Virus record (IMG/VR): IMGVR_UViG_3300022902_000006
Strand: one strand, 5' to 3'
Source of the DNA: a virus
DNA length: 64,000 nt
Both the position numbers and the translations under genes were made by a program. This document shows positions 1 through 64,000 of the stretch, one piece after another (position 1 is the stretch's first letter; every line of letters starts with the position of its first letter). The notes under the pieces were generated by a model. It ran no database searches. It saw nothing but the letters and a program-made list of their open reading frames with translations, and had not been told where the DNA came from.

Positions 1-1
1 C

Positions 2-1114
2 AACAACAGCGTTCACATCGCGGGGTATCTCTGTGTAGCCAAGGACGTCAGGGTCTACGGTGACCCGAGAACAGCACCCGCGAGCGCGGATCCCTTGTTC
101 TACTCCACGGGGATCAACAATTCCTTGGAGAACATTCAGGTCGTGTGCATCTACGGTGCCAGTGGGTCCGCTGTAAACGGCGCCGCACACATAACGGGCA
201 ACGACACCCACATCGACGGTCTGTACGTCTCAATGTTGGGTGTAGAGGCCAACCCTCTCGCTAACGGAGTGAGCGGGTCCCCCATACACATTGCAGGGGA
301 TGGTATTGTGTGTCGCGGTCTGCGGCTGAGTGGCCTCTACCTAGATGAAGACGGAGGTATGAACGTCGACTACCCCATCGTGTCTTTGTCGGGCACCACG
401 GAAGGCAACTGCGTCACGTTGATAGACGCCAGGATCCACAGCTTCGGACACAAGGCTGCACCGACCGGAGACATGGAAGTAGCTGTCGTTGGTGCCCCAG
501 TGACAAGTGGGGCTGTTGTGGGCAGCGGTTACTTTGTGTGTGACCGCGTCATCGTGGACACCACAGGAAAAACCTACGACAACAGCAACTCAATGGACTT
601 CATCTTCAGTAGACCCCAACCAGGGTCCACGCTTCGAGACTGCAATGTCATTGGTACGGGGCGAGCAGCCAGCGCCTACTGGCTCGCGGGTGAAGATGAC
701 GTGTCCTACGTCCGCTGCAAGACGGATGTGTCCAACACAGCGTGGGGGACCCTTATGAGTGCAGAGGCGATGAGCGCCACACGTAAGGGTGTCAATTTCA
801 CGATGGACCAGTGCCATTTCCGCTACGCAAATCTTAACTTCGGTGGCAGTCTCAATTTTGTCATCATGGTTGAGGGGCACGGGGCCTCGGCAGATTTGCA
901 ACTCGGAGCCCGCGTAACCAATAACAACTTTGAGTACACTGGAACCACGCCCAATCACCCCTCCGCGAATTTCGATTACAACCTGATCATGTACTCAGGG
1001 AATGCGTTCTATGCATCCAACATCGGTGGAGGTGGGTCCCACAGTGCTGTGGTGCCTAACAACTCGACCGTATATCCTGTGGCCGACAACGGTATCTTTA
1101 ACTTCATCGGCTAA
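2..1114 (+). CDS. Tail spike/fibre-like beta-helix protein, C-terminal part (5'-truncated by the window edge)
   Basis: Frame is open from position 2. Rich in N/G/V/T/D with short beta-strand repeats typical of pectin-lyase-like parallel beta-helices. Confidence 0.5.
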   Translation, partial: NNSVHIAGYLCVAKDVRVYGDPRTAPASADPLFYSTGINNSLENIQVVCIYGASGSAVNGAAHITGNDTHIDGLYVSMLGVEANPLANGVSGSPIHIAGDGIVCRGLRLSGLYLDEDGGMNVDYPIVSLSGTTEGNCVTLIDARIHSFGHKAAPTGDMEVAVVGAPVTSGAVVGSGYFVCDRVIVDTTGKTYDNSNSMDFIFSRPQPGSTLRDCNVIGTGRAASAYWLAGEDDVSYVRCKTDVSNTAWGTLMSAEAMSATRKGVNFTMDQCHFRYANLNFGGSLNFVIMVEGHGASADLQLGARVTNNNFEYTGTTPNHPSANFDYNLIMYSGNAFYASNIGGGGSHSAVVPNNSTVYPVADNGIFNFIG

Positions 1115-1125
1115 CGGAGGGCACC

Positions 1126-1563
1126 GTGCCCGACGAGAAGAAATCCAAACCCACCGACGCCAAGATTGACGAACTCATCTCGTCGCTCACGGCACGCAAC
1201 GCCACCACACAGGAGCAGAAGAAGAGCGGCACTCCCTGGGGGTGGATCGCTGCGGTCATTAGTGCCCTCATCGCTCTCGTGGGCATTGGGGTAGCACTGT
1301 GGATGCACAACAAGCGGTCCAAGGAGTTGGCTATCGCCAAAACAGAGCTGGAGCAACAAAGGGTAGACGCAGCCAGCCAAAAGCACCACGCGGAACAGAT
1401 CAAGAATCGGGAAATACGCCAGGCGCACCTCGCGAAAGTTGTGCTGCACAATAAGAAAATCGAGAGACAAGAAGGTGCCTTGGCAGAGTTGGTAGCAGCC
1501 CACGAAGCCCGGCGAGCGGCGCTCGATGGGTTGTCCTCATGGGGAGACATCAATGTGCAGTAG
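1126..1563 (+). CDS. Membrane-anchored coiled-coil protein (inner spanin-like)
   Basis: SD GGAGG before a GTG start. One TM segment (WGWIAAVISALIALVGIGVALWM) followed by a charged coiled coil. Confidence 0.45.
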   Translation: MPDEKKSKPTDAKIDELISSLTARNATTQEQKKSGTPWGWIAAVISALIALVGIGVALWMHNKRSKELAIAKTELEQQRVDAASQKHHAEQIKNREIRQAHLAKVVLHNKKIERQEGALAELVAAHEARRAALDGLSSWGDINVQ

Positions 1564-1667
1564 CGCGTACACGGCGGGACATCAAGCAGCGATGGTAAAG
1601 TTGGGTGCACTGCAATGGCACCGCAGCATGAAGGGAGTAGTGGGACAACTTCGCAAGGAAAAACCAC

Positions 1668-2195
1668 ATGACAAAACAACACCTCCGCAAGACAGCGCTT
1701 CTGCTACTCCTCCCCCTACTTCTTCAAAGCCTCCCGGCGAGCGCGGACCCGGACGCAACCTCTACACCCCCGCAAGTAGGTGACGTCGCCCAGAACCTGA
1801 AGATCATTCCGCCGTGGACCATGCGGCTGTGCCAAGTGGAGTCCAAGCTCACCTTCCACGCCACGTACCTGCAGCAGGGGGCGCTGCAGCTCAAGCAGCT
1901 CGACAACGACTGCGCTCTGTGGAAGGAGGGCTTCAGCAACCTTCAAGTGCAGGTGACAGAGTTCAAGGAAGTCACCGCGCTCTTCAAGAAAACGCTCAAG
2001 AGCTTCGAGGAGGCGGAGGCGCGCAGCGAACGGCGCATCGTTGACCTGGAGTCACAGCTAAAAAAAGAAATCGCAGAGAAGAACAAGCACAAGTACAAGA
2101 CCAGCTACGGTTGGGTAGGGTACGTCGTCGGAGGGGGCCTAGCGCTCGCCGCGATCGGCGTGCTAGTTGGCGTCTTCGCCACCCCCTCCGACTGA
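1668..2195 (+). CDS. Signal-peptide protein with coiled coil and C-terminal TM helix (possibly spanin/lysis-related)
   Basis: N-terminal signal peptide ending PASA-D, heptad-like coiled coil, C-terminal TM YGWVGYVVGGGLALAAIGVLVGVF. Confidence 0.45.
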   Translation: MTKQHLRKTALLLLLPLLLQSLPASADPDATSTPPQVGDVAQNLKIIPPWTMRLCQVESKLTFHATYLQQGALQLKQLDNDCALWKEGFSNLQVQVTEFKEVTALFKKTLKSFEEAEARSERRIVDLESQLKKEIAEKNKHKYKTSYGWVGYVVGGGLALAAIGVLVGVFATPSD

Positions 2196-2208
2196 TTTAC
2201 CCCGTAAA
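2196..2208. repeat. TTTAC-N3-GTAAA palindrome
   Basis: TTTACCCCGTAAA, intergenic. Confidence 0.8.
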
Positions 2209-2211
2209 GCA

Positions 2212-2502
2212 CTAGACGGGCCGAGCGACTGGGGCACCTCCGCCACCTACCACTTGGCACCGAAACTCAACGTACCGCACCTTCCGCTCACCCAAGAAGA
2301 ACTCAACAACAAGGCCCCCCGCATACTCACCGGGAGTGAGGGGGTTCTCCTTGAATGCGTAGAGGTCCCGCACCACTACCTTGTCATAACGACTGTGGCC
2401 CGGGACCGGGTACTCACCAAGCCCGAGCTTGGTGTAGTAGTGCGCAGTGCGCATGAGCACCGGGGTGAGTCCGATGCCGCGCAGCGTGGTGTCCTTACCC
2501 AC
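2212..2502 (-). CDS. Hypothetical protein (probable GTG start at 2502)
   Basis: Start overlaps the stop of the upstream gene at 2495; globular composition. Confidence 0.5.
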   Translation of the reverse strand: MGKDTTLRGIGLTPVLMRTAHYYTKLGLGEYPVPGHSRYDKVVVRDLYAFKENPLTPGEYAGGLVVEFFLGERKVRYVEFRCQVVGGGGAPVARPV

Positions 2503-3313
2503 CGACGTCGACCCGCTTGAGGAGCTGAATGACCTTGGTCTGCCGCTCGTTGGGCTTGAAGGTTCCGTCCACGATGCTATCTGCGATGGCACGGAGCTGC
2601 TTGTACACGCGGTCCCGGCGCGGTTCCATCATGTAGTATTGCATGGACGTGAAGTTGGCCACACGACTGTTGATGTACGACTCGTGGATCGTCCTATACC
2701 GGAGGTAGTAGGTGTACAGGTTGATGGCGTACGCCTCCATCTCCCAGTGAGTACGCCAGGGGTCAGGGAGCTGCGGAATGAAGCACACCGCACCGAGGAC
2801 AACCCAGAGGGGAATCCAGATAGCGAGGTGCCACCCAGAGGCCCAAAGCACCGGGAGCCAGCACGTAAGGATGAGGAGCCCGCCCAGGGAAAGCGGGAAG
2901 AGGTACAGGAAGGAAAACAGTACCGGGGTCCACTTCTTGGCCTGCAGCACATGCATGATTTCGTGGAGGAGAATCCACCAGGCGTCCAGGCCCAGCGCCT
3001 TGCCGCTCTTGTACAACCCATGCTTCAACAGGAACGCAGTGTCTGAAGTATGAGCGATGCCTGCTTTGGCGTCACCATCAGGCCCAGCGATGGACTTCCA
3101 GATCGTGGTCCAGAAGCGCTTGACGTAGGAGTCGTCTTGGGCCACGGGGTACACGAGGTTCAGTAACCAGTTGATGGCCGCGTGATACCAGAAGTCGCTC
3201 TTGACTCCGATGCGGAAACCAGCAGGGACCAACTGTGTGGTCACCGCCAGCAGCACGAGACGCTGGAACTTTGTAACGTTGGACATCTTGACAACCTCAT
3301 TGGTCGTGGACAT
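2495..3313 (-). CDS. Membrane-associated zincin metallopeptidase-like protein
   Basis: HExxH motif (LLHEIMHVLQ), hydrophobic hairpin, downstream WEMEAY third-ligand motif. Confidence 0.6.
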   Translation of the reverse strand: MSTTNEVVKMSNVTKFQRLVLLAVTTQLVPAGFRIGVKSDFWYHAAINWLLNLVYPVAQDDSYVKRFWTTIWKSIAGPDGDAKAGIAHTSDTAFLLKHGLYKSGKALGLDAWWILLHEIMHVLQAKKWTPVLFSFLYLFPLSLGGLLILTCWLPVLWASGWHLAIWIPLWVVLGAVCFIPQLPDPWRTHWEMEAYAINLYTYYLRYRTIHESYINSRVANFTSMQYYMMEPRRDRVYKQLRAIADSIVDGTFKPNERQTKVIQLLKRVDVGG

Positions 3314-3516
3314 CAGGCCACCTCCAAGGTGAACGTCTGGTAGTGCGTGACATTGGCGCCGTCGCGCACCACTGTGATGGACATCTTCGCGGACGCTTTC
3401 ACACAGGCGTCGCAGGTGACGGACACGATGGTGTCCTGGTACTTCAGGACGAGACAGTCCCGTGTGTTGGTGGTGATCTCCTCACCACACCCGCTGCACT
3501 TACCGTCGTACTCCAT
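3313..3516 (-). CDS. Small zinc-finger protein
   Basis: ATG at 3516 directly after the RNR stop; CSGC and CDAC pairs. Confidence 0.6.
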   Translation of the reverse strand: MEYDGKCSGCGEEITTNTRDCLVLKYQDTIVSVTCDACVKASAKMSITVVRDGANVTHYQTFTLEVA

Positions 3517-3517
3517 A

Positions 3518-6166
3518 TCAGCCTCCACATCCGCTGGACCCACCACAGTTGGTGCATGTGTGGCAATTGCCACGTCGCACTTGCACGTTACCACACTCAG
3601 GACAGGGTGGACCGTCCATGAAATCAGGGGTTGACAGCGCCGGACGCACCACTTTCGTTGTGGGTGGGGGCGCAGCCTTCTCCTCCCCGTTGGGGGTGGG
3701 GGCGCGACGCTCACCCAGGAAGATGGCGCTCAACTTCCGAGCCACCGCGTCAGGGATGCTGTGCACGAACCCCAGGTCAGGATCAGAAGAGAACCCAGAG
3801 GGCTCGAACTTCATGTACGCAAACTTCTTCACCACCGCATCCAGAGGGATCCCTGACTGCAGAGCGTAGGACATCATCTGGGACCAGGATTCAGTGAGCC
3901 CCTTTACGGTAGACCCCTCCTTGGCGATAGTGATGAACACTTCCCCGGGCATCTGCGTGTCGTAGTACGGGGTGACGATGACGTACATCTTGTAATTCCC
4001 GAACTCAATGCGGATGCGGTGTGCGTTGTCGTGGTGGTCGAGCAGCTTCTTCCGTGCGTAGCCGTCGGAGCTGTCTACCGGATGCTCGTGTGTGCTCTCA
4101 TCCGTGACCAGGGGCTGGCTGGACCTGCTGCCGTCTCGATACACGATGACGCTCTTGAGTCCCTTCTTCCAGGCGAGGAGATGCGCGTGACTGATGTCCT
4201 CCAGGGATGCGTGTTGCGGCAGGTTGATGGTCTTGCTGATGCCCCCGGACAAGAACGGCTGTGCGACCGCCATCATACTAATATGTGCGTCCACAGACAG
4301 GTGCCGAGTACCCTTGCCCTGCGTTGCACAGTCGAACACCCCCAGGTGTGCTGGGGGAAGCCCCGCGTCCTCGAAGTGACCCACATCCTCGAACCGCTTC
4401 AAGATGGGGGCGACGGCGTCCTCGGAGTACCCCATGGCCGCAAGTGCATTGCTGACCAGCGGGTTGGTCGTCTGGACTGTGCCCCCACCCACCAAATGCT
4501 TCACCTTGTTGAGCCCTATCTCGGGCTCGATGCCTGTGGTGACACAATCCATCATGAAGCTGATGGTCCCCGTGGGCGCCAGAAGCGTCACCTGGGAGTT
4601 GCGCACCCCGTATTCCTCCACCAGGGCCAGGGTCTCCTTCCAGAGCACCTCAGACGCCTGGAACTGCGTGGCGGCGTCGTAGTGCTGCTTGAGCACACGC
4701 ATCACGTCGTCGCGATTAGTCTTGTAGCCCGCGAAGGGGGTCTTGGCTGCTGCCAGGTACGCGGAGGTGTTGTACGCGGTCGCCGTCATGTGGGATGTAA
4801 TGGCTGCAGTGAGGGCGCGCGCCTCATCTGAATCGTACCCGAGGCCCATGGACATAATCAGCGCACCGAGGTTGGTGTAACCGAGGCCCAAGGGGCGGTA
4901 GTCCAACGCCACATCCCTGATGGACTCCGTGGGGTACGCCGCCTCATCAATCAGCAAGTCTTGGGCAATGATGAGAACTTCTGCCGCGCGTGCAAACTGG
5001 GTGAAATCAAACTCCCCTTCCTCCAAGAACTTGAGGAGGTTGATGCTCGCGAGGTTACATGCACCATGGTCCAGGAAGTGAAATTCCCCACACGGGTTGG
5101 TTGCGTTGATGCGGCCTGTTGATGCACAGGTATTCCAGAAGTTTACGGTGTCGTCGAACTGCAACCCCGGGTCACCACACTGGTGTACGGAGTCGCAGAT
5201 CTCCGCCCACACCTCTTGCGTGCTCAGGGGCACCTCATGTTCTGGAGCGTTGTTGTACTTCGGTTCGTATTTCACATCTTCGTCCACACGGACCAGCTTT
5301 TCTACCCCTTGCATGAACTGGTCCCCCACGCGGACGGCGTGGTTCGCATTCTGGAATGCCACCGAGTAGTATGCACCGTGGGGATCGTCGAAGTGAGGGC
5401 TGTACCCTGCGGCGATGAGTGCCTGTGCCTTCCCTTCTTCCAGTCGCTTGCACCTCACGAACTCCAGGATATCGGGGTGGTCAGCGTCGAGGATGCGCAT
5501 CGTAGCTGCCCGGCGAGTCTTGCCCCCGGACTTGATGACCCCGGCCCAGGCGTCGAGACCCCGCATGAAGCTGACGGGACCTGACGCGATGCCGCCCCCA
5601 CTGAGCCCCTCTTGGCTGGACCGCACGCTGGAGAGGTTCACCCCCGCGCCGGACCCACGCTTGTACACTCGGGTCTCTTCGACCTGGAGCTGTGCCAAGG
5701 ATTCCATGCTGTCGTCCACGGCCAGGATGAAGCACGCAGACGCTTGGTGCTCAGTGCCCTCCACACCCAGGTTGAACCACACGGGACTGTTGAAGGACGC
5801 GTGCTGGTGCAGGAGCAGCCACGCCAGATCCGCGAAGTACGCAGTGCGTGACGCCTTGTTCTTGAAGTACGGGCTGAGAGATTCCCAGTGCTGGATGCAC
5901 CCCACAACACGCTTAATGAGCTGGCGCACGCTGGTTTCCCGGGCGGGTGTGTTGAGGGTGCCCCGGAAGTATTTCTGTGCCACGATGCGAATGGCCAGGT
6001 TGGACCATTCCGAAGGGGCCTCTACGCCACGCTGTTCAAACACCATTTCACCGCTGGGGTCCGTGATGACAGCGTCTTCGGTCTTCCATGAAACCGTAGC
6101 GTAAGGGTCCTGCTTGGGGGGACAGAATTGTGGGGTGTACTGAAGGAGGTTGTTTGCTGGAGGCAT
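3518..6166 (-). CDS. nrdJ: Adenosylcobalamin-dependent (class II) ribonucleotide reductase
   Basis: FNSPVWFN, QASACFI, TNPCGE, APTGTIS and SKTIN motifs; C-terminal TSCPD-like domain and CPECG...CTNCG zinc ribbon. Confidence 0.95.
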   Translation of the reverse strand: MPPANNLLQYTPQFCPPKQDPYATVSWKTEDAVITDPSGEMVFEQRGVEAPSEWSNLAIRIVAQKYFRGTLNTPARETSVRQLIKRVVGCIQHWESLSPYFKNKASRTAYFADLAWLLLHQHASFNSPVWFNLGVEGTEHQASACFILAVDDSMESLAQLQVEETRVYKRGSGAGVNLSSVRSSQEGLSGGGIASGPVSFMRGLDAWAGVIKSGGKTRRAATMRILDADHPDILEFVRCKRLEEGKAQALIAAGYSPHFDDPHGAYYSVAFQNANHAVRVGDQFMQGVEKLVRVDEDVKYEPKYNNAPEHEVPLSTQEVWAEICDSVHQCGDPGLQFDDTVNFWNTCASTGRINATNPCGEFHFLDHGACNLASINLLKFLEEGEFDFTQFARAAEVLIIAQDLLIDEAAYPTESIRDVALDYRPLGLGYTNLGALIMSMGLGYDSDEARALTAAITSHMTATAYNTSAYLAAAKTPFAGYKTNRDDVMRVLKQHYDAATQFQASEVLWKETLALVEEYGVRNSQVTLLAPTGTISFMMDCVTTGIEPEIGLNKVKHLVGGGTVQTTNPLVSNALAAMGYSEDAVAPILKRFEDVGHFEDAGLPPAHLGVFDCATQGKGTRHLSVDAHISMMAVAQPFLSGGISKTINLPQHASLEDISHAHLLAWKKGLKSVIVYRDGSRSSQPLVTDESTHEHPVDSSDGYARKKLLDHHDNAHRIRIEFGNYKMYVIVTPYYDTQMPGEVFITIAKEGSTVKGLTESWSQMMSYALQSGIPLDAVVKKFAYMKFEPSGFSSDPDLGFVHSIPDAVARKLSAIFLGERRAPTPNGEEKAAPPPTTKVVRPALSTPDFMDGPPCPECGNVQVRRGNCHTCTNCGGSSGCGG

Positions 6167-6179
6167 ACCTATACGGCTC

Positions 6180-6740
6180 CTATATCGTCTTGGGAAAGAG
6201 GCGTTTGGTTCTCTTTTTTTTAACTGGATGAGTGATTGCTCGTACTGCTTCTATTTGATGCCGCACAGTGCTTGTGCATTCGTGTGCTTCGCGTACAAAT
6301 TGTGCCAACCCATGAGCGTCGCAGGCGTCGTCGTCTTCACCACAATCCAGCCCCCACCACTTCAACGTGGCACGGAGCATCCGAGCCTTGGATGCGCTGC
6401 CGTTACCAGAGACGAACTTCTTCAGGGAGTTGGGCGGAACGCGTAATAATTCGGTGCCCCCGAAATCCGCGAGCACGAGCATGATGATCCCTGCAGCCTG
6501 CCCAAGTTGGTCCAGGTCTCCCGACGCATCCAGAGCCTGGCCCTCAACAGCGACGTGGCGCATGTGGCCTTTGTATGGCAAGAGCGCGGTGTGCACCTGG
6601 TCACGCAAATTCTGCAGACGCTTGGGTCCACGCATCCTGGGAGGGGTACCAAAAGAATGTAAGAGTTCCACTGTTGTGTCGTTGAGGACACAAATCCCTA
6701 TCCGCCGGATGGCGGGGTCAACTCCCACGTAGATAGCCAT
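6180..6740 (-). CDS. ruvC: RuvC-like Holliday junction resolvase (probable start 6740)
   Basis: YVGVDPA, VAVEG, PNSLKKFVSGNGSASK and DDDACDA RNase H-fold motifs. Confidence 0.88.
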   Translation of the reverse strand: MAIYVGVDPAIRRIGICVLNDTTVELLHSFGTPPRMRGPKRLQNLRDQVHTALLPYKGHMRHVAVEGQALDASGDLDQLGQAAGIIMLVLADFGGTELLRVPPNSLKKFVSGNGSASKARMLRATLKWWGLDCGEDDDACDAHGLAQFVREAHECTSTVRHQIEAVRAITHPVKKKRTKRLFPKTI

Positions 6741-6810
6741 TGTATCCAAGTCCCTAAATGCATTAGTATTTGTACACAGACTGGTCCCAAACGCAAGAGG
6801 AGCCCCCCTC

Positions 6811-7455
6811 GTGGCAACCACGGTTACCCTTCGACAAGAGAAGATCCTAATAGGTGCGGCAGGTGCAGAGAGCTACAACGTTGTTTCTGAGATCATTGCC
6901 GCAGCGCCCACGAGCATGTTCCCCTTGTTCGTTGTTTCCGAGGGGGTGGACGCGCAGGATGAGCAGTTCCAACGCGTGGCTAAGTTGGAAGATTTCGACA
7001 GCTACGTAGAGAACCCACTCACCAAACTCGTAGCACCCACGTCGGGTGGTTTCACGGGTGTGGTAGCGGGGGATACTCTCACAATTCCTTTCGCCGCGTC
7101 TTCAGTTCCAGAGTGGTTCACCACCAACTTCACCGCCGCGTCCTTTGCAATCGAGAGTGTAGATGCGAGCGGAGACTTCCTACTCATCGAACCCGTCACC
7201 CCCTTCCCTACCGCCGCCGCTGGTCTCCAGTGGAATATAACCGGAGCAGCGCCTGCGTCCGGGTCCAATGCCAAGACCGCACGCTCGCTCGCAGCGACCA
7301 CCTTCCTACGCCGCCACTGGACGTCAGAGCTGAATAACATCCAGAAGGCGGAGTCCCGGTTCGAAGCTATCCGCGCGCATGTGGAGGCGATCATCAAGGA
7401 CGCTAACACCTACGGCGTCACTTTCAAGGGCGTGTCCACGGAGATTTACGCATGA
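6811..7455 (+). CDS. Hypothetical (probable virion) protein, paralog 1 of a local family
   Basis: SD GAGGAG; shares its motif pattern with the next two genes. Confidence 0.55.
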   Translation: MATTVTLRQEKILIGAAGAESYNVVSEIIAAAPTSMFPLFVVSEGVDAQDEQFQRVAKLEDFDSYVENPLTKLVAPTSGGFTGVVAGDTLTIPFAASSVPEWFTTNFTAASFAIESVDASGDFLLIEPVTPFPTAAAGLQWNITGAAPASGSNAKTARSLAATTFLRRHWTSELNNIQKAESRFEAIRAHVEAIIKDANTYGVTFKGVSTEIYA

Positions 7456-7856
7456 CCGTCACCATCAACCTGGACCTGGAACAATCGCTCGTAGCACCAA
7501 CAACCCCTTCAGGGGCACCCACGTACAAAGTCAAAGCGACCGTGGCATCCGCGAGTGGGGTGTCCTACAAATTGTTCGTCTACAAAACGGTTGACCAATC
7601 CTTCAGCCACCCAGCATCAGTGCTTGACGTCGAGACGTACCCAGATGAACTGACTACTGCACAAACTGGAAACGCCCTCTTCTACCGCACCAACACCATG
7701 GAGAAAACCTTCGCTACGCAGACGGAAGCTGTAGCTTTTCGCAACCTCATTCAGACGCGTTTGCTGTACCTGGCGCGTGACTACCCCGAGGCCCACAAGA
7801 CGTTCAGCGGGACCACCTCTTTCGTGATCACCGCAACAGCGGTGACGGAGCAATAA
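7452..7856 (+). CDS. Hypothetical (probable virion) protein, paralog 2
   Basis: ATGA overlap with the upstream gene; shared Y-K-V / LFV / D-x-F / FYR pattern. Confidence 0.55.
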   Translation: MTVTINLDLEQSLVAPTTPSGAPTYKVKATVASASGVSYKLFVYKTVDQSFSHPASVLDVETYPDELTTAQTGNALFYRTNTMEKTFATQTEAVAFRNLIQTRLLYLARDYPEAHKTFSGTTSFVITATAVTEQ

Positions 7857-7857
7857 C

Positions 7858-9036
7858 GTGGCGTACGTAAAGACAGTGATGGATTGTACGTCGGAGACCA
7901 TCATGGTTTCTGGCGCAGAGAAGGTGCGCTTCAAGGTCGTTGCGCTCGTAACGGACAAAGGGGACTTTCCTGACAAATATCTGTACGTCATCAAGATCGT
8001 AGACCCCACCGACGCCAAGGACGACACCTTCACACGCGTGGTAACTGTGCCCGATTTCAGTGAGATCGGGATAGACCGCACCACAGCGGTAGCCGCCAGC
8101 GCGTCTTACTACCGTGTGCTCACCCACACTTTCTACTACGACAACGTTCACACTGCAGCCGCTGCGAAGGATGTCCTCAAGGCGCGCATCGACGAGCTGG
8201 CCGAGAACTGGGTGGTGTACGACACTGCGTTTTCCGCATCATCAGAGGTCACAGACCACCCACGCCCCCAGCCCAGCGCATTCACGGCAGCAGTCAAGGA
8301 CCACACCACACAAACAACTGCCACCGCCGCCGTGCTGAAGCTACAAACAGCAGCCAAGACAACGTACGAAGCTGCCAAGACCGCAGCTACGGCTGCTACC
8401 ACTGCAGCCACAAATGCTAAAAAAGCGCTTGACGATGCTGAGGACTCCAAGGAGTGGTTCGACGACCTCCTCTCTGCGTTGTCGAACATACGCACCACAG
8501 CAACCCTGTACAGCGCCACAGGATCCGGGGGTGGGCTGTTCTCCACAAAGTCCAAAACCTTCAAGGCCGCAGCCGGGTCTTTCTACACCCAGGGAGGCAC
8601 CTTCCAGTCTGCTGCACAAGTCCTCCTCGGACAATGTGCCAGCGCCACCCCTACCACTGCGCAGAAGAGTGTCTACAGTGCGGCCAGTAGCCAGTTCGAC
8701 AACGACGAGTCTGCCTTCAGCAGTGCGAAAGCGATCTGGGACAGCGCCTTAACGCAGTTCGACGGTGACCTCACCACGTTCCGCCAGGATGTAGCAGCAG
8801 CAACCCTCGCGGAAAGCACTGGGCAGTCCAACCAGGTGCTGTTCGCCGCGATCGTCACCACATTGGGTGGTGCGTACACCACCGCCCAGGCAGCACAAGT
8901 AACGGCTGACCAAGCGGTGGCAACGACACGCACAGCGTACGAAGATGCGAAAGCAGCGTACACAGCATCACAATCCCTGCTCGACGAAAAGCTCACGGCG
9001 GTTCGTGCCCTCAAACCAACGTGGACACCTACTTGA
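7858..9036 (+). CDS. Paralog 3 with a long Ala/Thr-rich coiled-coil extension
   Basis: N-terminal ~135 aa resemble the two upstream genes, followed by ~250 aa of A/T/K-rich helical sequence. Confidence 0.55.
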   Translation: MAYVKTVMDCTSETIMVSGAEKVRFKVVALVTDKGDFPDKYLYVIKIVDPTDAKDDTFTRVVTVPDFSEIGIDRTTAVAASASYYRVLTHTFYYDNVHTAAAAKDVLKARIDELAENWVVYDTAFSASSEVTDHPRPQPSAFTAAVKDHTTQTTATAAVLKLQTAAKTTYEAAKTAATAATTAATNAKKALDDAEDSKEWFDDLLSALSNIRTTATLYSATGSGGGLFSTKSKTFKAAAGSFYTQGGTFQSAAQVLLGQCASATPTTAQKSVYSAASSQFDNDESAFSSAKAIWDSALTQFDGDLTTFRQDVAAATLAESTGQSNQVLFAAIVTTLGGAYTTAQAAQVTADQAVATTRTAYEDAKAAYTASQSLLDEKLTAVRALKPTWTPT

Positions 9037-10617
9037 TCAAGGGCTGAAGTACATCCCTCGTGTCACCATCAGTGCACTGTCCTCTTCGTCCGTTATGTTC
9101 ATGAAGGGAAAACCCCTCCAATCCTTCAGGTAGCGAAAGAGATCGTCGAAGTCATAGATCCGGTGCTCGTCAGTCTCTTTCGTGGTCATCACAACAATTT
9201 CCACCGGCCCCGTATCGTGCCTCGACATCTCAACATGGTGCATTTCAGGTTGGCACACAGCGAAGCCACTCTTGTAGCTACACGTGTATGGCCTTCCGTG
9301 TATTAACGACGAGACGCACAACCACAGCGCGAACTTCGAGTGCACCAACAGATCTTTGGTTGCCGGTGCTTGTGCCCACTCTGCATCCAACCTCCGCTGC
9401 ATGTCAGCGGGGAGCCACGCATACAGTCGCCGGTAGCTGGAAAACTTCAGTGCGTCCTCGTGGTACGCAGACACGCTGTCGCGGCGCACGTAGGCATTCA
9501 GAGGGAGTATCCCATCACCGTACAGCGACGCGGGGTTGCGCACTTGACTCAGCGTCCACCAGCACTGCCTGTTCGTCTCGGGATTTTGCTTTTTGAAAGA
9601 CACCCCAGCGACCTGTGCAAAGCACCATATCTGGCGCAGCGTCCATGAGGTGTGACACCTCTTCAAGATACCTTGCACGGTGCTCATTATGTAACGGGTA
9701 GCGTGTTCATCAGTCCAACGCTTATGCTTACATCCGCGCGACGCCCAGGGGGTACAGGGGGACCCAAATACGCCAGGTTTAACGACATACGCACTAAAGA
9801 TGCAGTTACTGCATTCCTCCCGATGCATCTTTCGGGTTTCTGCCGCGCTGACCGCATTGGCACTGCGCGCTGCCCACGCTTCGTCAACACCAGTAAAGTC
9901 CGCGTGTACAGGCGTGATGAGACCCTTACCCGGCATATCGTGGTCCGGGGTAATGTACTTGGGAGGGATTGCAGTGTACCCAGCGATCTTTGTCTTCCAG
10001 TACCGAACGTCTTCACGCCATTCATCCGCGTCCAGTTCGGAATCGGTGTCTGAGAAATCAGTGCTGATGGGGACTGTAAACAACTCACGCTGAGCCGGAA
10101 CTGCGATGGTGCGGATGTATTTACGCTGTAAATTGTTGTTGAAGCACTCTGACGTTGACCGGATGGGGCACCCTTCACAGGCAGCAACAGCGTACAACTG
10201 CCTACAGTATTGCCGTATGTCGTCCCCTGCGGGGACACACCACACAAAGTCTTTGCGAGCAAAATACATCGCAGCAATACGTAACTGGAGTACGTACGCC
10301 ATGCTCGACCCAACAAACAGCTTGGTCACTTCAAGAGAGTCTTCGGATTCGGCGTTACCGTATCCGGCGCGACGTGCTCCGAATGTCGCACACGTGTACG
10401 CGAAGACCCCATCGGGAAAGTACTTGGTGATGTCTGGATGACGCATCACTCGCGTTATCTCCGTTTCAGACCAGACTGCGTCTTCTCGGTGAAACACGAG
10501 ACCGACCCCTATCCCTTCATGGGGGCGATGGTGTCTTGCGTATCGGGGTGGTCTATCGGTGCACAGCGTAACCATGAGAGGGGGTATGGGCCTCGACTTC
10601 AGGATGCTATCAGGCAT
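9037..10617 (-). CDS. Unknown Cys-rich 526-aa protein coupled to the RT (candidate retron effector/partner)
   Basis: Likely ATG at 10617 overlaps the RT stop (ATGCCTGA). CEGC and CSNC pairs; no family recognised. Confidence 0.6.
   Translation of the reverse strand: MPDSILKSRPIPPLMVTLCTDRPPRYARHHRPHEGIGVGLVFHREDAVWSETEITRVMRHPDITKYFPDGVFAYTCATFGARRAGYGNAESEDSLEVTKLFVGSSMAYVLQLRIAAMYFARKDFVWCVPAGDDIRQYCRQLYAVAACEGCPIRSTSECFNNNLQRKYIRTIAVPAQRELFTVPISTDFSDTDSELDADEWREDVRYWKTKIAGYTAIPPKYITPDHDMPGKGLITPVHADFTGVDEAWAARSANAVSAAETRKMHREECSNCIFSAYVVKPGVFGSPCTPWASRGCKHKRWTDEHATRYIMSTVQGILKRCHTSWTLRQIWCFAQVAGVSFKKQNPETNRQCWWTLSQVRNPASLYGDGILPLNAYVRRDSVSAYHEDALKFSSYRRLYAWLPADMQRRLDAEWAQAPATKDLLVHSKFALWLCVSSLIHGRPYTCSYKSGFAVCQPEMHHVEMSRHDTGPVEIVVMTTKETDEHRIYDFDDLFRYLKDWRGFPFMNITDEEDSALMVTRGMYFSP
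10120..10132. repeat. TTTAC-N3-GTAAA palindrome
   Basis: TTTACGCTGTAAA. Confidence 0.8.
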
Positions 10618-11698
10618 CCGGAGGACACTGTACTTGTATTGCACGATCCAGTTGTCTGCGCAGGTTCGAAGCGCGCTTCGGGTTGATACCGTGGAAGTAG
10701 TTAATCTTCCCATCCAGGTGCGCGATGAACGACCCCACCAATGCGTCTTCCGCCTCCAACGCCATGTTGTCAGGGTCAAACCCGTAACGCACAGCGTTGA
10801 CCGCGAAGCCGTGGTGGAGACAGTTGTGCAGGAGCGCACGGTAGCGCCTGTACTCATACTTCGGAATGTTGGGATGCACGTTGCAGACCATGCCCAACAT
10901 ACGCTGCTGCGCGGGCTGACGCTGCACTCTACGCTTCTTGCGGTGCTCTCGGTACTCACCACCCTGGACGAGCTTGACCACGGCGTCGATGATGTGCTGA
11001 ATCTCATCCCGTGTTTTCTTGTCAGGGTGAGAGATGGTCAGGTCATCAGCGTAACGTGTGTACACCCACCCAGACCCCTTCAAGAAATTCAGGACGGGAA
11101 CGTCGATGGCCTCCTGCGCCATGAGGTTGCACAACGTAGGTGACGCAGGTGACCCCTGGGGGGTGTAGTGCCTCAAGCGGAGTTCCCCTTTCATCTTCGG
11201 AGAGGCGATGCGCTCCCCGACGGTACAGAGGTCCGCAATCATGCTGCACACGCGGTGGTCGTAGCCAAACGTACGCTTCAGGAAATTACGCACTCGTGCC
11301 CGGGAGTGCGAAGGGAAGAAGTCCTGAATGTCCAGCGCGATACGGACGTAGTGCCCTGCATGGCGCTCAACGCTGTAACGACACCCGATACCGGGGCGGT
11401 ACGCGCCAACGCTGTCACCCATGTGCTGGGTGCGTAGTAGAACGAAATCAATCTGCTTCTGTACGTACTTCAACCGCGCTTCGGGAGCGTGGATGATCCG
11501 CTTACCCCCAGACTTCTTGGGAATGCTAAACCGCTTATAGAGGTCTTGCTTCGTCGTAATGAGGTACCACAGTGTACGACATCGCACACCGAGGTGCATG
11601 GCCAGGGAGAAGTCATCAAGGACGTACGGCACGTTCTCCGGGGGTAGTGCCCCAGGGATCGGGATGATGTCGGCTGTTGTATCTTTGTAACTACTCAC
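10610..11698 (-). CDS. Retron-type reverse transcriptase
   Basis: FSIPKKSGGKRIIHAP, LDIQDFFPS, TPQGSPASP, YTRYADDLTIS, and retron-like thumb RRYRALLHN. SD AGGAGG before GTG. Confidence 0.93.
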   Translation of the reverse strand: MSSYKDTTADIIPIPGALPPENVPYVLDDFSLAMHLGVRCRTLWYLITTKQDLYKRFSIPKKSGGKRIIHAPEARLKYVQKQIDFVLLRTQHMGDSVGAYRPGIGCRYSVERHAGHYVRIALDIQDFFPSHSRARVRNFLKRTFGYDHRVCSMIADLCTVGERIASPKMKGELRLRHYTPQGSPASPTLCNLMAQEAIDVPVLNFLKGSGWVYTRYADDLTISHPDKKTRDEIQHIIDAVVKLVQGGEYREHRKKRRVQRQPAQQRMLGMVCNVHPNIPKYEYRRYRALLHNCLHHGFAVNAVRYGFDPDNMALEAEDALVGSFIAHLDGKINYFHGINPKRASNLRRQLDRAIQVQCPPDA

Positions 11699-12317
11699 TG
11701 GGCACCTCCTCCTCAGCAGGAGTGGTGATGTTCCCTGGCCGGATCACCAGGTTGGTGTAGCACGCTGCGCTTCCGAGTTGACATTTACCCTGGAGGCGTA
11801 GCATGCCGCGAGGGCACGCACGGCAGATGGGGCGCACTGGACCTTTCGGAGAGAACAGAATGGTGTCAGGAGTGAACAGGTGTTCGAATGTGTTGGTATT
11901 CTCTTTGCCCTGGTGGCGCGTCGCGGTGATGTAAGCCGGAATCTTGTTTCCACGGGGCGCGTTATGTTTCTTACGCCGTTGCTCTAACCCCATTACTGGA
12001 ATCACCAAGAAGTGATCCTGCGCATTCTGCAACACGCGATTTACGTTCGTTGACACTACGCGGTGTGGGCGCCCTGGATTAGGAAACCGTTCTGCGTATT
12101 GCACGGTGTCAATCAATTTCAGCAGAGTCTGGATCAGAGGTGTAATGGTGAAGCAGAGTGACCAGGGAAACAACCGGGGTATCACACCCCCGTGTCCCAC
12201 AGGGACTAAGTAGATGAGGTCGAAGGGGAACTTCTTCACAATCTTTTGGTCTACACGTACTTTGAGAATCTCGTCGGGAGTTATACGCGTCGGAGACGCA
12301 TTACTGCGCGGGCACAT
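11691..12317 (-). CDS. Hypothetical protein with C-terminal Cys cluster, overlapping the RT start
   Basis: 8-nt overlap with the RT and 17-nt overlap with the VWA gene; CRAC...C...C motif. Confidence 0.6.
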   Translation of the reverse strand: MCPRSNASPTRITPDEILKVRVDQKIVKKFPFDLIYLVPVGHGGVIPRLFPWSLCFTITPLIQTLLKLIDTVQYAERFPNPGRPHRVVSTNVNRVLQNAQDHFLVIPVMGLEQRRKKHNAPRGNKIPAYITATRHQGKENTNTFEHLFTPDTILFSPKGPVRPICRACPRGMLRLQGKCQLGSAACYTNLVIRPGNITTPAEEEVPSE

Positions 12318-13668
12318 TTTCCATCGGGAGGTGAAGGCCGTATCCCGGGGATGGCATCTTGCCCCCCGGAGTTATGAGCCACACCACAGGAATCGGGACA
12401 CGCACCTCGGGCTTCGGCTCGGGTGCGTACCCGTCCGTGGCGTACACCAGGACATCAGGTTTTTGCATACTGGTTTTCAACAGCTCCTTGGTCTTGACGA
12501 ACACGGGGTCAAAATCAGTACCACCCCGTCCCACCATATCGAAGTCGATATCACTCACCGACTCCGCCGGTTTTACATACGCTACCTTTGAATCGCACTG
12601 CATGACCCAGATGTACACATCGCTCTCGCTGGTAGCCAGGGACAGCAGCTCTTCCATGGCCAACTTCAGGTCGTCGTGGGACATGGACCCACTGGTATCG
12701 ATGGCGAAGACGATGGTGAACTTGTTGTCGTACTTCTTCCCAGGGTAGGGCAGGATATCGTCTATCTCGTGCAGCCTCCGATTAGGGCGCTGCATCCCGC
12801 GTGCGGACTTACGCTGTTTGGTACGGATGCACATCCTGCGCAGTAGCACAGGCCAGGGGATCACTGGCGGCTTCAGGAATGCCTCGATGCGCTCCTTCAG
12901 ATAAGCAGGTGTGACACCACGCGCCTTCTCGTGCTGCGCCAGCGCCTTCTCCACGGTATCGCGTGCTTGGTGTCGCAGCTCTTCTGCCATGGACACCAGC
13001 TCTTCGGACGTTCTGCCCTTGATGAATTTGCGCCAGTGCGCGTGGGGGTCCCCACCTCGGCTATCCGTGAACTGGTCACGGAGTTCTTGCTCCGATCCAC
13101 ACCCACCACCTTCACTTCCACCTCCGCCTCCGCTCCGCTGGTCCAACTGCTGCAGCAGACCAAACTGATACACCTCGTAGGGTTGAGCGCGTGGCATCTT
13201 GTACGTCTCAGGAGTCAGGAACAGGCGCCCGTCTGTCTTATCGGACCCAAAGAACCAGTCCTTGTACTTGTCATCGAAGCCTGGCTCCAGGCGCATGACT
13301 TCATTGGTGGCGAGATCCGCAGCGATGTTCTGCACCGCCTTGAACCGCGCTTTCTCTTTCTTCGTGCGCAGCGTACTCATCAACTCCACGCACCGGGGAA
13401 TGTGGTCGTTCAGGATGTGAATCAGTTCATGTGTGAAAGTGAGCAGCAACTCCTGCAGAGGCATCTTCGAGACCATATCTTCGTCGTAGAAGAGGCACAT
13501 ACGCCCCTCTTTGCTGACACCCACACCCATGGTACCGAAACCAGGGACGTTGACACGGTGCAGCGCTTCAATGACGCTCGCGGCCAAACTGCGGAACTGC
13601 GGCTGTAGCCAGTACATAATAACATCACCCAGACGTTGTCCATCTGCGTCCGGGAGTGGCATACTCAA
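12301..13668 (-). CDS. DUF2201-like metallopeptidase-VWA domain protein (alternative ATG at 13662)
   Basis: HELIH (HExxH); C-terminal VWA MIDAS motifs AIDTSGSMS, GGTDF and TDGY. Confidence 0.85.
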   Translation of the reverse strand: MSMPLPDADGQRLGDVIMYWLQPQFRSLAASVIEALHRVNVPGFGTMGVGVSKEGRMCLFYDEDMVSKMPLQELLLTFTHELIHILNDHIPRCVELMSTLRTKKEKARFKAVQNIAADLATNEVMRLEPGFDDKYKDWFFGSDKTDGRLFLTPETYKMPRAQPYEVYQFGLLQQLDQRSGGGGGSEGGGCGSEQELRDQFTDSRGGDPHAHWRKFIKGRTSEELVSMAEELRHQARDTVEKALAQHEKARGVTPAYLKERIEAFLKPPVIPWPVLLRRMCIRTKQRKSARGMQRPNRRLHEIDDILPYPGKKYDNKFTIVFAIDTSGSMSHDDLKLAMEELLSLATSESDVYIWVMQCDSKVAYVKPAESVSDIDFDMVGRGGTDFDPVFVKTKELLKTSMQKPDVLVYATDGYAPEPKPEVRVPIPVVWLITPGGKMPSPGYGLHLPMENVPAQ

Positions 13669-13700
13669 GGTTCACCTCTTGTGGTTTGAGGGTTGTTTGC

Positions 13701-13712
13701 TTACAATATAGT
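13701..13712. promoter_or_regulatory. Overlapping divergent -10-like boxes
   Basis: TTACAATATAGT gives TATAGT/TACAAT on + and TATATT on -, between two divergent starts that both have SD sequences. Confidence 0.4.
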
Positions 13713-13733
13713 AACTTTTCCGGGAGAGTAGCA

Positions 13734-14744
13734 GTGAGAGACCAATTCCACGACCCAGCACACGCACACCTCTACGCCCTCCTCGAAGGGCAAGAAGAAG
13801 TAAAGACATTTGCAAAGCACGCCGAGCTGGATGTCGCAAAGGCTGAAACGCTGCCCGCCGGTGCCTTCGCGTGGCCGTCCAAACGCATGTATCCGGTGAA
13901 CACCCCGGAGAACACGGTGCTTTCTGTGATGTACCGTGACAAGTCCGCGTCTGCGGTCCCCCCGGAAGTCGACGCAGCGCTGAGCACCGCCTGCGAGATT
14001 TACGGCGTAAATGACCTACTCAGTCGTGCCCGTGTCGTGGGTGCTGCTCGCCACCAGGAGAAGATCGCCTCAGTGCAAGACGACGCGGTGTGGATCCTCC
14101 CGGGCCTAAAACGCCTCCGGGTCAAGACCGCCTCCGACCTTCAGCAGGCCGAGACACTCCTGCTCAAGCAGTACAACAAGCTGGCCCTGAATGACCGCGT
14201 GGAAGGTTTTGTCAATCTCGTGAAGACTGCACGGGACTTGGGCGTGACCCTGCACCCCCTGACCCACCGCATGGCGGGCATGACAGTGTGCACCGCAGAG
14301 AAGACCGCTGAACTCATCGAGGGACGGCGCTGCGCCGTGAAGGACCCCCTATTCAAGCAGGCGTACTCCCGGCTGGGTGGTGCGTTCCGTGAGAGGGGCG
14401 GCATCATCAGGGACCGTGAGGAACTCGTCAAGGCCGCATCTGCGCTGGCGACCATCGACAGCAACGCAGGCATCGCCCACCAGTATGGCACCACCATTCC
14501 CGACCCCATGCTCACTGTCTTCAGCGAGAAGCAGGCCGAGGACGTGGTGAACCTGGATGGTTCCGAAATCCCACTGACCACACTGCTCGGCCTCCCCGTG
14601 ACATTCTGGGAAGACCTCCTGGGGCCTGAGATCAGTGCAGAGATTGCACCTGATGGCGCCGTGGACCCACAAAAGCTGCAAGAGGTGCTCCCCACGCTGC
14701 CCCTGGACCTCCGCATCGCCTTGAAAGCCCAGCTCCCCTCGTAA
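13734..14744 (+). CDS. Putative head/virion protein with K-x-A motifs
   Basis: SD GGGAG before GTG 13734. EKIA, VKTA, EKTA and EKQA motifs like those in the head-gene cluster. Confidence 0.55.
   Translation: MRDQFHDPAHAHLYALLEGQEEVKTFAKHAELDVAKAETLPAGAFAWPSKRMYPVNTPENTVLSVMYRDKSASAVPPEVDAALSTACEIYGVNDLLSRARVVGAARHQEKIASVQDDAVWILPGLKRLRVKTASDLQQAETLLLKQYNKLALNDRVEGFVNLVKTARDLGVTLHPLTHRMAGMTVCTAEKTAELIEGRRCAVKDPLFKQAYSRLGGAFRERGGIIRDREELVKAASALATIDSNAGIAHQYGTTIPDPMLTVFSEKQAEDVVNLDGSEIPLTTLLGLPVTFWEDLLGPEISAEIAPDGAVDPQKLQEVLPTLPLDLRIALKAQLPS
13999..14011. repeat. TTTAC-N3-GTAAA palindrome
   Basis: TTTACGGCGTAAA. Confidence 0.85.
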
Positions 14745-14748
14745 CCCT

Positions 14749-15414
14749 ATGACCTTTGCACAGGCACTGCAGAGCGCAGCCCGGCGACGACGTACTGTTG
14801 CCCCGGGGACCGAAGCAGCCACACTCCAAGACCCCGAAGCACCAGCCACCGCCTGCTTTGAGGCTGTACAAGCCCTGCTCGGGAAGGCGAGCCTCAACTG
14901 GGAGCCAGAATCCCTGTGGCTGACGCTGGAGAGGGAGCACAGCGTTGACGTGCCTCTACCCAACCGGGCGAAGATCCTCGCAGCCAATACCCTGGTACTT
15001 GTGCCTGCCTTCTGGTGGGAGGTACACGCCTTCATGCACACCATCTCAGCGTTCAGCGGACACGTCACAGATAGTCGCGAAATCTTCGAAGCAACACCCG
15101 GAGAGCTGGCCTGGGGCGTCTTTGAGGCAGAGCTGCTGTTTCAACAGTCCTCCGACATCCAAGCACAGCCAGAGTTCGACCGCGAACCCACGCTGTACGT
15201 CGCACAGCTACTCCACGACCAGGGATTCAGTGAAACACCCGTGCTTCTCGACTTCGCACAACCAGCATTGAACGCCCTCGTCCGAAGCAACAAACCCAAC
15301 GAGGGCGTCCAAAAGGCCAAGCGCCAAGGGGTACAGGAGTACGTCCTAGAACAGCTACGTGTGTACCAGCTCTTTACGTCGCCAGCGCATCCGGGCTTCC
15401 CGCCGACTGCTTGA
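14749..15414 (+). CDS. Hypothetical protein
   Basis: Follows the upstream gene by 4 nt; convergent overlap with the AAA gene. Confidence 0.55.
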   Translation: MTFAQALQSAARRRRTVAPGTEAATLQDPEAPATACFEAVQALLGKASLNWEPESLWLTLEREHSVDVPLPNRAKILAANTLVLVPAFWWEVHAFMHTISAFSGHVTDSREIFEATPGELAWGVFEAELLFQQSSDIQAQPEFDREPTLYVAQLLHDQGFSETPVLLDFAQPALNALVRSNKPNEGVQKAKRQGVQEYVLEQLRVYQLFTSPAHPGFPPTA

Positions 15415-16792
15415 TGCGCGCCTGCGCTTCCGCAATCTTGGTGAACAGCCGCTCGAAGGACTTCTCCGTGCTCAACGCCTGACTGATGCTGTAGATGTAG
15501 TCGTTGCTCTTCCCACCAATCTCCTCCGCCGCTGCCGTTAGTTTGGACACGATGAAGGACACCGCTGCGTCAGACGGGAGGTCCCCCATGAAGCGACCCA
15601 GGTTGCCCTTCACCTTCTGCGGGTCAGGGTTGGAGGTCATGAGTTCCACTGCCACGCCGGTGCACACCTCACTGATGACGTCGCTGCGCCCTTCCTCCAG
15701 CATGGCCAACACCTTCTTGCGGGCACGCCCCTTGGTGCTGTACTCGTACACGATCTCACTGGGAGTGATGAGGCTCGCCTTGTTCTTGACGAACTCCAAG
15801 AAGCGCACAGCGGGGGTGCGCCCAATGAGACCTTGCATGGTGGTGGAGAGCGCTCGGTTAGCGTGAATGTCTTCACGCAGCTTGTCAGCAGTCTTGCACA
15901 GGTCGCTCACCGCTTCCCAACCTGCCGGGGAGGGGTACTGCTTACCTGCGTCACGAAGAGCCGAGTCGTGCAGCTCCTTGCCCGAGGATTTGATGTACTC
16001 AACAACCAGGGGGTGGAAGTCGCCCTCACCCTGTGCGTAATTGACCCAGGAAGCGGCGTTGATGTTCACGGGGAGGAAGCAGATGCGGCGGCGAAACGCC
16101 GGGTCACGCTCAGGCTCAGAGACGGAGTACGCAGCGCCGCTGGGGTTCATCGCGCACACCACCTGGATGCCCTCGGGGATGGTGTAGGAGTGGATGCGCC
16201 GATCGCCGAGCAGGGTGAAGAACACCTTGATGACTCCCATGTCAGCGCGATTCCACTCGTCGAAGAAGAGGAGACCCTCGGGTGGCAAGTTCAGGAGATC
16301 GTTCTGCAGCAGGAACTCGAAGGCACCCTCATCCTTTGTGCCCAACGTCCGGATGTGTTCCATAGTCAGAGCGATTTGTACCTCTGCCTCTGCGACGTTG
16401 TCAGCAGCCTCGGTACCGTTGCCCTGCGCGAGGTAGTAGTTCTTCACGTCCATCCAACGCGTAACCTGCTCAAGCAGGCGTGCCCTACGCGCAGACGCTG
16501 GAGCGGGAATGGCCACATCCTCGGGCTGCAAGTGCTGCAAGTTCTTCTCAATGCACGGGACTGATGTTTCCCACAGCTTTCCGTTCCAGTGGAAAGGCTC
16601 CGCTGGCACGCGACTCTCTGCGACCTGCCTGCAGATGTCCGTCTTACCCATTCCGGAGGTACCAGTGAGGCAGCAAACGCTGCGGTGGTTGTACCTGTTC
16701 ACCTCGATGACTTCACGCGCAGTGGTCAATCCAACTGCGGGGACACCCATCTTCTGGTGAAACTGATCTTCACGAACTTCTCGGTCAGCCAT
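15374..16792 (-). CDS. MoxR/AAA_5-like AAA+ ATPase
   Basis: Walker A GTSGMGKT, Walker B LFFDEWNRA, sensor CAMNP, arginine finger DPAFRRR. Confidence 0.88.
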   Translation of the reverse strand: MADREVREDQFHQKMGVPAVGLTTAREVIEVNRYNHRSVCCLTGTSGMGKTDICRQVAESRVPAEPFHWNGKLWETSVPCIEKNLQHLQPEDVAIPAPASARRARLLEQVTRWMDVKNYYLAQGNGTEAADNVAEAEVQIALTMEHIRTLGTKDEGAFEFLLQNDLLNLPPEGLLFFDEWNRADMGVIKVFFTLLGDRRIHSYTIPEGIQVVCAMNPSGAAYSVSEPERDPAFRRRICFLPVNINAASWVNYAQGEGDFHPLVVEYIKSSGKELHDSALRDAGKQYPSPAGWEAVSDLCKTADKLREDIHANRALSTTMQGLIGRTPAVRFLEFVKNKASLITPSEIVYEYSTKGRARKKVLAMLEEGRSDVISEVCTGVAVELMTSNPDPQKVKGNLGRFMGDLPSDAAVSFIVSKLTAAAEEIGGKSNDYIYSISQALSTEKSFERLFTKIAEAQARIKQSAGSPDALAT

Positions 16793-16805
16793 TTATCCTC
16801 TTCCT

Positions 16806-17225
16806 CTATATCCATTGGTTGTCAGGATGACGATGGTCTACGTGGTCTCCATCCAGGGGCACAGACGCGAGGTACGCCTTGGTGTCTGGAGCAAGAACCG
16901 CATTGATTGCACACACAACATTGGCAGCATCCGCACCGTTGGGTAGGTCCATCTTTCCTTGCAGGTACCCCTTGTTGATACGCCCTGTGGGGTAAGGTAG
17001 ACGAAGACACCCTTTGCCTTCAATAGCTAGAATCACGCGTCGGTTTCCAAAGGGGGTAGCGCCCGCATATTCCACCGCTCGCGTAGGGACAATAAGGATG
17101 TCGTGACATGTTGCTTGTGCTGCAAAATCCATGAACACTACGTGCCCCGCTCTCACTCGCTGATTCAGCAAGGTCAACAAAGGGACGTTCGTAAGCCGTA
17201 CGCAATCAGGTCTTTCCGTTGTCAT
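16806..17225 (-). CDS. Hypothetical protein
   Basis: SD GGAGG before ATG; lies directly upstream of the AAA gene. Confidence 0.55.
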   Translation of the reverse strand: MTTERPDCVRLTNVPLLTLLNQRVRAGHVVFMDFAAQATCHDILIVPTRAVEYAGATPFGNRRVILAIEGKGCLRLPYPTGRINKGYLQGKMDLPNGADAANVVCAINAVLAPDTKAYLASVPLDGDHVDHRHPDNQWI

Positions 17226-17253
17226 CCTCCATATCCTCTAGTATGTTGAATCT

Positions 17254-18801
17254 GTGCAATTTCCTCCACGACTGCGCTCTGAACTAGCGCAGAAATTACT
17301 GTACCTGGACGGGGAGCCCTTCACGCTCCAGGACTATCCGTTCTTCCGTGCCGTGTACGACGGGAACTTTTCTGAGGTCCTCCTCAAATGTGCACGACAG
17401 GTAGCTAAGACCACCACTCTCTGCAACTTCATCATTAGCGAGAGTCTCGGCATCCCCCACTTCAAAAGCCTTTACCTCTCCCCGAGTCAGGAACAAACGC
17501 AGTCGTTTTCCAATACCCGTCTCGGGAAGGTGGTGCACTACTCCCCCATCGTGCGTAGATACTTCTCAGTCTCCGACTTCACGCACCGCACCATGCTTCG
17601 TATGTTTCGTAACGGATCCGAGGTGAAGCTCACCTACGCCACTGATAACCCCGATCGTGCACGCGGCAACTCGGCTGACCGGGTGCTGTACGATGAGGTA
17701 CAGGACATCCTCTACCGCGAGGTCATCCCTGTTGTGAATGAGTGCATGGCGAACTCGTCATACCAGTGTGAGATATACGCGGGCACACCCAAGACGATGG
17801 AAAACACCATCGAATACCTGTGGAGCCTCTCCACGCAGTCGGAGTGGATCATACAGTGCACAGGGTGTGGCAAGCACCAATTCATTGAGGGGGTGCGCTC
17901 GCTAGGAAAACACGGACCCATCTGTTTGCACTGTGGAAAAGGGCTCAACCCGCGCCTGGGCCAGTGGTACGACTTCAATAAAGAATCGACCATGAAAGGC
18001 TTCCACGTCTCCCAGCCCATGCTCCCACTGAACTGCGAGAACCCTCATCGCTGGGGCAAGCTGCTGACCAAGGTAGAGCGTTATCCTGAATCACGCCTCA
18101 AGAATGAGGTGTTCGGTGTCTCCGACGCAATCGGCGCACGCCTGATTAGCAAAGACGAACTGGAGAGTCTGTGTGAAAACTACGACATCTTCCGCACACC
18201 ACCCCCTACAGCCCAGGAACAATTCTCCCATGTTGTAGCGGGGGTCGACTGGTCCGGCGGCGGTGTAACAGGGGTCAGCCGCACTGTCCTTTGGATCTTC
18301 GGCGTTACCAAGGACCACCGACTCAAGACCCTCTACTTTCGGATTTACCCCGTAACCAGCCCGGTCACCATCGTGGACGACATGGTAGAGGTGATGAACA
18401 ACTACCAGGTGGAGCGCGTTGTAGGCGACCGGGGAGAGGGGCACCTGGGCAACGACCAGCTCCGACACAAGATGGGGAAACACCGTGTTACCGAGGTACA
18501 GTACGGAGCACAAGCGAGCGCCATCTCGTGGAACGACTTGGGCAGCTTCTACACCGTGGACCGCACCATTGTAATGGACAATTACTTCATGGTACTGAAG
18601 AGGGGGGCTGTTGTGTACCCCAACCTCTCATACATGACAGTGCCCATCCAAGACATCCTGAACCTCTACGAAGAGGTCACAAAGGTGGGCCGCAAGGTGT
18701 GGCGACACGCGCCTACACAACCTGACGACTCCTACCACGCACAGCTATTCGCCTGGCTTGCTGCAAAGATGATTCTGATGGACCTGTCGTTCAACGGATA
18801 A
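17254..18801 (+). CDS. terL: Terminase large subunit
   Basis: KCARQVAKTT (Walker A), RGNSADRVLYDEVQD (Walker B), AGTPKT, CxxC zinc pairs, nuclease motifs AGVDWS and PDDSYHA. Confidence 0.88.
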   Translation: MQFPPRLRSELAQKLLYLDGEPFTLQDYPFFRAVYDGNFSEVLLKCARQVAKTTTLCNFIISESLGIPHFKSLYLSPSQEQTQSFSNTRLGKVVHYSPIVRRYFSVSDFTHRTMLRMFRNGSEVKLTYATDNPDRARGNSADRVLYDEVQDILYREVIPVVNECMANSSYQCEIYAGTPKTMENTIEYLWSLSTQSEWIIQCTGCGKHQFIEGVRSLGKHGPICLHCGKGLNPRLGQWYDFNKESTMKGFHVSQPMLPLNCENPHRWGKLLTKVERYPESRLKNEVFGVSDAIGARLISKDELESLCENYDIFRTPPPTAQEQFSHVVAGVDWSGGGVTGVSRTVLWIFGVTKDHRLKTLYFRIYPVTSPVTIVDDMVEVMNNYQVERVVGDRGEGHLGNDQLRHKMGKHRVTEVQYGAQASAISWNDLGSFYTVDRTIVMDNYFMVLKRGAVVYPNLSYMTVPIQDILNLYEEVTKVGRKVWRHAPTQPDDSYHAQLFAWLAAKMILMDLSFNG

Positions 18802-18802
18802 C

Positions 18803-19022
18803 TGATCTCACTTTCGGTAAACCTTGCGTTCCGGTCACCAACCGAGCGGTGAAGTTTCTTTGGTCGATGGTGGCTGGAGTGCCCACAGACGCGATCGGGT
18901 AAAGAAACTTTACCGCGACGGGCGGGGACCGGAAGGGATTGTTTGCTGACCGATTGTTTATTTCCCATCTGGGGGTGTAGCACCCCCTAAGCCCACTACG
19001 GCTGGCTTATTCACTGAGATCA
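18803..19022 (-). ncRNA. Retron msr-msd-like ncRNA
   Basis: Terminal inverted repeat TGATCTCA/TGAGATCA; G immediately after the 5' arm on the minus strand (19014); two short stem-loops (18988-19009, 18971-18987); ~140-nt long hairpin (18814-18953) with a 16-bp core stem. Confidence 0.72.
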
Positions 19023-19171
19023 AATAGGCAGGTGTCCTACTGGGAGTACGGGGTGCTCACTGTATTTTCTGTCTTCCAGCGGCCCGATTTTCAAGGCGCC
19101 TTTCTTTAACCCCTAACCTCGAATGCACCCCTTTTCTTATAGGGTGATAATAAATTCGAACTTATAGGGAT

Positions 19172-19201
19172 AAAGGAAAAGTTGCTGGCGTTGCGCCAGC
19201 A
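19172..19201 (-). terminator. Rho-independent terminator
   Basis: TGCTGGCG-TTG-CGCCAGCA 8-bp stem followed on the minus strand by ACTTTTCCTTT, downstream of gene 19237-20181. Confidence 0.65.
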
Positions 19202-19236
19202 TCCTTCAGAATGCGAAGGTGACTGAGCAGTAGACG

Positions 19237-20181
19237 TTAGCTCTCAGCCCCGTCGTCGCTTGGCGGTGCATCAGCAGATGGTGTCGACAATGCTTCGCGA
19301 GCCTGCTGCGAAGCACGCATTGCTGTCATCTGCTGCAACTGCCGCGCCCGTTGAAGCTGATCGGCTTCTCCGGACTTCAACGTCGGGGTGAGTCCGAACA
19401 GGGCTAAGCGCACCGTCTCCAGACCGACTGACCGGACCTCGGCGTTAGCCGGATAGTCCACGTCGATGTGGTGGTATGCGCTCATGGACCGGTACTCGTA
19501 GTTTCCGTCCCGGTTTGCTTGCACGAAGTCGGCGAAAGCTAACGCCACGCTTTCCTGCGGTGCGCTCTCCCCCGTACACGAACTCCGGTACAGGGTGAAG
19601 TCGAGCCCACCAAAAGCGATTGGTAAGAAATGCACACGGCCCTGCTCAATGTTGGGGTCGAGCAGGGTCGGGGAGTACAGTACGGCACGATTGGAATCCT
19701 GGGACTTGAGTGCACCCAAGATGGGACCTCGGAACGAATGGAAAACCCGCAGCTCCATTCCGTCCATCTTTACCTTATGGGTGTACATGACAGGCAACCA
19801 CACGTTCATCTTCACCAGCGGGGGCTTTGCCTCTTCATCGGCGTCATGCGCCGCCTTGAGACCCTCCCATGCGGACAACGCGGCCTGATACTTCTGGGTT
19901 TCCAGATCAGTAGCATCAGCGCCGGGGTCCACGGGCTGCGGGGTTGGAAATGGGGTAACGGGTACGACGACGGGTTCACTGATCTGATTCTCAGACGGCA
20001 CCAGCGATACTTCATCCTCCGGAATAACGATCTCGCTGCTGCGCTGCCCGGTCATCTCCTGTGTGAACTCGAAGGAGTGCCCACCCACCTCATGCCTCTT
20101 GGTGAACAGGTGGCTGTTACTGGAAGCTGAGCCTCGCTGCTGCTTCTGCTTCCCTTTCTTCTTGTTGGCCTGTCGTGTCAT
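19237..20181 (-). CDS. Hypothetical protein
   Basis: 314-aa ORF with K/Q-rich N-terminus; overlaps the end of the polymerase gene. Confidence 0.6.
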   Translation of the reverse strand: MTRQANKKKGKQKQQRGSASSNSHLFTKRHEVGGHSFEFTQEMTGQRSSEIVIPEDEVSLVPSENQISEPVVVPVTPFPTPQPVDPGADATDLETQKYQAALSAWEGLKAAHDADEEAKPPLVKMNVWLPVMYTHKVKMDGMELRVFHSFRGPILGALKSQDSNRAVLYSPTLLDPNIEQGRVHFLPIAFGGLDFTLYRSSCTGESAPQESVALAFADFVQANRDGNYEYRSMSAYHHIDVDYPANAEVRSVGLETVRLALFGLTPTLKSGEADQLQRARQLQQMTAMRASQQAREALSTPSADAPPSDDGAES

Positions 20182-23095
20182 GTGTGTGTCCTTTCAAGTA
20201 GTCGTCGATGGGGTTTACCTCACCGTAGTTTGGACCCGCATCAACATCCCAGAGAAACGGTACCGTGAGCCAGTTAAACCTCTTTGCTACTCGGCGAGTG
20301 CCGTACTCATAAATAACATCTTTGATCTGCGAAGTGTACTTGTGTGGGATTGAAAACACAATGGAATCGTGCACGGTTGCATGGTAAGCGCCGCCCATGT
20401 CGTTGGTGACCACGGGGAACAGCTCATTCATGACCCACAATACGATGTCTGAACTGGTGCTTTGAATCTTGAAATTCACGCCCTGCCGAAAACAGCGATT
20501 GCGAAACATGTACTGGTCGGCGAGCGGGAACCGGCGTTTCCGTCCTGTCTTGGTGTACAGGCTCTTGAACAACCGGATTTCATTATGCGTAGCTTGGATG
20601 TACTCAGGGATGGAAGGAAACATCTTGAACATCAAGTTGATGACGTCCTGTGCCTCTTCTTCTGAGATCCCTGCCGTTAGCGAAATGGTGTACTTGCCTG
20701 CACCATACAACACACCAAACACAACGCGCTTGGTAATGGTGCGCTTCATCTTCAGGAAATCACGGCGTTCCTTGGGGATGCTCTTATCGCCACGCTTCGC
20801 CGCTACGATTTCATCGTAGTCCAGGCCGAAGACCTTGGAAGCGAAGAAGGAGTGAGTGTCCATCCCGGCCAGGATGGCGTCGATGAGCTGCTTATCTTTC
20901 GCGTACGCAGCGAAGATGCGAACCTCTGCACCTTGCGCGTCAGTGTCGATGAGCGTCATTCCAGGCAGGGGCCTGAAGATCTTCTTGATGTTGTGCCCTG
21001 CCAGCCAATGCGGGATGTTCTGCAGGTTTTCGTCTGACGACGACAAGCGCCCCGAGTTGGTACCGATGATATGCACTGAGGCGTGCATCCTACCGTCGAT
21101 GCGTGCGTGGTCTCGCACATTAACGAGGAAGGGGCTCCGCGCTTTAGATGCTTTACGGTGCGTCAGGAGGAGCTTCGGGAAGTTATACCCATACTGCTTT
21201 TGGATGTAGAGCAGCGTATCTTCATCTGCGCTGACACCCGTCTTGGTGCGTTTAATGTCGTCGGTGAGGGGTACCACAACCCGCTGTCCGTCTTCGACGA
21301 ACCCTGTGTTGAACAGGATGTTAGAGACTTGCGGAAAGCTGGAGACATCAAAGGGGCTACCGACGCTTTCGTATAGCTCCCTCTCCGCCTTATCAATCTC
21401 ACCCTGGAGGGCCGTATCCACGGACTCCAAATACGGAAGGTCTACAGGGAACCCCGTATACTTCATCCGCGATAGCGTATTACTGGTAGGGATGACGTGG
21501 GTACGCATAAGGCGCCCCACGGGACGACTATCCGACGCACGCTCTACCCCGAGAACAGTCCTGCGCAAGCGTAGGTCCGTAGCATGCTCCGCCCGAAGAC
21601 GCCGCACCTGGTGCAAAACGTGCTGACGCGTTACGTCGGCATCGATAGCAGCGTAGAACTCCAGGTCCGGGATAGGAATCTTCGTGTAGTCGAAGGGCTC
21701 TTTTGCGGTTGGGCGTGATGGTGGCTTGGGTGCTCGTGGCTTGGGCGGTTTTTTCCCCCACGCAGCCTTATCCATGCGCCGCTTCTCTGACTTCGCCAGT
21801 ATCTTTTCAGCGGCTTTCGCACCATGCCACTTATCCATCGCAGCGCTGTACCGTGCGTACAGGGGTTCGTACGTGGTCTGCTTTACGGCGTAAATCCGCA
21901 GCCGATCCTCGTACTTTTCCATGGCTTTACGAAAGCGCTTTGCTTCCTGCGCCCTAGTCCCACTGCCGTAGCGCTCCCGCTCTTCATCAACCTTGTCTTC
22001 GTACCCCGCGTACTTGGGGAGGCGTGCTCGGGTCAAGTTCTTCAAGCCGTACTGGCCTTTCTTGTCCTCCTCCAAGAGGTGCTCACCGGGCATGGTGTCC
22101 CACGCCACATTCTCCAGGGGCCACCCGTACGCACACTCAATCATCTGCGAGTCGTACTGATGGTTGTGCAGCGCTTTGGGCTTCTTGGACGCCAAGACTT
22201 GGATAACCCAGTATTTGACCTCTTCCAACTCTTCTGGAGTCCACCACGCATCTGGGTGGTCTAGGATGATGGTTGTAGCTAACCGCTCATCCCACGCAAA
22301 AGAGATGGCAATCATCAACCGTGTAGGGTCCCAAGGTTCCAAGGTGTTCGTCTCAGTATCCACTGAGATGAGGTGCGCTTCAGGGTCCCCACCATTCACT
22401 GAGTACCCAATGATTTCTGTGCACACATCTTTGACTTCATCCACGGTGCGCGGAAAGATGTAGGTCTCTCGCAGGTACGCCTCGCTGTGCTTGTCCGCAC
22501 CGAGCCCACCGCCCTCAGCGAACGCAAACGCTTTGGTCAGGTCCCGGCACATCTCATCGAACAAGCCCGGTTTGGCCAACACTGCTTTGGGTGCGAGGGT
22601 GGGGCACACATAGAACTGCTGACGGCGCACGGCACCCTGAACAAAAGTACCTCTCACACTTTCGAAATTCTTTATATGAGGGAGGAGAACCTCGGTCGCC
22701 GCTGCACCGAATGGGATGATCAGCGTGGGCTTCAGCGTTTGAATCAGCGCATCCAGGTGCACCTTGCACTTATCGTGCGCGGCCTTGCTTGGCTTCTCCG
22801 ACGCACACTGGACCGTGTACGCCTTGTGTACCTGGAGGGCGTTGAAACGCGCCATACCTTCTGGGGTACTATCGTACTCCTTACGCACGGCGTTATACGC
22901 TGCTTGTATAACCTTACCAGGACGGTCCAGGAAAGGGACAAGCTGACTGGAGTATTCGAGGTCTGGAGCTTCGCCTAAAAGGAGTACCGTGGTGCCACCC
23001 GGGGCAGGAATCGCATCAGGGTGCACCCGTATCGGCTCTTCGAAGAGCGGACAACCTTGGCATGCAATTGGTTTTAACGGAGTGACATTTCCCAT
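20117..23095 (-). CDS. polA: Family A DNA polymerase with N-terminal uracil-DNA-glycosylase-like domain and 3'-5' exonuclease
   Basis: UDG family-4-like CxxC...GEAP. Exonuclease SVDTET, HNHQYD and YAAIDAD. Polymerase GRLSSSDENLQNIP, motif A DTDAQGAEVR, motif B RTITKRVVFGVLYG, motif C TVHDSI. Confidence 0.93.
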   Translation of the reverse strand: MGNVTPLKPIACQGCPLFEEPIRVHPDAIPAPGGTTVLLLGEAPDLEYSSQLVPFLDRPGKVIQAAYNAVRKEYDSTPEGMARFNALQVHKAYTVQCASEKPSKAAHDKCKVHLDALIQTLKPTLIIPFGAAATEVLLPHIKNFESVRGTFVQGAVRRQQFYVCPTLAPKAVLAKPGLFDEMCRDLTKAFAFAEGGGLGADKHSEAYLRETYIFPRTVDEVKDVCTEIIGYSVNGGDPEAHLISVDTETNTLEPWDPTRLMIAISFAWDERLATTIILDHPDAWWTPEELEEVKYWVIQVLASKKPKALHNHQYDSQMIECAYGWPLENVAWDTMPGEHLLEEDKKGQYGLKNLTRARLPKYAGYEDKVDEERERYGSGTRAQEAKRFRKAMEKYEDRLRIYAVKQTTYEPLYARYSAAMDKWHGAKAAEKILAKSEKRRMDKAAWGKKPPKPRAPKPPSRPTAKEPFDYTKIPIPDLEFYAAIDADVTRQHVLHQVRRLRAEHATDLRLRRTVLGVERASDSRPVGRLMRTHVIPTSNTLSRMKYTGFPVDLPYLESVDTALQGEIDKAERELYESVGSPFDVSSFPQVSNILFNTGFVEDGQRVVVPLTDDIKRTKTGVSADEDTLLYIQKQYGYNFPKLLLTHRKASKARSPFLVNVRDHARIDGRMHASVHIIGTNSGRLSSSDENLQNIPHWLAGHNIKKIFRPLPGMTLIDTDAQGAEVRIFAAYAKDKQLIDAILAGMDTHSFFASKVFGLDYDEIVAAKRGDKSIPKERRDFLKMKRTITKRVVFGVLYGAGKYTISLTAGISEEEAQDVINLMFKMFPSIPEYIQATHNEIRLFKSLYTKTGRKRRFPLADQYMFRNRCFRQGVNFKIQSTSSDIVLWVMNELFPVVTNDMGGAYHATVHDSIVFSIPHKYTSQIKDVIYEYGTRRVAKRFNWLTVPFLWDVDAGPNYGEVNPIDDYLKGHTHDTTGQQEEREAEAAARLSFQ
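21882..21894. repeat. TTTAC-N3-GTAAA palindrome
   Basis: TTTACGGCGTAAA. Confidence 0.85.
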
Positions 23096-26000
23096 TAGTA
23101 GTCGAGCCCGTCGTCTTTTTTAACCTTACGGGGCTCTACTTTGCTTGTACCAGGGGTAGCTTCTTTTTTAGGACTGGGGACAACAACGAGGTGCCTACCC
23201 GCGCGCTTCATCAGCGCGTCTGAAACAGGGTTCTTCAGCACTTCATCGAAGCCACGCATGTTGGGGATGCGTGTGCGATCAGGGAGCACGAGCGAACCGT
23301 CAGGCATAGCCTTGACCGTTGCGACGTGGTCCCCTGTCGCGTCTCCTTTCTTTGCAGTAATGTCAGACACGAGCCCATTCATATTGTAAGCGCTGATAGG
23401 GAAGTCCCGCACCATGCGTCCCATATAGGGTCCGAGCCTCTTGAACACACCACTCTTTTCTAGCTCGCGATCCTTGATGTGGTACACACTACGTTGTGCC
23501 TGGTTCTTGAGCCAACTGGCACTCTTGTTGCGAAACTCGGAGGACCCAAGGACTGCGGTCTTCACCGTCACCCAATTAACGATCAACCACCCGGTAATGG
23601 GGTCGTAATACAATCCGCTACTCGATTGGTTGAGCGCGTTGGGCTCCGCGCCTCCTAGAATTTCTATAGCGGTACGTGGACGTATGTCACCGATGTTGCC
23701 GGTCCTGATTGTGGGCGTCGAAATCAGTTCTCGGAAAATCTCCTCACTGAACGTGGACGTCGCAAGGCGCTTCATGTGGGATTGGTGTGCTTTGTAGTAA
23801 TCCTTGATGAACTCATCGGAGTTACGCCCACACACTTCCATGATTGCCATGGCACCATAGTAGTGTTCTCGCACGCGTGTCATGCCCTTATACTTCGTGA
23901 GGGCACCACCATCTTGGTAACGCTTATAGATGTCGAAGTAGGCGTCACGCACGTTCTTGGCTGCGTGGTACATCAACAACGGCAATTCGTATCGGAGCTT
24001 CTGGATGACCTCCTTACCGAAGTCGCGGAGCAGCACTGCTTCAGGGGAGCTGCGTGTTGCTTTGCGATCCATTTCGATAACGATGAACCGAGACAGGTCC
24101 TCCAGTGTGTGCAACCCACGAATGCCCGCAGTGATGACAGGACAACGGAAAGCATACTCCAGGTGCCTACCAGAAGTGCTTCCGATGACAGTGAGCCCAT
24201 CCTCGTTGGTCAAACCACGGAAGAGCTGGAGTAGTGTACGGCACACAACGCTTCGCCGATCATTGCCACCCGTATCTTCGAATTCATCCAGGCAGCACGC
24301 CTCCGTCGAGTGATTGAACTTCTGGCGCACACCTGCTGCCGTGTAGTTGTCCATGAACAGCGCCGGGAGAACGATGTTGATGCTGGGCAAGTTACCGCGC
24401 CCAATGAGCCCACCCATGAGGCTAGACTTGCCGCTCTGGGCCTCTGCGTTGAACATCAGAAGGATTTGGCGGGGCAGCGCATCAGAGATGAAGATTTGTA
24501 GCACCAACGCCGCTACCAGGTCGCAGGTGACTTCGTGGTTCTTGAAGTCCCACCCTGCGCTTACCATCTCACGAATCTTTGCGAGAGCTTCCGACAACGT
24601 CAAGGAGGGCATTCTGTTCAGGTCATCAGCGTTCTTGATGTGGGGGTAGATACACCGAGGCCAGTGCCCGGGTTCCGCGTACACGACAACGTTGTTCTTG
24701 ACATCGGTGGGACCTGCCAGCTTCTCCCACACTGCGCGGTCCTTATCGTAGTGTGCTTTGTACAGGTCCATGCCGTTGACCAAGTACGCAGTCATCTCTC
24801 CTTCTTCTGTCACCACGGTGTGGTACCCAGCGCCCAGCGTCTTCACTTCCTGCTGATTTGGGAGGTTGGCGCACAAGTTACCTACGGCAGTAGTAGCGTA
24901 ATCGCTCAACGCCTTCTCGTAGCGCAGATAGAAGATGTCTCCCTTCCCCGCGTACTCTTCCAGAAACTCAGGCTCTCCGATGTTTTCCTTGACCCACTGG
25001 TAGATGTCACAGCCCATCATGACCTGCAGAGTCACACGCAACTGCTTGGGGTCTCCGAGAGGGAGGTCGTAGATGCACTTCGTCACGATGTCCCACACCT
25101 GCAACTTTTGCTGGGATCCAATCTCGTGCCGCTTGAGAATGTGGAGGCGCGACGCCAACACGGTGCGGAGCCGCTCAATGAACGCCTCTTCGTTTTCGTC
25201 CCCTGACACCAGCTCAGTCAGGACTTGACCACCATTGATGCTGTGCTGTGCGGCCACAGCCTGTATGTACGCTTGCTGCTCTGTAGGGTCTCGTACAAAG
25301 CGGCCCCACTTCGCCGCCACGTTTGTCAAGTAGCGAATATCTTCTTCGGGGATGGACGCCATCTCTTGCAGCGCCCTCGCCTCCGCCCACTTGTACGGGA
25401 ATTCGAAGTTCGTGGGATCACGGAGGGAGGCTTCCACTGTGGCCAAACCGAAGGTGTTAATGAGGTCATCCGGGTCGGGCGCATCATTCCCCTGGATAGC
25501 CATGGCAGCGGGCCAACCGTACACACGCAGTGCCAACTTCAGCGTTGTACTGAGTACCTGTCGTACCCACCCCTCGCCCCCGTCGTCGTTGTCCCCAACA
25601 AGGTATCCAGAGTTGAAACCGAACTCACGCAAAACATCCATGCTATCGACGGACCCACCTCCCCCACTAAAGACGAGCATGCCCACGTTGTGGGTGGCCA
25701 CTTGCCGCGCATGGAAGGCGAGGGCATCGAACTCCCCCTCAACTACGTGACACGAGTCCACATCGTTCGCCGCGATGTACGCGGTGTAGGGTGGGATGCC
25801 GTACAACCCGAGCAGGCCATTGGACGTCTCCAGATCGTCAGGGAGGTACTTTGTGACCTTCGGCGCCGTCGTGCTGAAGCCAGCCCCAGAAGCCGCAGGG
25901 ACCTGGCGCACCTTAATGCGGCAAATCTCCTCCGGTGACGCCCCTGTGTAGAACATCACGGACCCGAGCCATTGGGAGTTGTTGTACACCGGCTCCAGGT

Positions 26001-26643
26001 ACTTCTGCGTGTCGGCCCAGCGGTCTTTCAGGTTGTGCAACTTGACGTACTGGTCCACCAACACCTGAAGCCGTGCTTTGGGTGGGAGGACGCCCAAGGG
26101 GAGGAGGTGGTGTACGCCTGAGATGCCGCGTGATGTTAGATAGCGTACAGCGTTCAGCGCGTAAGCCAAGTCAGGAGGAGCATTGGGCTGTGAGGCGTCA
26201 ATCAGCTCACCCTGCGTAATCTCGTGCAGCATCCGCTTGATGTCACGGCGGTTCTGCCTTTTGGATAGTTCACGAATCGCCGTCTTCGGCAATCGAATGC
26301 TGAAGCGGTCCTTCATTTCGTTGACCGCAGCGGCGTAGTTCAGATTATGGAGCTGGGAGTAAAAGCGGATGGGGTCCCAGAAGTACGCGTCACAATTTGT
26401 GGAGAGGCACTTCGCGTACTTGTGTTCCAGGTTGACCATGAACGACGGACTTCGGTCGCTATGGAAGGGACACAACCCCATGATGCGGGGACCTGAGATC
26501 GCCCACTTGTTTCCACCGTGGACGTTGTTCAGTATGTGCAACCAGTCGCGTACGTTGATGCTACTCCACAGCGCACGCAGCTTGGTGGGATGTATCTTCG
26601 CTAATACTTTATTCGACGGTCCCTTCTTATCATTCCCTGGCAT
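23095..26643 (-). CDS. DnaG-type primase fused to a P-loop NTPase/helicase
   Basis: CHC2 zinc finger CPFHSDRSPSF...C, TOPRIM VVEGEFD and GDNDDGG, C-terminal Walker A AEAQSGKSS and Walker B CCLDEFE. Confidence 0.85.
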   Translation of the reverse strand: MPGNDKKGPSNKVLAKIHPTKLRALWSSINVRDWLHILNNVHGGNKWAISGPRIMGLCPFHSDRSPSFMVNLEHKYAKCLSTNCDAYFWDPIRFYSQLHNLNYAAAVNEMKDRFSIRLPKTAIRELSKRQNRRDIKRMLHEITQGELIDASQPNAPPDLAYALNAVRYLTSRGISGVHHLLPLGVLPPKARLQVLVDQYVKLHNLKDRWADTQKYLEPVYNNSQWLGSVMFYTGASPEEICRIKVRQVPAASGAGFSTTAPKVTKYLPDDLETSNGLLGLYGIPPYTAYIAANDVDSCHVVEGEFDALAFHARQVATHNVGMLVFSGGGGSVDSMDVLREFGFNSGYLVGDNDDGGEGWVRQVLSTTLKLALRVYGWPAAMAIQGNDAPDPDDLINTFGLATVEASLRDPTNFEFPYKWAEARALQEMASIPEEDIRYLTNVAAKWGRFVRDPTEQQAYIQAVAAQHSINGGQVLTELVSGDENEEAFIERLRTVLASRLHILKRHEIGSQQKLQVWDIVTKCIYDLPLGDPKQLRVTLQVMMGCDIYQWVKENIGEPEFLEEYAGKGDIFYLRYEKALSDYATTAVGNLCANLPNQQEVKTLGAGYHTVVTEEGEMTAYLVNGMDLYKAHYDKDRAVWEKLAGPTDVKNNVVVYAEPGHWPRCIYPHIKNADDLNRMPSLTLSEALAKIREMVSAGWDFKNHEVTCDLVAALVLQIFISDALPRQILLMFNAEAQSGKSSLMGGLIGRGNLPSINIVLPALFMDNYTAAGVRQKFNHSTEACCLDEFEDTGGNDRRSVVCRTLLQLFRGLTNEDGLTVIGSTSGRHLEYAFRCPVITAGIRGLHTLEDLSRFIVIEMDRKATRSSPEAVLLRDFGKEVIQKLRYELPLLMYHAAKNVRDAYFDIYKRYQDGGALTKYKGMTRVREHYYGAMAIMEVCGRNSDEFIKDYYKAHQSHMKRLATSTFSEEIFRELISTPTIRTGNIGDIRPRTAIEILGGAEPNALNQSSSGLYYDPITGWLIVNWVTVKTAVLGSSEFRNKSASWLKNQAQRSVYHIKDRELEKSGVFKRLGPYMGRMVRDFPISAYNMNGLVSDITAKKGDATGDHVATVKAMPDGSLVLPDRTRIPNMRGFDEVLKNPVSDALMKRAGRHLVVVPSPKKEATPGTSKVEPRKVKKDDGLDY

Positions 26644-26663
26644 ATCATGTGCTACCTATAAGG

Positions 26664-27467
26664 CTAGTATGCGGGACACACGGGGCGCTGCCCGCAGTAG
26701 TCACACAACCAACCTTTGATGGCCTCCCGTTTCTGTGTGGCGTCAGCCGCTGAGGCCAGCCACGTTTCGAACTCACGACGTAGGATCGGCAAATCATGCG
26801 TACGAGTCAGCGCGGTACCCCAGCGAATACGACTTCCGTCCTTATCCGGGTCGGCTCCCGGGTAGTGAACAGCCGGACGAACCGACTTCAGCTCAGGGTA
26901 TGCTACGAATGCGCCAAGCGAGTACACGCGGAGCTGCGGGAGGCGCTCCTCGATTGCGATCTCTTCGCCTGCTTTGTGGTCAAGCACGATGCCGTGCCAT
27001 TGAGGGGTGATGAGGAGGAGGTCAATGATACCCCGGAACAGGGCGTCCTTGCCCCACCAGCCACACGGCTTGTACAACGCCGTCATCGCCAACTTATGTT
27101 CCGGGTATTTACCGCGTAAACCAAACTTGGCTTCGAACGCTGCCATGCGGTCGCGGAAGTCCTCGATAGCTTCGCGGTACATCATGACCCGCTCTGTCAT
27201 CTCATACGTGAGTGGCTTCTTGCCCAGCGCCATTTCGTACGCGACGCTGACCTTGGCACCCTTTGCCACCAGTTCCAGGATGTAGTGCACCGCGTCCCCG
27301 ATGCACGAAATAGCAGAGCGGGGCTCCTTCGACTTGGCCTTCTTACGGTACTGTTGGTGATATGCGAAGGGACACGTCTTGGCTGTGCTCCCTTTTGAAT
27401 ACGTCCAGGGGCGTGCAGCCTCGATGTCGGGAGTCACCAATACCACATGCTGTTCAGAATCGGCCAC
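26664..27467 (-). CDS. PD-(D/E)XK nuclease (RecB/Cas4-like, Fe-S Cys pattern)
   Basis: YS...TCP, GIIDLL, VLDHK, QLRVY and C-terminal CDYC...C. Confidence 0.82.
   Translation of the reverse strand: MADSEQHVVLVTPDIEAARPWTYSKGSTAKTCPFAYHQQYRKKAKSKEPRSAISCIGDAVHYILELVAKGAKVSVAYEMALGKKPLTYEMTERVMMYREAIEDFRDRMAAFEAKFGLRGKYPEHKLAMTALYKPCGWWGKDALFRGIIDLLLITPQWHGIVLDHKAGEEIAIEERLPQLRVYSLGAFVAYPELKSVRPAVHYPGADPDKDGSRIRWGTALTRTHDLPILRREFETWLASAADATQKREAIKGWLCDYCGQRPVCPAY
27108..27120. repeat. TTTAC-N3-GTAAA palindrome
   Basis: TTTACCGCGTAAA. Confidence 0.85.
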
Positions 27468-27487
27468 GAGAGGTCACCTGTCCTATC

Positions 27488-27528
27488 AAAAAAACGGGGG
27501 CCGACGCGCCTACATACGCCGACCCCCG
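27488..27528 (-). terminator. Rho-independent terminator
   Basis: Minus-strand GC-rich ~12-bp stem (CGGGG...CCCCG) followed by T7. Confidence 0.7.
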
Positions 27529-27560
27529 AAACTGCTCAGAACAAAAAGCGCCGGACTCGG

Positions 27561-28481
27561 CTACAGCTTGACGTCGGGATTGGGGCTGTCGCCCTCGGTC
27601 CCTGCCGTCAGCTTGTCAGGATCGATGTTCTCCTCGATATCCGCCGCTTCCGCCTGCTTCGCGGTGACCTCAGTCCAGTGCTTCTCCAGGTACGTGGCCC
27701 GCGCGGAGCGCACCATGTCATACAGCGCGACGCACGCCTCCCGGAAGTGCGCCGGGGTGTCTTCGGCCTGACCGCTGGCCTTGAAGCTGTAGAACACACC
27801 CTTGTCGTTCTTCTCCTCCTTGGAGGAGAGCGTCATCCAGCGATCCCAGAGGTCATCGACCTCGTCAGCCAGCCCGATGATCTGGTTTCCGGCCTTGCGG
27901 GAGGTACGGAAGAACTCCAGTTGGTACAGCTTCAGGTTGTGCTTGGCCAGGACCATGGCCACCCAGCCGTTGTCGCAGTCCGTGAAATCGCCGCCCTTGT
28001 TCTTCCCGAAGGGGAGCTGGATGCACTTGTCGCAGAGGCCGAAACGATGGCCGAGCCGGGCATCCGGGGCGAAGCAGACGGGTGCCGCCTGCTGGTCAGC
28101 CGGGAACATCCGGTTGGCCTCGAACATGTACAGGGGCACGAACTCGAAGGGTGCCTGCACGAGCGCCCCAGAGGACGTGAAGAAGTTGCCCGGGACAGCG
28201 CCATCGGGCTTGTTGCGCGTGGTGCCCTGGACCATGCGGAGCACCGGGGTCTGGATTTGTGCTTGTGCCTCCTCCAGTCCGCGACGCTTGGGGTTGATGG
28301 TAGCCATGATTCGCTCAAGCATGGCGACCGCGTCCGGATCGTCCTTGTGGCGATCCACGATGTCGGTGAGCACCGTGGTGGCACCCTCCTTGGCCTCGGT
28401 CAGCGCGACAAGGTACGGGTCTTGCGTGGCAATCTTGTCACCGGTGTCGGCAGCGTCGCCACCGGTCTGTGCATCAGACAT
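27561..28481 (-). CDS. Putative ssDNA-binding/recombination protein
   Basis: Lies in the replication cluster; aromatic beta-strand motifs, Cys cluster, acidic C-terminal tail, strong GC3 bias. Confidence 0.4.
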   Translation of the reverse strand: MSDAQTGGDAADTGDKIATQDPYLVALTEAKEGATTVLTDIVDRHKDDPDAVAMLERIMATINPKRRGLEEAQAQIQTPVLRMVQGTTRNKPDGAVPGNFFTSSGALVQAPFEFVPLYMFEANRMFPADQQAAPVCFAPDARLGHRFGLCDKCIQLPFGKNKGGDFTDCDNGWVAMVLAKHNLKLYQLEFFRTSRKAGNQIIGLADEVDDLWDRWMTLSSKEEKNDKGVFYSFKASGQAEDTPAHFREACVALYDMVRSARATYLEKHWTEVTAKQAEAADIEENIDPDKLTAGTEGDSPNPDVKL

Positions 28482-28567
28482 GGGTAAAACCTCCTGTTGT
28501 TTTAACTACTTTCGCCGTGTGAGAGATCCACACTACATTTCTCAAACGTACGCGTCAAGCTAATTGT

Positions 28568-28586
28568 ATGTCGATCACATCGACAT
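28568..28586. promoter_or_regulatory. Perfect 8-3-8 palindrome in a divergent promoter region
   Basis: ATGTCGAT-CAC-ATCGACAT. Confidence 0.5.
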
Positions 28587-28611
28587 CCCATTTTGTACAA
28601 TTAATACGGGA

Positions 28612-28639
28612 TTGTAGTGAACTATGCGCCATGTATAAT
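28612..28639 (+). promoter_or_regulatory. Sigma70-type promoter, probably leaderless
   Basis: TTGTAG-16 nt-TATAAT, followed 7 nt later by ATG 28647. Confidence 0.6.
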
Positions 28640-28646
28640 CTGGCAC

Positions 28647-29483
28647 ATGCCCCAACACGACGAAGTTGCCGCAATCTACCACCGTGAACTACACGCCCTC
28701 GACCTGTGTAACCCCCGCCAAGAGCGCGAGCTACTTTGCCGATACCACGAGCACCGAGATATCGCGGCGCGCAACACACTCGTGAAGAAGAACTTGAGAT
28801 TCGTTGTTCGTGTTGCGCGGAAGTGTGCCAAAGGGGACACAGAGGCTCTGGCCAGTTTTGTATCTGCAGGAAACGAAGGTCTAATCGTCGCCGCAGACAA
28901 ATACTGTCCGTGGGTGATCCCTTGCCCCGAATGTGACACTCCGAACTACGTACATCAAACCAAACGCCAGCGCTGCAAACGATGCAACCGCGCCCTTCGC
29001 AGCGCTGACGCTAAGAAATTCACCACGCGCTTTCTAACCTACGCAGGGTGGTGGGTCCTGGAAGCCATTCGCACGGACATGTATCGGATGGGCCATGCTG
29101 TCCACGTACCACCCCACAAGATCAAAGAGATACAACGTCGCCGTGACAAAGGCGAAGACGCCCCGGGCATTGTAGGAGTTCCCTACGCTGACGCTGCTGA
29201 CGATGAATCCCTTACAGGTACAGACGCACTCGCAGCCACTACCCTACGCCACAAAACACGCCGCGCCATTCAACAACTTCCGCCACGCAAAGCCTACATC
29301 GTCGCAGCCTACTTCGGCCTACGCGGAGACCGCGCACGCACACTCAAAGAGATTTCCGTGCTCTTGGACATATGCCCAGAACGAGTACGGCAACTCAAAG
29401 AAGTTGCGATGCGGATGTTACAGGGGTACTTGGCGGAATACGCTGAATCAGCGGAGGGGGGAGAACTGGCGTTGTTGGCCTAG
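28647..29483 (+). CDS. Sigma-70 family RNA polymerase sigma factor with zinc-ribbon insertion
   Basis: Region 2 NLRFVVRVARK...GNEGLIVAADKY and RFLTYAGWW; region 4 RTLKEISVLLDICPERVRQL; CPEC...CKRC insert. Confidence 0.9.
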   Translation: MPQHDEVAAIYHRELHALDLCNPRQERELLCRYHEHRDIAARNTLVKKNLRFVVRVARKCAKGDTEALASFVSAGNEGLIVAADKYCPWVIPCPECDTPNYVHQTKRQRCKRCNRALRSADAKKFTTRFLTYAGWWVLEAIRTDMYRMGHAVHVPPHKIKEIQRRRDKGEDAPGIVGVPYADAADDESLTGTDALAATTLRHKTRRAIQQLPPRKAYIVAAYFGLRGDRARTLKEISVLLDICPERVRQLKEVAMRMLQGYLAEYAESAEGGELALLA

Positions 29484-30427
29484 AAGGGGGAGTCGCGGAA
29501 GCCCGCGACCCACTCCAGAGCCTTGGCAGCGCCCTGCAGCATGGTCTTGGTCTTGTCGCTGCGCGCGCTGGCGTGCTTCTCGTACGTGGCACCCAGGGTG
29601 TCCTTGATGTCCGTCTTGCCCCGGGTGTTGATGGCGTTCTTCTTGAGGCGCTCCAGGAGCGTCTCCAACCCCTGACGTGCCACATCCGGGGTGCCCTTGT
29701 CGTCTGCCGCCGGGGGACGACCGCGCCCCTTCTTGCCCTTGCCGCCCTTCTTGGCCGCAGCCTTGGCAGCGGTGGTGCCGACGTCGCTTGAGGTGCGGGA
29801 CTCCCCACGCAGGATCGCCTTGAACTCCTTGAGCTGCGCCTCCGGAGAGGACAGCTTGCCCAGCTCACGGCAATGGGCGAAGGTGATCTTCTTCTTCCGC
29901 AGCCCCTCCTGCACCTGCTCCGGGAGATCCAGGAGCGACAGACGCTGGGAGATGTACCCCGCCGAGCACTTGAACACCTTCTCAGCCAGCATCTTGGCGG
30001 TGATCACGACCGACTTGGCGTTGCCCGGGAGCACGCCCTTCTGGCCGATGATGCGCCTGAACTGCTCAGCCTCCTCCAGCGGGGCCAGGTCGGAGCGGCC
30101 TGCGTTCTCCACCGCCCGCACCAACTCCAGCGCGGTCTCGTCGGTGCCGTCCACGATGATGACGGGAACCACCTTGCGCCCGGCCAGCTTCGCCGCACGC
30201 CAGCGCCGCTCACCCGCGACGAGCTGGAGCACACCCTCCTCCACGTAGCAGGACAGGGGGTTGAGAACACCCACCGTCTTGATCATCTGCGCCAGCCCTG
30301 CCAGCTCGTCCCGGGCGAAGTCCTTGCGGACATTGGCCCCCTTGATGCGGTTCACGTCGCCGATGGCGACATCGTACTTCTGGCCCACGACGTACTCAAC
30401 GACGGTGGGCGTTTTCTTTGCGGTCAT
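29480..30427 (-). CDS. parB: ParB/KorB-family CTPase DNA-binding protein
   Basis: LVAGERRWRAA arginine patch, VENAGRSDL, HTH AKMLAEKVFKCSAGYISQRLSLL. Confidence 0.92.
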   Translation of the reverse strand: MTAKKTPTVVEYVVGQKYDVAIGDVNRIKGANVRKDFARDELAGLAQMIKTVGVLNPLSCYVEEGVLQLVAGERRWRAAKLAGRKVVPVIIVDGTDETALELVRAVENAGRSDLAPLEEAEQFRRIIGQKGVLPGNAKSVVITAKMLAEKVFKCSAGYISQRLSLLDLPEQVQEGLRKKKITFAHCRELGKLSSPEAQLKEFKAILRGESRTSSDVGTTAAKAAAKKGGKGKKGRGRPPAADDKGTPDVARQGLETLLERLKKNAINTRGKTDIKDTLGATYEKHASARSDKTKTMLQGAAKALEWVAGFRDSPF

Positions 30428-30822
30428 GTTCTGACCTCCTCCTGTTGGGGTGGTGGTGATACAACTTCTTCAGCCTCTTCTGCTTCGGTCTCTTCTTCGT
30501 GGGGCACGATCTGCTTCGTCTTCATCGCCTCGGTAGCGGCGTTGGCGATGCCCATGAACTTGGTGGCCTGCGCCACGATCTTTGCGCTCGGAAACAGCAC
30601 GCTCGCGGCTTGCACTGCCGCGTTGCTGAGTCCGAGGATGGTCCGGAGACCCCGCTCAACGCGGTCACGATCCAGCCGCTTCTTGCGCCGGGTAGCGAAC
30701 TCCAGATCATCTGCGAACTGATTGAGGCGATCGAGAAATCGATCGAGTAGGGTACGTGGTTCTTTGTTGCGGCGAAATAGCACTCGTTTAGCCTTCCTTG
30801 AGTATCTTCTGTACTTCATCAA
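30424..30822 (-). CDS. Hypothetical protein with basic N-terminus
   Basis: ATGA overlap with parB. Confidence 0.5.
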   Translation of the reverse strand: MMKYRRYSRKAKRVLFRRNKEPRTLLDRFLDRLNQFADDLEFATRRKKRLDRDRVERGLRTILGLSNAAVQAASVLFPSAKIVAQATKFMGIANAATEAMKTKQIVPHEEETEAEEAEEVVSPPPQQEEVRT

Positions 30823-31021
30823 GGTCTAGGTATCGCAACCGTGTGGCCCCCAGAGGCTTCCCCTCCAGGATGTCACCGACTACGAAAAAGAATTCCGTGG
30901 CGATGTCTTGCGCTGGTACGTCTAACGCTGTGTAGTACGCACGATACACGGCACGGATAAGGCGATACCGATACAGGATGTCATGAGTGACAATCCCCGC
31001 TTTACTTGTTTTCTTCGGCAT
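30788..31021 (-). CDS. Small hypothetical protein (probable ATG 31021)
   Basis: Overlaps both neighbours in the operon. Confidence 0.45.
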   Translation of the reverse strand: MPKKTSKAGIVTHDILYRYRLIRAVYRAYYTALDVPAQDIATEFFFVVGDILEGKPLGATRLRYLDLDEVQKILKEG

Positions 31022-31424
31022 CACTCTCAAACGGTTTGGTGCCACAATCCGCAGAACACTTCGGAACGTTGACCCGATCTCCAGGTACCAAGGGTGCACC
31101 GCAAATAGGGCACACAGCCCCATCCGTGCTGGCCTCCTTCACCTTCCCAGGGTCTTCATCTACTCCGAGTTTTTCCACATAGCACCTATTCGTAAAGAGG
31201 GTGGACTGGTCCGGCTTCAACTTGCCGTGGTAGCGGTAGCGGTAAAGACCCCGAGTGGAGTCTTCTGCAATGCACACAATGTGGTGTCTTTGCTGTCGCA
31301 GATCCGAAATGCGCCCGGTGTACTTGAGAGCGATTCGACACAATTCCCAGTTGTACGCACCTCGTTGGCCGCGTTCTTTCAGAAATTGTAGGATCTTTGC
31401 GCATTGGTTATCCAGGCGTCCCAT
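31002..31424 (-). CDS. Winged HTH protein with C-terminal zinc ribbon
   Basis: ILQFLKERG...YTGRISDLRQQ (phage HTH_39-like pattern); CPICG...CSADC. Confidence 0.65.
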   Translation of the reverse strand: MGRLDNQCAKILQFLKERGQRGAYNWELCRIALKYTGRISDLRQQRHHIVCIAEDSTRGLYRYRYHGKLKPDQSTLFTNRCYVEKLGVDEDPGKVKEASTDGAVCPICGAPLVPGDRVNVPKCSADCGTKPFESDAEENK

Positions 31425-31467
31425 CTAGCCACCTAGAGGACCCTCTTGTACCACGGGAGGTCCTCAG

Positions 31468-31480
31468 TTTACGGCGTAAA
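31468..31480. repeat. TTTAC-N3-GTAAA palindrome
   Basis: TTTACGGCGTAAA, intergenic, 44 nt upstream of the HTH gene. Confidence 0.85.
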
Positions 31481-31491
31481 GGGTGGGGGAG

Positions 31492-31974
31492 CTACTTGAC
31501 CTTCTTGTCCGCAGCAGCCTTCTCCGCTGCCTTCTTGGCCTTCTCCGCCGCCGCGTCTTCCTTGGCCTTAACCTTGGCCTCCTCCGCCGCCTTGGCGTCA
31601 GCCTCCTTCTTGGCCTCGGCGTCCTTCTTGCGCTTGGCCGTCGCCGCCGCCTTCTCCGCCTTCTCCTCCTTGGAGAGGCCACGCGCCAGCATGATGTTGT
31701 TCGCCACGGCAGCGTCGCACTTGTCGCAGACCTTGTCCTTGATGATGGTCGTGCCCTTGTAGAAGATGACCAGGTCCGGCATCCTGCCGTTCTCGTTCAT
31801 CTCATCCAGGTACGTCTGGAGGGCCTGCACCTCCTCCTCGTGCTTCAGGGCCTGGTCTTCCTTCTCCTGGGCCTGGGCCAGGGTCAGCTCCAGCGTCGAC
31901 GCGCGCTTGCAGCGGTCGCAGTGCTCGGGGACGGTCACCTTCATGGGGGTTGCGGTGGGTTTTTGGTCAGACAT
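31492..31974 (-). CDS. Zinc-finger protein with Ala/Lys/Glu-rich tail
   Basis: CDRC and CDKC pairs; low-complexity AKK/AEEAK C-terminus. Confidence 0.6.
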   Translation of the reverse strand: MSDQKPTATPMKVTVPEHCDRCKRASTLELTLAQAQEKEDQALKHEEEVQALQTYLDEMNENGRMPDLVIFYKGTTIIKDKVCDKCDAAVANNIMLARGLSKEEKAEKAAATAKRKKDAEAKKEADAKAAEEAKVKAKEDAAAEKAKKAAEKAAADKKVK

Positions 31975-32028
31975 TTTCAGGTGCTCCTTCTGTCATATCA
32001 GATGTCATGTTGTGTGTGCGTGCTGAGG

Positions 32029-33258
32029 CTACGCGTCCTGCAGCACACGTTCCAGTTTCTCCATCGTTTGTACTCCGGGGATACCATCCACGTCAATGAG
32101 ATCCTCACGATTCCTGCGGTTCCAGTCCTGTTGAAAGTGCGTCACTGCCGCAATCGTCTCAGCACCAAGGTCACCATCCACCCCATACTTCGGCAAGATG
32201 GGCACCCCGTAGATCTTGATCAGCGCCTCCTGCACTTCCGTGGTGGTATCAATGCTCGTGTCGCGGTCGTTGTACGGAATCTTCTGGTCAGGATCCTCTG
32301 CGTAAAGGATGGCGCAGTCCAGCTCAGAGAGATCGGCGATGTCGTCCGCACCTTCTGCCGTCACGAACTCCTCCATGAAGGAATATTCCTCAATGGGGTA
32401 GTGCTCGAACGCCGCAGCGTTGGCGAGCTTGCGAGGCCACAACGGACCCATATCGAACTTGGATGCACGCCAATCGGCGTGGTCCGACATGCGCGCCTCC
32501 GTCAACTTCCCGGTAGCGATGACCGTCAAGCGCTTGAGCTTGATATTCGTGACCACCTGACTCCAGGTGTACGGCATCATGTGTGTGGCCTTCCTGTAAG
32601 GCACGTCCAGGCGCGTCGGCACCTGACCACTGTCAAGGACCGCCTGCTTGATGGGGCCTGCCCAGAAGTGCCAGGCGTTGTCCTTGAAGGTGCACACCAG
32701 GGGATTCACCATCTCAACGTGGATGCCGTCCCCGTTGCGCTTGGGCTCGCCCCAACACTTGTCCTCCAGATTGAGGAGCATGAATGGGGTGCCATCGCGG
32801 AACACCACGAAGTGTGTCACTGCGTTGGCATACCCCTTCCACGACACGACGTATCCTTTCTTACCCTTCTTGACCTTCCCGTCCCGGCGAGCGGCGTACT
32901 TCTCCGCCGATACCTCGGTCTTGAATCGCCGAGAGTGGGACCGAATAGCAGATGAGAACCAGCCCAGCGTACCCCAGCCATTGATGCCTGCGGTGCTGTG
33001 GTCCACCCACCAGAGAGACTTCACGTTCTTCAGTCGCCCCCGGCGCCCCTGCTTCGTCGGGAAGAGTTTCCGGTAGGTTGGATTCATCTTGTGATAGATG
33101 TCCAGGTGAGACCGCTCATACAGGAGCCGCAGCGTCCTACGCGCATCTTCCTGTGTGACGAGACCGCTGCTCGTCGCTTCCCACATCACCGCAAACTCTT
33201 CGCGGATTTCTGTTTCCCGGTCCAGGAGGTCTTTCCAGAATTCGTCGTGTTTTGTCAT
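32029..33258 (-). CDS. N-acetylmuramoyl-L-alanine amidase-like endolysin with peptidoglycan-binding domain
   Basis: VDHSTA, THFVV, GIHVEMVN and DHADW...KFDMGP (Amidase_2 pattern); C-terminal VDGDLGAET...FQ...VDGIPG (PG_binding_1). ATG 33258 overlaps the upstream stop. Confidence 0.78.
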   Translation of the reverse strand: MTKHDEFWKDLLDRETEIREEFAVMWEATSSGLVTQEDARRTLRLLYERSHLDIYHKMNPTYRKLFPTKQGRRGRLKNVKSLWWVDHSTAGINGWGTLGWFSSAIRSHSRRFKTEVSAEKYAARRDGKVKKGKKGYVVSWKGYANAVTHFVVFRDGTPFMLLNLEDKCWGEPKRNGDGIHVEMVNPLVCTFKDNAWHFWAGPIKQAVLDSGQVPTRLDVPYRKATHMMPYTWSQVVTNIKLKRLTVIATGKLTEARMSDHADWRASKFDMGPLWPRKLANAAAFEHYPIEEYSFMEEFVTAEGADDIADLSELDCAILYAEDPDQKIPYNDRDTSIDTTTEVQEALIKIYGVPILPKYGVDGDLGAETIAAVTHFQQDWNRRNREDLIDVDGIPGVQTMEKLERVLQDA

Positions 33259-34184
33259 CGACTCGCCAGTACCTTTCCTCTGCAATCAAACCAGTAGCCG
33301 CACCACCGCGCACTGCAACACCAAGCTGTTGGGTCGCACGGAGGGAACACGCCCGCCGAAATAGCGCGCGAGACGCCATCAATAATCATAAACATCCACT
33401 GGTAATCTGCTTCGGTGCGTAGTGTGGTTGCTTGTAGAACTTTTGGTTTCTTGAGGCGCAAGAACATATCCATGCGCACCCTGGGAATCTTCTTCGCGTA
33501 CGAGTAGAACGTGAACTGAAGGGACCCATCCAACTCAACCTTGGTCGCCTTCTTCGCTTTCGTTTTGTAGTCCACCACACTGCGCAGCAGCTCTGGTGGG
33601 GGCGTTAAACCGTTGTCCTGTATCAAGGCCAGCTCTGCTGCTGAAAAGCCGGTGAGGTCATTCGCGTCCACGAGGTCGATGAACCCAAGCATCGGAATGC
33701 CGTTGACGTCTACCTCTATCTTCTCTTCGATGCCACGCGTCCCATCTGGGGCCACGTAAGGCTTTACGTCAGGTGCGAACTCCTCATTGTACTTTGTGAT
33801 GAGCGTGATGCCCTGGTCCTTCGCCACGCCCCTATCAATGTCGCCCCAGTCTTCGATGGCTGCAGCCCCCTCCTCATACGAGTCAGAGTACGCCGATGTG
33901 ACCAGCTCATTGCTTGCGGGCACGCCATGATCCACGATGTGATGGTTCGTGACTTCAGCGCCCTTATGGCAGGCGGTGCCCTGGGCCATGAGCGCGCCGG
34001 GAGGTGTGCGCTTCTTGAGGATGTAACGGAAGTAGTATTGATGTGGGCAGCGCTGGTAGCACCCTACCTGTGAGGGGCTAAGGTACCCTGTTGGGAGCAC
34101 GATGCGTGGCGCGTCGCTGCGCAACTTCTCTGCCGCCTCCAACTGCTCTGGGGTAGGAGCGAAGTCTTCAATTCCGCGCCCCAC
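33255..34184 (-). CDS. Second PD-(D/E)XK nuclease (Fe-S Cys pattern)
   Basis: LSPSQ...RCPHQY, GFIDLV, VVDYKT, QFTFY and terminal C...CC...C...C. Confidence 0.82.
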   Translation of the reverse strand: MGRGIEDFAPTPEQLEAAEKLRSDAPRIVLPTGYLSPSQVGCYQRCPHQYYFRYILKKRTPPGALMAQGTACHKGAEVTNHHIVDHGVPASNELVTSAYSDSYEEGAAAIEDWGDIDRGVAKDQGITLITKYNEEFAPDVKPYVAPDGTRGIEEKIEVDVNGIPMLGFIDLVDANDLTGFSAAELALIQDNGLTPPPELLRSVVDYKTKAKKATKVELDGSLQFTFYSYAKKIPRVRMDMFLRLKKPKVLQATTLRTEADYQWMFMIIDGVSRAISAGVFPPCDPTAWCCSARWCGYWFDCRGKVLASR

Positions 34185-34741
34185 TATCGACCACTCCCTG
34201 ACCCGGGCCTCGGAGGCCGTCCACTCTCACCGCCGATGTTTCCTGGTCCCGTCAGTTTGCTCCGGGCGAACGGCCCCGTCTTACCCGCCGCCAACTTCTT
34301 ACCCGCTGTTGCTGCTGCACGTGCGGAACCGGAAGTGGCACCTGGCTCATCTGTCTGATTGTACTCGGGTGGCTCCTCAGATTCTCCCAGGTCTTCGTCC
34401 AGCTCCACAGGGAGTAGTTCCATCTCCAGCTCGTGAACCGCTGCGCCCTCGGCCTCCTCGCGGAGTACCTCCAGCTCTTCGTCAGACACGTCGAGGGGGG
34501 TCATCTGGGGTGGGGCATGCGCCGCCGAATTGTGCAACGCAGCCTGGCCACACATGATGCACTCTCGGTCCTTCAGTAGGGGGGCGTCAACCGCAGTGAC
34601 CTCGATCGTCATCGCGGTTGCGTCATCGCCGTACTCCGACACCACCACCGTAGACACGTCCAATCCTTTGTGCTGTAGCGCAGCCCTGAGCAGGTGTACG
34701 ATATCGTCGTAATTGAACACCGCTTTGTGTTCCAGTTCCAT
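34184..34741 (-). CDS. Hypothetical protein
   Basis: Coupled to both neighbours; CIMC motif and acidic stretch. Confidence 0.5.
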   Translation of the reverse strand: MELEHKAVFNYDDIVHLLRAALQHKGLDVSTVVVSEYGDDATAMTIEVTAVDAPLLKDRECIMCGQAALHNSAAHAPPQMTPLDVSDEELEVLREEAEGAAVHELEMELLPVELDEDLGESEEPPEYNQTDEPGATSGSARAAATAGKKLAAGKTGPFARSKLTGPGNIGGESGRPPRPGSGSGR

Positions 34742-36625
34742 TTATAGTTCCCTTACCCGCGTCACCGGTCGTGCCACGGATCTTTGGTATTTACAACCAG
34801 CGTCATAGATTTTGGCGCACTTGCACCCTTCTTGCTGGGGGCATTTGGCACACACAATCGCAGTAGTTAGCGTCTCTGCTACGTCTGCACGAAACGTCAG
34901 TGCGCGTGCTACGTGCTCATCTACTGTGTCCTTGCCCAAGAGACGGTACACCGTCGTATTGCGCGTCTGCCCAGCACGGTGGTTACGGTCACGCGATTGG
35001 TCATAGGCTCCGAGTTCCCAGGGGAGTGCGTAGTAGATCATGTAGTTTGCAGCGTTGAGCGTAATGCCCACACCCGTCTTGACCTGCGCCAAGTAGACCC
35101 TACATCGGGGGTCATTGTTGAAGCGGTCTACCAAGGTCTTGGCTTTCTTCCCCGTCTTCAACCGTGCGATGGTCCACTTGGATTTATCTTTCTTCCACGA
35201 CTTCGCGATAGCTGCTTCAATGAAGTCCAGCTCTGCCGTGAAGTTAGCCCAGATGATGACCTTGTGCGTAGGCTCCACCAGGATATCACGCAGCTTCGAG
35301 AGCAGCGCATCGAGCTTCGCGTTTGGAGTGTAGAGTTCCACTTCCCGAGGAACGGGTTGGGGGTGTACGACACAGCGATTCGTGTGTGGTCGAATATTTC
35401 CGATGATGCAATCGCGTAGATGAGGGCACTCATCGCACAGCCCCTCGTCCTCCTTCCGTTTCTTGTAGACGAAGCCACCTGTTACCTGCAGCAGCTTCCC
35501 GACGAGTATTGCTGCGTTCGCCACATCCAACAATCCATCTCCGTGCAGAAGCCCCTCTTCCTTGAGCAAATCTGTAAGCAAGTCTTCGGCGTTCTGCTCG
35601 CGCAGCAACGTCCGATACAGTTTTTGCTGAGAGGCACCCAGGGGGACCGCTACGTCAATAACGGTCCTGGGAGGTAGGTCAAGGCAGTCTTCCTTTTTAC
35701 GACGTAAAGCAACCAAGCCGAGTCGCCGCTGCACAACATCCAGATTCTTGAACCCTACAATGATGTGCTTGCTCTTCGGAGCGCGTGTGCAGAACTTGTT
35801 TGTGAAGTGCCAGTAGTTTTCACGTGCAAAGCACGGGGATAAGAGACGCAACTGGGCGTACACGTCACGCGGGTCCCCGAGAGATGGTGTCCCCGATAGG
35901 AGAAGCCTACGCGGAGCTTTCCCTGCGAGGTCCAGCACTGCCTTCGTCTGCCCGCTATTGTGCGTCTGGAGGTAGTGACTCTCATCCGCCACAAGCGCGG
36001 AGTATGGGAGCGTCGCAAGCAGTTCTTTGTACCTGCGCGCCACGCCATACGTCACCACGCACCCTGAAGTCTCCGGGGCTTCAGCGATCTGCTTCCTCTT
36101 CTTCGCTGGGCTGTACCCATCAATGACGGTATACTCCTGCCCGATTCCGTGGATCCCGGCCTCCTCTGGCCACACATCGAGGACAACCTTGGGGCACACA
36201 ATAAGGGGCCAGCACCCTGTGGCCCGCTGCCAGTCGATGACAATCTTGGTTTTACCCAACCCACACGCGTAGAACAGCGCCGCACGCATGTTGTAGATGG
36301 CGTGAAGCAACCCTTCTCTCTGGTGGTCATATGGGTCTGTTTTGTATTCGAAGCCATCGGGAAGTGTGGCTTCTTTGATGCGATCCCCGTATGCGTCCTG
36401 CGTGTGTATCCACTTCTGCGCTGTATCGGATACCTCTACAGGAAGCTGGAGCACCTCAATGTCGTTCAACACAATGCGATGCACAGGGAAGAAGGCGGGG
36501 AAGTACCACCGCAGGTCTGTGCCTGCCATTGCTCCGTACACCTGGCTCCACTTTTCATCCACGCCGGGGATGACAAAGACAGGGGTACCCATGAGCCGGG
36601 TTACTTTGAGTGGGCTAGGTTTCAT
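34742..36625 (-). CDS. SNF2-family (SF2) helicase
   Basis: PYDHQ, CGLGKT, VADESH, LLSGTP, GVGITLNAA and YDQSRDRNHRAGQ motifs. Confidence 0.9.
   Translation of the reverse strand: MKPSPLKVTRLMGTPVFVIPGVDEKWSQVYGAMAGTDLRWYFPAFFPVHRIVLNDIEVLQLPVEVSDTAQKWIHTQDAYGDRIKEATLPDGFEYKTDPYDHQREGLLHAIYNMRAALFYACGLGKTKIVIDWQRATGCWPLIVCPKVVLDVWPEEAGIHGIGQEYTVIDGYSPAKKRKQIAEAPETSGCVVTYGVARRYKELLATLPYSALVADESHYLQTHNSGQTKAVLDLAGKAPRRLLLSGTPSLGDPRDVYAQLRLLSPCFARENYWHFTNKFCTRAPKSKHIIVGFKNLDVVQRRLGLVALRRKKEDCLDLPPRTVIDVAVPLGASQQKLYRTLLREQNAEDLLTDLLKEEGLLHGDGLLDVANAAILVGKLLQVTGGFVYKKRKEDEGLCDECPHLRDCIIGNIRPHTNRCVVHPQPVPREVELYTPNAKLDALLSKLRDILVEPTHKVIIWANFTAELDFIEAAIAKSWKKDKSKWTIARLKTGKKAKTLVDRFNNDPRCRVYLAQVKTGVGITLNAANYMIYYALPWELGAYDQSRDRNHRAGQTRNTTVYRLLGKDTVDEHVARALTFRADVAETLTTAIVCAKCPQQEGCKCAKIYDAGCKYQRSVARPVTRVREL
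35696..35708. repeat. TTTAC-N3-GTAAA palindrome
   Basis: TTTACGACGTAAA. Confidence 0.8.
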
Positions 36626-36641
36626 GTTTATCTGCTCGACC

Positions 36642-37052
36642 TTACGGGCTCTCAGTCTTCAGGTCAAGCAAACAACCTTCACACTTGTAAGAGTGAGTCT
36701 CAAAGTTGCGATCCCCACCAAACCTTAGCTTCCATGCATGCTCGCTGGTAAGGAGTCCTTTGAACTGCCGACAGCGAGGGCACAAGACAATATCGGGTCC
36801 CCCCACCGGGAGCCGAATCCACGCATCCTCCATCATGGCGTTGTACGCCAACAAGCATTTACGCGGTAAATACTTCCACAACTCCAAGTCTGGGTCTGAG
36901 CAATACCCTCCGCTGCTCTCCTTGGTGCACCAGACCTTGGCTGCACACGTGTCACAGGCGTACAGCGCAACCGTGGTGTCACACTTGAACTTATCAGGAC
37001 AGAAGGTGCACGCGAGGCGGTTGTAATCCTCGGTTTTCTTTTCATCTGCCAT
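36642..37052 (-). CDS. Cys-rich zinc-finger protein
   Basis: Multiple CxxC pairs; SD GGAGG. Confidence 0.55.
   Translation of the reverse strand: MADEKKTEDYNRLACTFCPDKFKCDTTVALYACDTCAAKVWCTKESSGGYCSDPDLELWKYLPRKCLLAYNAMMEDAWIRLPVGGPDIVLCPRCRQFKGLLTSEHAWKLRFGGDRNFETHSYKCEGCLLDLKTESP
36858..36870. repeat. TTTAC-N3-GTAAA palindrome
   Basis: TTTACGCGGTAAA. Confidence 0.85.
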
Positions 37053-37088
37053 GTTATACTGTACCCCTCCTGGGCTGAGGAAAACTCC

Positions 37089-38807
37089 ATGATTGAATCA
37101 CTTTATCGGAAAAACGCATCGCACCCTAACCCCGTGTTCGACTTCATGACGGGGTATGTTCCGCGCCAACTACGCGACCTGTTCATGTGGATGGAGTACA
37201 TCTACTTCAACAGCGCTCAAATATCCGCCGCTCTGAAGAAGTTTTCGGAGTACCCCATCACGGACATCTCGTACGAGACGCAGAACGCCAAGCTGACTGG
37301 GCGCGTCAAGGAGCTGCTGGAAGATACACTCAACGTCAAGGACACCCTCATCTTGGCGGGACGAGATCGTTGGATCTACGGTAACTGCTTCCTTTCCATT
37401 TACCAGCCATTCGCTCGGTTTTTGAAGTGCCCTTCCTGCGGAAAAATCACGAACATCAATCACGTGAACTACCGCTTCCGTTTCAAGAGCCTCGCCTTCC
37501 GATACAAGTGTACCAAGTGCAAAGGCGAAGTAGATGGGCAGGTACGCGACCGCAAGCTGACTGACCCCACCCGCGTCAACATTATCAGGTGGGACCCGAA
37601 GCAAATGGACATCGACTGGAACCCCATCACAGGGGAATCCGAGTATTACTACAACATCCCGTCTGACCTTCGCGACAGGGTACAGAAGGGGAACAAGTTG
37701 CTCCTCAACACCATGCCCATGTCGTTCTTGCGCGCCATCCGTGACAACAAGATGTACAAGTTCTCCAAGGACTTCTTGTTCCACATGAAGGTTGCGCCCC
37801 CGGCGGGAATCGATCAGCACTGGGGCTTCCCACCCCTCACCCCCGCCATGAAGCTCTTCTTTTACGTCATGACGCTCCGCAAGGCGAACGAGGCAATCGC
37901 GCTAGATTACCTAGTGCCTTACCGTGTCCTCTCCCCAGCGCAGCGCATGGCTAGTGGTGATCCCGTTCAGAGTATCAGCCTGGCCAACTTCTTCAGTGAG
38001 ATTACCGCTGGCATGTCTCGCTGGCGGCGTGACCCGCTGGAGATCATGACATCACCCGTCCCCGTCGAGCTGTCACAGATAGGAGGCAACGGACGTGCAC
38101 TACTCACACTCGGGGAGGTCAAGGACGCGGAGGACTCTATCATCGCTGCCCTCGGCATCCCCCGGGAGTTCATCTACGGTGGCCTGTCGTTCACCGGGTC
38201 AGCCATTACGTTGCGCATGTTGGAGAACCAGCTCCTGACCTACACATCGGAGCTGAACGGCCTCCTACAGTGGATCACCAATCGCTGCTGCAAGATGCTG
38301 GGCTGGCAGACTGTTCGTGTGTCACTCACCGAGTTCAAGCTCATCGACGATGTGCAGCAGAAGCAGCTCATGCTCAACCTGAACCAAGGTGGACAGGGCA
38401 TCATTTCGAACACCACCATCGCGGAGACCAACGACTTCGACTTGAAGAAAGAGCGTTCCCGGCGACGACAAGAGGCTCTCGACGAGGTCCGCTTTCAGCA
38501 CGACCTACAACTGGAAACCATGAAGCTCCAAAACTCCCTGGCACACCAGACGCAGCAGCAGGCCAACATGGGCCAGGGCCTCACGTACGATCAGCAAGCA
38601 GTCATCGCTGCCGCTGACCAAACCGTGCAACAGCTCATGGGGCTGGACGCGGGTTCGCGGAAGAGTCAACTGCACGCCCTCCAAGTGGAAGACTTCGTGC
38701 TGTACTCCGTCGTCATCCAGCGCTTGGAGGAGATACAAACACAACAAGCACAGCAGGCTCGAAGTCAGGGTCAAGGCCAGGGCGGTGGCCAGGGCGGAGG
38801 TATGTAA
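37089..38807 (+). CDS. Probable portal protein with zinc-ribbon insertion
   Basis: Portal-like size and helical pattern (D..IYGNCF, WDPKQM, WGFP, LRKANEAIA); CPSC...CTKC insert; first gene of the head cluster. Confidence 0.62.
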   Translation: MIESLYRKNASHPNPVFDFMTGYVPRQLRDLFMWMEYIYFNSAQISAALKKFSEYPITDISYETQNAKLTGRVKELLEDTLNVKDTLILAGRDRWIYGNCFLSIYQPFARFLKCPSCGKITNINHVNYRFRFKSLAFRYKCTKCKGEVDGQVRDRKLTDPTRVNIIRWDPKQMDIDWNPITGESEYYYNIPSDLRDRVQKGNKLLLNTMPMSFLRAIRDNKMYKFSKDFLFHMKVAPPAGIDQHWGFPPLTPAMKLFFYVMTLRKANEAIALDYLVPYRVLSPAQRMASGDPVQSISLANFFSEITAGMSRWRRDPLEIMTSPVPVELSQIGGNGRALLTLGEVKDAEDSIIAALGIPREFIYGGLSFTGSAITLRMLENQLLTYTSELNGLLQWITNRCCKMLGWQTVRVSLTEFKLIDDVQQKQLMLNLNQGGQGIISNTTIAETNDFDLKKERSRRRQEALDEVRFQHDLQLETMKLQNSLAHQTQQQANMGQGLTYDQQAVIAAADQTVQQLMGLDAGSRKSQLHALQVEDFVLYSVVIQRLEEIQTQQAQQARSQGQGQGGGQGGGM

Positions 38808-39314
38808 ATGGAACAGGGCAAAGGGAGCAGCTTCGCGGGTCTACTAAACGCCGCAGGGGAACTTCCGGAAAACCAAGGACAGGGGGCGAACGTTGATCTA
38901 CCCTCCGGTGCCATGGCGCTTGGCGGATTCCCTATCCCCGCCGATGAACCCGTGGTTAATGACCTCGCGCCCCCCGATAGCTTAGCTGACAAGGGGAAGA
39001 AGGGCATCCAAGGACTCCCGGAGTACAACCTCACCGCGCACATGGAACGCTTCGTCATGGGCACCGTGTGGGAAAAGCAAGAGCAGAGTGAAGAGGCAGG
39101 TGGGGGCTACAAAAACGTCCCCGTAGAGCGCGACGATTCAGCGGAGTACGAACGCATCATCAACATGATGCTCACCGGAGAGGCTGTACGCTCCTGGGAA
39201 GAACGCAATGTCCTGAAAGACGGGACCGTCATCGTCGCACTGTGCTACCTCATCAAAAAAGACAAACCCAGGAAAGACGCCAGCATCGCACCGACACACA
39301 CGCCTCCGTCCTGA
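38808..39314 (+). CDS. Hypothetical protein
   Basis: ATG abuts the portal stop codon. Confidence 0.55.
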   Translation: MEQGKGSSFAGLLNAAGELPENQGQGANVDLPSGAMALGGFPIPADEPVVNDLAPPDSLADKGKKGIQGLPEYNLTAHMERFVMGTVWEKQEQSEEAGGGYKNVPVERDDSAEYERIINMMLTGEAVRSWEERNVLKDGTVIVALCYLIKKDKPRKDASIAPTHTPPS

Positions 39315-39319
39315 GAGGT

Positions 39320-39347
39320 AAAAAGCAGCCCGGGGAAATCCCCGGGC
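39320..39347 (-). terminator. Rho-independent terminator
   Basis: GCCCGGGGA/TCCCCGGGC stem with TGCTTTTT downstream on the minus strand. Confidence 0.65.
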
Positions 39348-39391
39348 CACTCCATCAACCTGTTAACTGGCATGTACGCGACACCGTCGCC

Positions 39392-39433
39392 TTACAGCAC
39401 GATGATGAGCAGCAACAACGGCGCAATGCTCAT
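39392..39433 (-). CDS. Candidate 13-aa hydrophobic micropeptide MSIAPLLLLIIVL
   Basis: Strong SD AAGAAGGAGG 5 nt before ATG; lies between the 409-aa gene and the terminator. Confidence 0.35.
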   Translation of the reverse strand: MSIAPLLLLIIVL

Positions 39434-39477
39434 GCCTGCCTCCTTCTTGTAGATTGTTGAGATGGTGCGTGAGGGGC

Positions 39478-40707
39478 CTACTGCTGCACCTCGTCGGCGG
39501 TCTCGACGTCATCCTCCACCTGCACGTCGGCCTCGGGCGCAACCACCACCTCGGGGGCCGGGGCGTCGTCCTGCACCTTGACCTCCTCGGCCTCAGCCTC
39601 GGGCTCAGCGCCCTCCCCCACCTTGGTCGCGTCCTCATCCACCACAGCGTTGTTGCTGGGACGAAGAGCATCGGCCTGGGCATCGGCCTTGGCCTGAGCC
39701 TCCGCGCGAGCCTCGGCCAGGGGGTCCTTGGCCGGGGTCGGGGTGACCGGGGCCTTGCGCCGCTTGCCCTCGGGGGCGGGACGCTGCTGGGGCGAACCCA
39801 CATCCTCGGGGGACGCGGTGGCCACGTGGTTCGCCAGGGCCTTGTCGATGAGGGCGGGGATGCCCGCCTTCGTCTTGGCCGCGCCCTCCTTGAAGCCCGC
39901 CGCCTTGGCCTGGGTGAGGTTCTGCTGGTACTGCTTCTCGGTGAAAGTGACGGGCTTGCCGGGGGTGGGGCGCCCCTTGGCGCGCATGGACTCAGCCATG
40001 GTGGCGCCGAACGTTCCGACGCCGTGCTTCTTCTCGATGTCCAGGCAAGGCCGACAGAGACGATCGCCGGGACGATTCCGCTCGGAACCGTGCTTCTTGA
40101 CCAGACCCTCGATGCGGTACATCTTGGTCTCGACGAGGATCTTGCAGCGGGCACAGGGCTGGACGGACACGGTGGTCTCGCGCAAAGCCTTCCACACGGC
40201 CTTGACCTTCTTGGGCGTGTCGCACGTCTCGAACCGCTTGACCCAGTGCTCGGCGGCGTCGTCCATCACCTCACCCAACATCTCGGCGAGGTCGTTCATG
40301 TCGGGCTTGGTGCGCTCCATGGCGAGCAGCGCCACGAGGTTTTCACGCTGCACCTGGCCATTCAGGGGGATGTGCACACGAATCACGTGCTTCCGCTCAA
40401 CTTCGGTGAGCGGGGTGTGGAAGTACGCGCGGCCAGCCCCGTACTCGGGCGCGGGGGCCGTGACGTACTTGGTGCCCGGCACGCCGGGGATGGACCCGAT
40501 CTCGACCCAGTATTTCCAGTATTTGGCACAGACCTCTTCGAACGCAGCCAGCACGTCCTCATCGAAGCTGTAGCCCTGGGCGGCGAGAATCGCGAAGCCG
40601 TCATCACGCTGACCAGCGCGGTCGTTGGCGATGACAGTGAAGACGTCCTCGGGGAGGATGACCACCCCATTGGCGTCAAGCAGCAGCGACAGGTTCTTAC
40701 ATGTCAT
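39478..40707 (-). CDS. Hypothetical Zn-binding protein with acidic low-complexity tail
   Basis: CARC and CRPC pairs; very strong GC3 bias; SD GGAG. Confidence 0.65.
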   Translation of the reverse strand: MTCKNLSLLLDANGVVILPEDVFTVIANDRAGQRDDGFAILAAQGYSFDEDVLAAFEEVCAKYWKYWVEIGSIPGVPGTKYVTAPAPEYGAGRAYFHTPLTEVERKHVIRVHIPLNGQVQRENLVALLAMERTKPDMNDLAEMLGEVMDDAAEHWVKRFETCDTPKKVKAVWKALRETTVSVQPCARCKILVETKMYRIEGLVKKHGSERNRPGDRLCRPCLDIEKKHGVGTFGATMAESMRAKGRPTPGKPVTFTEKQYQQNLTQAKAAGFKEGAAKTKAGIPALIDKALANHVATASPEDVGSPQQRPAPEGKRRKAPVTPTPAKDPLAEARAEAQAKADAQADALRPSNNAVVDEDATKVGEGAEPEAEAEEVKVQDDAPAPEVVVAPEADVQVEDDVETADEVQQ

Positions 40708-40888
40708 TGGTACCTTCTCCTCAAACTTCCGTGGTTAGTTCTCCCGACGAAAAAGAAATCGTATGTGTGTACAGGTTGATTATCATGCCCGCAGAATCCT
40801 CCCAGTCGGGAGAAGCATGGGTGACCCTGGGGCACATTCTTATACCAAGACTCGCGCTTTATTTAGACTTTCGTCTATACTACCCAGC

Positions 40889-43800
40889 ATGGCACTGACA
40901 CCCGTACTCATTGATGCAAACACCAAGCGCGCCCAGATCCATAAGCGCGCGATTGAAGGTGTGCAAAATGTCTTCCCGTTCGTAGCAGGGGACGAGCACA
41001 CCTTCGACGTCGAGAACCTCAATGTGGACGAGCGGACCTACTCCTCTCGTCAACAGAAGGACGCGATGATGCGTGGCCGCACACTGCAAGAACCTCTGCG
41101 CGGTGACATCGTAATTCGCAACAAAAAAGGCAAGGTCGTCGATCGACAAAAGAACGCGGTCCTCGCTCAGCTCCCATTCTTCACCCCCCGGCATACCTTC
41201 ATCGTGGATGGCAACGAGTACAGCGTACCCCACCAGAAGCGCATCCGCCCCGGCGTTTATACCCGTGTACGTGGCAACGATGAACTGGAGGCCGCATTCA
41301 ACCTGGGCAAAGGAGAGAACTTCCGCGTACACATGAACCCTGAAAAGGGGCACCTCTTCATGCAGTACGGCTCAACGAACATCCCCCTGTATCCGGTGTT
41401 GAAGCGCCTCGGCGTACCCACCAGCCAGTTACAGCGCGCCTGGGGCAAAGGTGTCGTTGACGTAAACCGTGATGCCTTCGCCGCAAAAGATGTAGCGGCA
41501 GTTGACAAACTGTACGCTCGTCTCACCCCTGAGCACAGACTCGCTGACGCCCAAACCACAGAGGAGCGTATTGCCTCCATCCGTGAAAGCTACGAACACA
41601 CCTCCCTGGAGCCAGAAGTTACGCAGCGCACCCTGGGAAAAGCGTATGACCGTGTGACCCCCAACGTTCTCGTGGACGCATCCAAGAAACTCCTTGACGT
41701 CCACCGCAAAGGCATCGACGTCGATGACCGCGACAACCTGGCGGTCCAAACACTACACGGGGTGGACGACTTTATCCGGGAGCGCATCGAACTGGAAGGG
41801 AGAAACCTCACTCGCAAGGTGCGCATGAAGGCCCGAGGATCAGCGGCACCCAGAGTGGCGGAAGTCGTGCCCCCCTCCCCCTTTACGCGGTCTGTCCGAA
41901 ACTTCGTAACCACGTCGTCCCTGGCCTCCATCGGCGCCCAGATTAACCCCATCGAAATGATTGACAGCGCCATGCGTGTCACCTCCCTCGGGGAAGGGGG
42001 TATCGGATCAGAGCGCGCAGTGCCCGATGAAGCCCGGCGCCTGCACCACACGCACTTCGGTGTACTCGACCCAGCACGCACCCCTGAATCCTTCCGAGCG
42101 GGCATTGACCTCCGTGCTGCGCTTTGGACAAGCAAAGACGAGAAGGGGCGCATCCATACCAAGATGCACGACGTACGTAAGGGTAAGCTCCGCGACGTCC
42201 CTGTTGACACCCTCGAAGGATCAACCATCGCATTTCATGGGGAAGGGAAGAAAAGGTACGGCGTCTCCGCCATGCGCAAAGGGGAACTAGTCTCTGTCCC
42301 TCGCAGCCAGGTGGACTACGCAGTCCCGCACGCCAACTTCCTCTACAGCCCGGCGACGACGTTGGTACCTTTCATCGAATCCTCACAAGGCAACCGCGTC
42401 CTCATGGGTGGCAAAATGGCGACCCAGGCACTGCCCCTGCTTGAGCGGGAGGAGCCTTACATCCAGGCAGAATCGTACAATCAAGGCCGCACCATGGAGC
42501 AGGAGATGGCCCAGCTCGTGGTGCCCACATCCCCCGTCAACGGGGAGGTGGCCAAGGTAGACCAAGACTACATCTACATCCGCCCTAACGGCACGAAGAC
42601 GGGCAGTTCCGAACTGGAACTCGCACCCATCGAGCACGCCTGGACTGCGAAGGAAGGATCCGAGTGTTGTGATGTTTGCTCCAGCTCCGCCACGACTCGG
42701 GTATTGTGGGCAGAGGGCCACGGATACATCCCCGCGTGTGAGAAACACAAGGAAGAGATTGCTGAGTCGAAGGGGGACGACTTCTCTGGCTTCAAACCCT
42801 TTCCCCACGACAAGCAAGCGTCTGGTGCGACGCTCGTCCGCGTACCTTACGACACCGACTACCCACTGTCTTCCAAGACGCGGCTACACAACACCGTGAC
42901 CGTCAAGAAGGGGGATAAGGTGCGGACCAACCAACACCTGGCGGAGTCCAACTTCACGCGCAATGGGCGCATGGCACTGGGCCGCAACATGAACGTAGGC
43001 TACCTCGCGTACTACGGACTGAACACCAACGACGCCGTGGTGGTCTCTGAAACCGCCGCACAGAAGCTCACCAGCGAACACATGTACAAAGAAGCGCTGG
43101 CCCTCGACACCGACATCACGCTGAACAAGAAAAAGCACCGGATGATCTACGGGACACGCTGGACCGCAGCGCAGTACGATAACCTGGACAACCAAGGCAT
43201 CGCAAAACCAGGTGCCACCGTACACCCGGGTGACCCCATCATCCTGGCCCTTCGCAAGGCCGCGCCCTCTCCCGAGCAACAGATGTTGGGGCGTCTCCAC
43301 AAGACACTGGCCACCCCCTTCCGCGAGCAAGCGGTAACCTGGGACCACAAGTCTCCAGGCACCATCGCCGAGGTGGTTGCAACCGGGACTCGCATCCTGG
43401 TCACGGTCAAGACCAACGAGCCCGCATCCATCGGTGATAAGCTCGCGGGGCGCTACGGTAATAAGGGTGTCATCTCCCACATCCTCCCCGATGACGTAAT
43501 GGTGCAGACCCCAGACGGGAAGCCTCTGGACATCCTGATGCCCCCAACAGGGGTCAACAGCCGCGTCAACCCTGCCCAAGTGTTGGAGACGGCGCTCGCC
43601 AAGGTGGCGCGCAAAACAGGGGAACCCATCGCTGTAGGTCCGTCCTCACAAAACAACGTCACGATGGTGCGCGCCGCACTCAAGAAGCACGGACTCACTG
43701 ACAAAGAGGTGCTGTTCAACCCCCGCACTGGGAAACATATCAAGGGGCCAGATGGCCGAGGTGTCATGGTTGGGCCGCAGTACACCTACAAGCTGGCCAA

Positions 43801-45472
43801 GTCTACCGACACCAACTACTCCGCTCGTGGCATAGATAGTTACGACGTAAATCAGCAGCCATCCAAGGGTGGATCCGACGGTGCCAAGGCTCTGGGGCGC
43901 ATGGAGATGAACGCCCTGTTGAGCCACAACGCTCGCAACGTGGTCAAGGAATCCGCCACTGTCAAGAGCAGCCACAACGACGAGTTCTGGCGCGCGTACC
44001 AGCTCGGACAACCCCTCCCTGCTCTCCAGGAGCCGTTCGTCGCAAAGAAGTTCACTGCTATGCTGCAGGGGGCAGGCATCCGTGTGGACAAGGGAGATGA
44101 ACAAGTAACTCTCGGGCCGCTGACCGACCCTGACATCACACGCCTCTCGTCGGGCCGCGTCGAAAAGCCCACCATGCTGCGCGAGCGTGACCTCGCACCC
44201 GAGAAGGGGGGCTTGTTTGACCCCGTCGTAACTGGGGGTTCTCAAGGGGAACGCTGGTCTCACATCAACCTATCCGAACCCATCGTCAACCCCTCCTTCG
44301 CTGACCCTGTACGTCGGATGTTGGGAATGACGGTCAAGCAGTATCGCGCCACGATTGGTACGGAGGGCGGGCGTGGCATCCAGTCCCGTCTCGCAGGTCT
44401 CAACATGCGCCAGCGAGAACAGGACCTCATCGCTACCACGCGCACTGCGACAGGAGCCAACCTCGACAACGCAGTGAAGCAGCTCAAGGCTGTGCGTGCC
44501 CTACGCAAAGAAGGGCTCACCCCCGACAAAGCCTACGTCTTGTCCAAGGTTCCCGTGGTGCCCCCGACCGTGCGCCCCATCCTCCCCTCACGCGGTGGGC
44601 GTGACATGCTCATCGCTGACGCCAACTACCTGTACCGCGACACCATGTTGGCGAACGACGCTCTCCGCGACGCCAAGAAGGTACTTCCTGATGAAGCCAT
44701 CGGTGACGCCCGCCGCCACCTACACGATGCGGTGGGTGCGACCTTCGGCCTCAACGACCCCGTGAGCCCATCCATCAAGGCCAGGGGCGCGAAGGGCTTC
44801 ATTACCACCATCGCCGGACAGGGGAGCCCGAAGCGAGGCTTCTTCCACTCTCGTGTCATGTACCGCCCCCAGGACTTGTCGGGACGCGGGACCGTTGCTC
44901 CAGACCTCACCCTCAACATGGATGAGATCGGTGTGCCAGAAGAGATGCTGTGGACCACCTACGGCCCCCACATCGTCAGACGCCTGGTACAGAATGGGTA
45001 CCCCGCGATGCAGGCCAAGGAGATGATCGAACAACGACACCCTTCTGCCAAGAACGCACTCGATGCAGAAATCAAGGAGCGCCCTGTCTTCGTGAACCGC
45101 GCACCCACGCTACACCGCCACGGCATGATCGGCGCGTACCCCATCCCCGTTCCAGGCAAAACCATCCGTGTGAACCCCTTCATGGAAAAGGGCATGAACA
45201 TGGACTACGACGGCGACACCCTCCAGCTCCATGTCCCGGTGCTGCATGAAGCAGTACAAGAAGTGAAGGGCATGACGCTGTCCAATCTCCTGTTCGGAGA
45301 CCGCACCAAGTCCGACCTGTTGATCTTCCCCCAGCACGAGGCTGTGCTCGGAATCCACATGGGCACGCAGCCGGGGAAGGGTCGCGCCAAGAAGTTCAAG
45401 AGCCCCGGCGAAGCCATCAAGGCGTTCAATAAGGGGGACCTGGACTTGATGGACTCGGTACTGATCGACTAG
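40889..45472 (+). CDS. rpoBC: Multisubunit RNA polymerase, beta fused to the N-terminal half of beta' (catalytic subunit)
   Basis: Beta motifs RTPES, NRVLMGGKMATQALPL, GDKLAGRYGNKG and QQPSKGG...GRMEMNAL. Beta' motifs PVVPPTVRP, NRAPTLHR and active site NMDYDGD. ATG 40889 lies 7 nt after TATACT. Confidence 0.93.
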   Translation: MALTPVLIDANTKRAQIHKRAIEGVQNVFPFVAGDEHTFDVENLNVDERTYSSRQQKDAMMRGRTLQEPLRGDIVIRNKKGKVVDRQKNAVLAQLPFFTPRHTFIVDGNEYSVPHQKRIRPGVYTRVRGNDELEAAFNLGKGENFRVHMNPEKGHLFMQYGSTNIPLYPVLKRLGVPTSQLQRAWGKGVVDVNRDAFAAKDVAAVDKLYARLTPEHRLADAQTTEERIASIRESYEHTSLEPEVTQRTLGKAYDRVTPNVLVDASKKLLDVHRKGIDVDDRDNLAVQTLHGVDDFIRERIELEGRNLTRKVRMKARGSAAPRVAEVVPPSPFTRSVRNFVTTSSLASIGAQINPIEMIDSAMRVTSLGEGGIGSERAVPDEARRLHHTHFGVLDPARTPESFRAGIDLRAALWTSKDEKGRIHTKMHDVRKGKLRDVPVDTLEGSTIAFHGEGKKRYGVSAMRKGELVSVPRSQVDYAVPHANFLYSPATTLVPFIESSQGNRVLMGGKMATQALPLLEREEPYIQAESYNQGRTMEQEMAQLVVPTSPVNGEVAKVDQDYIYIRPNGTKTGSSELELAPIEHAWTAKEGSECCDVCSSSATTRVLWAEGHGYIPACEKHKEEIAESKGDDFSGFKPFPHDKQASGATLVRVPYDTDYPLSSKTRLHNTVTVKKGDKVRTNQHLAESNFTRNGRMALGRNMNVGYLAYYGLNTNDAVVVSETAAQKLTSEHMYKEALALDTDITLNKKKHRMIYGTRWTAAQYDNLDNQGIAKPGATVHPGDPIILALRKAAPSPEQQMLGRLHKTLATPFREQAVTWDHKSPGTIAEVVATGTRILVTVKTNEPASIGDKLAGRYGNKGVISHILPDDVMVQTPDGKPLDILMPPTGVNSRVNPAQVLETALAKVARKTGEPIAVGPSSQNNVTMVRAALKKHGLTDKEVLFNPRTGKHIKGPDGRGVMVGPQYTYKLAKSTDTNYSARGIDSYDVNQQPSKGGSDGAKALGRMEMNALLSHNARNVVKESATVKSSHNDEFWRAYQLGQPLPALQEPFVAKKFTAMLQGAGIRVDKGDEQVTLGPLTDPDITRLSSGRVEKPTMLRERDLAPEKGGLFDPVVTGGSQGERWSHINLSEPIVNPSFADPVRRMLGMTVKQYRATIGTEGGRGIQSRLAGLNMRQREQDLIATTRTATGANLDNAVKQLKAVRALRKEGLTPDKAYVLSKVPVVPPTVRPILPSRGGRDMLIADANYLYRDTMLANDALRDAKKVLPDEAIGDARRHLHDAVGATFGLNDPVSPSIKARGAKGFITTIAGQGSPKRGFFHSRVMYRPQDLSGRGTVAPDLTLNMDEIGVPEEMLWTTYGPHIVRRLVQNGYPAMQAKEMIEQRHPSAKNALDAEIKERPVFVNRAPTLHRHGMIGAYPIPVPGKTIRVNPFMEKGMNMDYDGDTLQLHVPVLHEAVQEVKGMTLSNLLFGDRTKSDLLIFPQHEAVLGIHMGTQPGKGRAKKFKSPGEAIKAFNKGDLDLMDSVLID

Positions 45473-45501
45473 GATGTAACCACACTGCTGGAGACACCCC
45501 C

Positions 45502-46002
45502 GTGAAAACTGCACAAGCCCTTGGCGTACGCGCTGCACTAATGAAGCTCGGCGCAGACCTACCCACCAATCAACGCGAGAACGCGTACCAACACTCCGAC
45601 AACTTTCTGGGCATGTCCGGCGAGTTCCTGCCCAAGGTGACCGGGACCATCGGGGGCGCGAGCGCGGGCGCTGCGGTAGGGGCTGGCCTGGGTGGTGGTG
45701 CTGGGATACTCGCCAGCCTCCTCAGTCGTGGGCGAATTCCAGGTGCTGCCGCTGGCGCTGGTGCCTTGCTCGGCGGCGCAGCGGGAACGGGCCTGGGTGC
45801 CATGTCCGGGTACCAAACGGGCAAGAATGAGGGGCGTGCCAACCGTTACATGGCCGAACGCGGCCTACACCGAGAGCGTGGGTTGGAGCGGCACGACAGG
45901 CTCCACGAGCTGCGAAATAAACACCCCGCGTTCAACACGAAGTTTCGCCAGATTATGTTGGGTGGGTCCACCCCAGCACCCGCCTCCCCTCCTACACCGT
46001 AG
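45502..46002 (+). CDS. Gly/Ala-rich putative virion protein
   Basis: MKTAQALG...MKLGA leader; Gly-Ala hydrophobic segment. Confidence 0.55.
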   Translation: MKTAQALGVRAALMKLGADLPTNQRENAYQHSDNFLGMSGEFLPKVTGTIGGASAGAAVGAGLGGGAGILASLLSRGRIPGAAAGAGALLGGAAGTGLGAMSGYQTGKNEGRANRYMAERGLHRERGLERHDRLHELRNKHPAFNTKFRQIMLGGSTPAPASPPTP

Positions 46003-46028
46003 AGCACGGTTGAATAAAAGAATTCGCA

Positions 46029-46040
46029 GACCTATACTTG
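46029..46040 (+). promoter_or_regulatory. Conserved promoter-like motif GACCTATACTTG
   Basis: Identical 12-mer at 50978 and a variant at 61761; all intergenic and upstream of head genes. Confidence 0.6.
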
Positions 46041-46066
46041 CTTCGTAAAGTTTCCCGGAGAAATGT

Positions 46067-46501
46067 ATGTCCCATATCGACACTGCGTATCATCTCGGCG
46101 CTCTTGCTGCCCAGGAAAAAATTGCGGAGGAAGAGAAGAAGGGCTTCACGCTAATTGAAGCGCTGATCCTCGCGGGGGGTATCGGAGTTCCCGCCGCATA
46201 CATGGGGAATCGGGCAGCAACCGCAGACCGCGAACCCGTTTCAATGGGGCGGCGCGCTCTGAGAGGAGCGGCCACGGGCACCGCTGGTGTACTCGGCGGA
46301 GCGTTCGGCGGGGGCATGGGTGCCTGGGCCGGGTCCCATCTCCCTGGACGCCTCCAAGCGCCCGGAGCCATGCTCGGTGGTCTCGCAGGTGCCATCGGCG
46401 GGGGCTACATAGGGGGACACACCGCTGGAGACCAGCTAACTCCTGGTGCTGCACCCAAACCACCAGCACCACCACAACCAACACCACCACAAGGAACCTA
46501 A
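46067..46501 (+). CDS. Small Gly-rich virion protein with MSHxDTAYxLG leader
   Basis: N-terminus paralogous to the next gene; EKIA motif. Confidence 0.6.
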   Translation: MSHIDTAYHLGALAAQEKIAEEEKKGFTLIEALILAGGIGVPAAYMGNRAATADREPVSMGRRALRGAATGTAGVLGGAFGGGMGAWAGSHLPGRLQAPGAMLGGLAGAIGGGYIGGHTAGDQLTPGAAPKPPAPPQPTPPQGT

Positions 46502-46504
46502 GCC

Positions 46505-46957
46505 ATGTCCCATCTTGATACCGCATACCGTCTCGGTGCCCTTGTGGCCCAAGAGAAGTTCGCAGCAGAAGAGCAAGCTGCACTCGAACAAGCACAAGGT
46601 ACCCCGCCCCAGGAAGATCCGAGCATGCTCGCCCAGATCTCTCAGCTCGCCCAGACCCCCGAAGGTATGGGCGGCGCGGCGGGCGGCGTGGGCGGCGCAG
46701 CAGCAGCGGGTAGCGCGGCGGGTCTCGGCCTGCGCGGCAGCAGCATGAGCCCCAAGGCGAAGGCTGCGCTGATCGTCGCCAGCGTTCTGGGTGGTGGAGC
46801 AGCAGGCGGTGTGGGAGGCGCAGCAGCAGGTAACGCCCTCGCCCCTCCGCCCCCAGCACCGCCCGCACCCCCGACACCCGCGCCTGAGCCAAGCGCCATC
46901 GAGAAGCTCAAGGGCATGTTCGGCGGCGGCACACCGGCAGCAGCACCACCCCAGTAG
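46505..46957 (+). CDS. Small Gly/Ala/Pro-rich virion protein with MSHxDTAYxLG leader
   Basis: EKFA motif; leader paralogous to gene 46067. Confidence 0.6.
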   Translation: MSHLDTAYRLGALVAQEKFAAEEQAALEQAQGTPPQEDPSMLAQISQLAQTPEGMGGAAGGVGGAAAAGSAAGLGLRGSSMSPKAKAALIVASVLGGGAAGGVGGAAAGNALAPPPPAPPAPPTPAPEPSAIEKLKGMFGGGTPAAAPPQ

Positions 46958-46974
46958 TCCCCGCACCTGATGCG

Positions 46975-48093
46975 ATGGCCAGATATGACGAGCACGTACA
47001 AGAGAAACTGCGTGAGGTCCTAGCGGCCTACGCCCCCGGTATCCCTGCTCGTCGCACCTCCGCACTCCCCACCATCACCCAGAACACCACCAACCGTTGG
47101 GTCATGGCCATCCAGAACCACAAGGCGCAACGCGCCGGTAAGCACCACGACCTGCGCCTCGTTGACCCCGACGCAGGCAAGGCGCACTCCTGGGCCATCC
47201 CCAAGTCACGCATGCCAGCCCCGGGAGAGCGCCTCCTCGCTGTACAAACCCACACGCACACACCGCAATATGCGTTGCACGGCAAAGGGGAAGGCGTAAC
47301 CCTTGCTCGCAAGGAGCCAGTGAGTGTACTGGAGTCGTCTCCCGATAAACTGCGCTTTCAGCTTGAGGATGACGCTGTGAGTGAGTTCCTTTTACGGCGT
47401 AAATCCAAGGACAAGTGGCTCCTCATGAACACGACGAAGACGAGCGCCGTGCTCGGCCAGACCCACGCACTTCGCAGCCTGGGGCTCCTAGAAAAGGACG
47501 CCGCCTGGGGCGCAGCAGCAATGAAGGGGCTGGGCGCTGCGTGGAACTGGGGCAGTAAGATGTTGGGACGCGTTGGAGGTGGAGGAGCATCCAAGAGCAC
47601 CGCACTCGTCCCCCGCACTCCCGGTATGCCCCCTATGCCAGGACCAGCAGGTCCAGGACTAGGACAGAGATTTATGTCCTGGGCAGGGGCCAGTCCCGTG
47701 AATGCCTACGCCGCACAGGGTGGTATGGGCGCAGGCATCGGTGGCGTTGCTGGTGCTGCGTCCGCAGACCCCGGTAACCGCATGGGTGGGTTCATGCGCG
47801 GAGCAGTAGGAGGTGCTGCGCTGGGCCTGGGAGGCGCGCACTTCGGAGGCAAGGCAGGACTAAACTACGCGGCGGGCAAGGGATTCAACCTGAACCAAAC
47901 GCAGGGTGCCGTCGGTGCCATGGGGCTCGGTGGGCTCAGCGCAGGTGGACTCGCCGGGGGCATCGCCGGGGGTGCAGGTTTCGGAGGTGCGCCGCCACCA
48001 CCCGCTCCACCCATGAACCCAACGAACCGTAGCCCGTGGGGTGGGCAACAAAACGCCGGTGGTATGAGTGGCACGTTTCCTGGCAAGCCCTGA
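46975..48093 (+). CDS. LigD 3'-phosphoesterase-like domain fused to a Gly-rich hydrophobic region
   Basis: IQNHKA...HHDLRL...SWAIPK...LLAVQTHTH...Y matches the LigD PE pattern. Confidence 0.7.
   Translation: MARYDEHVQEKLREVLAAYAPGIPARRTSALPTITQNTTNRWVMAIQNHKAQRAGKHHDLRLVDPDAGKAHSWAIPKSRMPAPGERLLAVQTHTHTPQYALHGKGEGVTLARKEPVSVLESSPDKLRFQLEDDAVSEFLLRRKSKDKWLLMNTTKTSAVLGQTHALRSLGLLEKDAAWGAAAMKGLGAAWNWGSKMLGRVGGGGASKSTALVPRTPGMPPMPGPAGPGLGQRFMSWAGASPVNAYAAQGGMGAGIGGVAGAASADPGNRMGGFMRGAVGGAALGLGGAHFGGKAGLNYAAGKGFNLNQTQGAVGAMGLGGLSAGGLAGGIAGGAGFGGAPPPPAPPMNPTNRSPWGGQQNAGGMSGTFPGKP
47391..47403. repeat. TTTAC-N3-GTAAA palindrome
   Basis: TTTACGGCGTAAA. Confidence 0.85.
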
Positions 48094-48178
48094 TGACACT
48101 TGCACAAACAAAAACAGCCTTCTATCATGCGGGTAGACAGTCTGCTCTGCATGCAATAGGGATTACAGGAGAACGACA

Positions 48179-48850
48179 ATGAGATATTACGCACTCCGCG
48201 CCGCAGCTTTCTGCATCTGGGTTGCTGTTACCGGACTCACCATCGGCGCACCCCTGGTTTCCATCGCGGCTGACGCTCAACCCACTGCTGCGGTAGGCGA
48301 CGCCGCAGTTCCCGCCGCCCCGGCTGTGCCTGTTGATGCTATGGTTACCGCCGCGCCCGTGGCTCCTGTGGCTCCCGTCCCCACCGTTGAGGCGCCCGCC
48401 GCCCCGAAAGAGCAAGCCTGGTGGCAAGCCGCTCTCCTCCCGATCCTCAGCGCTCTGGGCCTGGGCATCGCTGCGTTCATTGGTGCGGGTCTACGCAAGC
48501 TCACCCAGCTCATGGAAGCCAAGTGGAAGATCGACATCCCCGATCGGATGGTGGATATGCTTATCAAAGAGGCAAAACACCTTGCGGCCTGGGCTGAGGA
48601 GGTCGCTGAGGATCGCCTCCTGAATGGGGACGGCGTGAAGACCCCGGGCGCTGAGAAGTTCTCCGGTGTCGTGGATGGTCTGGAGACCTTCGCCAAGGCC
48701 CGGGGCTGGGACAAGGAATGGCGTCGTGCACAGCTTGAGAAGCTGGCCACGAGCGTCGTGCACCTGGAGCGCAGCGGTGATACCGGCGTGGGCACCACGA
48801 ACGGCGACCGGAAGAAGGCCCTGGACGCGGCCAAGAGCGCTGCCGCATAG
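48179..48850 (+). CDS. Membrane protein, possibly holin-like (LL-H type)
   Basis: N-terminal signal/TM, PA-rich linker, second TM, then WAEE...GAEK pattern. Confidence 0.4.
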   Translation: MRYYALRAAAFCIWVAVTGLTIGAPLVSIAADAQPTAAVGDAAVPAAPAVPVDAMVTAAPVAPVAPVPTVEAPAAPKEQAWWQAALLPILSALGLGIAAFIGAGLRKLTQLMEAKWKIDIPDRMVDMLIKEAKHLAAWAEEVAEDRLLNGDGVKTPGAEKFSGVVDGLETFAKARGWDKEWRRAQLEKLATSVVHLERSGDTGVGTTNGDRKKALDAAKSAAA

Positions 48851-48852
48851 AT

Positions 48853-49146
48853 ATGGCGAGCACCGCATACAAACTGGGGTCTGACCAGGCGCTCCACTCT
48901 CTGGGGATCATCAAGGTGAGTGGGGACACCCTCGACCGTGTTCCCTTCCCCAACAGAGACTCCAACATCACAGCGGAGCGCCTGGCAAAAGTGCTGCAAC
49001 AAGATGAAACCCCACGCGTGGAGATCAGCCCCGACAACCAGAAGTTCGATCGCTGGTCACGGCCCGTTGTGTGGAGCGCGTCCCACCGAATAAGCGATGA
49101 GCTGCCCAACCCCGGGCTGTACACACCACACAGCACACGAGCCTAA
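48853..49146 (+). CDS. Small hypothetical protein with TAYKLG leader
   Basis: Leader resembles those of genes 46067 and 46505. Confidence 0.5.
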   Translation: MASTAYKLGSDQALHSLGIIKVSGDTLDRVPFPNRDSNITAERLAKVLQQDETPRVEISPDNQKFDRWSRPVVWSASHRISDELPNPGLYTPHSTRA

Positions 49147-49148
49147 CT

Positions 49149-50942
49149 TTGGCGCAGCAACGCACATCTGTCGGGCGTCTCCTGCTCAACGATGTCCTCC
49201 CTGAGCCTTATCAGCTACCCGAGGACGTTACGAAGAAGGTCCTCAATGCCACCATGGCTGACTTCGCGAGGACAGACCCCCAACGCTACGTCCAGGCCAT
49301 CGGGGACCTCAAAAGAATAGGGGACCAGGTTGCTACCGACATGGGGCTCACCGTAGGGCTGGATGATATCGAACCAGACTACGCCCGCCGTGACCGTGTT
49401 CTTGAGCCCGCTCTGCGCAGAGTCAAGGCACTGAGCGACCCTACTGCCAAGCGGCGCCTCATCATCAGTACCCAGGATAAGATGTTTGAAATGGCCCCCC
49501 AGCACCCTGGTCAGATGGCCATCGTTGCCACGAGTGGTGCACGGGGCAACGCGGGACAGCTCATGCGCACCGTCACATCCCCAACGGGAGTGACTGACGC
49601 ACAGGGTGCAGTGATCCCGTGGATGATTAGTAAGAGCTTCTCGGAGGGGTTGAAGCCTGCTGACACATGGATCGCCATGGCGGAAGCCAGGCGTAACGTG
49701 GTCGAATCCAACATCGCTGTCTCTGGCCCCGGTGAGATGAGCAAGATCCTGGTCAGTAATATGAGTGACCAGCTCGTCACGGTGCCTGACTGCGGAACAA
49801 CGAATGGGGTTTCATTCGCACATACCGACCCTCACATCGTTGGACGCTACGCTGCCAGCGGAGGGTTTCTGAGCGCCCACCACGTGTCTGGTTTACGGCG
49901 TAAAGAGCCCAAGGGGAGCATCATCGTACGATCCCCTATGACCTGTGAAGCGCCGAACGGCGTCTGCCAAAAGTGCTACGGACAAACGCCAACAGGTAAA
50001 GACCCCCAGATTGGGTACAACGTAGGAATGATCGCAGCCCAGGCTATGGGGGAGCCACTAACCCAGATGGCGCTGAGCGCAAAGCACGCAACGCGTACTG
50101 CCAAATCGCAACGTGCAGTCCTCCAGGGGTTGAGTGGCCTGAAGCAGCTCACCGAGATGCCACAGAGCTTTTTCAACCGCGCCACCTTGGCTCAAGAGCC
50201 GGGACGCGTAACCGCTGTCCGCGAAGCACCTCAAGGTGGACACTACGTCAACGTCAACGAACAAGAGCACTACGTACCCCCAAACCTGGACGTAACCGTC
50301 AAGCCTGGTCAGCGCATCGAACAAGGAGACGCGCTATCCGACGGCATCCCCAAACCCGATGAAGTGGTGCAGCACAAAGGTCTCGGAGCAGGGCGGCGCT
50401 ACATGGTGGACCAGCTCCACCAGATCTACACGCGTAATGGTCTCGACCTGGATAAGAGGCACCTGGAGCTGCTCGCCAAGACCGACCTGAACTACGTCAA
50501 GGTGTTGGACGCTGACAGCCCAGAACTGGGTGTAGCTCGCGGAGAAGTTGTGGATTACAACCGCTTCCGCGCAGCCGTCGCAAAGAAAGCGAAGAGGCGC
50601 CCCACCGCCCAAGCCCAGGGACAGTTCCTTGGAGACAACGTCCTGCATTACACCGCAGGCACCGAAGTTACCCCCAGTGTAATGGCAGACTTGGAGCGCA
50701 GTGGGGTGAAAAACGTACCCACACTCCCCCACGTACCCCAGCACGAACTCATCCTCAAGCCTATCAGCCGTACTCCCCTGTTACACTCGGACTGGTTGGC
50801 GCGGTTAGGCCACCGCAATTTGAAAGCATCCATCTTGGATGGCGCAACCTTTGGTGAATCATCTAATATACACGGCACGCATCCAGTCCCAGCGTTTGTC
50901 TTTGGCGAAACACTGGGGCGCGGGCCGCAAGGACGATACTAA
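49149..50942 (+). CDS. rpoC: RNA polymerase beta' C-terminal half
   Basis: SGARGN, SFSEGL, DCGT, VRSPMTC...CQKCYG, and trigger-loop region AAQAMGEPLTQMAL. Confidence 0.9.
   Translation: MAQQRTSVGRLLLNDVLPEPYQLPEDVTKKVLNATMADFARTDPQRYVQAIGDLKRIGDQVATDMGLTVGLDDIEPDYARRDRVLEPALRRVKALSDPTAKRRLIISTQDKMFEMAPQHPGQMAIVATSGARGNAGQLMRTVTSPTGVTDAQGAVIPWMISKSFSEGLKPADTWIAMAEARRNVVESNIAVSGPGEMSKILVSNMSDQLVTVPDCGTTNGVSFAHTDPHIVGRYAASGGFLSAHHVSGLRRKEPKGSIIVRSPMTCEAPNGVCQKCYGQTPTGKDPQIGYNVGMIAAQAMGEPLTQMALSAKHATRTAKSQRAVLQGLSGLKQLTEMPQSFFNRATLAQEPGRVTAVREAPQGGHYVNVNEQEHYVPPNLDVTVKPGQRIEQGDALSDGIPKPDEVVQHKGLGAGRRYMVDQLHQIYTRNGLDLDKRHLELLAKTDLNYVKVLDADSPELGVARGEVVDYNRFRAAVAKKAKRRPTAQAQGQFLGDNVLHYTAGTEVTPSVMADLERSGVKNVPTLPHVPQHELILKPISRTPLLHSDWLARLGHRNLKASILDGATFGESSNIHGTHPVPAFVFGETLGRGPQGRY
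49892..49904. repeat. TTTAC-N3-GTAAA palindrome
   Basis: TTTACGGCGTAAA. Confidence 0.85.
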
Positions 50943-50977
50943 CCCCCAAATCGAACACTTGGAAAAGACAAGTGCTT

Positions 50978-50989
50978 GACCTATACTTG
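50978..50989 (+). promoter_or_regulatory. Promoter-like motif GACCTATACTTG
   Basis: Exact copy of 46029-46040. Confidence 0.6.
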
Positions 50990-51046
50990 TGGTGATTTTA
51001 CGCAGACTCACGCCGAAGAGAGTCACCCGGACGGAGGACAGAACCA

Positions 51047-52453
51047 ATGCAAGCATCGCTCTTCAAACGTTCCAGTGTACGAGGCATCAACGATGCCCTC
51101 ATCAACGCCGGGCTACAGTACCCATCCAAGACCGCAGCCGACGAGGTAGCGGACGCGGTGGCTGATGAGATGATGGTGACCGAGCCCGCGATGGAAGGGG
51201 CCGAGGGAGAAATCCCCGCTGAGGAAGCCGCTGAAATCGCCACCAAGCTGGTGGAAGTGGCCAACGAGCTGATGGCCAGCACGCAGCCCGCACCCGACGC
51301 ACCCGAGGAAGAGCGCATCGCCGCCTACCACGGCGTCATGGGGAGCAAGACCGCCGCAGCCCGGGACGTCAACACCCGCGCCGGGGAGCAATCCTACGCC
51401 TGCATGCAGAAGGCAGCGGAGGAAGCCGACACCAACGTGTCCGGCGCAGGCGGCACCGGGTCCACCATCGGTGTGGGCGCGGCAGCGCCCGAGAACACCC
51501 TGCCCAACGCCACCTTCGCAGAGACGCAGATGGAAGCGTCCCAGCGTCCCCCAGGCACCCACGAGGTTGGGGTGGGCAACACCGAGCAAGCACACGCTGG
51601 TGTCGTGGGTTCGGAGGATGTCGGCGCAGACACCCCGGCACCGCACACCACCGCTGGTGGCGCAGGAACCAACTCGGTGATTGAGCACTCGGAGAAGAAC
51701 AGCACCCTCCGTCAGATCATCCAGAAGGTGGCCGCAGGGTCGAACATCGAGGGCGGCGACAAGCCCGAGAACACCCTGCCCAACGCCCCCGCCGCCGAGA
51801 CCCAGATGGAGAACTCCCAGCGCCCGCCAGGGTACGCTGCACTCCCGCAGCTCGGTGGTACCGTCACCGACATCGGCACCTCCCCCGCCGCAACCGTGGG
51901 CACCGAGCAGCCCGTCGACGCCGGTCCCCAGAACACCCCAGCAGGCGCGGTCCCCGGAAGTGCGGGCAACTCCGTGGTCGAGCACTCGGAGACCTCGATG
52001 CCAGGCAAGACTGCAGGCGTCGACCCCGCGTACCTCCATCTCTTCCAGAAGACCGCCAACCACGTGGTCGACTTCCTGCCCAGCCAGTACACCGAGAACG
52101 ACAAGGTGGCGCAGGTCCGCTACATGATGGGCCTGAATGACGGCGAACGCTCCGCGCACATCTCCTCCCTGCACAAGCACGCCGGGACCATGGACGCACA
52201 GAGCATCGTCGACATGTACAGCATCTACGCCGACAAGGTGGCCGAGGAAGAGGCCGCTGCTGCCGGTGCACCACCCCCGGCCCCGAAAGCGGAGAAGGGC
52301 GACTGGATGGACCGCATGTCCAAGACCACGGACGGCGCGTACGACTGGGCCAACGCCAAGGCCCACGACGTCAAGACGTGGGTGCAAAAGAAACTCAAGA
52401 AGGACCCGAAGCCCGCAAAGCCCGCAGCACCGGCGGCAGCACCGGCGAAGTAG
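51047..52453 (+). CDS. Acidic head protein with internal duplication and multiple K-x-A sites
   Basis: Two PENTLPNA..AETQME.SQRPPG...NSV.EHSE repeats; KTA, KAA and KVA motifs; strong GC3 bias. Confidence 0.65.
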   Translation: MQASLFKRSSVRGINDALINAGLQYPSKTAADEVADAVADEMMVTEPAMEGAEGEIPAEEAAEIATKLVEVANELMASTQPAPDAPEEERIAAYHGVMGSKTAAARDVNTRAGEQSYACMQKAAEEADTNVSGAGGTGSTIGVGAAAPENTLPNATFAETQMEASQRPPGTHEVGVGNTEQAHAGVVGSEDVGADTPAPHTTAGGAGTNSVIEHSEKNSTLRQIIQKVAAGSNIEGGDKPENTLPNAPAAETQMENSQRPPGYAALPQLGGTVTDIGTSPAATVGTEQPVDAGPQNTPAGAVPGSAGNSVVEHSETSMPGKTAGVDPAYLHLFQKTANHVVDFLPSQYTENDKVAQVRYMMGLNDGERSAHISSLHKHAGTMDAQSIVDMYSIYADKVAEEEAAAAGAPPPAPKAEKGDWMDRMSKTTDGAYDWANAKAHDVKTWVQKKLKKDPKPAKPAAPAAAPAK

Positions 52454-52522
52454 CTTCGGTTTCGCCCGGTAGAGACAGCCCGTGGCGCACTCACACTGGG
52501 CTCATCAGTATGGGGTAGCGCT

Positions 52523-52768
52523 ATGGCTTTCGATTTCACAGACGACATCTTCAAACTCGCCGAAGTCCTGATTGAGGACCAGCTCGCCTCTCGCGCTGAG
52601 CAACCCCAAGCACAAGGGCAAGAACCAGCCGACCTGGGTGTCCCCACTCAGGGCCGATCCGTCCTCAATTTACTGGGTAAAACGACCGCCACCACGACCG
52701 AACCCGCCCCGAAGATTCTGCACGTGGACTCGGGCAAGCGACAAGTGTCCACGCCGACGAACGAATGA
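52523..52768 (+). CDS. Small hypothetical protein
   Basis: 81-aa ORF coupled (ATGA) to the next gene. Confidence 0.5.
   Translation: MAFDFTDDIFKLAEVLIEDQLASRAEQPQAQGQEPADLGVPTQGRSVLNLLGKTTATTTEPAPKILHVDSGKRQVSTPTNE
52669..52681. repeat. TTTAC-N3-GTAAA palindrome
   Basis: TTTACTGGGTAAA. Confidence 0.8.
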
Positions 52769-53364
52769 TCCTCCGCGACCTCACACAGGCCAAGGGGCTG
52801 AGCGAGCTACTCGCCGCCACGGGAGGAACGGACAGCTTCTTCAATTACCCAGAGCGTATTGATGGTGTACGCAACGTCGCCCAACAAGCGATAGCCAGCT
52901 CTCCTGCCATGGCAAATACGCAGGTGCGCATCATGCCAAACATCGCCAATGCGTACTACGACTACGAGAACAACGAAATCCTGCTCGGCCTCGTTAACCC
53001 CGACGCACTCGCGCACGAACTGGGGCACGCGGAGAACCTAAAGCAGAAGGGGTTGTACACCAAGATATTGCGTGTGGCGCAAGGTGTCGCTAAAATCAAC
53101 AATATTGCAGCGGTACCTGTGATGTTGGGACTGAGAACCATGGTCAAAGACGAAGATACCCGAAACGACATACTCAGCGCACTGTCAGCCGTGTCATCCG
53201 CTGTCGCCGCTCCCCTGTTGTTGGAGGAGGCGTCAGCCAGCTACCAAGCACTACACAACGCACCTGATAAACTCCAAGCCCTGAAGACATTAGCACCTGC
53301 CTTCCTGGCGCACGCAGGTATGAGCCTGGCTCCAGTTGGTATCTACCAAGCGGGGAAAATCTGA
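52765..53364 (+). CDS. Zincin-like metallopeptidase
   Basis: ALAHELGHA (HExxH) and downstream LLEEASAS. Confidence 0.6.
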   Translation: MILRDLTQAKGLSELLAATGGTDSFFNYPERIDGVRNVAQQAIASSPAMANTQVRIMPNIANAYYDYENNEILLGLVNPDALAHELGHAENLKQKGLYTKILRVAQGVAKINNIAAVPVMLGLRTMVKDEDTRNDILSALSAVSSAVAAPLLLEEASASYQALHNAPDKLQALKTLAPAFLAHAGMSLAPVGIYQAGKI

Positions 53365-55970
53365 TGGAACGAACTGCACAAATGTCCCCACGGACCCAAG
53401 CCTTCATCGACGGACTTCCTTCAGGTGACGAAGCGGAGAAGCTCTTCGAAGAGGGGTTCAACCAGCTCGCCTACAACGTGATGATCAGCAAGTTCCCTGA
53501 CCTCACACAAAGCATCGTCACCTTCAAGGTTCTGGAGACAGACCTCGATGCAGGCGCCGCCGTTGGGTCCTTCGTCGTGCAGTACGGCCAGGAGAATCTG
53601 TACATCCCCGTCGTGATGGCCGACAACCAGATCAAGCCACTGGACATGTTCTACCACAAGAAGCTGAACGTGTTCCTCCCGCTCACCAACGACTGGTTGG
53701 ACGAGGTACGACAACTCACCATCGACGAGATGGGTGAGGGGGTACAGCGCCCACCGACCCTGCAGCACAACGTGGACACGCGCAACACCGTCATCCCTCC
53801 CTCGCAGCATGGGAGGCACGTCTACGCAAGCGCGCAGATCACTGATGCTGATATCGACGTAGACCTACGCCGCATGATCGTGAAGTGCGCCGACGCCCCT
53901 CACAACATCCCAGCCATGCTCCCCGCAGTGCTCGCGCACGCACCCAAGGTGTACAGTGACGCCTTCGTGGGTGTCATCCAGTCCCGCACCAAGATCGCTG
54001 CACACCTCGGCGTGTTCTATGACCTGGACACGCTATACGCCAGTCTGGAGGCAGAGAAGACCGCTGCCGCTGACACGCACAGCGGAGGTGCACTGAACGT
54101 AGTGTCGCGTACCGACGGCGCCGACCGCTTCAAGGACGTGTTTGGCAAGAACGCTCCCGCTGCATTTCAAGGAGCGCTCGCCAAGGGCTACGCCGCCAAG
54201 GACACACGCACCAACCTGAACAGCGCGGTGCAGATCCAAGAACCTCAACACCTGGTCACCCCCGAGGAGTCCGGCTTCTACCGTGTGTTCACCACGGATG
54301 GCACCGCGATCCCCGCCTTCGTGCTGCACAACCCCCGGAGTGTCACGAAGAGCTGGTCCCGGAGCCCCACCTCCCGCCCCAGCAAAATCCACCCCAGCAA
54401 AAACTACATCGTGGTTCTCAACGGGGGTCGCTGGCTGGACACCGACACCCTGGTGGGTGAGCGTCTGGTGAACGCGGAAGACCTGCGTGGCCTCGACGTC
54501 TTCCACAAGCTGACCACTGAGAAGGGTGGCGACACGCCTGGTGTAGACAAGCGTGGTTTCTTCGTTCTCAAAACCGGAACGGGGTTCATTGGCACCGGCG
54601 TGTTTGGTGTGCGGCGCTCCACCACCTCGAAACAGATCAAGCGGCTGGTCTGTGATGACCACCAAAGCACCACCCTCATCATCGACCCCAAGGTGACCAA
54701 GGGTACGCTGCACCGCCCTGACAGCGCAGCCCTGATGTACATCCCAGCCATGGCACGCTTCATCAAGCTGCAGGACAAAGCAGCCGACTCCTGGGAGCAC
54801 CGTGAGAAGGGTGACCGACTCTCCCTGCTCTCCACCAAGGAAGATGTGATGCGGTGGTTCCAGGGCAACATGAGTACCCTGGGTGCCAGCTCCATTTCCG
54901 TGAAGGACGCATCTGCCGGACAGTTCTCTTTCAACGGTTCCATGGGTGTGGGTCCCGCGCCCTCCGCGATGAAGCACGCAGCGCTCACGTACCACATCCC
55001 GTTCCCCGTGGCTGAAGCTCTCGTGAAGACTGCTGCAGAAGTGGGCCGCGCTGTCTGCTGGGTCATGCCGCGTGCCGCACTGCAGAAGTTGGCACAGGGT
55101 CCCATGATGGACCCAGCGATGGCGGGTGGTGCAGGTGGAGCACCCCCGATGGACCCGGCGATGGCAGGCGGCGGCGCAGGTGGAGCACCCCCGATGGACC
55201 CGGCCATGATGGGCGGCATGATGCCTCCCCCAGGACCACCAGCTCCTCCCGTGACTCCCTCCCCGCTGGACATCGCGGTGGGTGAATCGCAGGCGCAGAT
55301 CAACCAGCAGAACGCTGACCTGCAACAGCAGCAAATGGCCCTGATGGATAAGGCCCAGACCATCCAGATGATCCAGATGCGCGCCCAGGAAATCGCTGGC
55401 GGTGGTGCTGAAGCCGTACAGGCCGGTGCGCCCCCGATGCCTCCACCCGGACAGCCCCTTCCTCCTGGCCCCGAAGCAGGTGGCCCCGCAGGTATGGCTC
55501 CCCCGATGGGCGGCGCTCCCCCGATGGGCGGCGCTCCCCCGATGGGCGGCGGCATGGACCCCAGCATGGGCGGCGCTCCCCCACAGGGCGGGGGCAGTGG
55601 TGGTGCTTTCATGCGCACCGAAGCACCAACTTCCATGGAGGTGCAGCAGCAGGTCAACCCCCAGTTCCTGGAACAGGCAGCAGCACTTCAAGACTCTGGG
55701 ACGTTCGATGCTGCCACCCTGGCGAGTATGGCGCGTAACCCCAGCTTCCGTGAGCTGGTCATCGACTACGTTCCGACGCTGGAGCGCGCGCTGGACAACC
55801 TGGGGCGATCTCTGCTCACCATGTGGATGCAGGAGAGTGAGCTGAAGCAGCAGCTCGGTGACGAAGACTACAGCGAACTGGAAGACAACGTCCGCTCTGT
55901 GTTCGAAGGGCTGGGCAAACTGATCCTCCAAATGAACCGCAACGCAACGGTGGTGGACCCACAAGTGTAA
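53364..55970 (+). CDS. Large putative head protein with a Pro/Gly/Met-rich repeat region
   Basis: 868 aa; EKTAA, VKTAA and QKLA sites; PPMDPAM and MGGAPP repeats. Confidence 0.65.
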   Translation: MERTAQMSPRTQAFIDGLPSGDEAEKLFEEGFNQLAYNVMISKFPDLTQSIVTFKVLETDLDAGAAVGSFVVQYGQENLYIPVVMADNQIKPLDMFYHKKLNVFLPLTNDWLDEVRQLTIDEMGEGVQRPPTLQHNVDTRNTVIPPSQHGRHVYASAQITDADIDVDLRRMIVKCADAPHNIPAMLPAVLAHAPKVYSDAFVGVIQSRTKIAAHLGVFYDLDTLYASLEAEKTAAADTHSGGALNVVSRTDGADRFKDVFGKNAPAAFQGALAKGYAAKDTRTNLNSAVQIQEPQHLVTPEESGFYRVFTTDGTAIPAFVLHNPRSVTKSWSRSPTSRPSKIHPSKNYIVVLNGGRWLDTDTLVGERLVNAEDLRGLDVFHKLTTEKGGDTPGVDKRGFFVLKTGTGFIGTGVFGVRRSTTSKQIKRLVCDDHQSTTLIIDPKVTKGTLHRPDSAALMYIPAMARFIKLQDKAADSWEHREKGDRLSLLSTKEDVMRWFQGNMSTLGASSISVKDASAGQFSFNGSMGVGPAPSAMKHAALTYHIPFPVAEALVKTAAEVGRAVCWVMPRAALQKLAQGPMMDPAMAGGAGGAPPMDPAMAGGGAGGAPPMDPAMMGGMMPPPGPPAPPVTPSPLDIAVGESQAQINQQNADLQQQQMALMDKAQTIQMIQMRAQEIAGGGAEAVQAGAPPMPPPGQPLPPGPEAGGPAGMAPPMGGAPPMGGAPPMGGGMDPSMGGAPPQGGGSGGAFMRTEAPTSMEVQQQVNPQFLEQAAALQDSGTFDAATLASMARNPSFRELVIDYVPTLERALDNLGRSLLTMWMQESELKQQLGDEDYSELEDNVRSVFEGLGKLILQMNRNATVVDPQV
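55499..55551 (+). repeat. 18-nt coding tandem repeat (MGGAPP x3)
   Basis: (TCCCCCGATGGGCGGCGC)x~3. Confidence 0.8.
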
Positions 55971-56695
55971 TGGACGTATTCGACCCCCGAAACCTGGACC
56001 CGCACCACCGCATCAACGACGCGGTGCGGTACGCAGAGTCTCCCGACGAGGACATCCCCAATGACCTCGACAACCAGACGCTTGCGCTCATCTACGGTTT
56101 ACGCGGTAAACCACCCACGGTTGATCTGTACCACGCACTGCGTAAATACCAGAACCCCTTCTCCAGAAACGTCCTGACAGGATTCCTACTCGCGGAAGCG
56201 AAGGAAGAACTGATCACCAAAACCACGGGCATGGCTGCAGGGGTGCTCACTGCCTACGTCACCTACATCTTTGATAACTCCATTTTCTCCGACAAGATGG
56301 ACCGCTTCAGCTATGCACACGCGGTACGCAACTTCGTATCTGCGGAACACGCTGCATTCCTGGAGGCGGCTGTAACCCACGGCCCAGAGTACCTCGTATG
56401 GATGCTCAATGGAGACCCCAGCCACACCCCCAAGGACATCATGGCCTCCGTCATGGTAGACGCGCTGTATCGTGGTCGCGCACACCGTAACGCGGCCATC
56501 ACGTCACCCGCTGCAAAGGAAGCTCGCGCCTGGTTGTCCCTGGCGGGGTCTACCGCGACCAACGCGCATAGGCTAGACCCGAGTGGTGACGCAGACGACG
56601 CCCTGCGCGACCTTAAATTAGCGCTGTCCTACGAGGACGAAACCACCAACGAAGAAACCCCCGGGGCACCTGCGCCCGGTGATATACTGCATTAG
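55970..56695 (+). CDS. Hypothetical protein
   Basis: TAATG coupling to the upstream gene. Confidence 0.6.
   Translation: MDVFDPRNLDPHHRINDAVRYAESPDEDIPNDLDNQTLALIYGLRGKPPTVDLYHALRKYQNPFSRNVLTGFLLAEAKEELITKTTGMAAGVLTAYVTYIFDNSIFSDKMDRFSYAHAVRNFVSAEHAAFLEAAVTHGPEYLVWMLNGDPSHTPKDIMASVMVDALYRGRAHRNAAITSPAAKEARAWLSLAGSTATNAHRLDPSGDADDALRDLKLALSYEDETTNEETPGAPAPGDILH
56098..56110. repeat. TTTAC-N3-GTAAA palindrome
   Basis: TTTACGCGGTAAA. Confidence 0.85.
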
Positions 56696-56704
56696 GAGCG
56701 CACC

Positions 56705-57526
56705 ATGCTGATGGACGAAGTAAGACTGGAGAAATACGCCGCTGAAGTAATCCAGGGCTACAAGTCCGCGAACGTGCCGTTGACGGACGGCGTCGTCAAG
56801 GTAGCGGAGGCGCGCTCGCTGAACGAGGAACAGGTACGTCGCCTGGTCGAGCGCGTGAACAACGATGTCTTTCAGCACCACTTCAAACAAGCAGAGGAAG
56901 CGAAAAGCGAAGACCGGAACGTGACCTTCGAACCCGCGAACCCCGACAGCGTACTCACCCGGCTCATCAACTCCGCCAAGGACGCCATCAACCCCACTCC
57001 CGAAGACTCGGCGGCGTCTGACCCTATGGACCTCATTGGAGACCTCCCCAATGGTTCTGACGCAGCGGGCCTGGGTGAACCAGAAAAGACTGCCTCCGCG
57101 CCAGAAGAGGAGCCCCTCCCATCCAAAGCAATCGTCATCACGCGACTGCGGAAAGCAGCCGGGGAGATGCGCATCGCTGAGACACAGGCCCGGTCCACCC
57201 TCACCGACGCCATGCAGAAGCTCGCGCGCCACTTCACCTTCCTGGACAACAAAGAGAAGTTTGCTGGCTTCGAGCGTGATGCGGTTTACCACCGTGGCAA
57301 CGACGCCGCGCCGTACCTCGCCCTCACTCGCCGTGCTCTGCGTATGCCCCGCATGACCTACGACGCCACCGCACTCCACAAGGTGGCACGTGTGGTCGAC
57401 ACCAACACCACTGAGATGCGGCTGTTGGATGCCTTCATCGCGGCTGACCAAGAAGTGGCGCGGCTGCACGCAGGCGTGGAGAAGATGGCAGCATACGAGA
57501 AGCAAGCAGGGACGCTGACCAGGTGA
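56705..57526 (+). CDS. Putative head protein with at least 8 K-x-A motifs
   Basis: EKYA, VKVA, EKTA, RKAA, QKLA, HKVA, EKMA and EKQA. Confidence 0.6.
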   Translation: MLMDEVRLEKYAAEVIQGYKSANVPLTDGVVKVAEARSLNEEQVRRLVERVNNDVFQHHFKQAEEAKSEDRNVTFEPANPDSVLTRLINSAKDAINPTPEDSAASDPMDLIGDLPNGSDAAGLGEPEKTASAPEEEPLPSKAIVITRLRKAAGEMRIAETQARSTLTDAMQKLARHFTFLDNKEKFAGFERDAVYHRGNDAAPYLALTRRALRMPRMTYDATALHKVARVVDTNTTEMRLLDAFIAADQEVARLHAGVEKMAAYEKQAGTLTR

Positions 57527-58884
57527 GTTCACCAGGCGAAAGGCCACTCTGGGGGGCTATCCCAGGAATCGGTGATGCGCTCCAGAACTGGGTGCAGACA
57601 GGGAACATCCGTAAATCTGAGGGGTTCCTCAGCCCTATCACCGACCCCAGTCATGTACCCATACCAACCCTGGACGCCCAACAAAAAGGATGGCGTGATA
57701 CCATCCTTCAAGACCTGCTCCGCGCACAGACCACACCCCCGGGAGAACGCGTCATGACCTCCTCATTCGTAAAGAAGCGAGCCTCCCTCCAGGATGACAC
57801 GGAGAAGCGTGCCGCATCCACCGCCCGGCTCGTACGGCAATTGATGAAGACAGTACCCGATGCCCCACGCATGCCGGGTATGTTGTCCCGTGTCTTCAGT
57901 GGGCGAGCCCGTGCCGAAGCACGGCAAGTTAGCACCCTGCATGATGACGTCATTCGCCGCATCGAAGCAGCAAGAATTCATGGCCCCAGCAACCCAGCCA
58001 TCGGGCAGACTGCCCCCACTGCACCTCACGAGGTAGAGCAGCTCCGCAACATGATCCAGGGTGAACTGACCAACATGCAGGTGCGTCGAGGCTTCAACGC
58101 AGGTGACGCAGCAAAGAGGATGTACCTGGATGGTGTCGAAGCAGAAGCACGCGCAGGGATTCTCCGCTCCAACCCGGGCGTTGACCCCGCAACCCTGGAC
58201 CGACTCGCGGCAAACGCCCGCTCCGCTGCGAACCAGTCCGGCAGCAAACACAAAGACCTCATCGAGCAAACCGTTGCCACCGCCCGCGATTCCGCACTAA
58301 AAAGCCCCCTCCCGGGGACTGTGCACACGCCGATCACGGATAACCCAGGGATGAAGGGTCTGCTCGGATTGGGCCTTGGTTCCACCGCCCTCATCGGTGG
58401 TACGGCTCTGACCCTGAACAACTTCGCGGACCCCACCACGCAGCGCGCCGGGTTCGGGGTTCGTTCTGGCGTCTACCCCAACATCATGGAGCGTCTGCGC
58501 TTGGATGAAGTAGCCGCTGACTCCTTCGCCAACGCCATAGGCAAGGAGATGGGGAAGAGCACCGTGGGATTGCTGGGTGACCTCGCGTCCAAAGCTGTTG
58601 CCTCTCCGGGTGACCTGGTCAAAAGCATGCAACGCAAGAACGTTTTCGACCAACTGCAAGAAGAGGATGACGTCATCGCCCGTGCAGACCCAGCACAACT
58701 GGACGAGGCTTACCACACGATGGTACGCTTCGCACCGACGCTTGCCACAGACAAGAACGCCGTCAAGACGTTCCTTCGCGAAAGCGTCCTGTACGGCACG
58801 GGACCGAACTTCGTTGCTATCAAACAACTGGCTGACGCCGAACGCGCCGTAAGCGCGCCCCCCAGCGTCGTAGTGAAAAAATAA
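57523..58884 (+). CDS. Putative head protein
   Basis: KKRA and EKRA motifs; hydrophobic Gly-rich segment. Confidence 0.55.
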   Translation: MSSPGERPLWGAIPGIGDALQNWVQTGNIRKSEGFLSPITDPSHVPIPTLDAQQKGWRDTILQDLLRAQTTPPGERVMTSSFVKKRASLQDDTEKRAASTARLVRQLMKTVPDAPRMPGMLSRVFSGRARAEARQVSTLHDDVIRRIEAARIHGPSNPAIGQTAPTAPHEVEQLRNMIQGELTNMQVRRGFNAGDAAKRMYLDGVEAEARAGILRSNPGVDPATLDRLAANARSAANQSGSKHKDLIEQTVATARDSALKSPLPGTVHTPITDNPGMKGLLGLGLGSTALIGGTALTLNNFADPTTQRAGFGVRSGVYPNIMERLRLDEVAADSFANAIGKEMGKSTVGLLGDLASKAVASPGDLVKSMQRKNVFDQLQEEDDVIARADPAQLDEAYHTMVRFAPTLATDKNAVKTFLRESVLYGTGPNFVAIKQLADAERAVSAPPSVVVKK

Positions 58885-58895
58885 AGGACCGCGCC

Positions 58896-59120
58896 ATGAC
58901 AAATCTATTCAAAGCCCTGCAACCCCGCGTTCGAAGCAACCTTCGCGGGAATATGCACAAGGTCGCCGCAGTGATGGCGCGCGGCGAGGGTATCCCCCTC
59001 ACGCGAGACGAAGTCACCATCAAGGAAGCGGCACTCATCCTCGGCATCAAGTTCCACCGGCAATACCTCGAAAAAGCGGCCATGCTCGACGGCCTGATGT
59101 GCCTCAAACGCCTGGGATAA
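58896..59120 (+). CDS. Small putative head protein
   Basis: HKVA and EKAA motifs; SD AAGGA. Confidence 0.5.
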   Translation: MTNLFKALQPRVRSNLRGNMHKVAAVMARGEGIPLTRDEVTIKEAALILGIKFHRQYLEKAAMLDGLMCLKRLG

Positions 59121-59123
59121 GTC

Positions 59124-59774
59124 ATGACCCCCGAAGAAGCGTACCACCAGTTAATGGCAAAACTCTCCGCGTGCTCTGCACAGGAGAAGACTGCCTCCGT
59201 GACCCCCACGGATGCCGCCCTGCTCCAGAAAACTGCAGCGGATGTGGACGCGTTCGAGACTTTCATGAAAATCGCCTTGTCCTGGCGCGGTGTGAAGGAT
59301 GTTGCCCGTATCGCAGTACCAACTGCGATAGGTGCAGGTGGGGTCGCAACGGGTGGTGTTTACCTGGCGGGCCAGAACCTCATCAACAACGCAGACGCCA
59401 AAGCAAAGGCGCGCATTGAGGAGATGCGTGCGAAAGCATCCAAGGTTGCACTTGGTGCAACTGTAGCGGGGGCCACGCTGCTCGGCCTGCACCACTACCT
59501 CTCCAAGGACCGAGAACGGGCGCTGCTCCCTGGACGCCGCCCTGCACCACGCCGCCGCCCTGCACCACGCCGCCTCGCACCGATGATGCCCACTTACAGG
59601 GGCTACGCATCGAAGTTCGGCTCCGCATTCAACCCAGCAGAAGCCGAGACCCTCGAAAAGATAGGGACGGTTGTGTACCTGGAAGTGATGCTGCAAAAAA
59701 CAGCACACAGTGATACACTGCGTCTACTCAACGCAGAACACGGATCATCACTACTCCAAGAGCTACTGCCGTGA
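59124..59774 (+). CDS. Putative head protein with RRPAP repeats
   Basis: EKTA and QKTA motifs; 18-nt coding repeat near 59535-59580. Confidence 0.55.
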   Translation: MTPEEAYHQLMAKLSACSAQEKTASVTPTDAALLQKTAADVDAFETFMKIALSWRGVKDVARIAVPTAIGAGGVATGGVYLAGQNLINNADAKAKARIEEMRAKASKVALGATVAGATLLGLHHYLSKDRERALLPGRRPAPRRRPAPRRLAPMMPTYRGYASKFGSAFNPAEAETLEKIGTVVYLEVMLQKTAHSDTLRLLNAEHGSSLLQELLP

Positions 59775-61735
59775 CCCACGACCCCACTGACCGCCTCAAG
59801 ATAATCAACCTGGGTGAACGTTTTGAACACACAGGTGAGCCCACTGTACAGCCAGTGGTGCTCTGGGGTTTACGCGGTAAACCATGCTTCGAAAAAGTGT
59901 CCGCAGAGCTTCAGGGGAGCCCCGCCCTGGAGTACGCACGCAGCATCGAACCCGTACCCGGGAAAACGATATCCCTGATCATCGGGCTGGGTAGTTTTGA
60001 ATTTTACGGCCTGAACCGCAACGGTGATGGGTTCAACGAACAACCCTACCGCGTCGGGCAGCAGCCAACCTGCGGGTGCTGTACTGATAAGACGCGCACC
60101 GCGTGGATTGAGGAAGCTGAGTGCACCACCCACCACTACCAGAGCTACGAAAACGGTGCGGTGTTTCGCCACCACGTCAATAAGGACCGGAAGAAGGCTG
60201 TTGGGCACATCCTCAAAGCGTTCTGGAATCCCATCATGCACCGTGTCGAGGTCATCGAAGACCTGAACAACGCCAAGGCTCCCGACCTCGCAACACGGAT
60301 AGGGGACGGGGAATTCCCTGCCAAGAGCATGGGGTGCCGCATCAAGTTCGATGTCTGCACCAAGTGTGGCCATCGCGCCCCAACCAGGAAACAATACTGC
60401 GACCACCTCAAGTGGGAAATGGGACACCTGGACCAAGCGACAGGTATTCGCTACGGCGCCCTCAACCCTGCCCCCAACTTCTTCGACAGTTCCTGGGTTT
60501 TCCGCCCCGCTGACCGCACAGGTTGGATGCTCAAAAAAGTCGCAGAACACGCGTACGAACTACAGGGCTCCAGTATCCTGGGCGAGCGTGTCGAAGACCT
60601 GAATCACAAAGCTGCGGCTGCGCAGAAGCTGGCCGTCATCGACAAAATCGTACAGGGGTACCCCGCCGCTGCATTCCCCGATGACGCCGACGCACCCCTC
60701 ATCGAGCGCTTCTGCCAGACAACGCTACCCACCATGGTAGAGAACACCGAAGAACTAACCACGGAAGATATGTCGCAGTTGAACCCAACTGACGACATCG
60801 CTGACGTACTCGCGTCTTTGGCTGAAGAAGGCATCACCCTCACTACCCCTGAATTCATTCGTCTGTTCGTATCACGCATGGCACCAGGTGTTGAAGTTCC
60901 TCCCGCCATCATGCCATACGCAGTTATCCTACAGTCGGAGTTGTTCGACCTTCTACGGCAACACCCCTCTCTGGTTGAAGAGGTGGTTACTCCTCTGACC
61001 AAGGAAAAACCACAACGCATCAAAATCCCAGAACCCATTCTGGAGAAGCGCTCATTCATCGGTGAATATCTACAACGCCGCCTGGCACCCACCATGCTGC
61101 AAGGCAACGCCGCTCCTACCACCGACCTCCTGCACGTACTCCCTTCACAGGGTCAAGACGGCTTCAAAACCACGCGAGGCGCTGCACAAGGAACACAGGA
61201 TGCCATCGCAGAAGCGAAGCTCAAGCAGGGTGTAGTCGCGGGCCTCCTGAGCAGCGTTGGCCTGGGCGTAGCTGGTCTCGTAGCCAAGAAAGCCCCTGGT
61301 GCACAAAAGTGGCTCGCTCTGGCCCCACTCGCAGGTGGGCTGGGCCTCGGGGGATACTACGGGGCAGAGGCCCTGCGCCCTGTGAAAATGAGGCGCACTA
61401 CAGAAGGTGGTCTGATCCCCGCACGAACCCCCATGAAAGAGTATCCACGCGCCGATGTTGAAGAGAGCGCACTCATGGAAGCAACGAAACGAAGTGGTTT
61501 GAGCCACCGCGTAAAGTCTGGGTCTGTCATTGCGCACTTGCGCAAGTACAGCGCAGCACAGCACCCCATGGCGCTGTTTGTTACAAAGCACGCCAGTCAC
61601 GGCGCCCAGTGCTCACACCTGTCTCTCGCAGCCATCGCACACGCACTCGAAAAGCGCGCATCTGCGGGCATATTTGAAGAGCCAATTGACCTAGACAAAG
61701 TAGCCGATTTGGTCGGATGCCTCATATGGGCGTAA
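59771..61735 (+). CDS. Probable prohead (capsid maturation) protease with C-terminal extension
   Basis: RNGDGF, FRHHVN (candidate His), KSMGC (candidate Ser), CTKCG...YCDH, FFDSSWV.RPAD, then KKVA. Positioned before scaffold-like genes. Confidence 0.7.
   Translation: MTHDPTDRLKIINLGERFEHTGEPTVQPVVLWGLRGKPCFEKVSAELQGSPALEYARSIEPVPGKTISLIIGLGSFEFYGLNRNGDGFNEQPYRVGQQPTCGCCTDKTRTAWIEEAECTTHHYQSYENGAVFRHHVNKDRKKAVGHILKAFWNPIMHRVEVIEDLNNAKAPDLATRIGDGEFPAKSMGCRIKFDVCTKCGHRAPTRKQYCDHLKWEMGHLDQATGIRYGALNPAPNFFDSSWVFRPADRTGWMLKKVAEHAYELQGSSILGERVEDLNHKAAAAQKLAVIDKIVQGYPAAAFPDDADAPLIERFCQTTLPTMVENTEELTTEDMSQLNPTDDIADVLASLAEEGITLTTPEFIRLFVSRMAPGVEVPPAIMPYAVILQSELFDLLRQHPSLVEEVVTPLTKEKPQRIKIPEPILEKRSFIGEYLQRRLAPTMLQGNAAPTTDLLHVLPSQGQDGFKTTRGAAQGTQDAIAEAKLKQGVVAGLLSSVGLGVAGLVAKKAPGAQKWLALAPLAGGLGLGGYYGAEALRPVKMRRTTEGGLIPARTPMKEYPRADVEESALMEATKRSGLSHRVKSGSVIAHLRKYSAAQHPMALFVTKHASHGAQCSHLSLAAIAHALEKRASAGIFEEPIDLDKVADLVGCLIWA
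59869..59881. repeat. TTTAC-N3-GTAAA palindrome
   Basis: TTTACGCGGTAAA. Confidence 0.85.
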
Positions 61736-61760
61736 TCTGACTTGTTTTTAGAAAACCTTC

Positions 61761-61772
61761 GACCTATGATTG
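61761..61772 (+). promoter_or_regulatory. Promoter-like motif variant GACCTATGATTG
   Basis: 10/12 match to GACCTATACTTG; intergenic. Confidence 0.5.
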
Positions 61773-61808
61773 AGAAGAAATTCGCCGACACCCAGTGAGG
61801 CCAACGAC

Positions 61809-62429
61809 ATGGAACTCAAAGACATCCTGAACCGCCTGGACAAGACCACGCAAGCCAACGAAGGTGGCGTGAAAACTGCCGGTGCCCAGCCCACCACCCC
61901 CATCGCTCCCGACGCATTGCGCGATGCGGTGCGCAACGCCTCCGGTGACGGTGAGACCAAAGTGGCCTCTGCACCAGAAGAGGACACCAGCGCACAGCTC
62001 CTCAAGATGGCGTCCGACCTGGCCAGCGCAGAAGACCAAGCGCTCACCAAGCGGGCCTCCGTGCTCGGCGCCGCCATGTGTGATGGCTTCATGACCCGCT
62101 TCGCCTCCTACGAGGAGGCCGCAGGCGCCGTCGCCCCGCAGGCGGAAAAGGTCGCCGCCGCGCAGGAGTACCACGGCGACATCACCGTGGACATGATCAA
62201 GCAGGCCGCAGCGAGCCCGGACTTCACCAAGTTCGCGGAGGACAACCCGCAGCTCGTGAAGGAAGCCTTTGACCTGGGCTACCAGCAGACCCTGGGTGCG
62301 ATGGAGAAGCAAGCCGCCGCCGAGTACGAGCAGGGCTACAACGAGACCATGGCCACCGTGCACAAGATCGCCGCCGAGTGCTACATCCAGGGTGAGACCA
62401 AGATCGCCCAGATTCTGGCCGCAGGTTAG
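61809..62429 (+). CDS. Scaffold-like acidic Ala-rich protein with 8 K-x-A motifs
   Basis: KTA, KVA, KMA, KRA, KVA, KQA, KQA, KIA; strong GC3 bias; SD GAGG. Confidence 0.6.
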   Translation: MELKDILNRLDKTTQANEGGVKTAGAQPTTPIAPDALRDAVRNASGDGETKVASAPEEDTSAQLLKMASDLASAEDQALTKRASVLGAAMCDGFMTRFASYEEAAGAVAPQAEKVAAAQEYHGDITVDMIKQAAASPDFTKFAEDNPQLVKEAFDLGYQQTLGAMEKQAAAEYEQGYNETMATVHKIAAECYIQGETKIAQILAAG

Positions 62430-62440
62430 CCCCGACGGGC

Positions 62441-63058
62441 ATGCGCTACGACGCCGCCACATTCGCGCTGTACGACGAGGTCTTCGCTGAAACGCTGGGC
62501 TTCGTGAAACGTGCTGGTCTGTTCGGCACCCTGGGAACGAAGTTCAAGGACTTCGTAACCGGGAGTCGGCGTGCTGAACAAGCGACTGCCACCCTGAATG
62601 CCACCGAAGCAGCGCGCGCCAGAGCGGTCCAAGAAGCAGCGGCGTTACGCGCCCGCATGCCCTCGGGCAACTTCAGCACTTTCGAAGACGCGGCACACAG
62701 TGCCCAGCAAGCGGAGATGCGTGCAGGTGCGGCAGAGGCTGCGGCTATCGAACGGCAACGTCTCGCTGAGGAAGCTGCTACTGTTGCACAACAAGGTGCA
62801 CGCCGTAACAAGCGCCTCGCCATCGGCGGGGGAGTAGTAGGCGCGACCGGGCTAACCGCTGCTGGAGCTGGCATCCCCATGGCATACGACAAGGGAGTTG
62901 ACCAGGGGCAAGAGCACCAGACGCGCACGCGAAACCTTGCCTTCGGGTCGGGCATCGTAGCCGGGACCACCGCACCAAACATCATCCGTGGCCTGGGTGG
63001 CATCGCCAGGTCTGCTGGACGCACGGGATTGTTCCCCGAGTTCCAAGGGCTCCGCTGA
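62441..63058 (+). CDS. Putative head protein
   Basis: VKRA motif after an N-terminal helix; coiled coil and Gly-rich TM-like segment. Confidence 0.55.
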   Translation: MRYDAATFALYDEVFAETLGFVKRAGLFGTLGTKFKDFVTGSRRAEQATATLNATEAARARAVQEAAALRARMPSGNFSTFEDAAHSAQQAEMRAGAAEAAAIERQRLAEEAATVAQQGARRNKRLAIGGGVVGATGLTAAGAGIPMAYDKGVDQGQEHQTRTRNLAFGSGIVAGTTAPNIIRGLGGIARSAGRTGLFPEFQGLR

Positions 63059-63059
63059 A

Positions 63060-63293
63060 ATGAAACAAGTACCCAGCATAGCGCAGATCGCTGCTGACAT
63101 TCTGCGAGAGGTGGACGCCGAGCGGCAGACCAAGGTCGCTGCGGCCCAGCTTGCTGGTCCCACGGCCTCTCCTGTCCCGCACTCAGAGGTTGCGCGGGGC
63201 CTGAACAAGATCGCACACCGTCTCCGCGAGCTGCCAACAGAGCCCGTCGTCACCATGACTGACATCCACAACTTCATGGGGAGGGTGGGATGA
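63060..63293 (+). CDS. Small K-x-A protein (MKQVPSIAQ...)
   Basis: ATG 2 nt after the upstream stop; TKVA and NKIA motifs. Confidence 0.55.
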   Translation: MKQVPSIAQIAADILREVDAERQTKVAAAQLAGPTASPVPHSEVARGLNKIAHRLRELPTEPVVTMTDIHNFMGRVG

Positions 63294-63445
63294 TCGACAA
63301 GACCGCCGAGGGGCTGCGCAAACTCGCAGCAAAACTGCGCGAAGAGGCTGACCTCCGTGACGCCGCGCACACCGTAAAGTGTGCGCAGGTAATCCGGGGA
63401 GCTACCTCGCTGTACCAACTCAAAAAGAAGCTGGGAGTGTCCTGA
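63290..63445 (+). CDS. 51-aa K-x-A protein, not in the ORF track (MIDKTAEGLRKLAAK...)
   Basis: ATGA overlap with the upstream gene and TGATG overlap with the downstream gene; DKTA, RKLA and VKCA motifs. Confidence 0.55.
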   Translation: MIDKTAEGLRKLAAKLREEADLRDAAHTVKCAQVIRGATSLYQLKKKLGVS

Positions 63446-63816
63446 TGACCAACTCACAACTACTCCGCGACACAGCCGACGTGCTGGAGAAGGTCGCCGA
63501 GCACATGGATCAACAAGCATCCGTGGTGGACTCCGAACGCGCCGCCGCACATGCCGCGCAGGTCTCCGAGCTGTCCACCAAGGTTGGGTCCAAGGTTGAC
63601 GTCGACGACGCCACCCTGGGCCGCATCGCCGAAGACCCCGCCCTGGTGGAGATCGTCACCAAGCTGGCATCAGACAGCGACGCACCCCCCGACGACATGG
63701 GTGAGGGCCACGACCTGGATGAGGGCAACACCGCCACAAGGACCAAGACGGGTTCTGCACAGGGAGAAATGGCTCCCGAGGACGCCCGGCTCTTGGCCTG
63801 GGTCAACGGCGACTGA
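63445..63816 (+). CDS. Acidic scaffold-like protein (MTNSQLLRD...)
   Basis: EKVA and TKLA motifs; coupled start. Confidence 0.55.
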   Translation: MTNSQLLRDTADVLEKVAEHMDQQASVVDSERAAAHAAQVSELSTKVGSKVDVDDATLGRIAEDPALVEIVTKLASDSDAPPDDMGEGHDLDEGNTATRTKTGSAQGEMAPEDARLLAWVNGD

Positions 63817-63876
63817 AAAAGATCGACGACGAGGAACACCACCTCTTAGCAAGCTACACGCAAAAGGAGCATTGAA

Positions 63877-64000
63877 ATGTCCGTACTCGCATCCAAGTTC
63901 GACATCACCAGAGGGTACCCCAACGGCGCCCTGGAAGAGGACTTCCCGATCAAGAAGACCGGCACCACCTACGAGACCATTCCCGCTGGTCACCTCGTGG
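63877..64000 (+). CDS. Start of a probable capsid/decoration gene (3'-truncated)
   Basis: SD AAGGAG; MSVLASKFDITRGYPNGALEEDF...; follows the protease and scaffold genes. Confidence 0.4.
   Translation, partial: MSVLASKFDITRGYPNGALEEDFPIKKTGTTYETIPAGHLV

What the first reader, a model, noticed from the sequence alone, without database searches (positions are those of the whole stretch)
2196..59881. Dispersed 13-bp palindrome TTTAC-N3-GTAAA, a KorB-operator-like site grid
Seen: at least 13 exact copies (2196, 10120, 13999, 21882, 27108, 31468, 35696, 36858, 47391, 49892, 52669, 56098, 59869) plus one-mismatch copies at 18344 and 43839. Most are inside genes, read as different peptides (e.g. LRGK, LRRK, YGVN, YAVK), have a GC-rich centre, and are spaced mostly 3-5 kb apart. 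Ten fixed bases in 64 kb give <0.1 expected copies by chance. Known: the IncP plasmid ParB-family protein KorB binds TTTAGC(G/C)GCTAAA, a 13-bp palindrome present about 12 times across the ~60-kb RK2 plasmid; MatP matS sites also have a 5-3-5 layout. Inference: these are loading sites for the phage ParB CTPase clamp, used for genome organisation, segregation or long-range gene silencing.
Basis: partly seen in the sequence, partly recalled or inferred. Interest (0 to 1): 0.85.

Follow-up and report, generated by a model that had tools for sequence, protein, structure and literature searches.

The report
Evenly spaced ParB-type sites across phage genome
A 13-letter DNA palindrome is written at strikingly even intervals, even inside genes, along a 180-kb uncultured phage genome and its relatives. 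It is most likely the docking site of the phage's own partner-less ParB DNA clamp, which would mean a virus coating its whole genome with a protein best known for segregating bacterial chromosomes.

Summary
The window holds 13 exact TTTAC-N3-GTAAA sites (0.01 expected), and the complete 180,179-bp phage record holds 28. Only the 3-bp spacer occurs.

- **Spacing:** sites are more evenly spaced than chance in all seven genomes tested (P from 0.046 to below 5e-5).
- **Placement:** sites favour intergenic DNA but are also built into long genes with rare codons (16 genic sites against 0.24 in synonymous-codon shuffles).
- **Conservation:** the motif is kept across a deep clade of about 180-kb uncultured phages with their own multisubunit RNA polymerase.
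- **Sister lineage:** it carries TTCAC-N3-GTGAA instead, 18 sites every 2.9 kb. These are canonical parS half-sites split by 3 bp.
- **Losses:** at least four lineages lost the grid. In three of them the recognition helix of the syntenic ParB is clearly changed.
- **Rivals:** the neighbouring sigma-like protein does not track the motif, and no gene's presence or absence does.
- **The candidate binder:** ParB has intact CTP-binding boxes and a ParB/Noc fold, but no ParA and no ParA-binding motif.

Best reading (about 0.6): genome-wide loading sites for an orphan ParB-CTP clamp, working like KorB-OB or Noc-NBS. Binding is not shown, and the downstream role is unknown. I found no published description. 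This scan has noted similar site sets in other phages.

The parts
2196..2208 (.). site TTTACCCCGTAAA, between convergent genes, directly after a TGA stop
10120..10132 (.). site TTTACGCTGTAAA, inside a 469-aa gene (minus strand)
13999..14011 (.). site TTTACGGCGTAAA, inside a 336-aa gene (plus strand)
18344..18356 (.). near-site TTTACCCCGTAAC (mismatch at the outermost base), which fills a gap in the grid
21882..21894 (.). site TTTACGGCGTAAA, inside the DNA polymerase A gene (20117-23026, minus strand)
27108..27120 (.). site TTTACCGCGTAAA, inside a PD-(D/E)XK nuclease gene (26664-27467, minus strand)
29480..30427 (-). orphan parB gene (315 aa). It has ParB_N and HTH_ParB domains, GERRWRAA and ENAGR boxes, and the recognition helix GYISQRLSLLDLP. 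After a Lys/Gly/Arg-rich linker comes a helical C-terminal domain. This is the proposed binder of the sites.
31468..31480 (.). site TTTACGGCGTAAA, intergenic, at the head of the small-gene operon that ends in parB
35696..35708 (.). site TTTACGACGTAAA, inside the SNF2 helicase gene (34742-36625, minus strand)
36858..36870 (.). site TTTACGCGGTAAA in the divergent region between the SNF2 helicase gene and the conserved 572-aa portal-like gene. The ORF called here scores poorly. This is the most widely conserved position in the clade.
43839..43851 (.). near-site GTTACGACGTAAA (mismatch at the outermost base), inside the large RNAP beta-like gene, which fills the 10.5-kb gap
47391..47403 (.). site TTTACGGCGTAAA, inside a 372-aa gene
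49892..49904 (.). site TTTACGGCGTAAA, inside an RNAP beta-like subunit gene (49149-50942)
52669..52681 (.). site TTTACTGGGTAAA, inside an 81-aa gene
56098..56110 (.). site TTTACGCGGTAAA, inside a 241-aa gene
59869..59881 (.). site TTTACGCGGTAAA, near the start of a 654-aa gene. The same relative position holds a site in the G001 orthologue.

Best explanation
The palindromes are the cognate DNA sites of the phage's own orphan ParB.

**Proposed mechanism.** A ParB dimer recognises the two TTTAC half-sites through its helix-turn-helix domains. By analogy with ParB, Noc and KorB, it then binds CTP, closes into a clamp and slides off the site, and further dimers load. Sites lie every 3-9 kb, on the scale of ParB spreading, so the whole phage genome would be covered evenly.

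**Likely purpose.** This is not ParA-driven partition. It would serve some genome-wide function, such as marking, compacting or shielding phage DNA, or KorB-like control of promoters. A few sites at conserved positions (the SNF2/portal-like divergent region and the parB 3' end) may double as operators.

**Shown:** the motif, its enrichment, its even spacing, DNA-level selection on it, its conservation across the clade, a variant motif in a sister lineage, and the ParB domain make-up.

**Inferred:** that ParB is the binder, that it loads and slides with CTP, and what this achieves.
For: 1. **Enrichment.** 28 sites against about 0.05 expected, with a strict 3-bp spacer.
2. **DNA-level selection.** 16 genic sites against a mean of 0.24 in synonymous-codon shuffles. 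Eleven of the genome's 89 TTA codons (2.1% of Leu codons) lie in sites.
3. **Even spacing in seven genomes.** CV 0.27-0.69, P from 0.046 to below 5e-5. In G000 the near-sites fill the large gaps, giving 36 TTAC-N3-GTAA sites with CV 0.44.
4. **Exact, symmetric arms** in every copy and every genome point to a dimeric double-stranded-DNA binder. As RNA, the bare motif folds at only -0.2 kcal/mol.
5. **ParB features.** ParB_N and HTH_ParB domains, GERRWRAA and ENxxR boxes, and a fold matching CTP/CDP-bound ParB, Noc, the ParB-parS complex and KorB.
6. **The binder looks like a core gene whose specificity changes.**
   - Every clade member has a syntenic ParB.
   - TTTAC genomes have the helix x[YHAFW][IV]SQ[RYH]L..LL plus a downstream Arg.
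   - Genomes with the helix SWVSYHYK...QAL, or other helices, have 0-1 sites in up to 190 kb.
   - G038 has a different helix and 18 TTCAC-N3-GTGAA sites with no TTTAC sites.
   - The portal-like tree needs at least 4 changes of state.
7. **parS half-sites.** G038's half-site TTTCAC(G) equals the parS half-site TGTTTCAC (PMC7383237). The TTTA-N5-TAAA layout equals KorB's OB (PMC11790492).
8. **Site next to parB.** A site lies 0-50 nt after the parB stop in L129, L130, L137, L145, L159 and (with one mismatch) L168.
9. **Rivals that fail.** The adjacent sigma-like protein keeps the same 4.2 helix whether or not the grid is present. No gene's presence or absence tracks the grid.
Against: - No binding data exist. 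All the evidence is comparative, and the genomes are related, so shared ancestry could mimic covariation.
- G017 and G019 have a ParB helix close to the positive type (SYVSQHL..LL.LP...AR) but only 0 and 1 sites in about 50 kb each.
- Two unrelated phages with a GWVSQRL helix have no sites. The helix alone therefore does not predict the motif.
- In G000 itself no site is adjacent to parB; the nearest are 1.0 and 2.4 kb away.
- In several sublineages the Glu of GERR is replaced (GSRR, GHRR, GYRR), so CTPase chemistry may differ.
- G005 keeps a similar ParB but has only 5 sites in 156 kb.
Confidence: 0.6

Rival explanations
1. The sites are bound by another dimeric sequence-specific DNA-binding protein of the clade, such as an unrecognised regulator or nucleoid-type protein. 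ParB would then only correlate with the motif through shared ancestry.
For: Most genes of these phages have no family match, so unrecognised DNA binders are likely. The exceptions G017 and G019, and the unrelated phages G006 and G007, show that the ParB helix does not fully predict the motif. All genomes compared belong to one clade.
Against: No gene's presence or absence follows the grid. The one other recognisable HTH protein nearby, the sigma-like protein, does not covary with it. The variant motif consists of parS half-sites, which point specifically to a ParB-type HTH (PMC7383237). A site abuts parB in two clades.
Confidence: 0.2
2. The sites are targets of a phage enzyme, such as a nickase, endonuclease or DNA-modifying enzyme (for example one of the PD-(D/E)XK nucleases next to parB). 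This would give regularly spaced nicks, breaks or marks for replication, recombination or packaging, as with the nicks of T5-like phages.
For: Two PD-(D/E)XK nuclease genes and an SNF2 helicase gene sit in the same module as parB. Palindromes with an N3 spacer are typical of dimeric nucleases. Even spacing could suit recombination-dependent replication.
Against: These nucleases are core genes, also kept in genomes without the grid. Cutting a palindrome on both strands would fragment the genome. Ten specified bases are unusual for modification enzymes. I saw no change in these genes that matches the TTTAC-to-TTCAC switch, though I did not examine this residue by residue.
Confidence: 0.08
3. The sites are transcription or RNA signals: promoters or terminators for the phage RNA polymerase or sigma-like factor, or an RNA hairpin.
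For: Sites are strongly enriched between genes (11-12 of 28 in G000, 16 of 23 in G001, 8 of 16 in G004, against 9-13% non-coding DNA). Several sit between a terminator-like hairpin and a ribosome-binding site.
Against: Many sites are deep inside long genes on either strand, and 13 of 18 in G038 are genic at a regular 2.9-kb pitch. Perfect two-fold symmetry is not expected of a promoter. The RNA hairpin is marginal (-0.2 kcal/mol) and has no T-run. The sigma-like 4.2 helix is the same in genomes without the motif. No compensatory arm changes occur; the arms are sequence-invariant.
Confidence: 0.05

Closest known systems
KorB and its OB operators on IncP-1 plasmid RK2 (PMC11790492)
   Same: A ParB-family CTP clamp. 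Its 13-bp palindrome has the same TTTA-N5-TAAA frame (OB core TTTAGCGGCTAAA). Sites are dispersed over the whole replicon at roughly one per 5 kb, at promoters, far from promoters and inside genes. They act as loading sites for sliding clamps.
   Different: The phage protein is closer to chromosomal ParB/Noc (E about 1e-20) than to KorB (1.8e-7) and has no KorB-specific domains. There is no IncC/ParA partner and no recognised KorA/TrbA-like locking protein. The replicon is a 180-kb phage with its own RNA polymerase. The even spacing is statistically supported here. The inner bases differ (AC-SSS-GT against AGC-S-GCT).
Noc and its NBS sites in Bacillus (PMC7383237, PMC8429893)
   Same: A ParA-independent paralogue of ParB that kept the CTP switch, acquired a new palindrome through changes at a few HTH positions, and uses many sites scattered over a genome. 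The phage ParB has S/A-R-D-A where ParB has R-T-A-G and Noc has Q-K-K-R (alignment).
   Different: NBS is a 16-bp even palindrome without a spacer. Noc acts on the host chromosome, with membrane binding. No membrane-targeting helix has been examined here. Here the replicon is viral.
Chromosomal ParB-parS (TGTTTCAC-GTGAAACA)
   Same: The closest sequence and fold relatives. The sister lineage G038 uses the same TTTCAC half-site. A site lies next to parB in several relatives.
   Different: The half-sites are separated by 3 extra base pairs. The sites are spread over the whole genome rather than clustered. There is no ParA and no LG(K/R)GL ParA-activating motif.
17-bp dyad repeats of Cluster O mycobacteriophages (TGTTCGG-N3-CCGAACA, 34 copies in Corndog; PMC4351075)
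   Same: A phage-wide, invariant arm-N3-arm palindrome, partly intergenic and partly genic, not tied to promoters, in a phage that also encodes a ParB-like domain protein. Its function is reported as unknown.
   Different: Different sequence, arm length and phage group. Those repeats are denser towards one genome end rather than even. No link to ParB was proposed there.

Membership tests
ParB/Noc/KorB-type CTP-gated DNA clamp with cognate palindromic sites | N-terminal ParB/Srx nucleotide-binding domain with GxRRxRA and ENxxR boxes | tested here: met
   PF02195 E=5e-15. GERRWRAA and VENAGR are present. G72, R75 and N108 are invariant, and R74 and E107 nearly invariant, in 28 sequences.
ParB/Noc/KorB-type CTP-gated DNA clamp with cognate palindromic sites | Central ParB-type helix-turn-helix DNA-binding domain | tested here: met
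   PF17762 E=2e-11. The model (pLDDT 87) matches the ParB-parS complex 6T1F (TM 0.72 by target), Noc-NBS 6Y93 and KorB 8QA9.
ParB/Noc/KorB-type CTP-gated DNA clamp with cognate palindromic sites | C-terminal dimerisation domain after a flexible linker | tested here: inconclusive
   A disordered Lys/Gly/Arg-rich linker (about 230-253) is followed by three conserved helices (254-308). There is no family or structural match for that part.
ParB/Noc/KorB-type CTP-gated DNA clamp with cognate palindromic sites | Specific binding to the palindrome, with CTP-dependent clamp closure and sliding | not testable with these tools
   Needs purified protein (EMSA or BLI, CTPase assay, cross-linking) or ChIP-seq.
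ParB/Noc/KorB-type CTP-gated DNA clamp with cognate palindromic sites | Site sequence changes together with the protein's recognition helix | tested here: inconclusive
   The TTTAC, TTCAC and no-grid states mostly follow the ParB helix type, with at least 4 changes on the tree. The exceptions are G017 and G019, and shared ancestry is not fully excluded.
ParABS partition system | Partner ParA ATPase and the ParA-activating N-terminal motif (L/F/I)G(K/R)G(L/F/I) | tested here: not met
   No PF13614 or PF01656 match in the complete genome, with controls positive. The motif is absent from the ParB N-terminus (motif as defined in PMC12704722).
ParABS partition system | parS sites clustered at one centromere | tested here: not met
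   28 sites are spread evenly over 180 kb.
KorB (IncP-1) orthologue | KorB-specific DNA-binding and C-terminal domains, with closest similarity to KorB | tested here: not met
   Pfam finds only ParB_N and HTH_ParB. PDB similarity to KorB is E=1.8e-7, against 3e-20 for Spo0J and 1e-19 for Noc.
KorB (IncP-1) orthologue | 13-bp OB-type palindrome dispersed over the replicon | tested here: met
   TTTA-N5-TAAA frame at one site per 4.7-6.4 kb. OB core taken from PMC11790492.
ParB-dependent phage thymine dioxygenase (5mYOX) systems (PMC13229309) | A ParB lacking a DNA-binding domain, paired with a Tet/JBP dioxygenase | tested here: not met
   This ParB has a full HTH domain. No Tet_JBP match was found in the genome, but the control genomes did not ring either, so that part is weak.

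The most novel reading that the evidence does not exclude
A whole lineage of large phages uses a ParA-independent ParB-CTP clamp, loaded from a deliberately even grid of sites, to coat the entire viral chromosome. This would be a virus-encoded 'self-chromatin' that compacts, compartmentalises or shields phage DNA, or silences it globally. The site specificity would be evolving in step with the clamp's recognition helix (TTTAC, TTCAC and possibly other motifs).
Probability: 0.3. Interest if true: 0.85.

Novelty: new variant of a known kind. Interest (0 to 1): 0.72.

Why it matters
ParB-CTP clamps are known from chromosome and plasmid partition, from Noc and from KorB. A role on viral genomes without ParA has not been described in the papers I could search.

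- **Clear predictions.** One protein, one 13-bp site, a natural specificity variant (TTCAC) for swap experiments, and natural loss-of-grid lineages to serve as controls.
- **A function for orphan phage ParBs.** If confirmed, it would give a function to the widespread orphan ParB proteins of phages.
- **Unexplained phage palindromes.** It would explain phage-wide palindromes such as those of Cluster O mycobacteriophages.
- **Site spacing.** It would show that the spacing of sites is itself under selection, which bears on how far ParB clamps travel in vivo.
- **A new tool.** It could yield new orthogonal ParB/site pairs for DNA labelling.

Tried and rejected
- **Sigma-like protein as binder.** This is the gene convergent with parB (window 28647-29483). 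Its region 4.2 helix (SERVRQ[IL]K) is the same in genomes with and without the grid. Rejected.
- **Promoter, terminator or RNA hairpin.** Many sites lie deep inside genes, the motif is perfectly symmetric, and the RNA fold is only -0.2 kcal/mol. Rejected as the main role.
- **Chi-like hotspots.** Isolated half-sites are not enriched (67 outside palindromes against about 100 expected) and the spacer is strict. Rejected.
- **Chance or codon bias.** Dinucleotide and synonymous-codon shuffles rule this out. Rejected.
- **A cofactor gene that follows the grid.** Only one G000 gene (window 52765-53364) is found in both grid-bearing genomes and in none of the four complete grid-less ones, and it recurs in the grid-less G033 and G045, so none tracks the grid.
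- **Replacement palindromes.**
  - None was found in G025, G028, G031, G037, G017, G019, G030 or G033.
  - Different palindromes are enriched in G045 (TACGCGCGTA) and in G042, G043 and G034 (TAGC-N6-GCTA), but they are not evenly spaced.
- **Close relatives.** Single-protein searches of IMG/VR with ParB and DNA polymerase found none, nor did GenBank phages by DNA or ParB protein. Relatives were reached only with alignments.
- **A 186-kb Logan contig carrying a 40%-identical ParB.** It could not be read because its file was too large.
- **ParB-dependent T-dioxygenase system.** The ParB architecture does not fit; the Tet_JBP search was uninformative.
- **Complex prediction.** Not used, because a ParB homodimer would pass by likeness to solved structures.

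Full report
**Observation.**
- TTTAC-N3-GTAAA occurs 13 times in the window, at exactly the coordinates given. Dinucleotide-preserving shuffles give 0.01 copies.
- The two one-mismatch copies at 18344 and 43839 are also real.
- The window is bases 23056-87055 of a 180,179-bp virus record rated complete. About 100 bp at its two ends overlap.
- The whole record has 28 exact copies.
- No spacer from 0 to 7 bp other than 3 occurs, and the reversed half-site order occurs only once, at 5 bp. 28 of the genome's 95 TTTAC pentamers are in the palindrome.
- The central triplet is not fixed, but it is 93% G+C in a 58% G+C genome.
- Ten further copies have one mismatch (1.9 expected). Seven of them differ only at the outermost base, so the core is TTAC-N3-GTAA, with 36 copies.

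**Selection acts on the DNA.**
- By my own codon-usage gene calls (88% coding), 16-17 sites are genic and 11-12 intergenic.
- Frame 0 is impossible because it would create a TAA stop codon.
- Shuffling synonymous codons within genes leaves a mean of 0.24 genic sites (maximum 3), against 16 observed.
- Eleven of the 89 TTA codons in the genome (2.1% of leucine codons) are used to build sites.
- Genic sites tend to lie in long genes: DNA polymerase, SNF2 helicase, an RNA polymerase subunit, and in relatives the primase.

**The grid is even.** The coefficient of variation (CV) of inter-site distances is below random expectation in every genome tested:

| Genome (site set) | CV | P |
|---|---|---|
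| G000, exact sites | 0.64 | 0.006 |
| G000, 36 core sites | 0.44 | <5e-5 |
| G001 | 0.40 | <5e-5 |
| G004 | 0.48 | 0.001 |
| G013 | 0.50 | 0.002 |
| G012 | 0.62 | 0.02 |
| G022 | 0.69 | 0.046 |
| G038 | 0.27 | <1e-4 |

In G000 the near-sites fall inside the largest gaps between exact sites. Spacing itself therefore appears to be selected. That fits an agent with a limited range from each site.

**What the phage is.**
- The window encodes DNA polymerase A, a large primase, two PD-(D/E)XK nucleases, an SNF2 helicase, multisubunit RNA polymerase beta-like proteins and a sigma70 region-4 protein.
- There is no close relative among GenBank phages.
- Alignment-based searches of IMG/VR found a deep clade of about 150 uncultured relatives, many near 180-200 kb, with the same gene order around parB.

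**The motif across the clade.**
- The same motif is enriched in many members whose ParB is only 26-44% identical to this one. Examples are G001 (23 in 198 kb), G002 (16 in 130 kb), G004 (16 in 122 kb, 48% G+C, centre not G+C-rich), G018 (21 in 194 kb), G022 (21 in 179 kb), G012, G013 and G029.
- Some positions are orthologous:
  - the divergent region between the SNF2 helicase and the conserved 572-aa portal-like gene (window site 36858), seen in at least ten records;
  - the region upstream of G000:3414-4136;
  - the start of the 654-aa gene (window site 59869);
  - the same relative position in the primase genes of G001 and G004.
- Other complete relatives have 0 or 1 copy: G025 (190 kb), G031 (183 kb), G028 (170 kb) and G037 (180 kb).

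**The candidate binder.**
- The genome has one ParB (window 29480-30427, minus strand, 315 aa). It has ParB_N and HTH_ParB domains and the GERRWRAA and ENAGR boxes.
- Its best solved relatives are Spo0J, Noc and ParB (E about 1e-20). KorB is much weaker (1.8e-7).
- A model with pLDDT 87 matches CTP/CDP-bound ParB clamps, Noc, the ParB-parS complex and KorB. A disordered basic linker and a small helical C-terminal domain follow.
- No ParA is encoded and the ParA-activating motif is absent, so this is an orphan ParB (PMC12704722).
- At the four positions that switch ParB (RTAG) to Noc (QKKR) specificity (PMC7383237), this protein reads S/A-R-D-A by the alignment. That fits a third specificity.

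**Protein and motif mostly change together.**
- Every clade member has a ParB homologue at the syntenic place.
- Genomes with the TTTAC grid share a recognition helix of the form x[YHAFW][IV]SQ[RYH]L..LL and a downstream Arg.
- A group of at least ten records with the helix SWVSYH[YH]K...QAL has 0-1 sites in up to 190 kb. So do lineages with other helices.
- G038, with the helix AMVSQYLAVFDLD, has no TTTAC site but 18 copies of TTCAC-N3-GTGAA in 51.7 kb. They are spaced every 2.9 kb, and 13 of 18 are inside genes.
- With its flanks this motif reads TTTCACG-N-CGTGAAA. These are the two halves of the canonical parS (TGTTTCAC-GTGAAACA; PMC7383237) moved 3 bp apart.
- Each genome carries only one arm type.
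- A quick maximum-likelihood tree of the portal-like protein places TTTAC genomes in three groups and needs at least four losses or changes. In three of them (type B, type C, L157) the ParB helix is clearly changed; the L128/L131 loss is the exception noted under Caveats, and L160's helix differs from its TTCAC sister L170. The careful tree search did not finish.
- In six relatives from two clades a site lies 0-50 nt after the parB stop codon.

**Controls for rivals.**
- The sigma-like protein convergent with parB has the same 4.2 helix in genomes with and without the grid.
- No G000 gene is both present in grid genomes and absent from all the grid-less ones.
- As RNA, the motif is only a marginal hairpin.

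**Caveats.**
- Nothing shows binding.
- All the genomes are related, so covariation could partly reflect ancestry.
- G017 and G019 have a helix similar to the positive type but lack the grid.
- Two unrelated phages with a GWVSQRL helix have no sites.
- In G000 no site touches parB.
- The Glu of GERR is not conserved in some sublineages.

**Comparison with what is known.**
- The system works like KorB-OB on RK2. It has a 13-bp palindrome in the same TTTA-N5-TAAA frame (OB core TTTAGCGGCTAAA), about one site per 5 kb over the whole replicon, and loading sites for a sliding clamp.
- It also works like Noc-NBS, an orphan ParB paralogue with a re-programmed site scattered over a genome.
- It is not a KorB orthologue and not a ParABS partition system (see the membership tests).
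- Cluster O mycobacteriophages carry 34 copies of TGTTCGG-N3-CCGAACA of unknown function, together with a ParB-like protein (PMC4351075). This is the nearest published phage parallel.
- My paper searches found no description of a phage-wide ParB site grid.
- This scan's own earlier notes describe similar dispersed ParB-type site sets in other phage genomes, and the same motif in overlapping windows of this genome. These are unchecked AI notes, not independent evidence.

**Verdict.** It is clade-wide and evenly spaced, and it has a natural specificity variant. ParB as the binder is the best-supported explanation (about 0.6). The function of coating a viral genome with ParB remains open.

Noticed in passing
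L243-L245 (record G038; also L170): A sister-lineage phage fragment (51.7 kb) carries 18 copies of TTCAC-N3-GTGAA, mostly TTTCACG-N-CGTGAAA, which are parS half-sites split by 3 bp. They lie at a very regular 2.9-kb pitch (CV 0.27), and the fragment has no TTTAC sites. Its sigma-like protein also has an unusual 4.2 helix.
   Followed up: yes
L259-L261 (G043), L253-L255 (G042), L250-L252 (G034): More distant clade members with very divergent ParB (helix like NTIKARLSLL) are enriched in a different palindrome, TAGC-N6-GCTA. It occurs 19, 12 and 7 times against about 0.6-1 expected, often as TAGCT-N4-AGCTA, and is not evenly spaced.
   Followed up: partly
L237-L242 (G045): The 10-bp palindrome TACGCGCGTA occurs 9 times in 117 kb (0.11 expected), all in the first 87 kb. 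This genome has a divergent ParB helix (QAIQQRLALLSAD) and no TTTAC grid.
   Followed up: partly
window 40889-45472 and 49149-50942 (plus strand); 28647-29483 (plus strand): The phage encodes multisubunit RNA polymerase beta/beta'-like proteins, which match jumbo-phage RNAP PHROGs. It also encodes a sigma70 region-4 protein that is a core gene of the whole clade and always lies convergent with parB.
   Followed up: partly
G000 ends (bases 34-63 recur at 180080): The first roughly 100 bases of the record recur at its end. This indicates either a circularly closed assembly or short terminal repeats, and so a complete genome.
   Followed up: no
G000:88900-88960 (window 65845-65905, just beyond the window) and L098/L099 (G001:157899): At an orthologous intergenic spot in two phages the order is: G+C-rich hairpin with a T-run, then the site, then the start codon. 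The site takes the place where a promoter or operator would sit.
   Followed up: partly
window 46975-48093 (plus strand): A 372-aa protein with a weak LigD 3'-phosphoesterase-like N-terminal match (below the Pfam cut-off). It carries site 47391.
   Followed up: no
window 52765-53364 (plus strand): This 199-aa gene of unknown function is the only G000 gene found in both grid-bearing genomes tested and in none of the four complete grid-less genomes. It is, however, present in the grid-less G033 and G045.
   Followed up: partly
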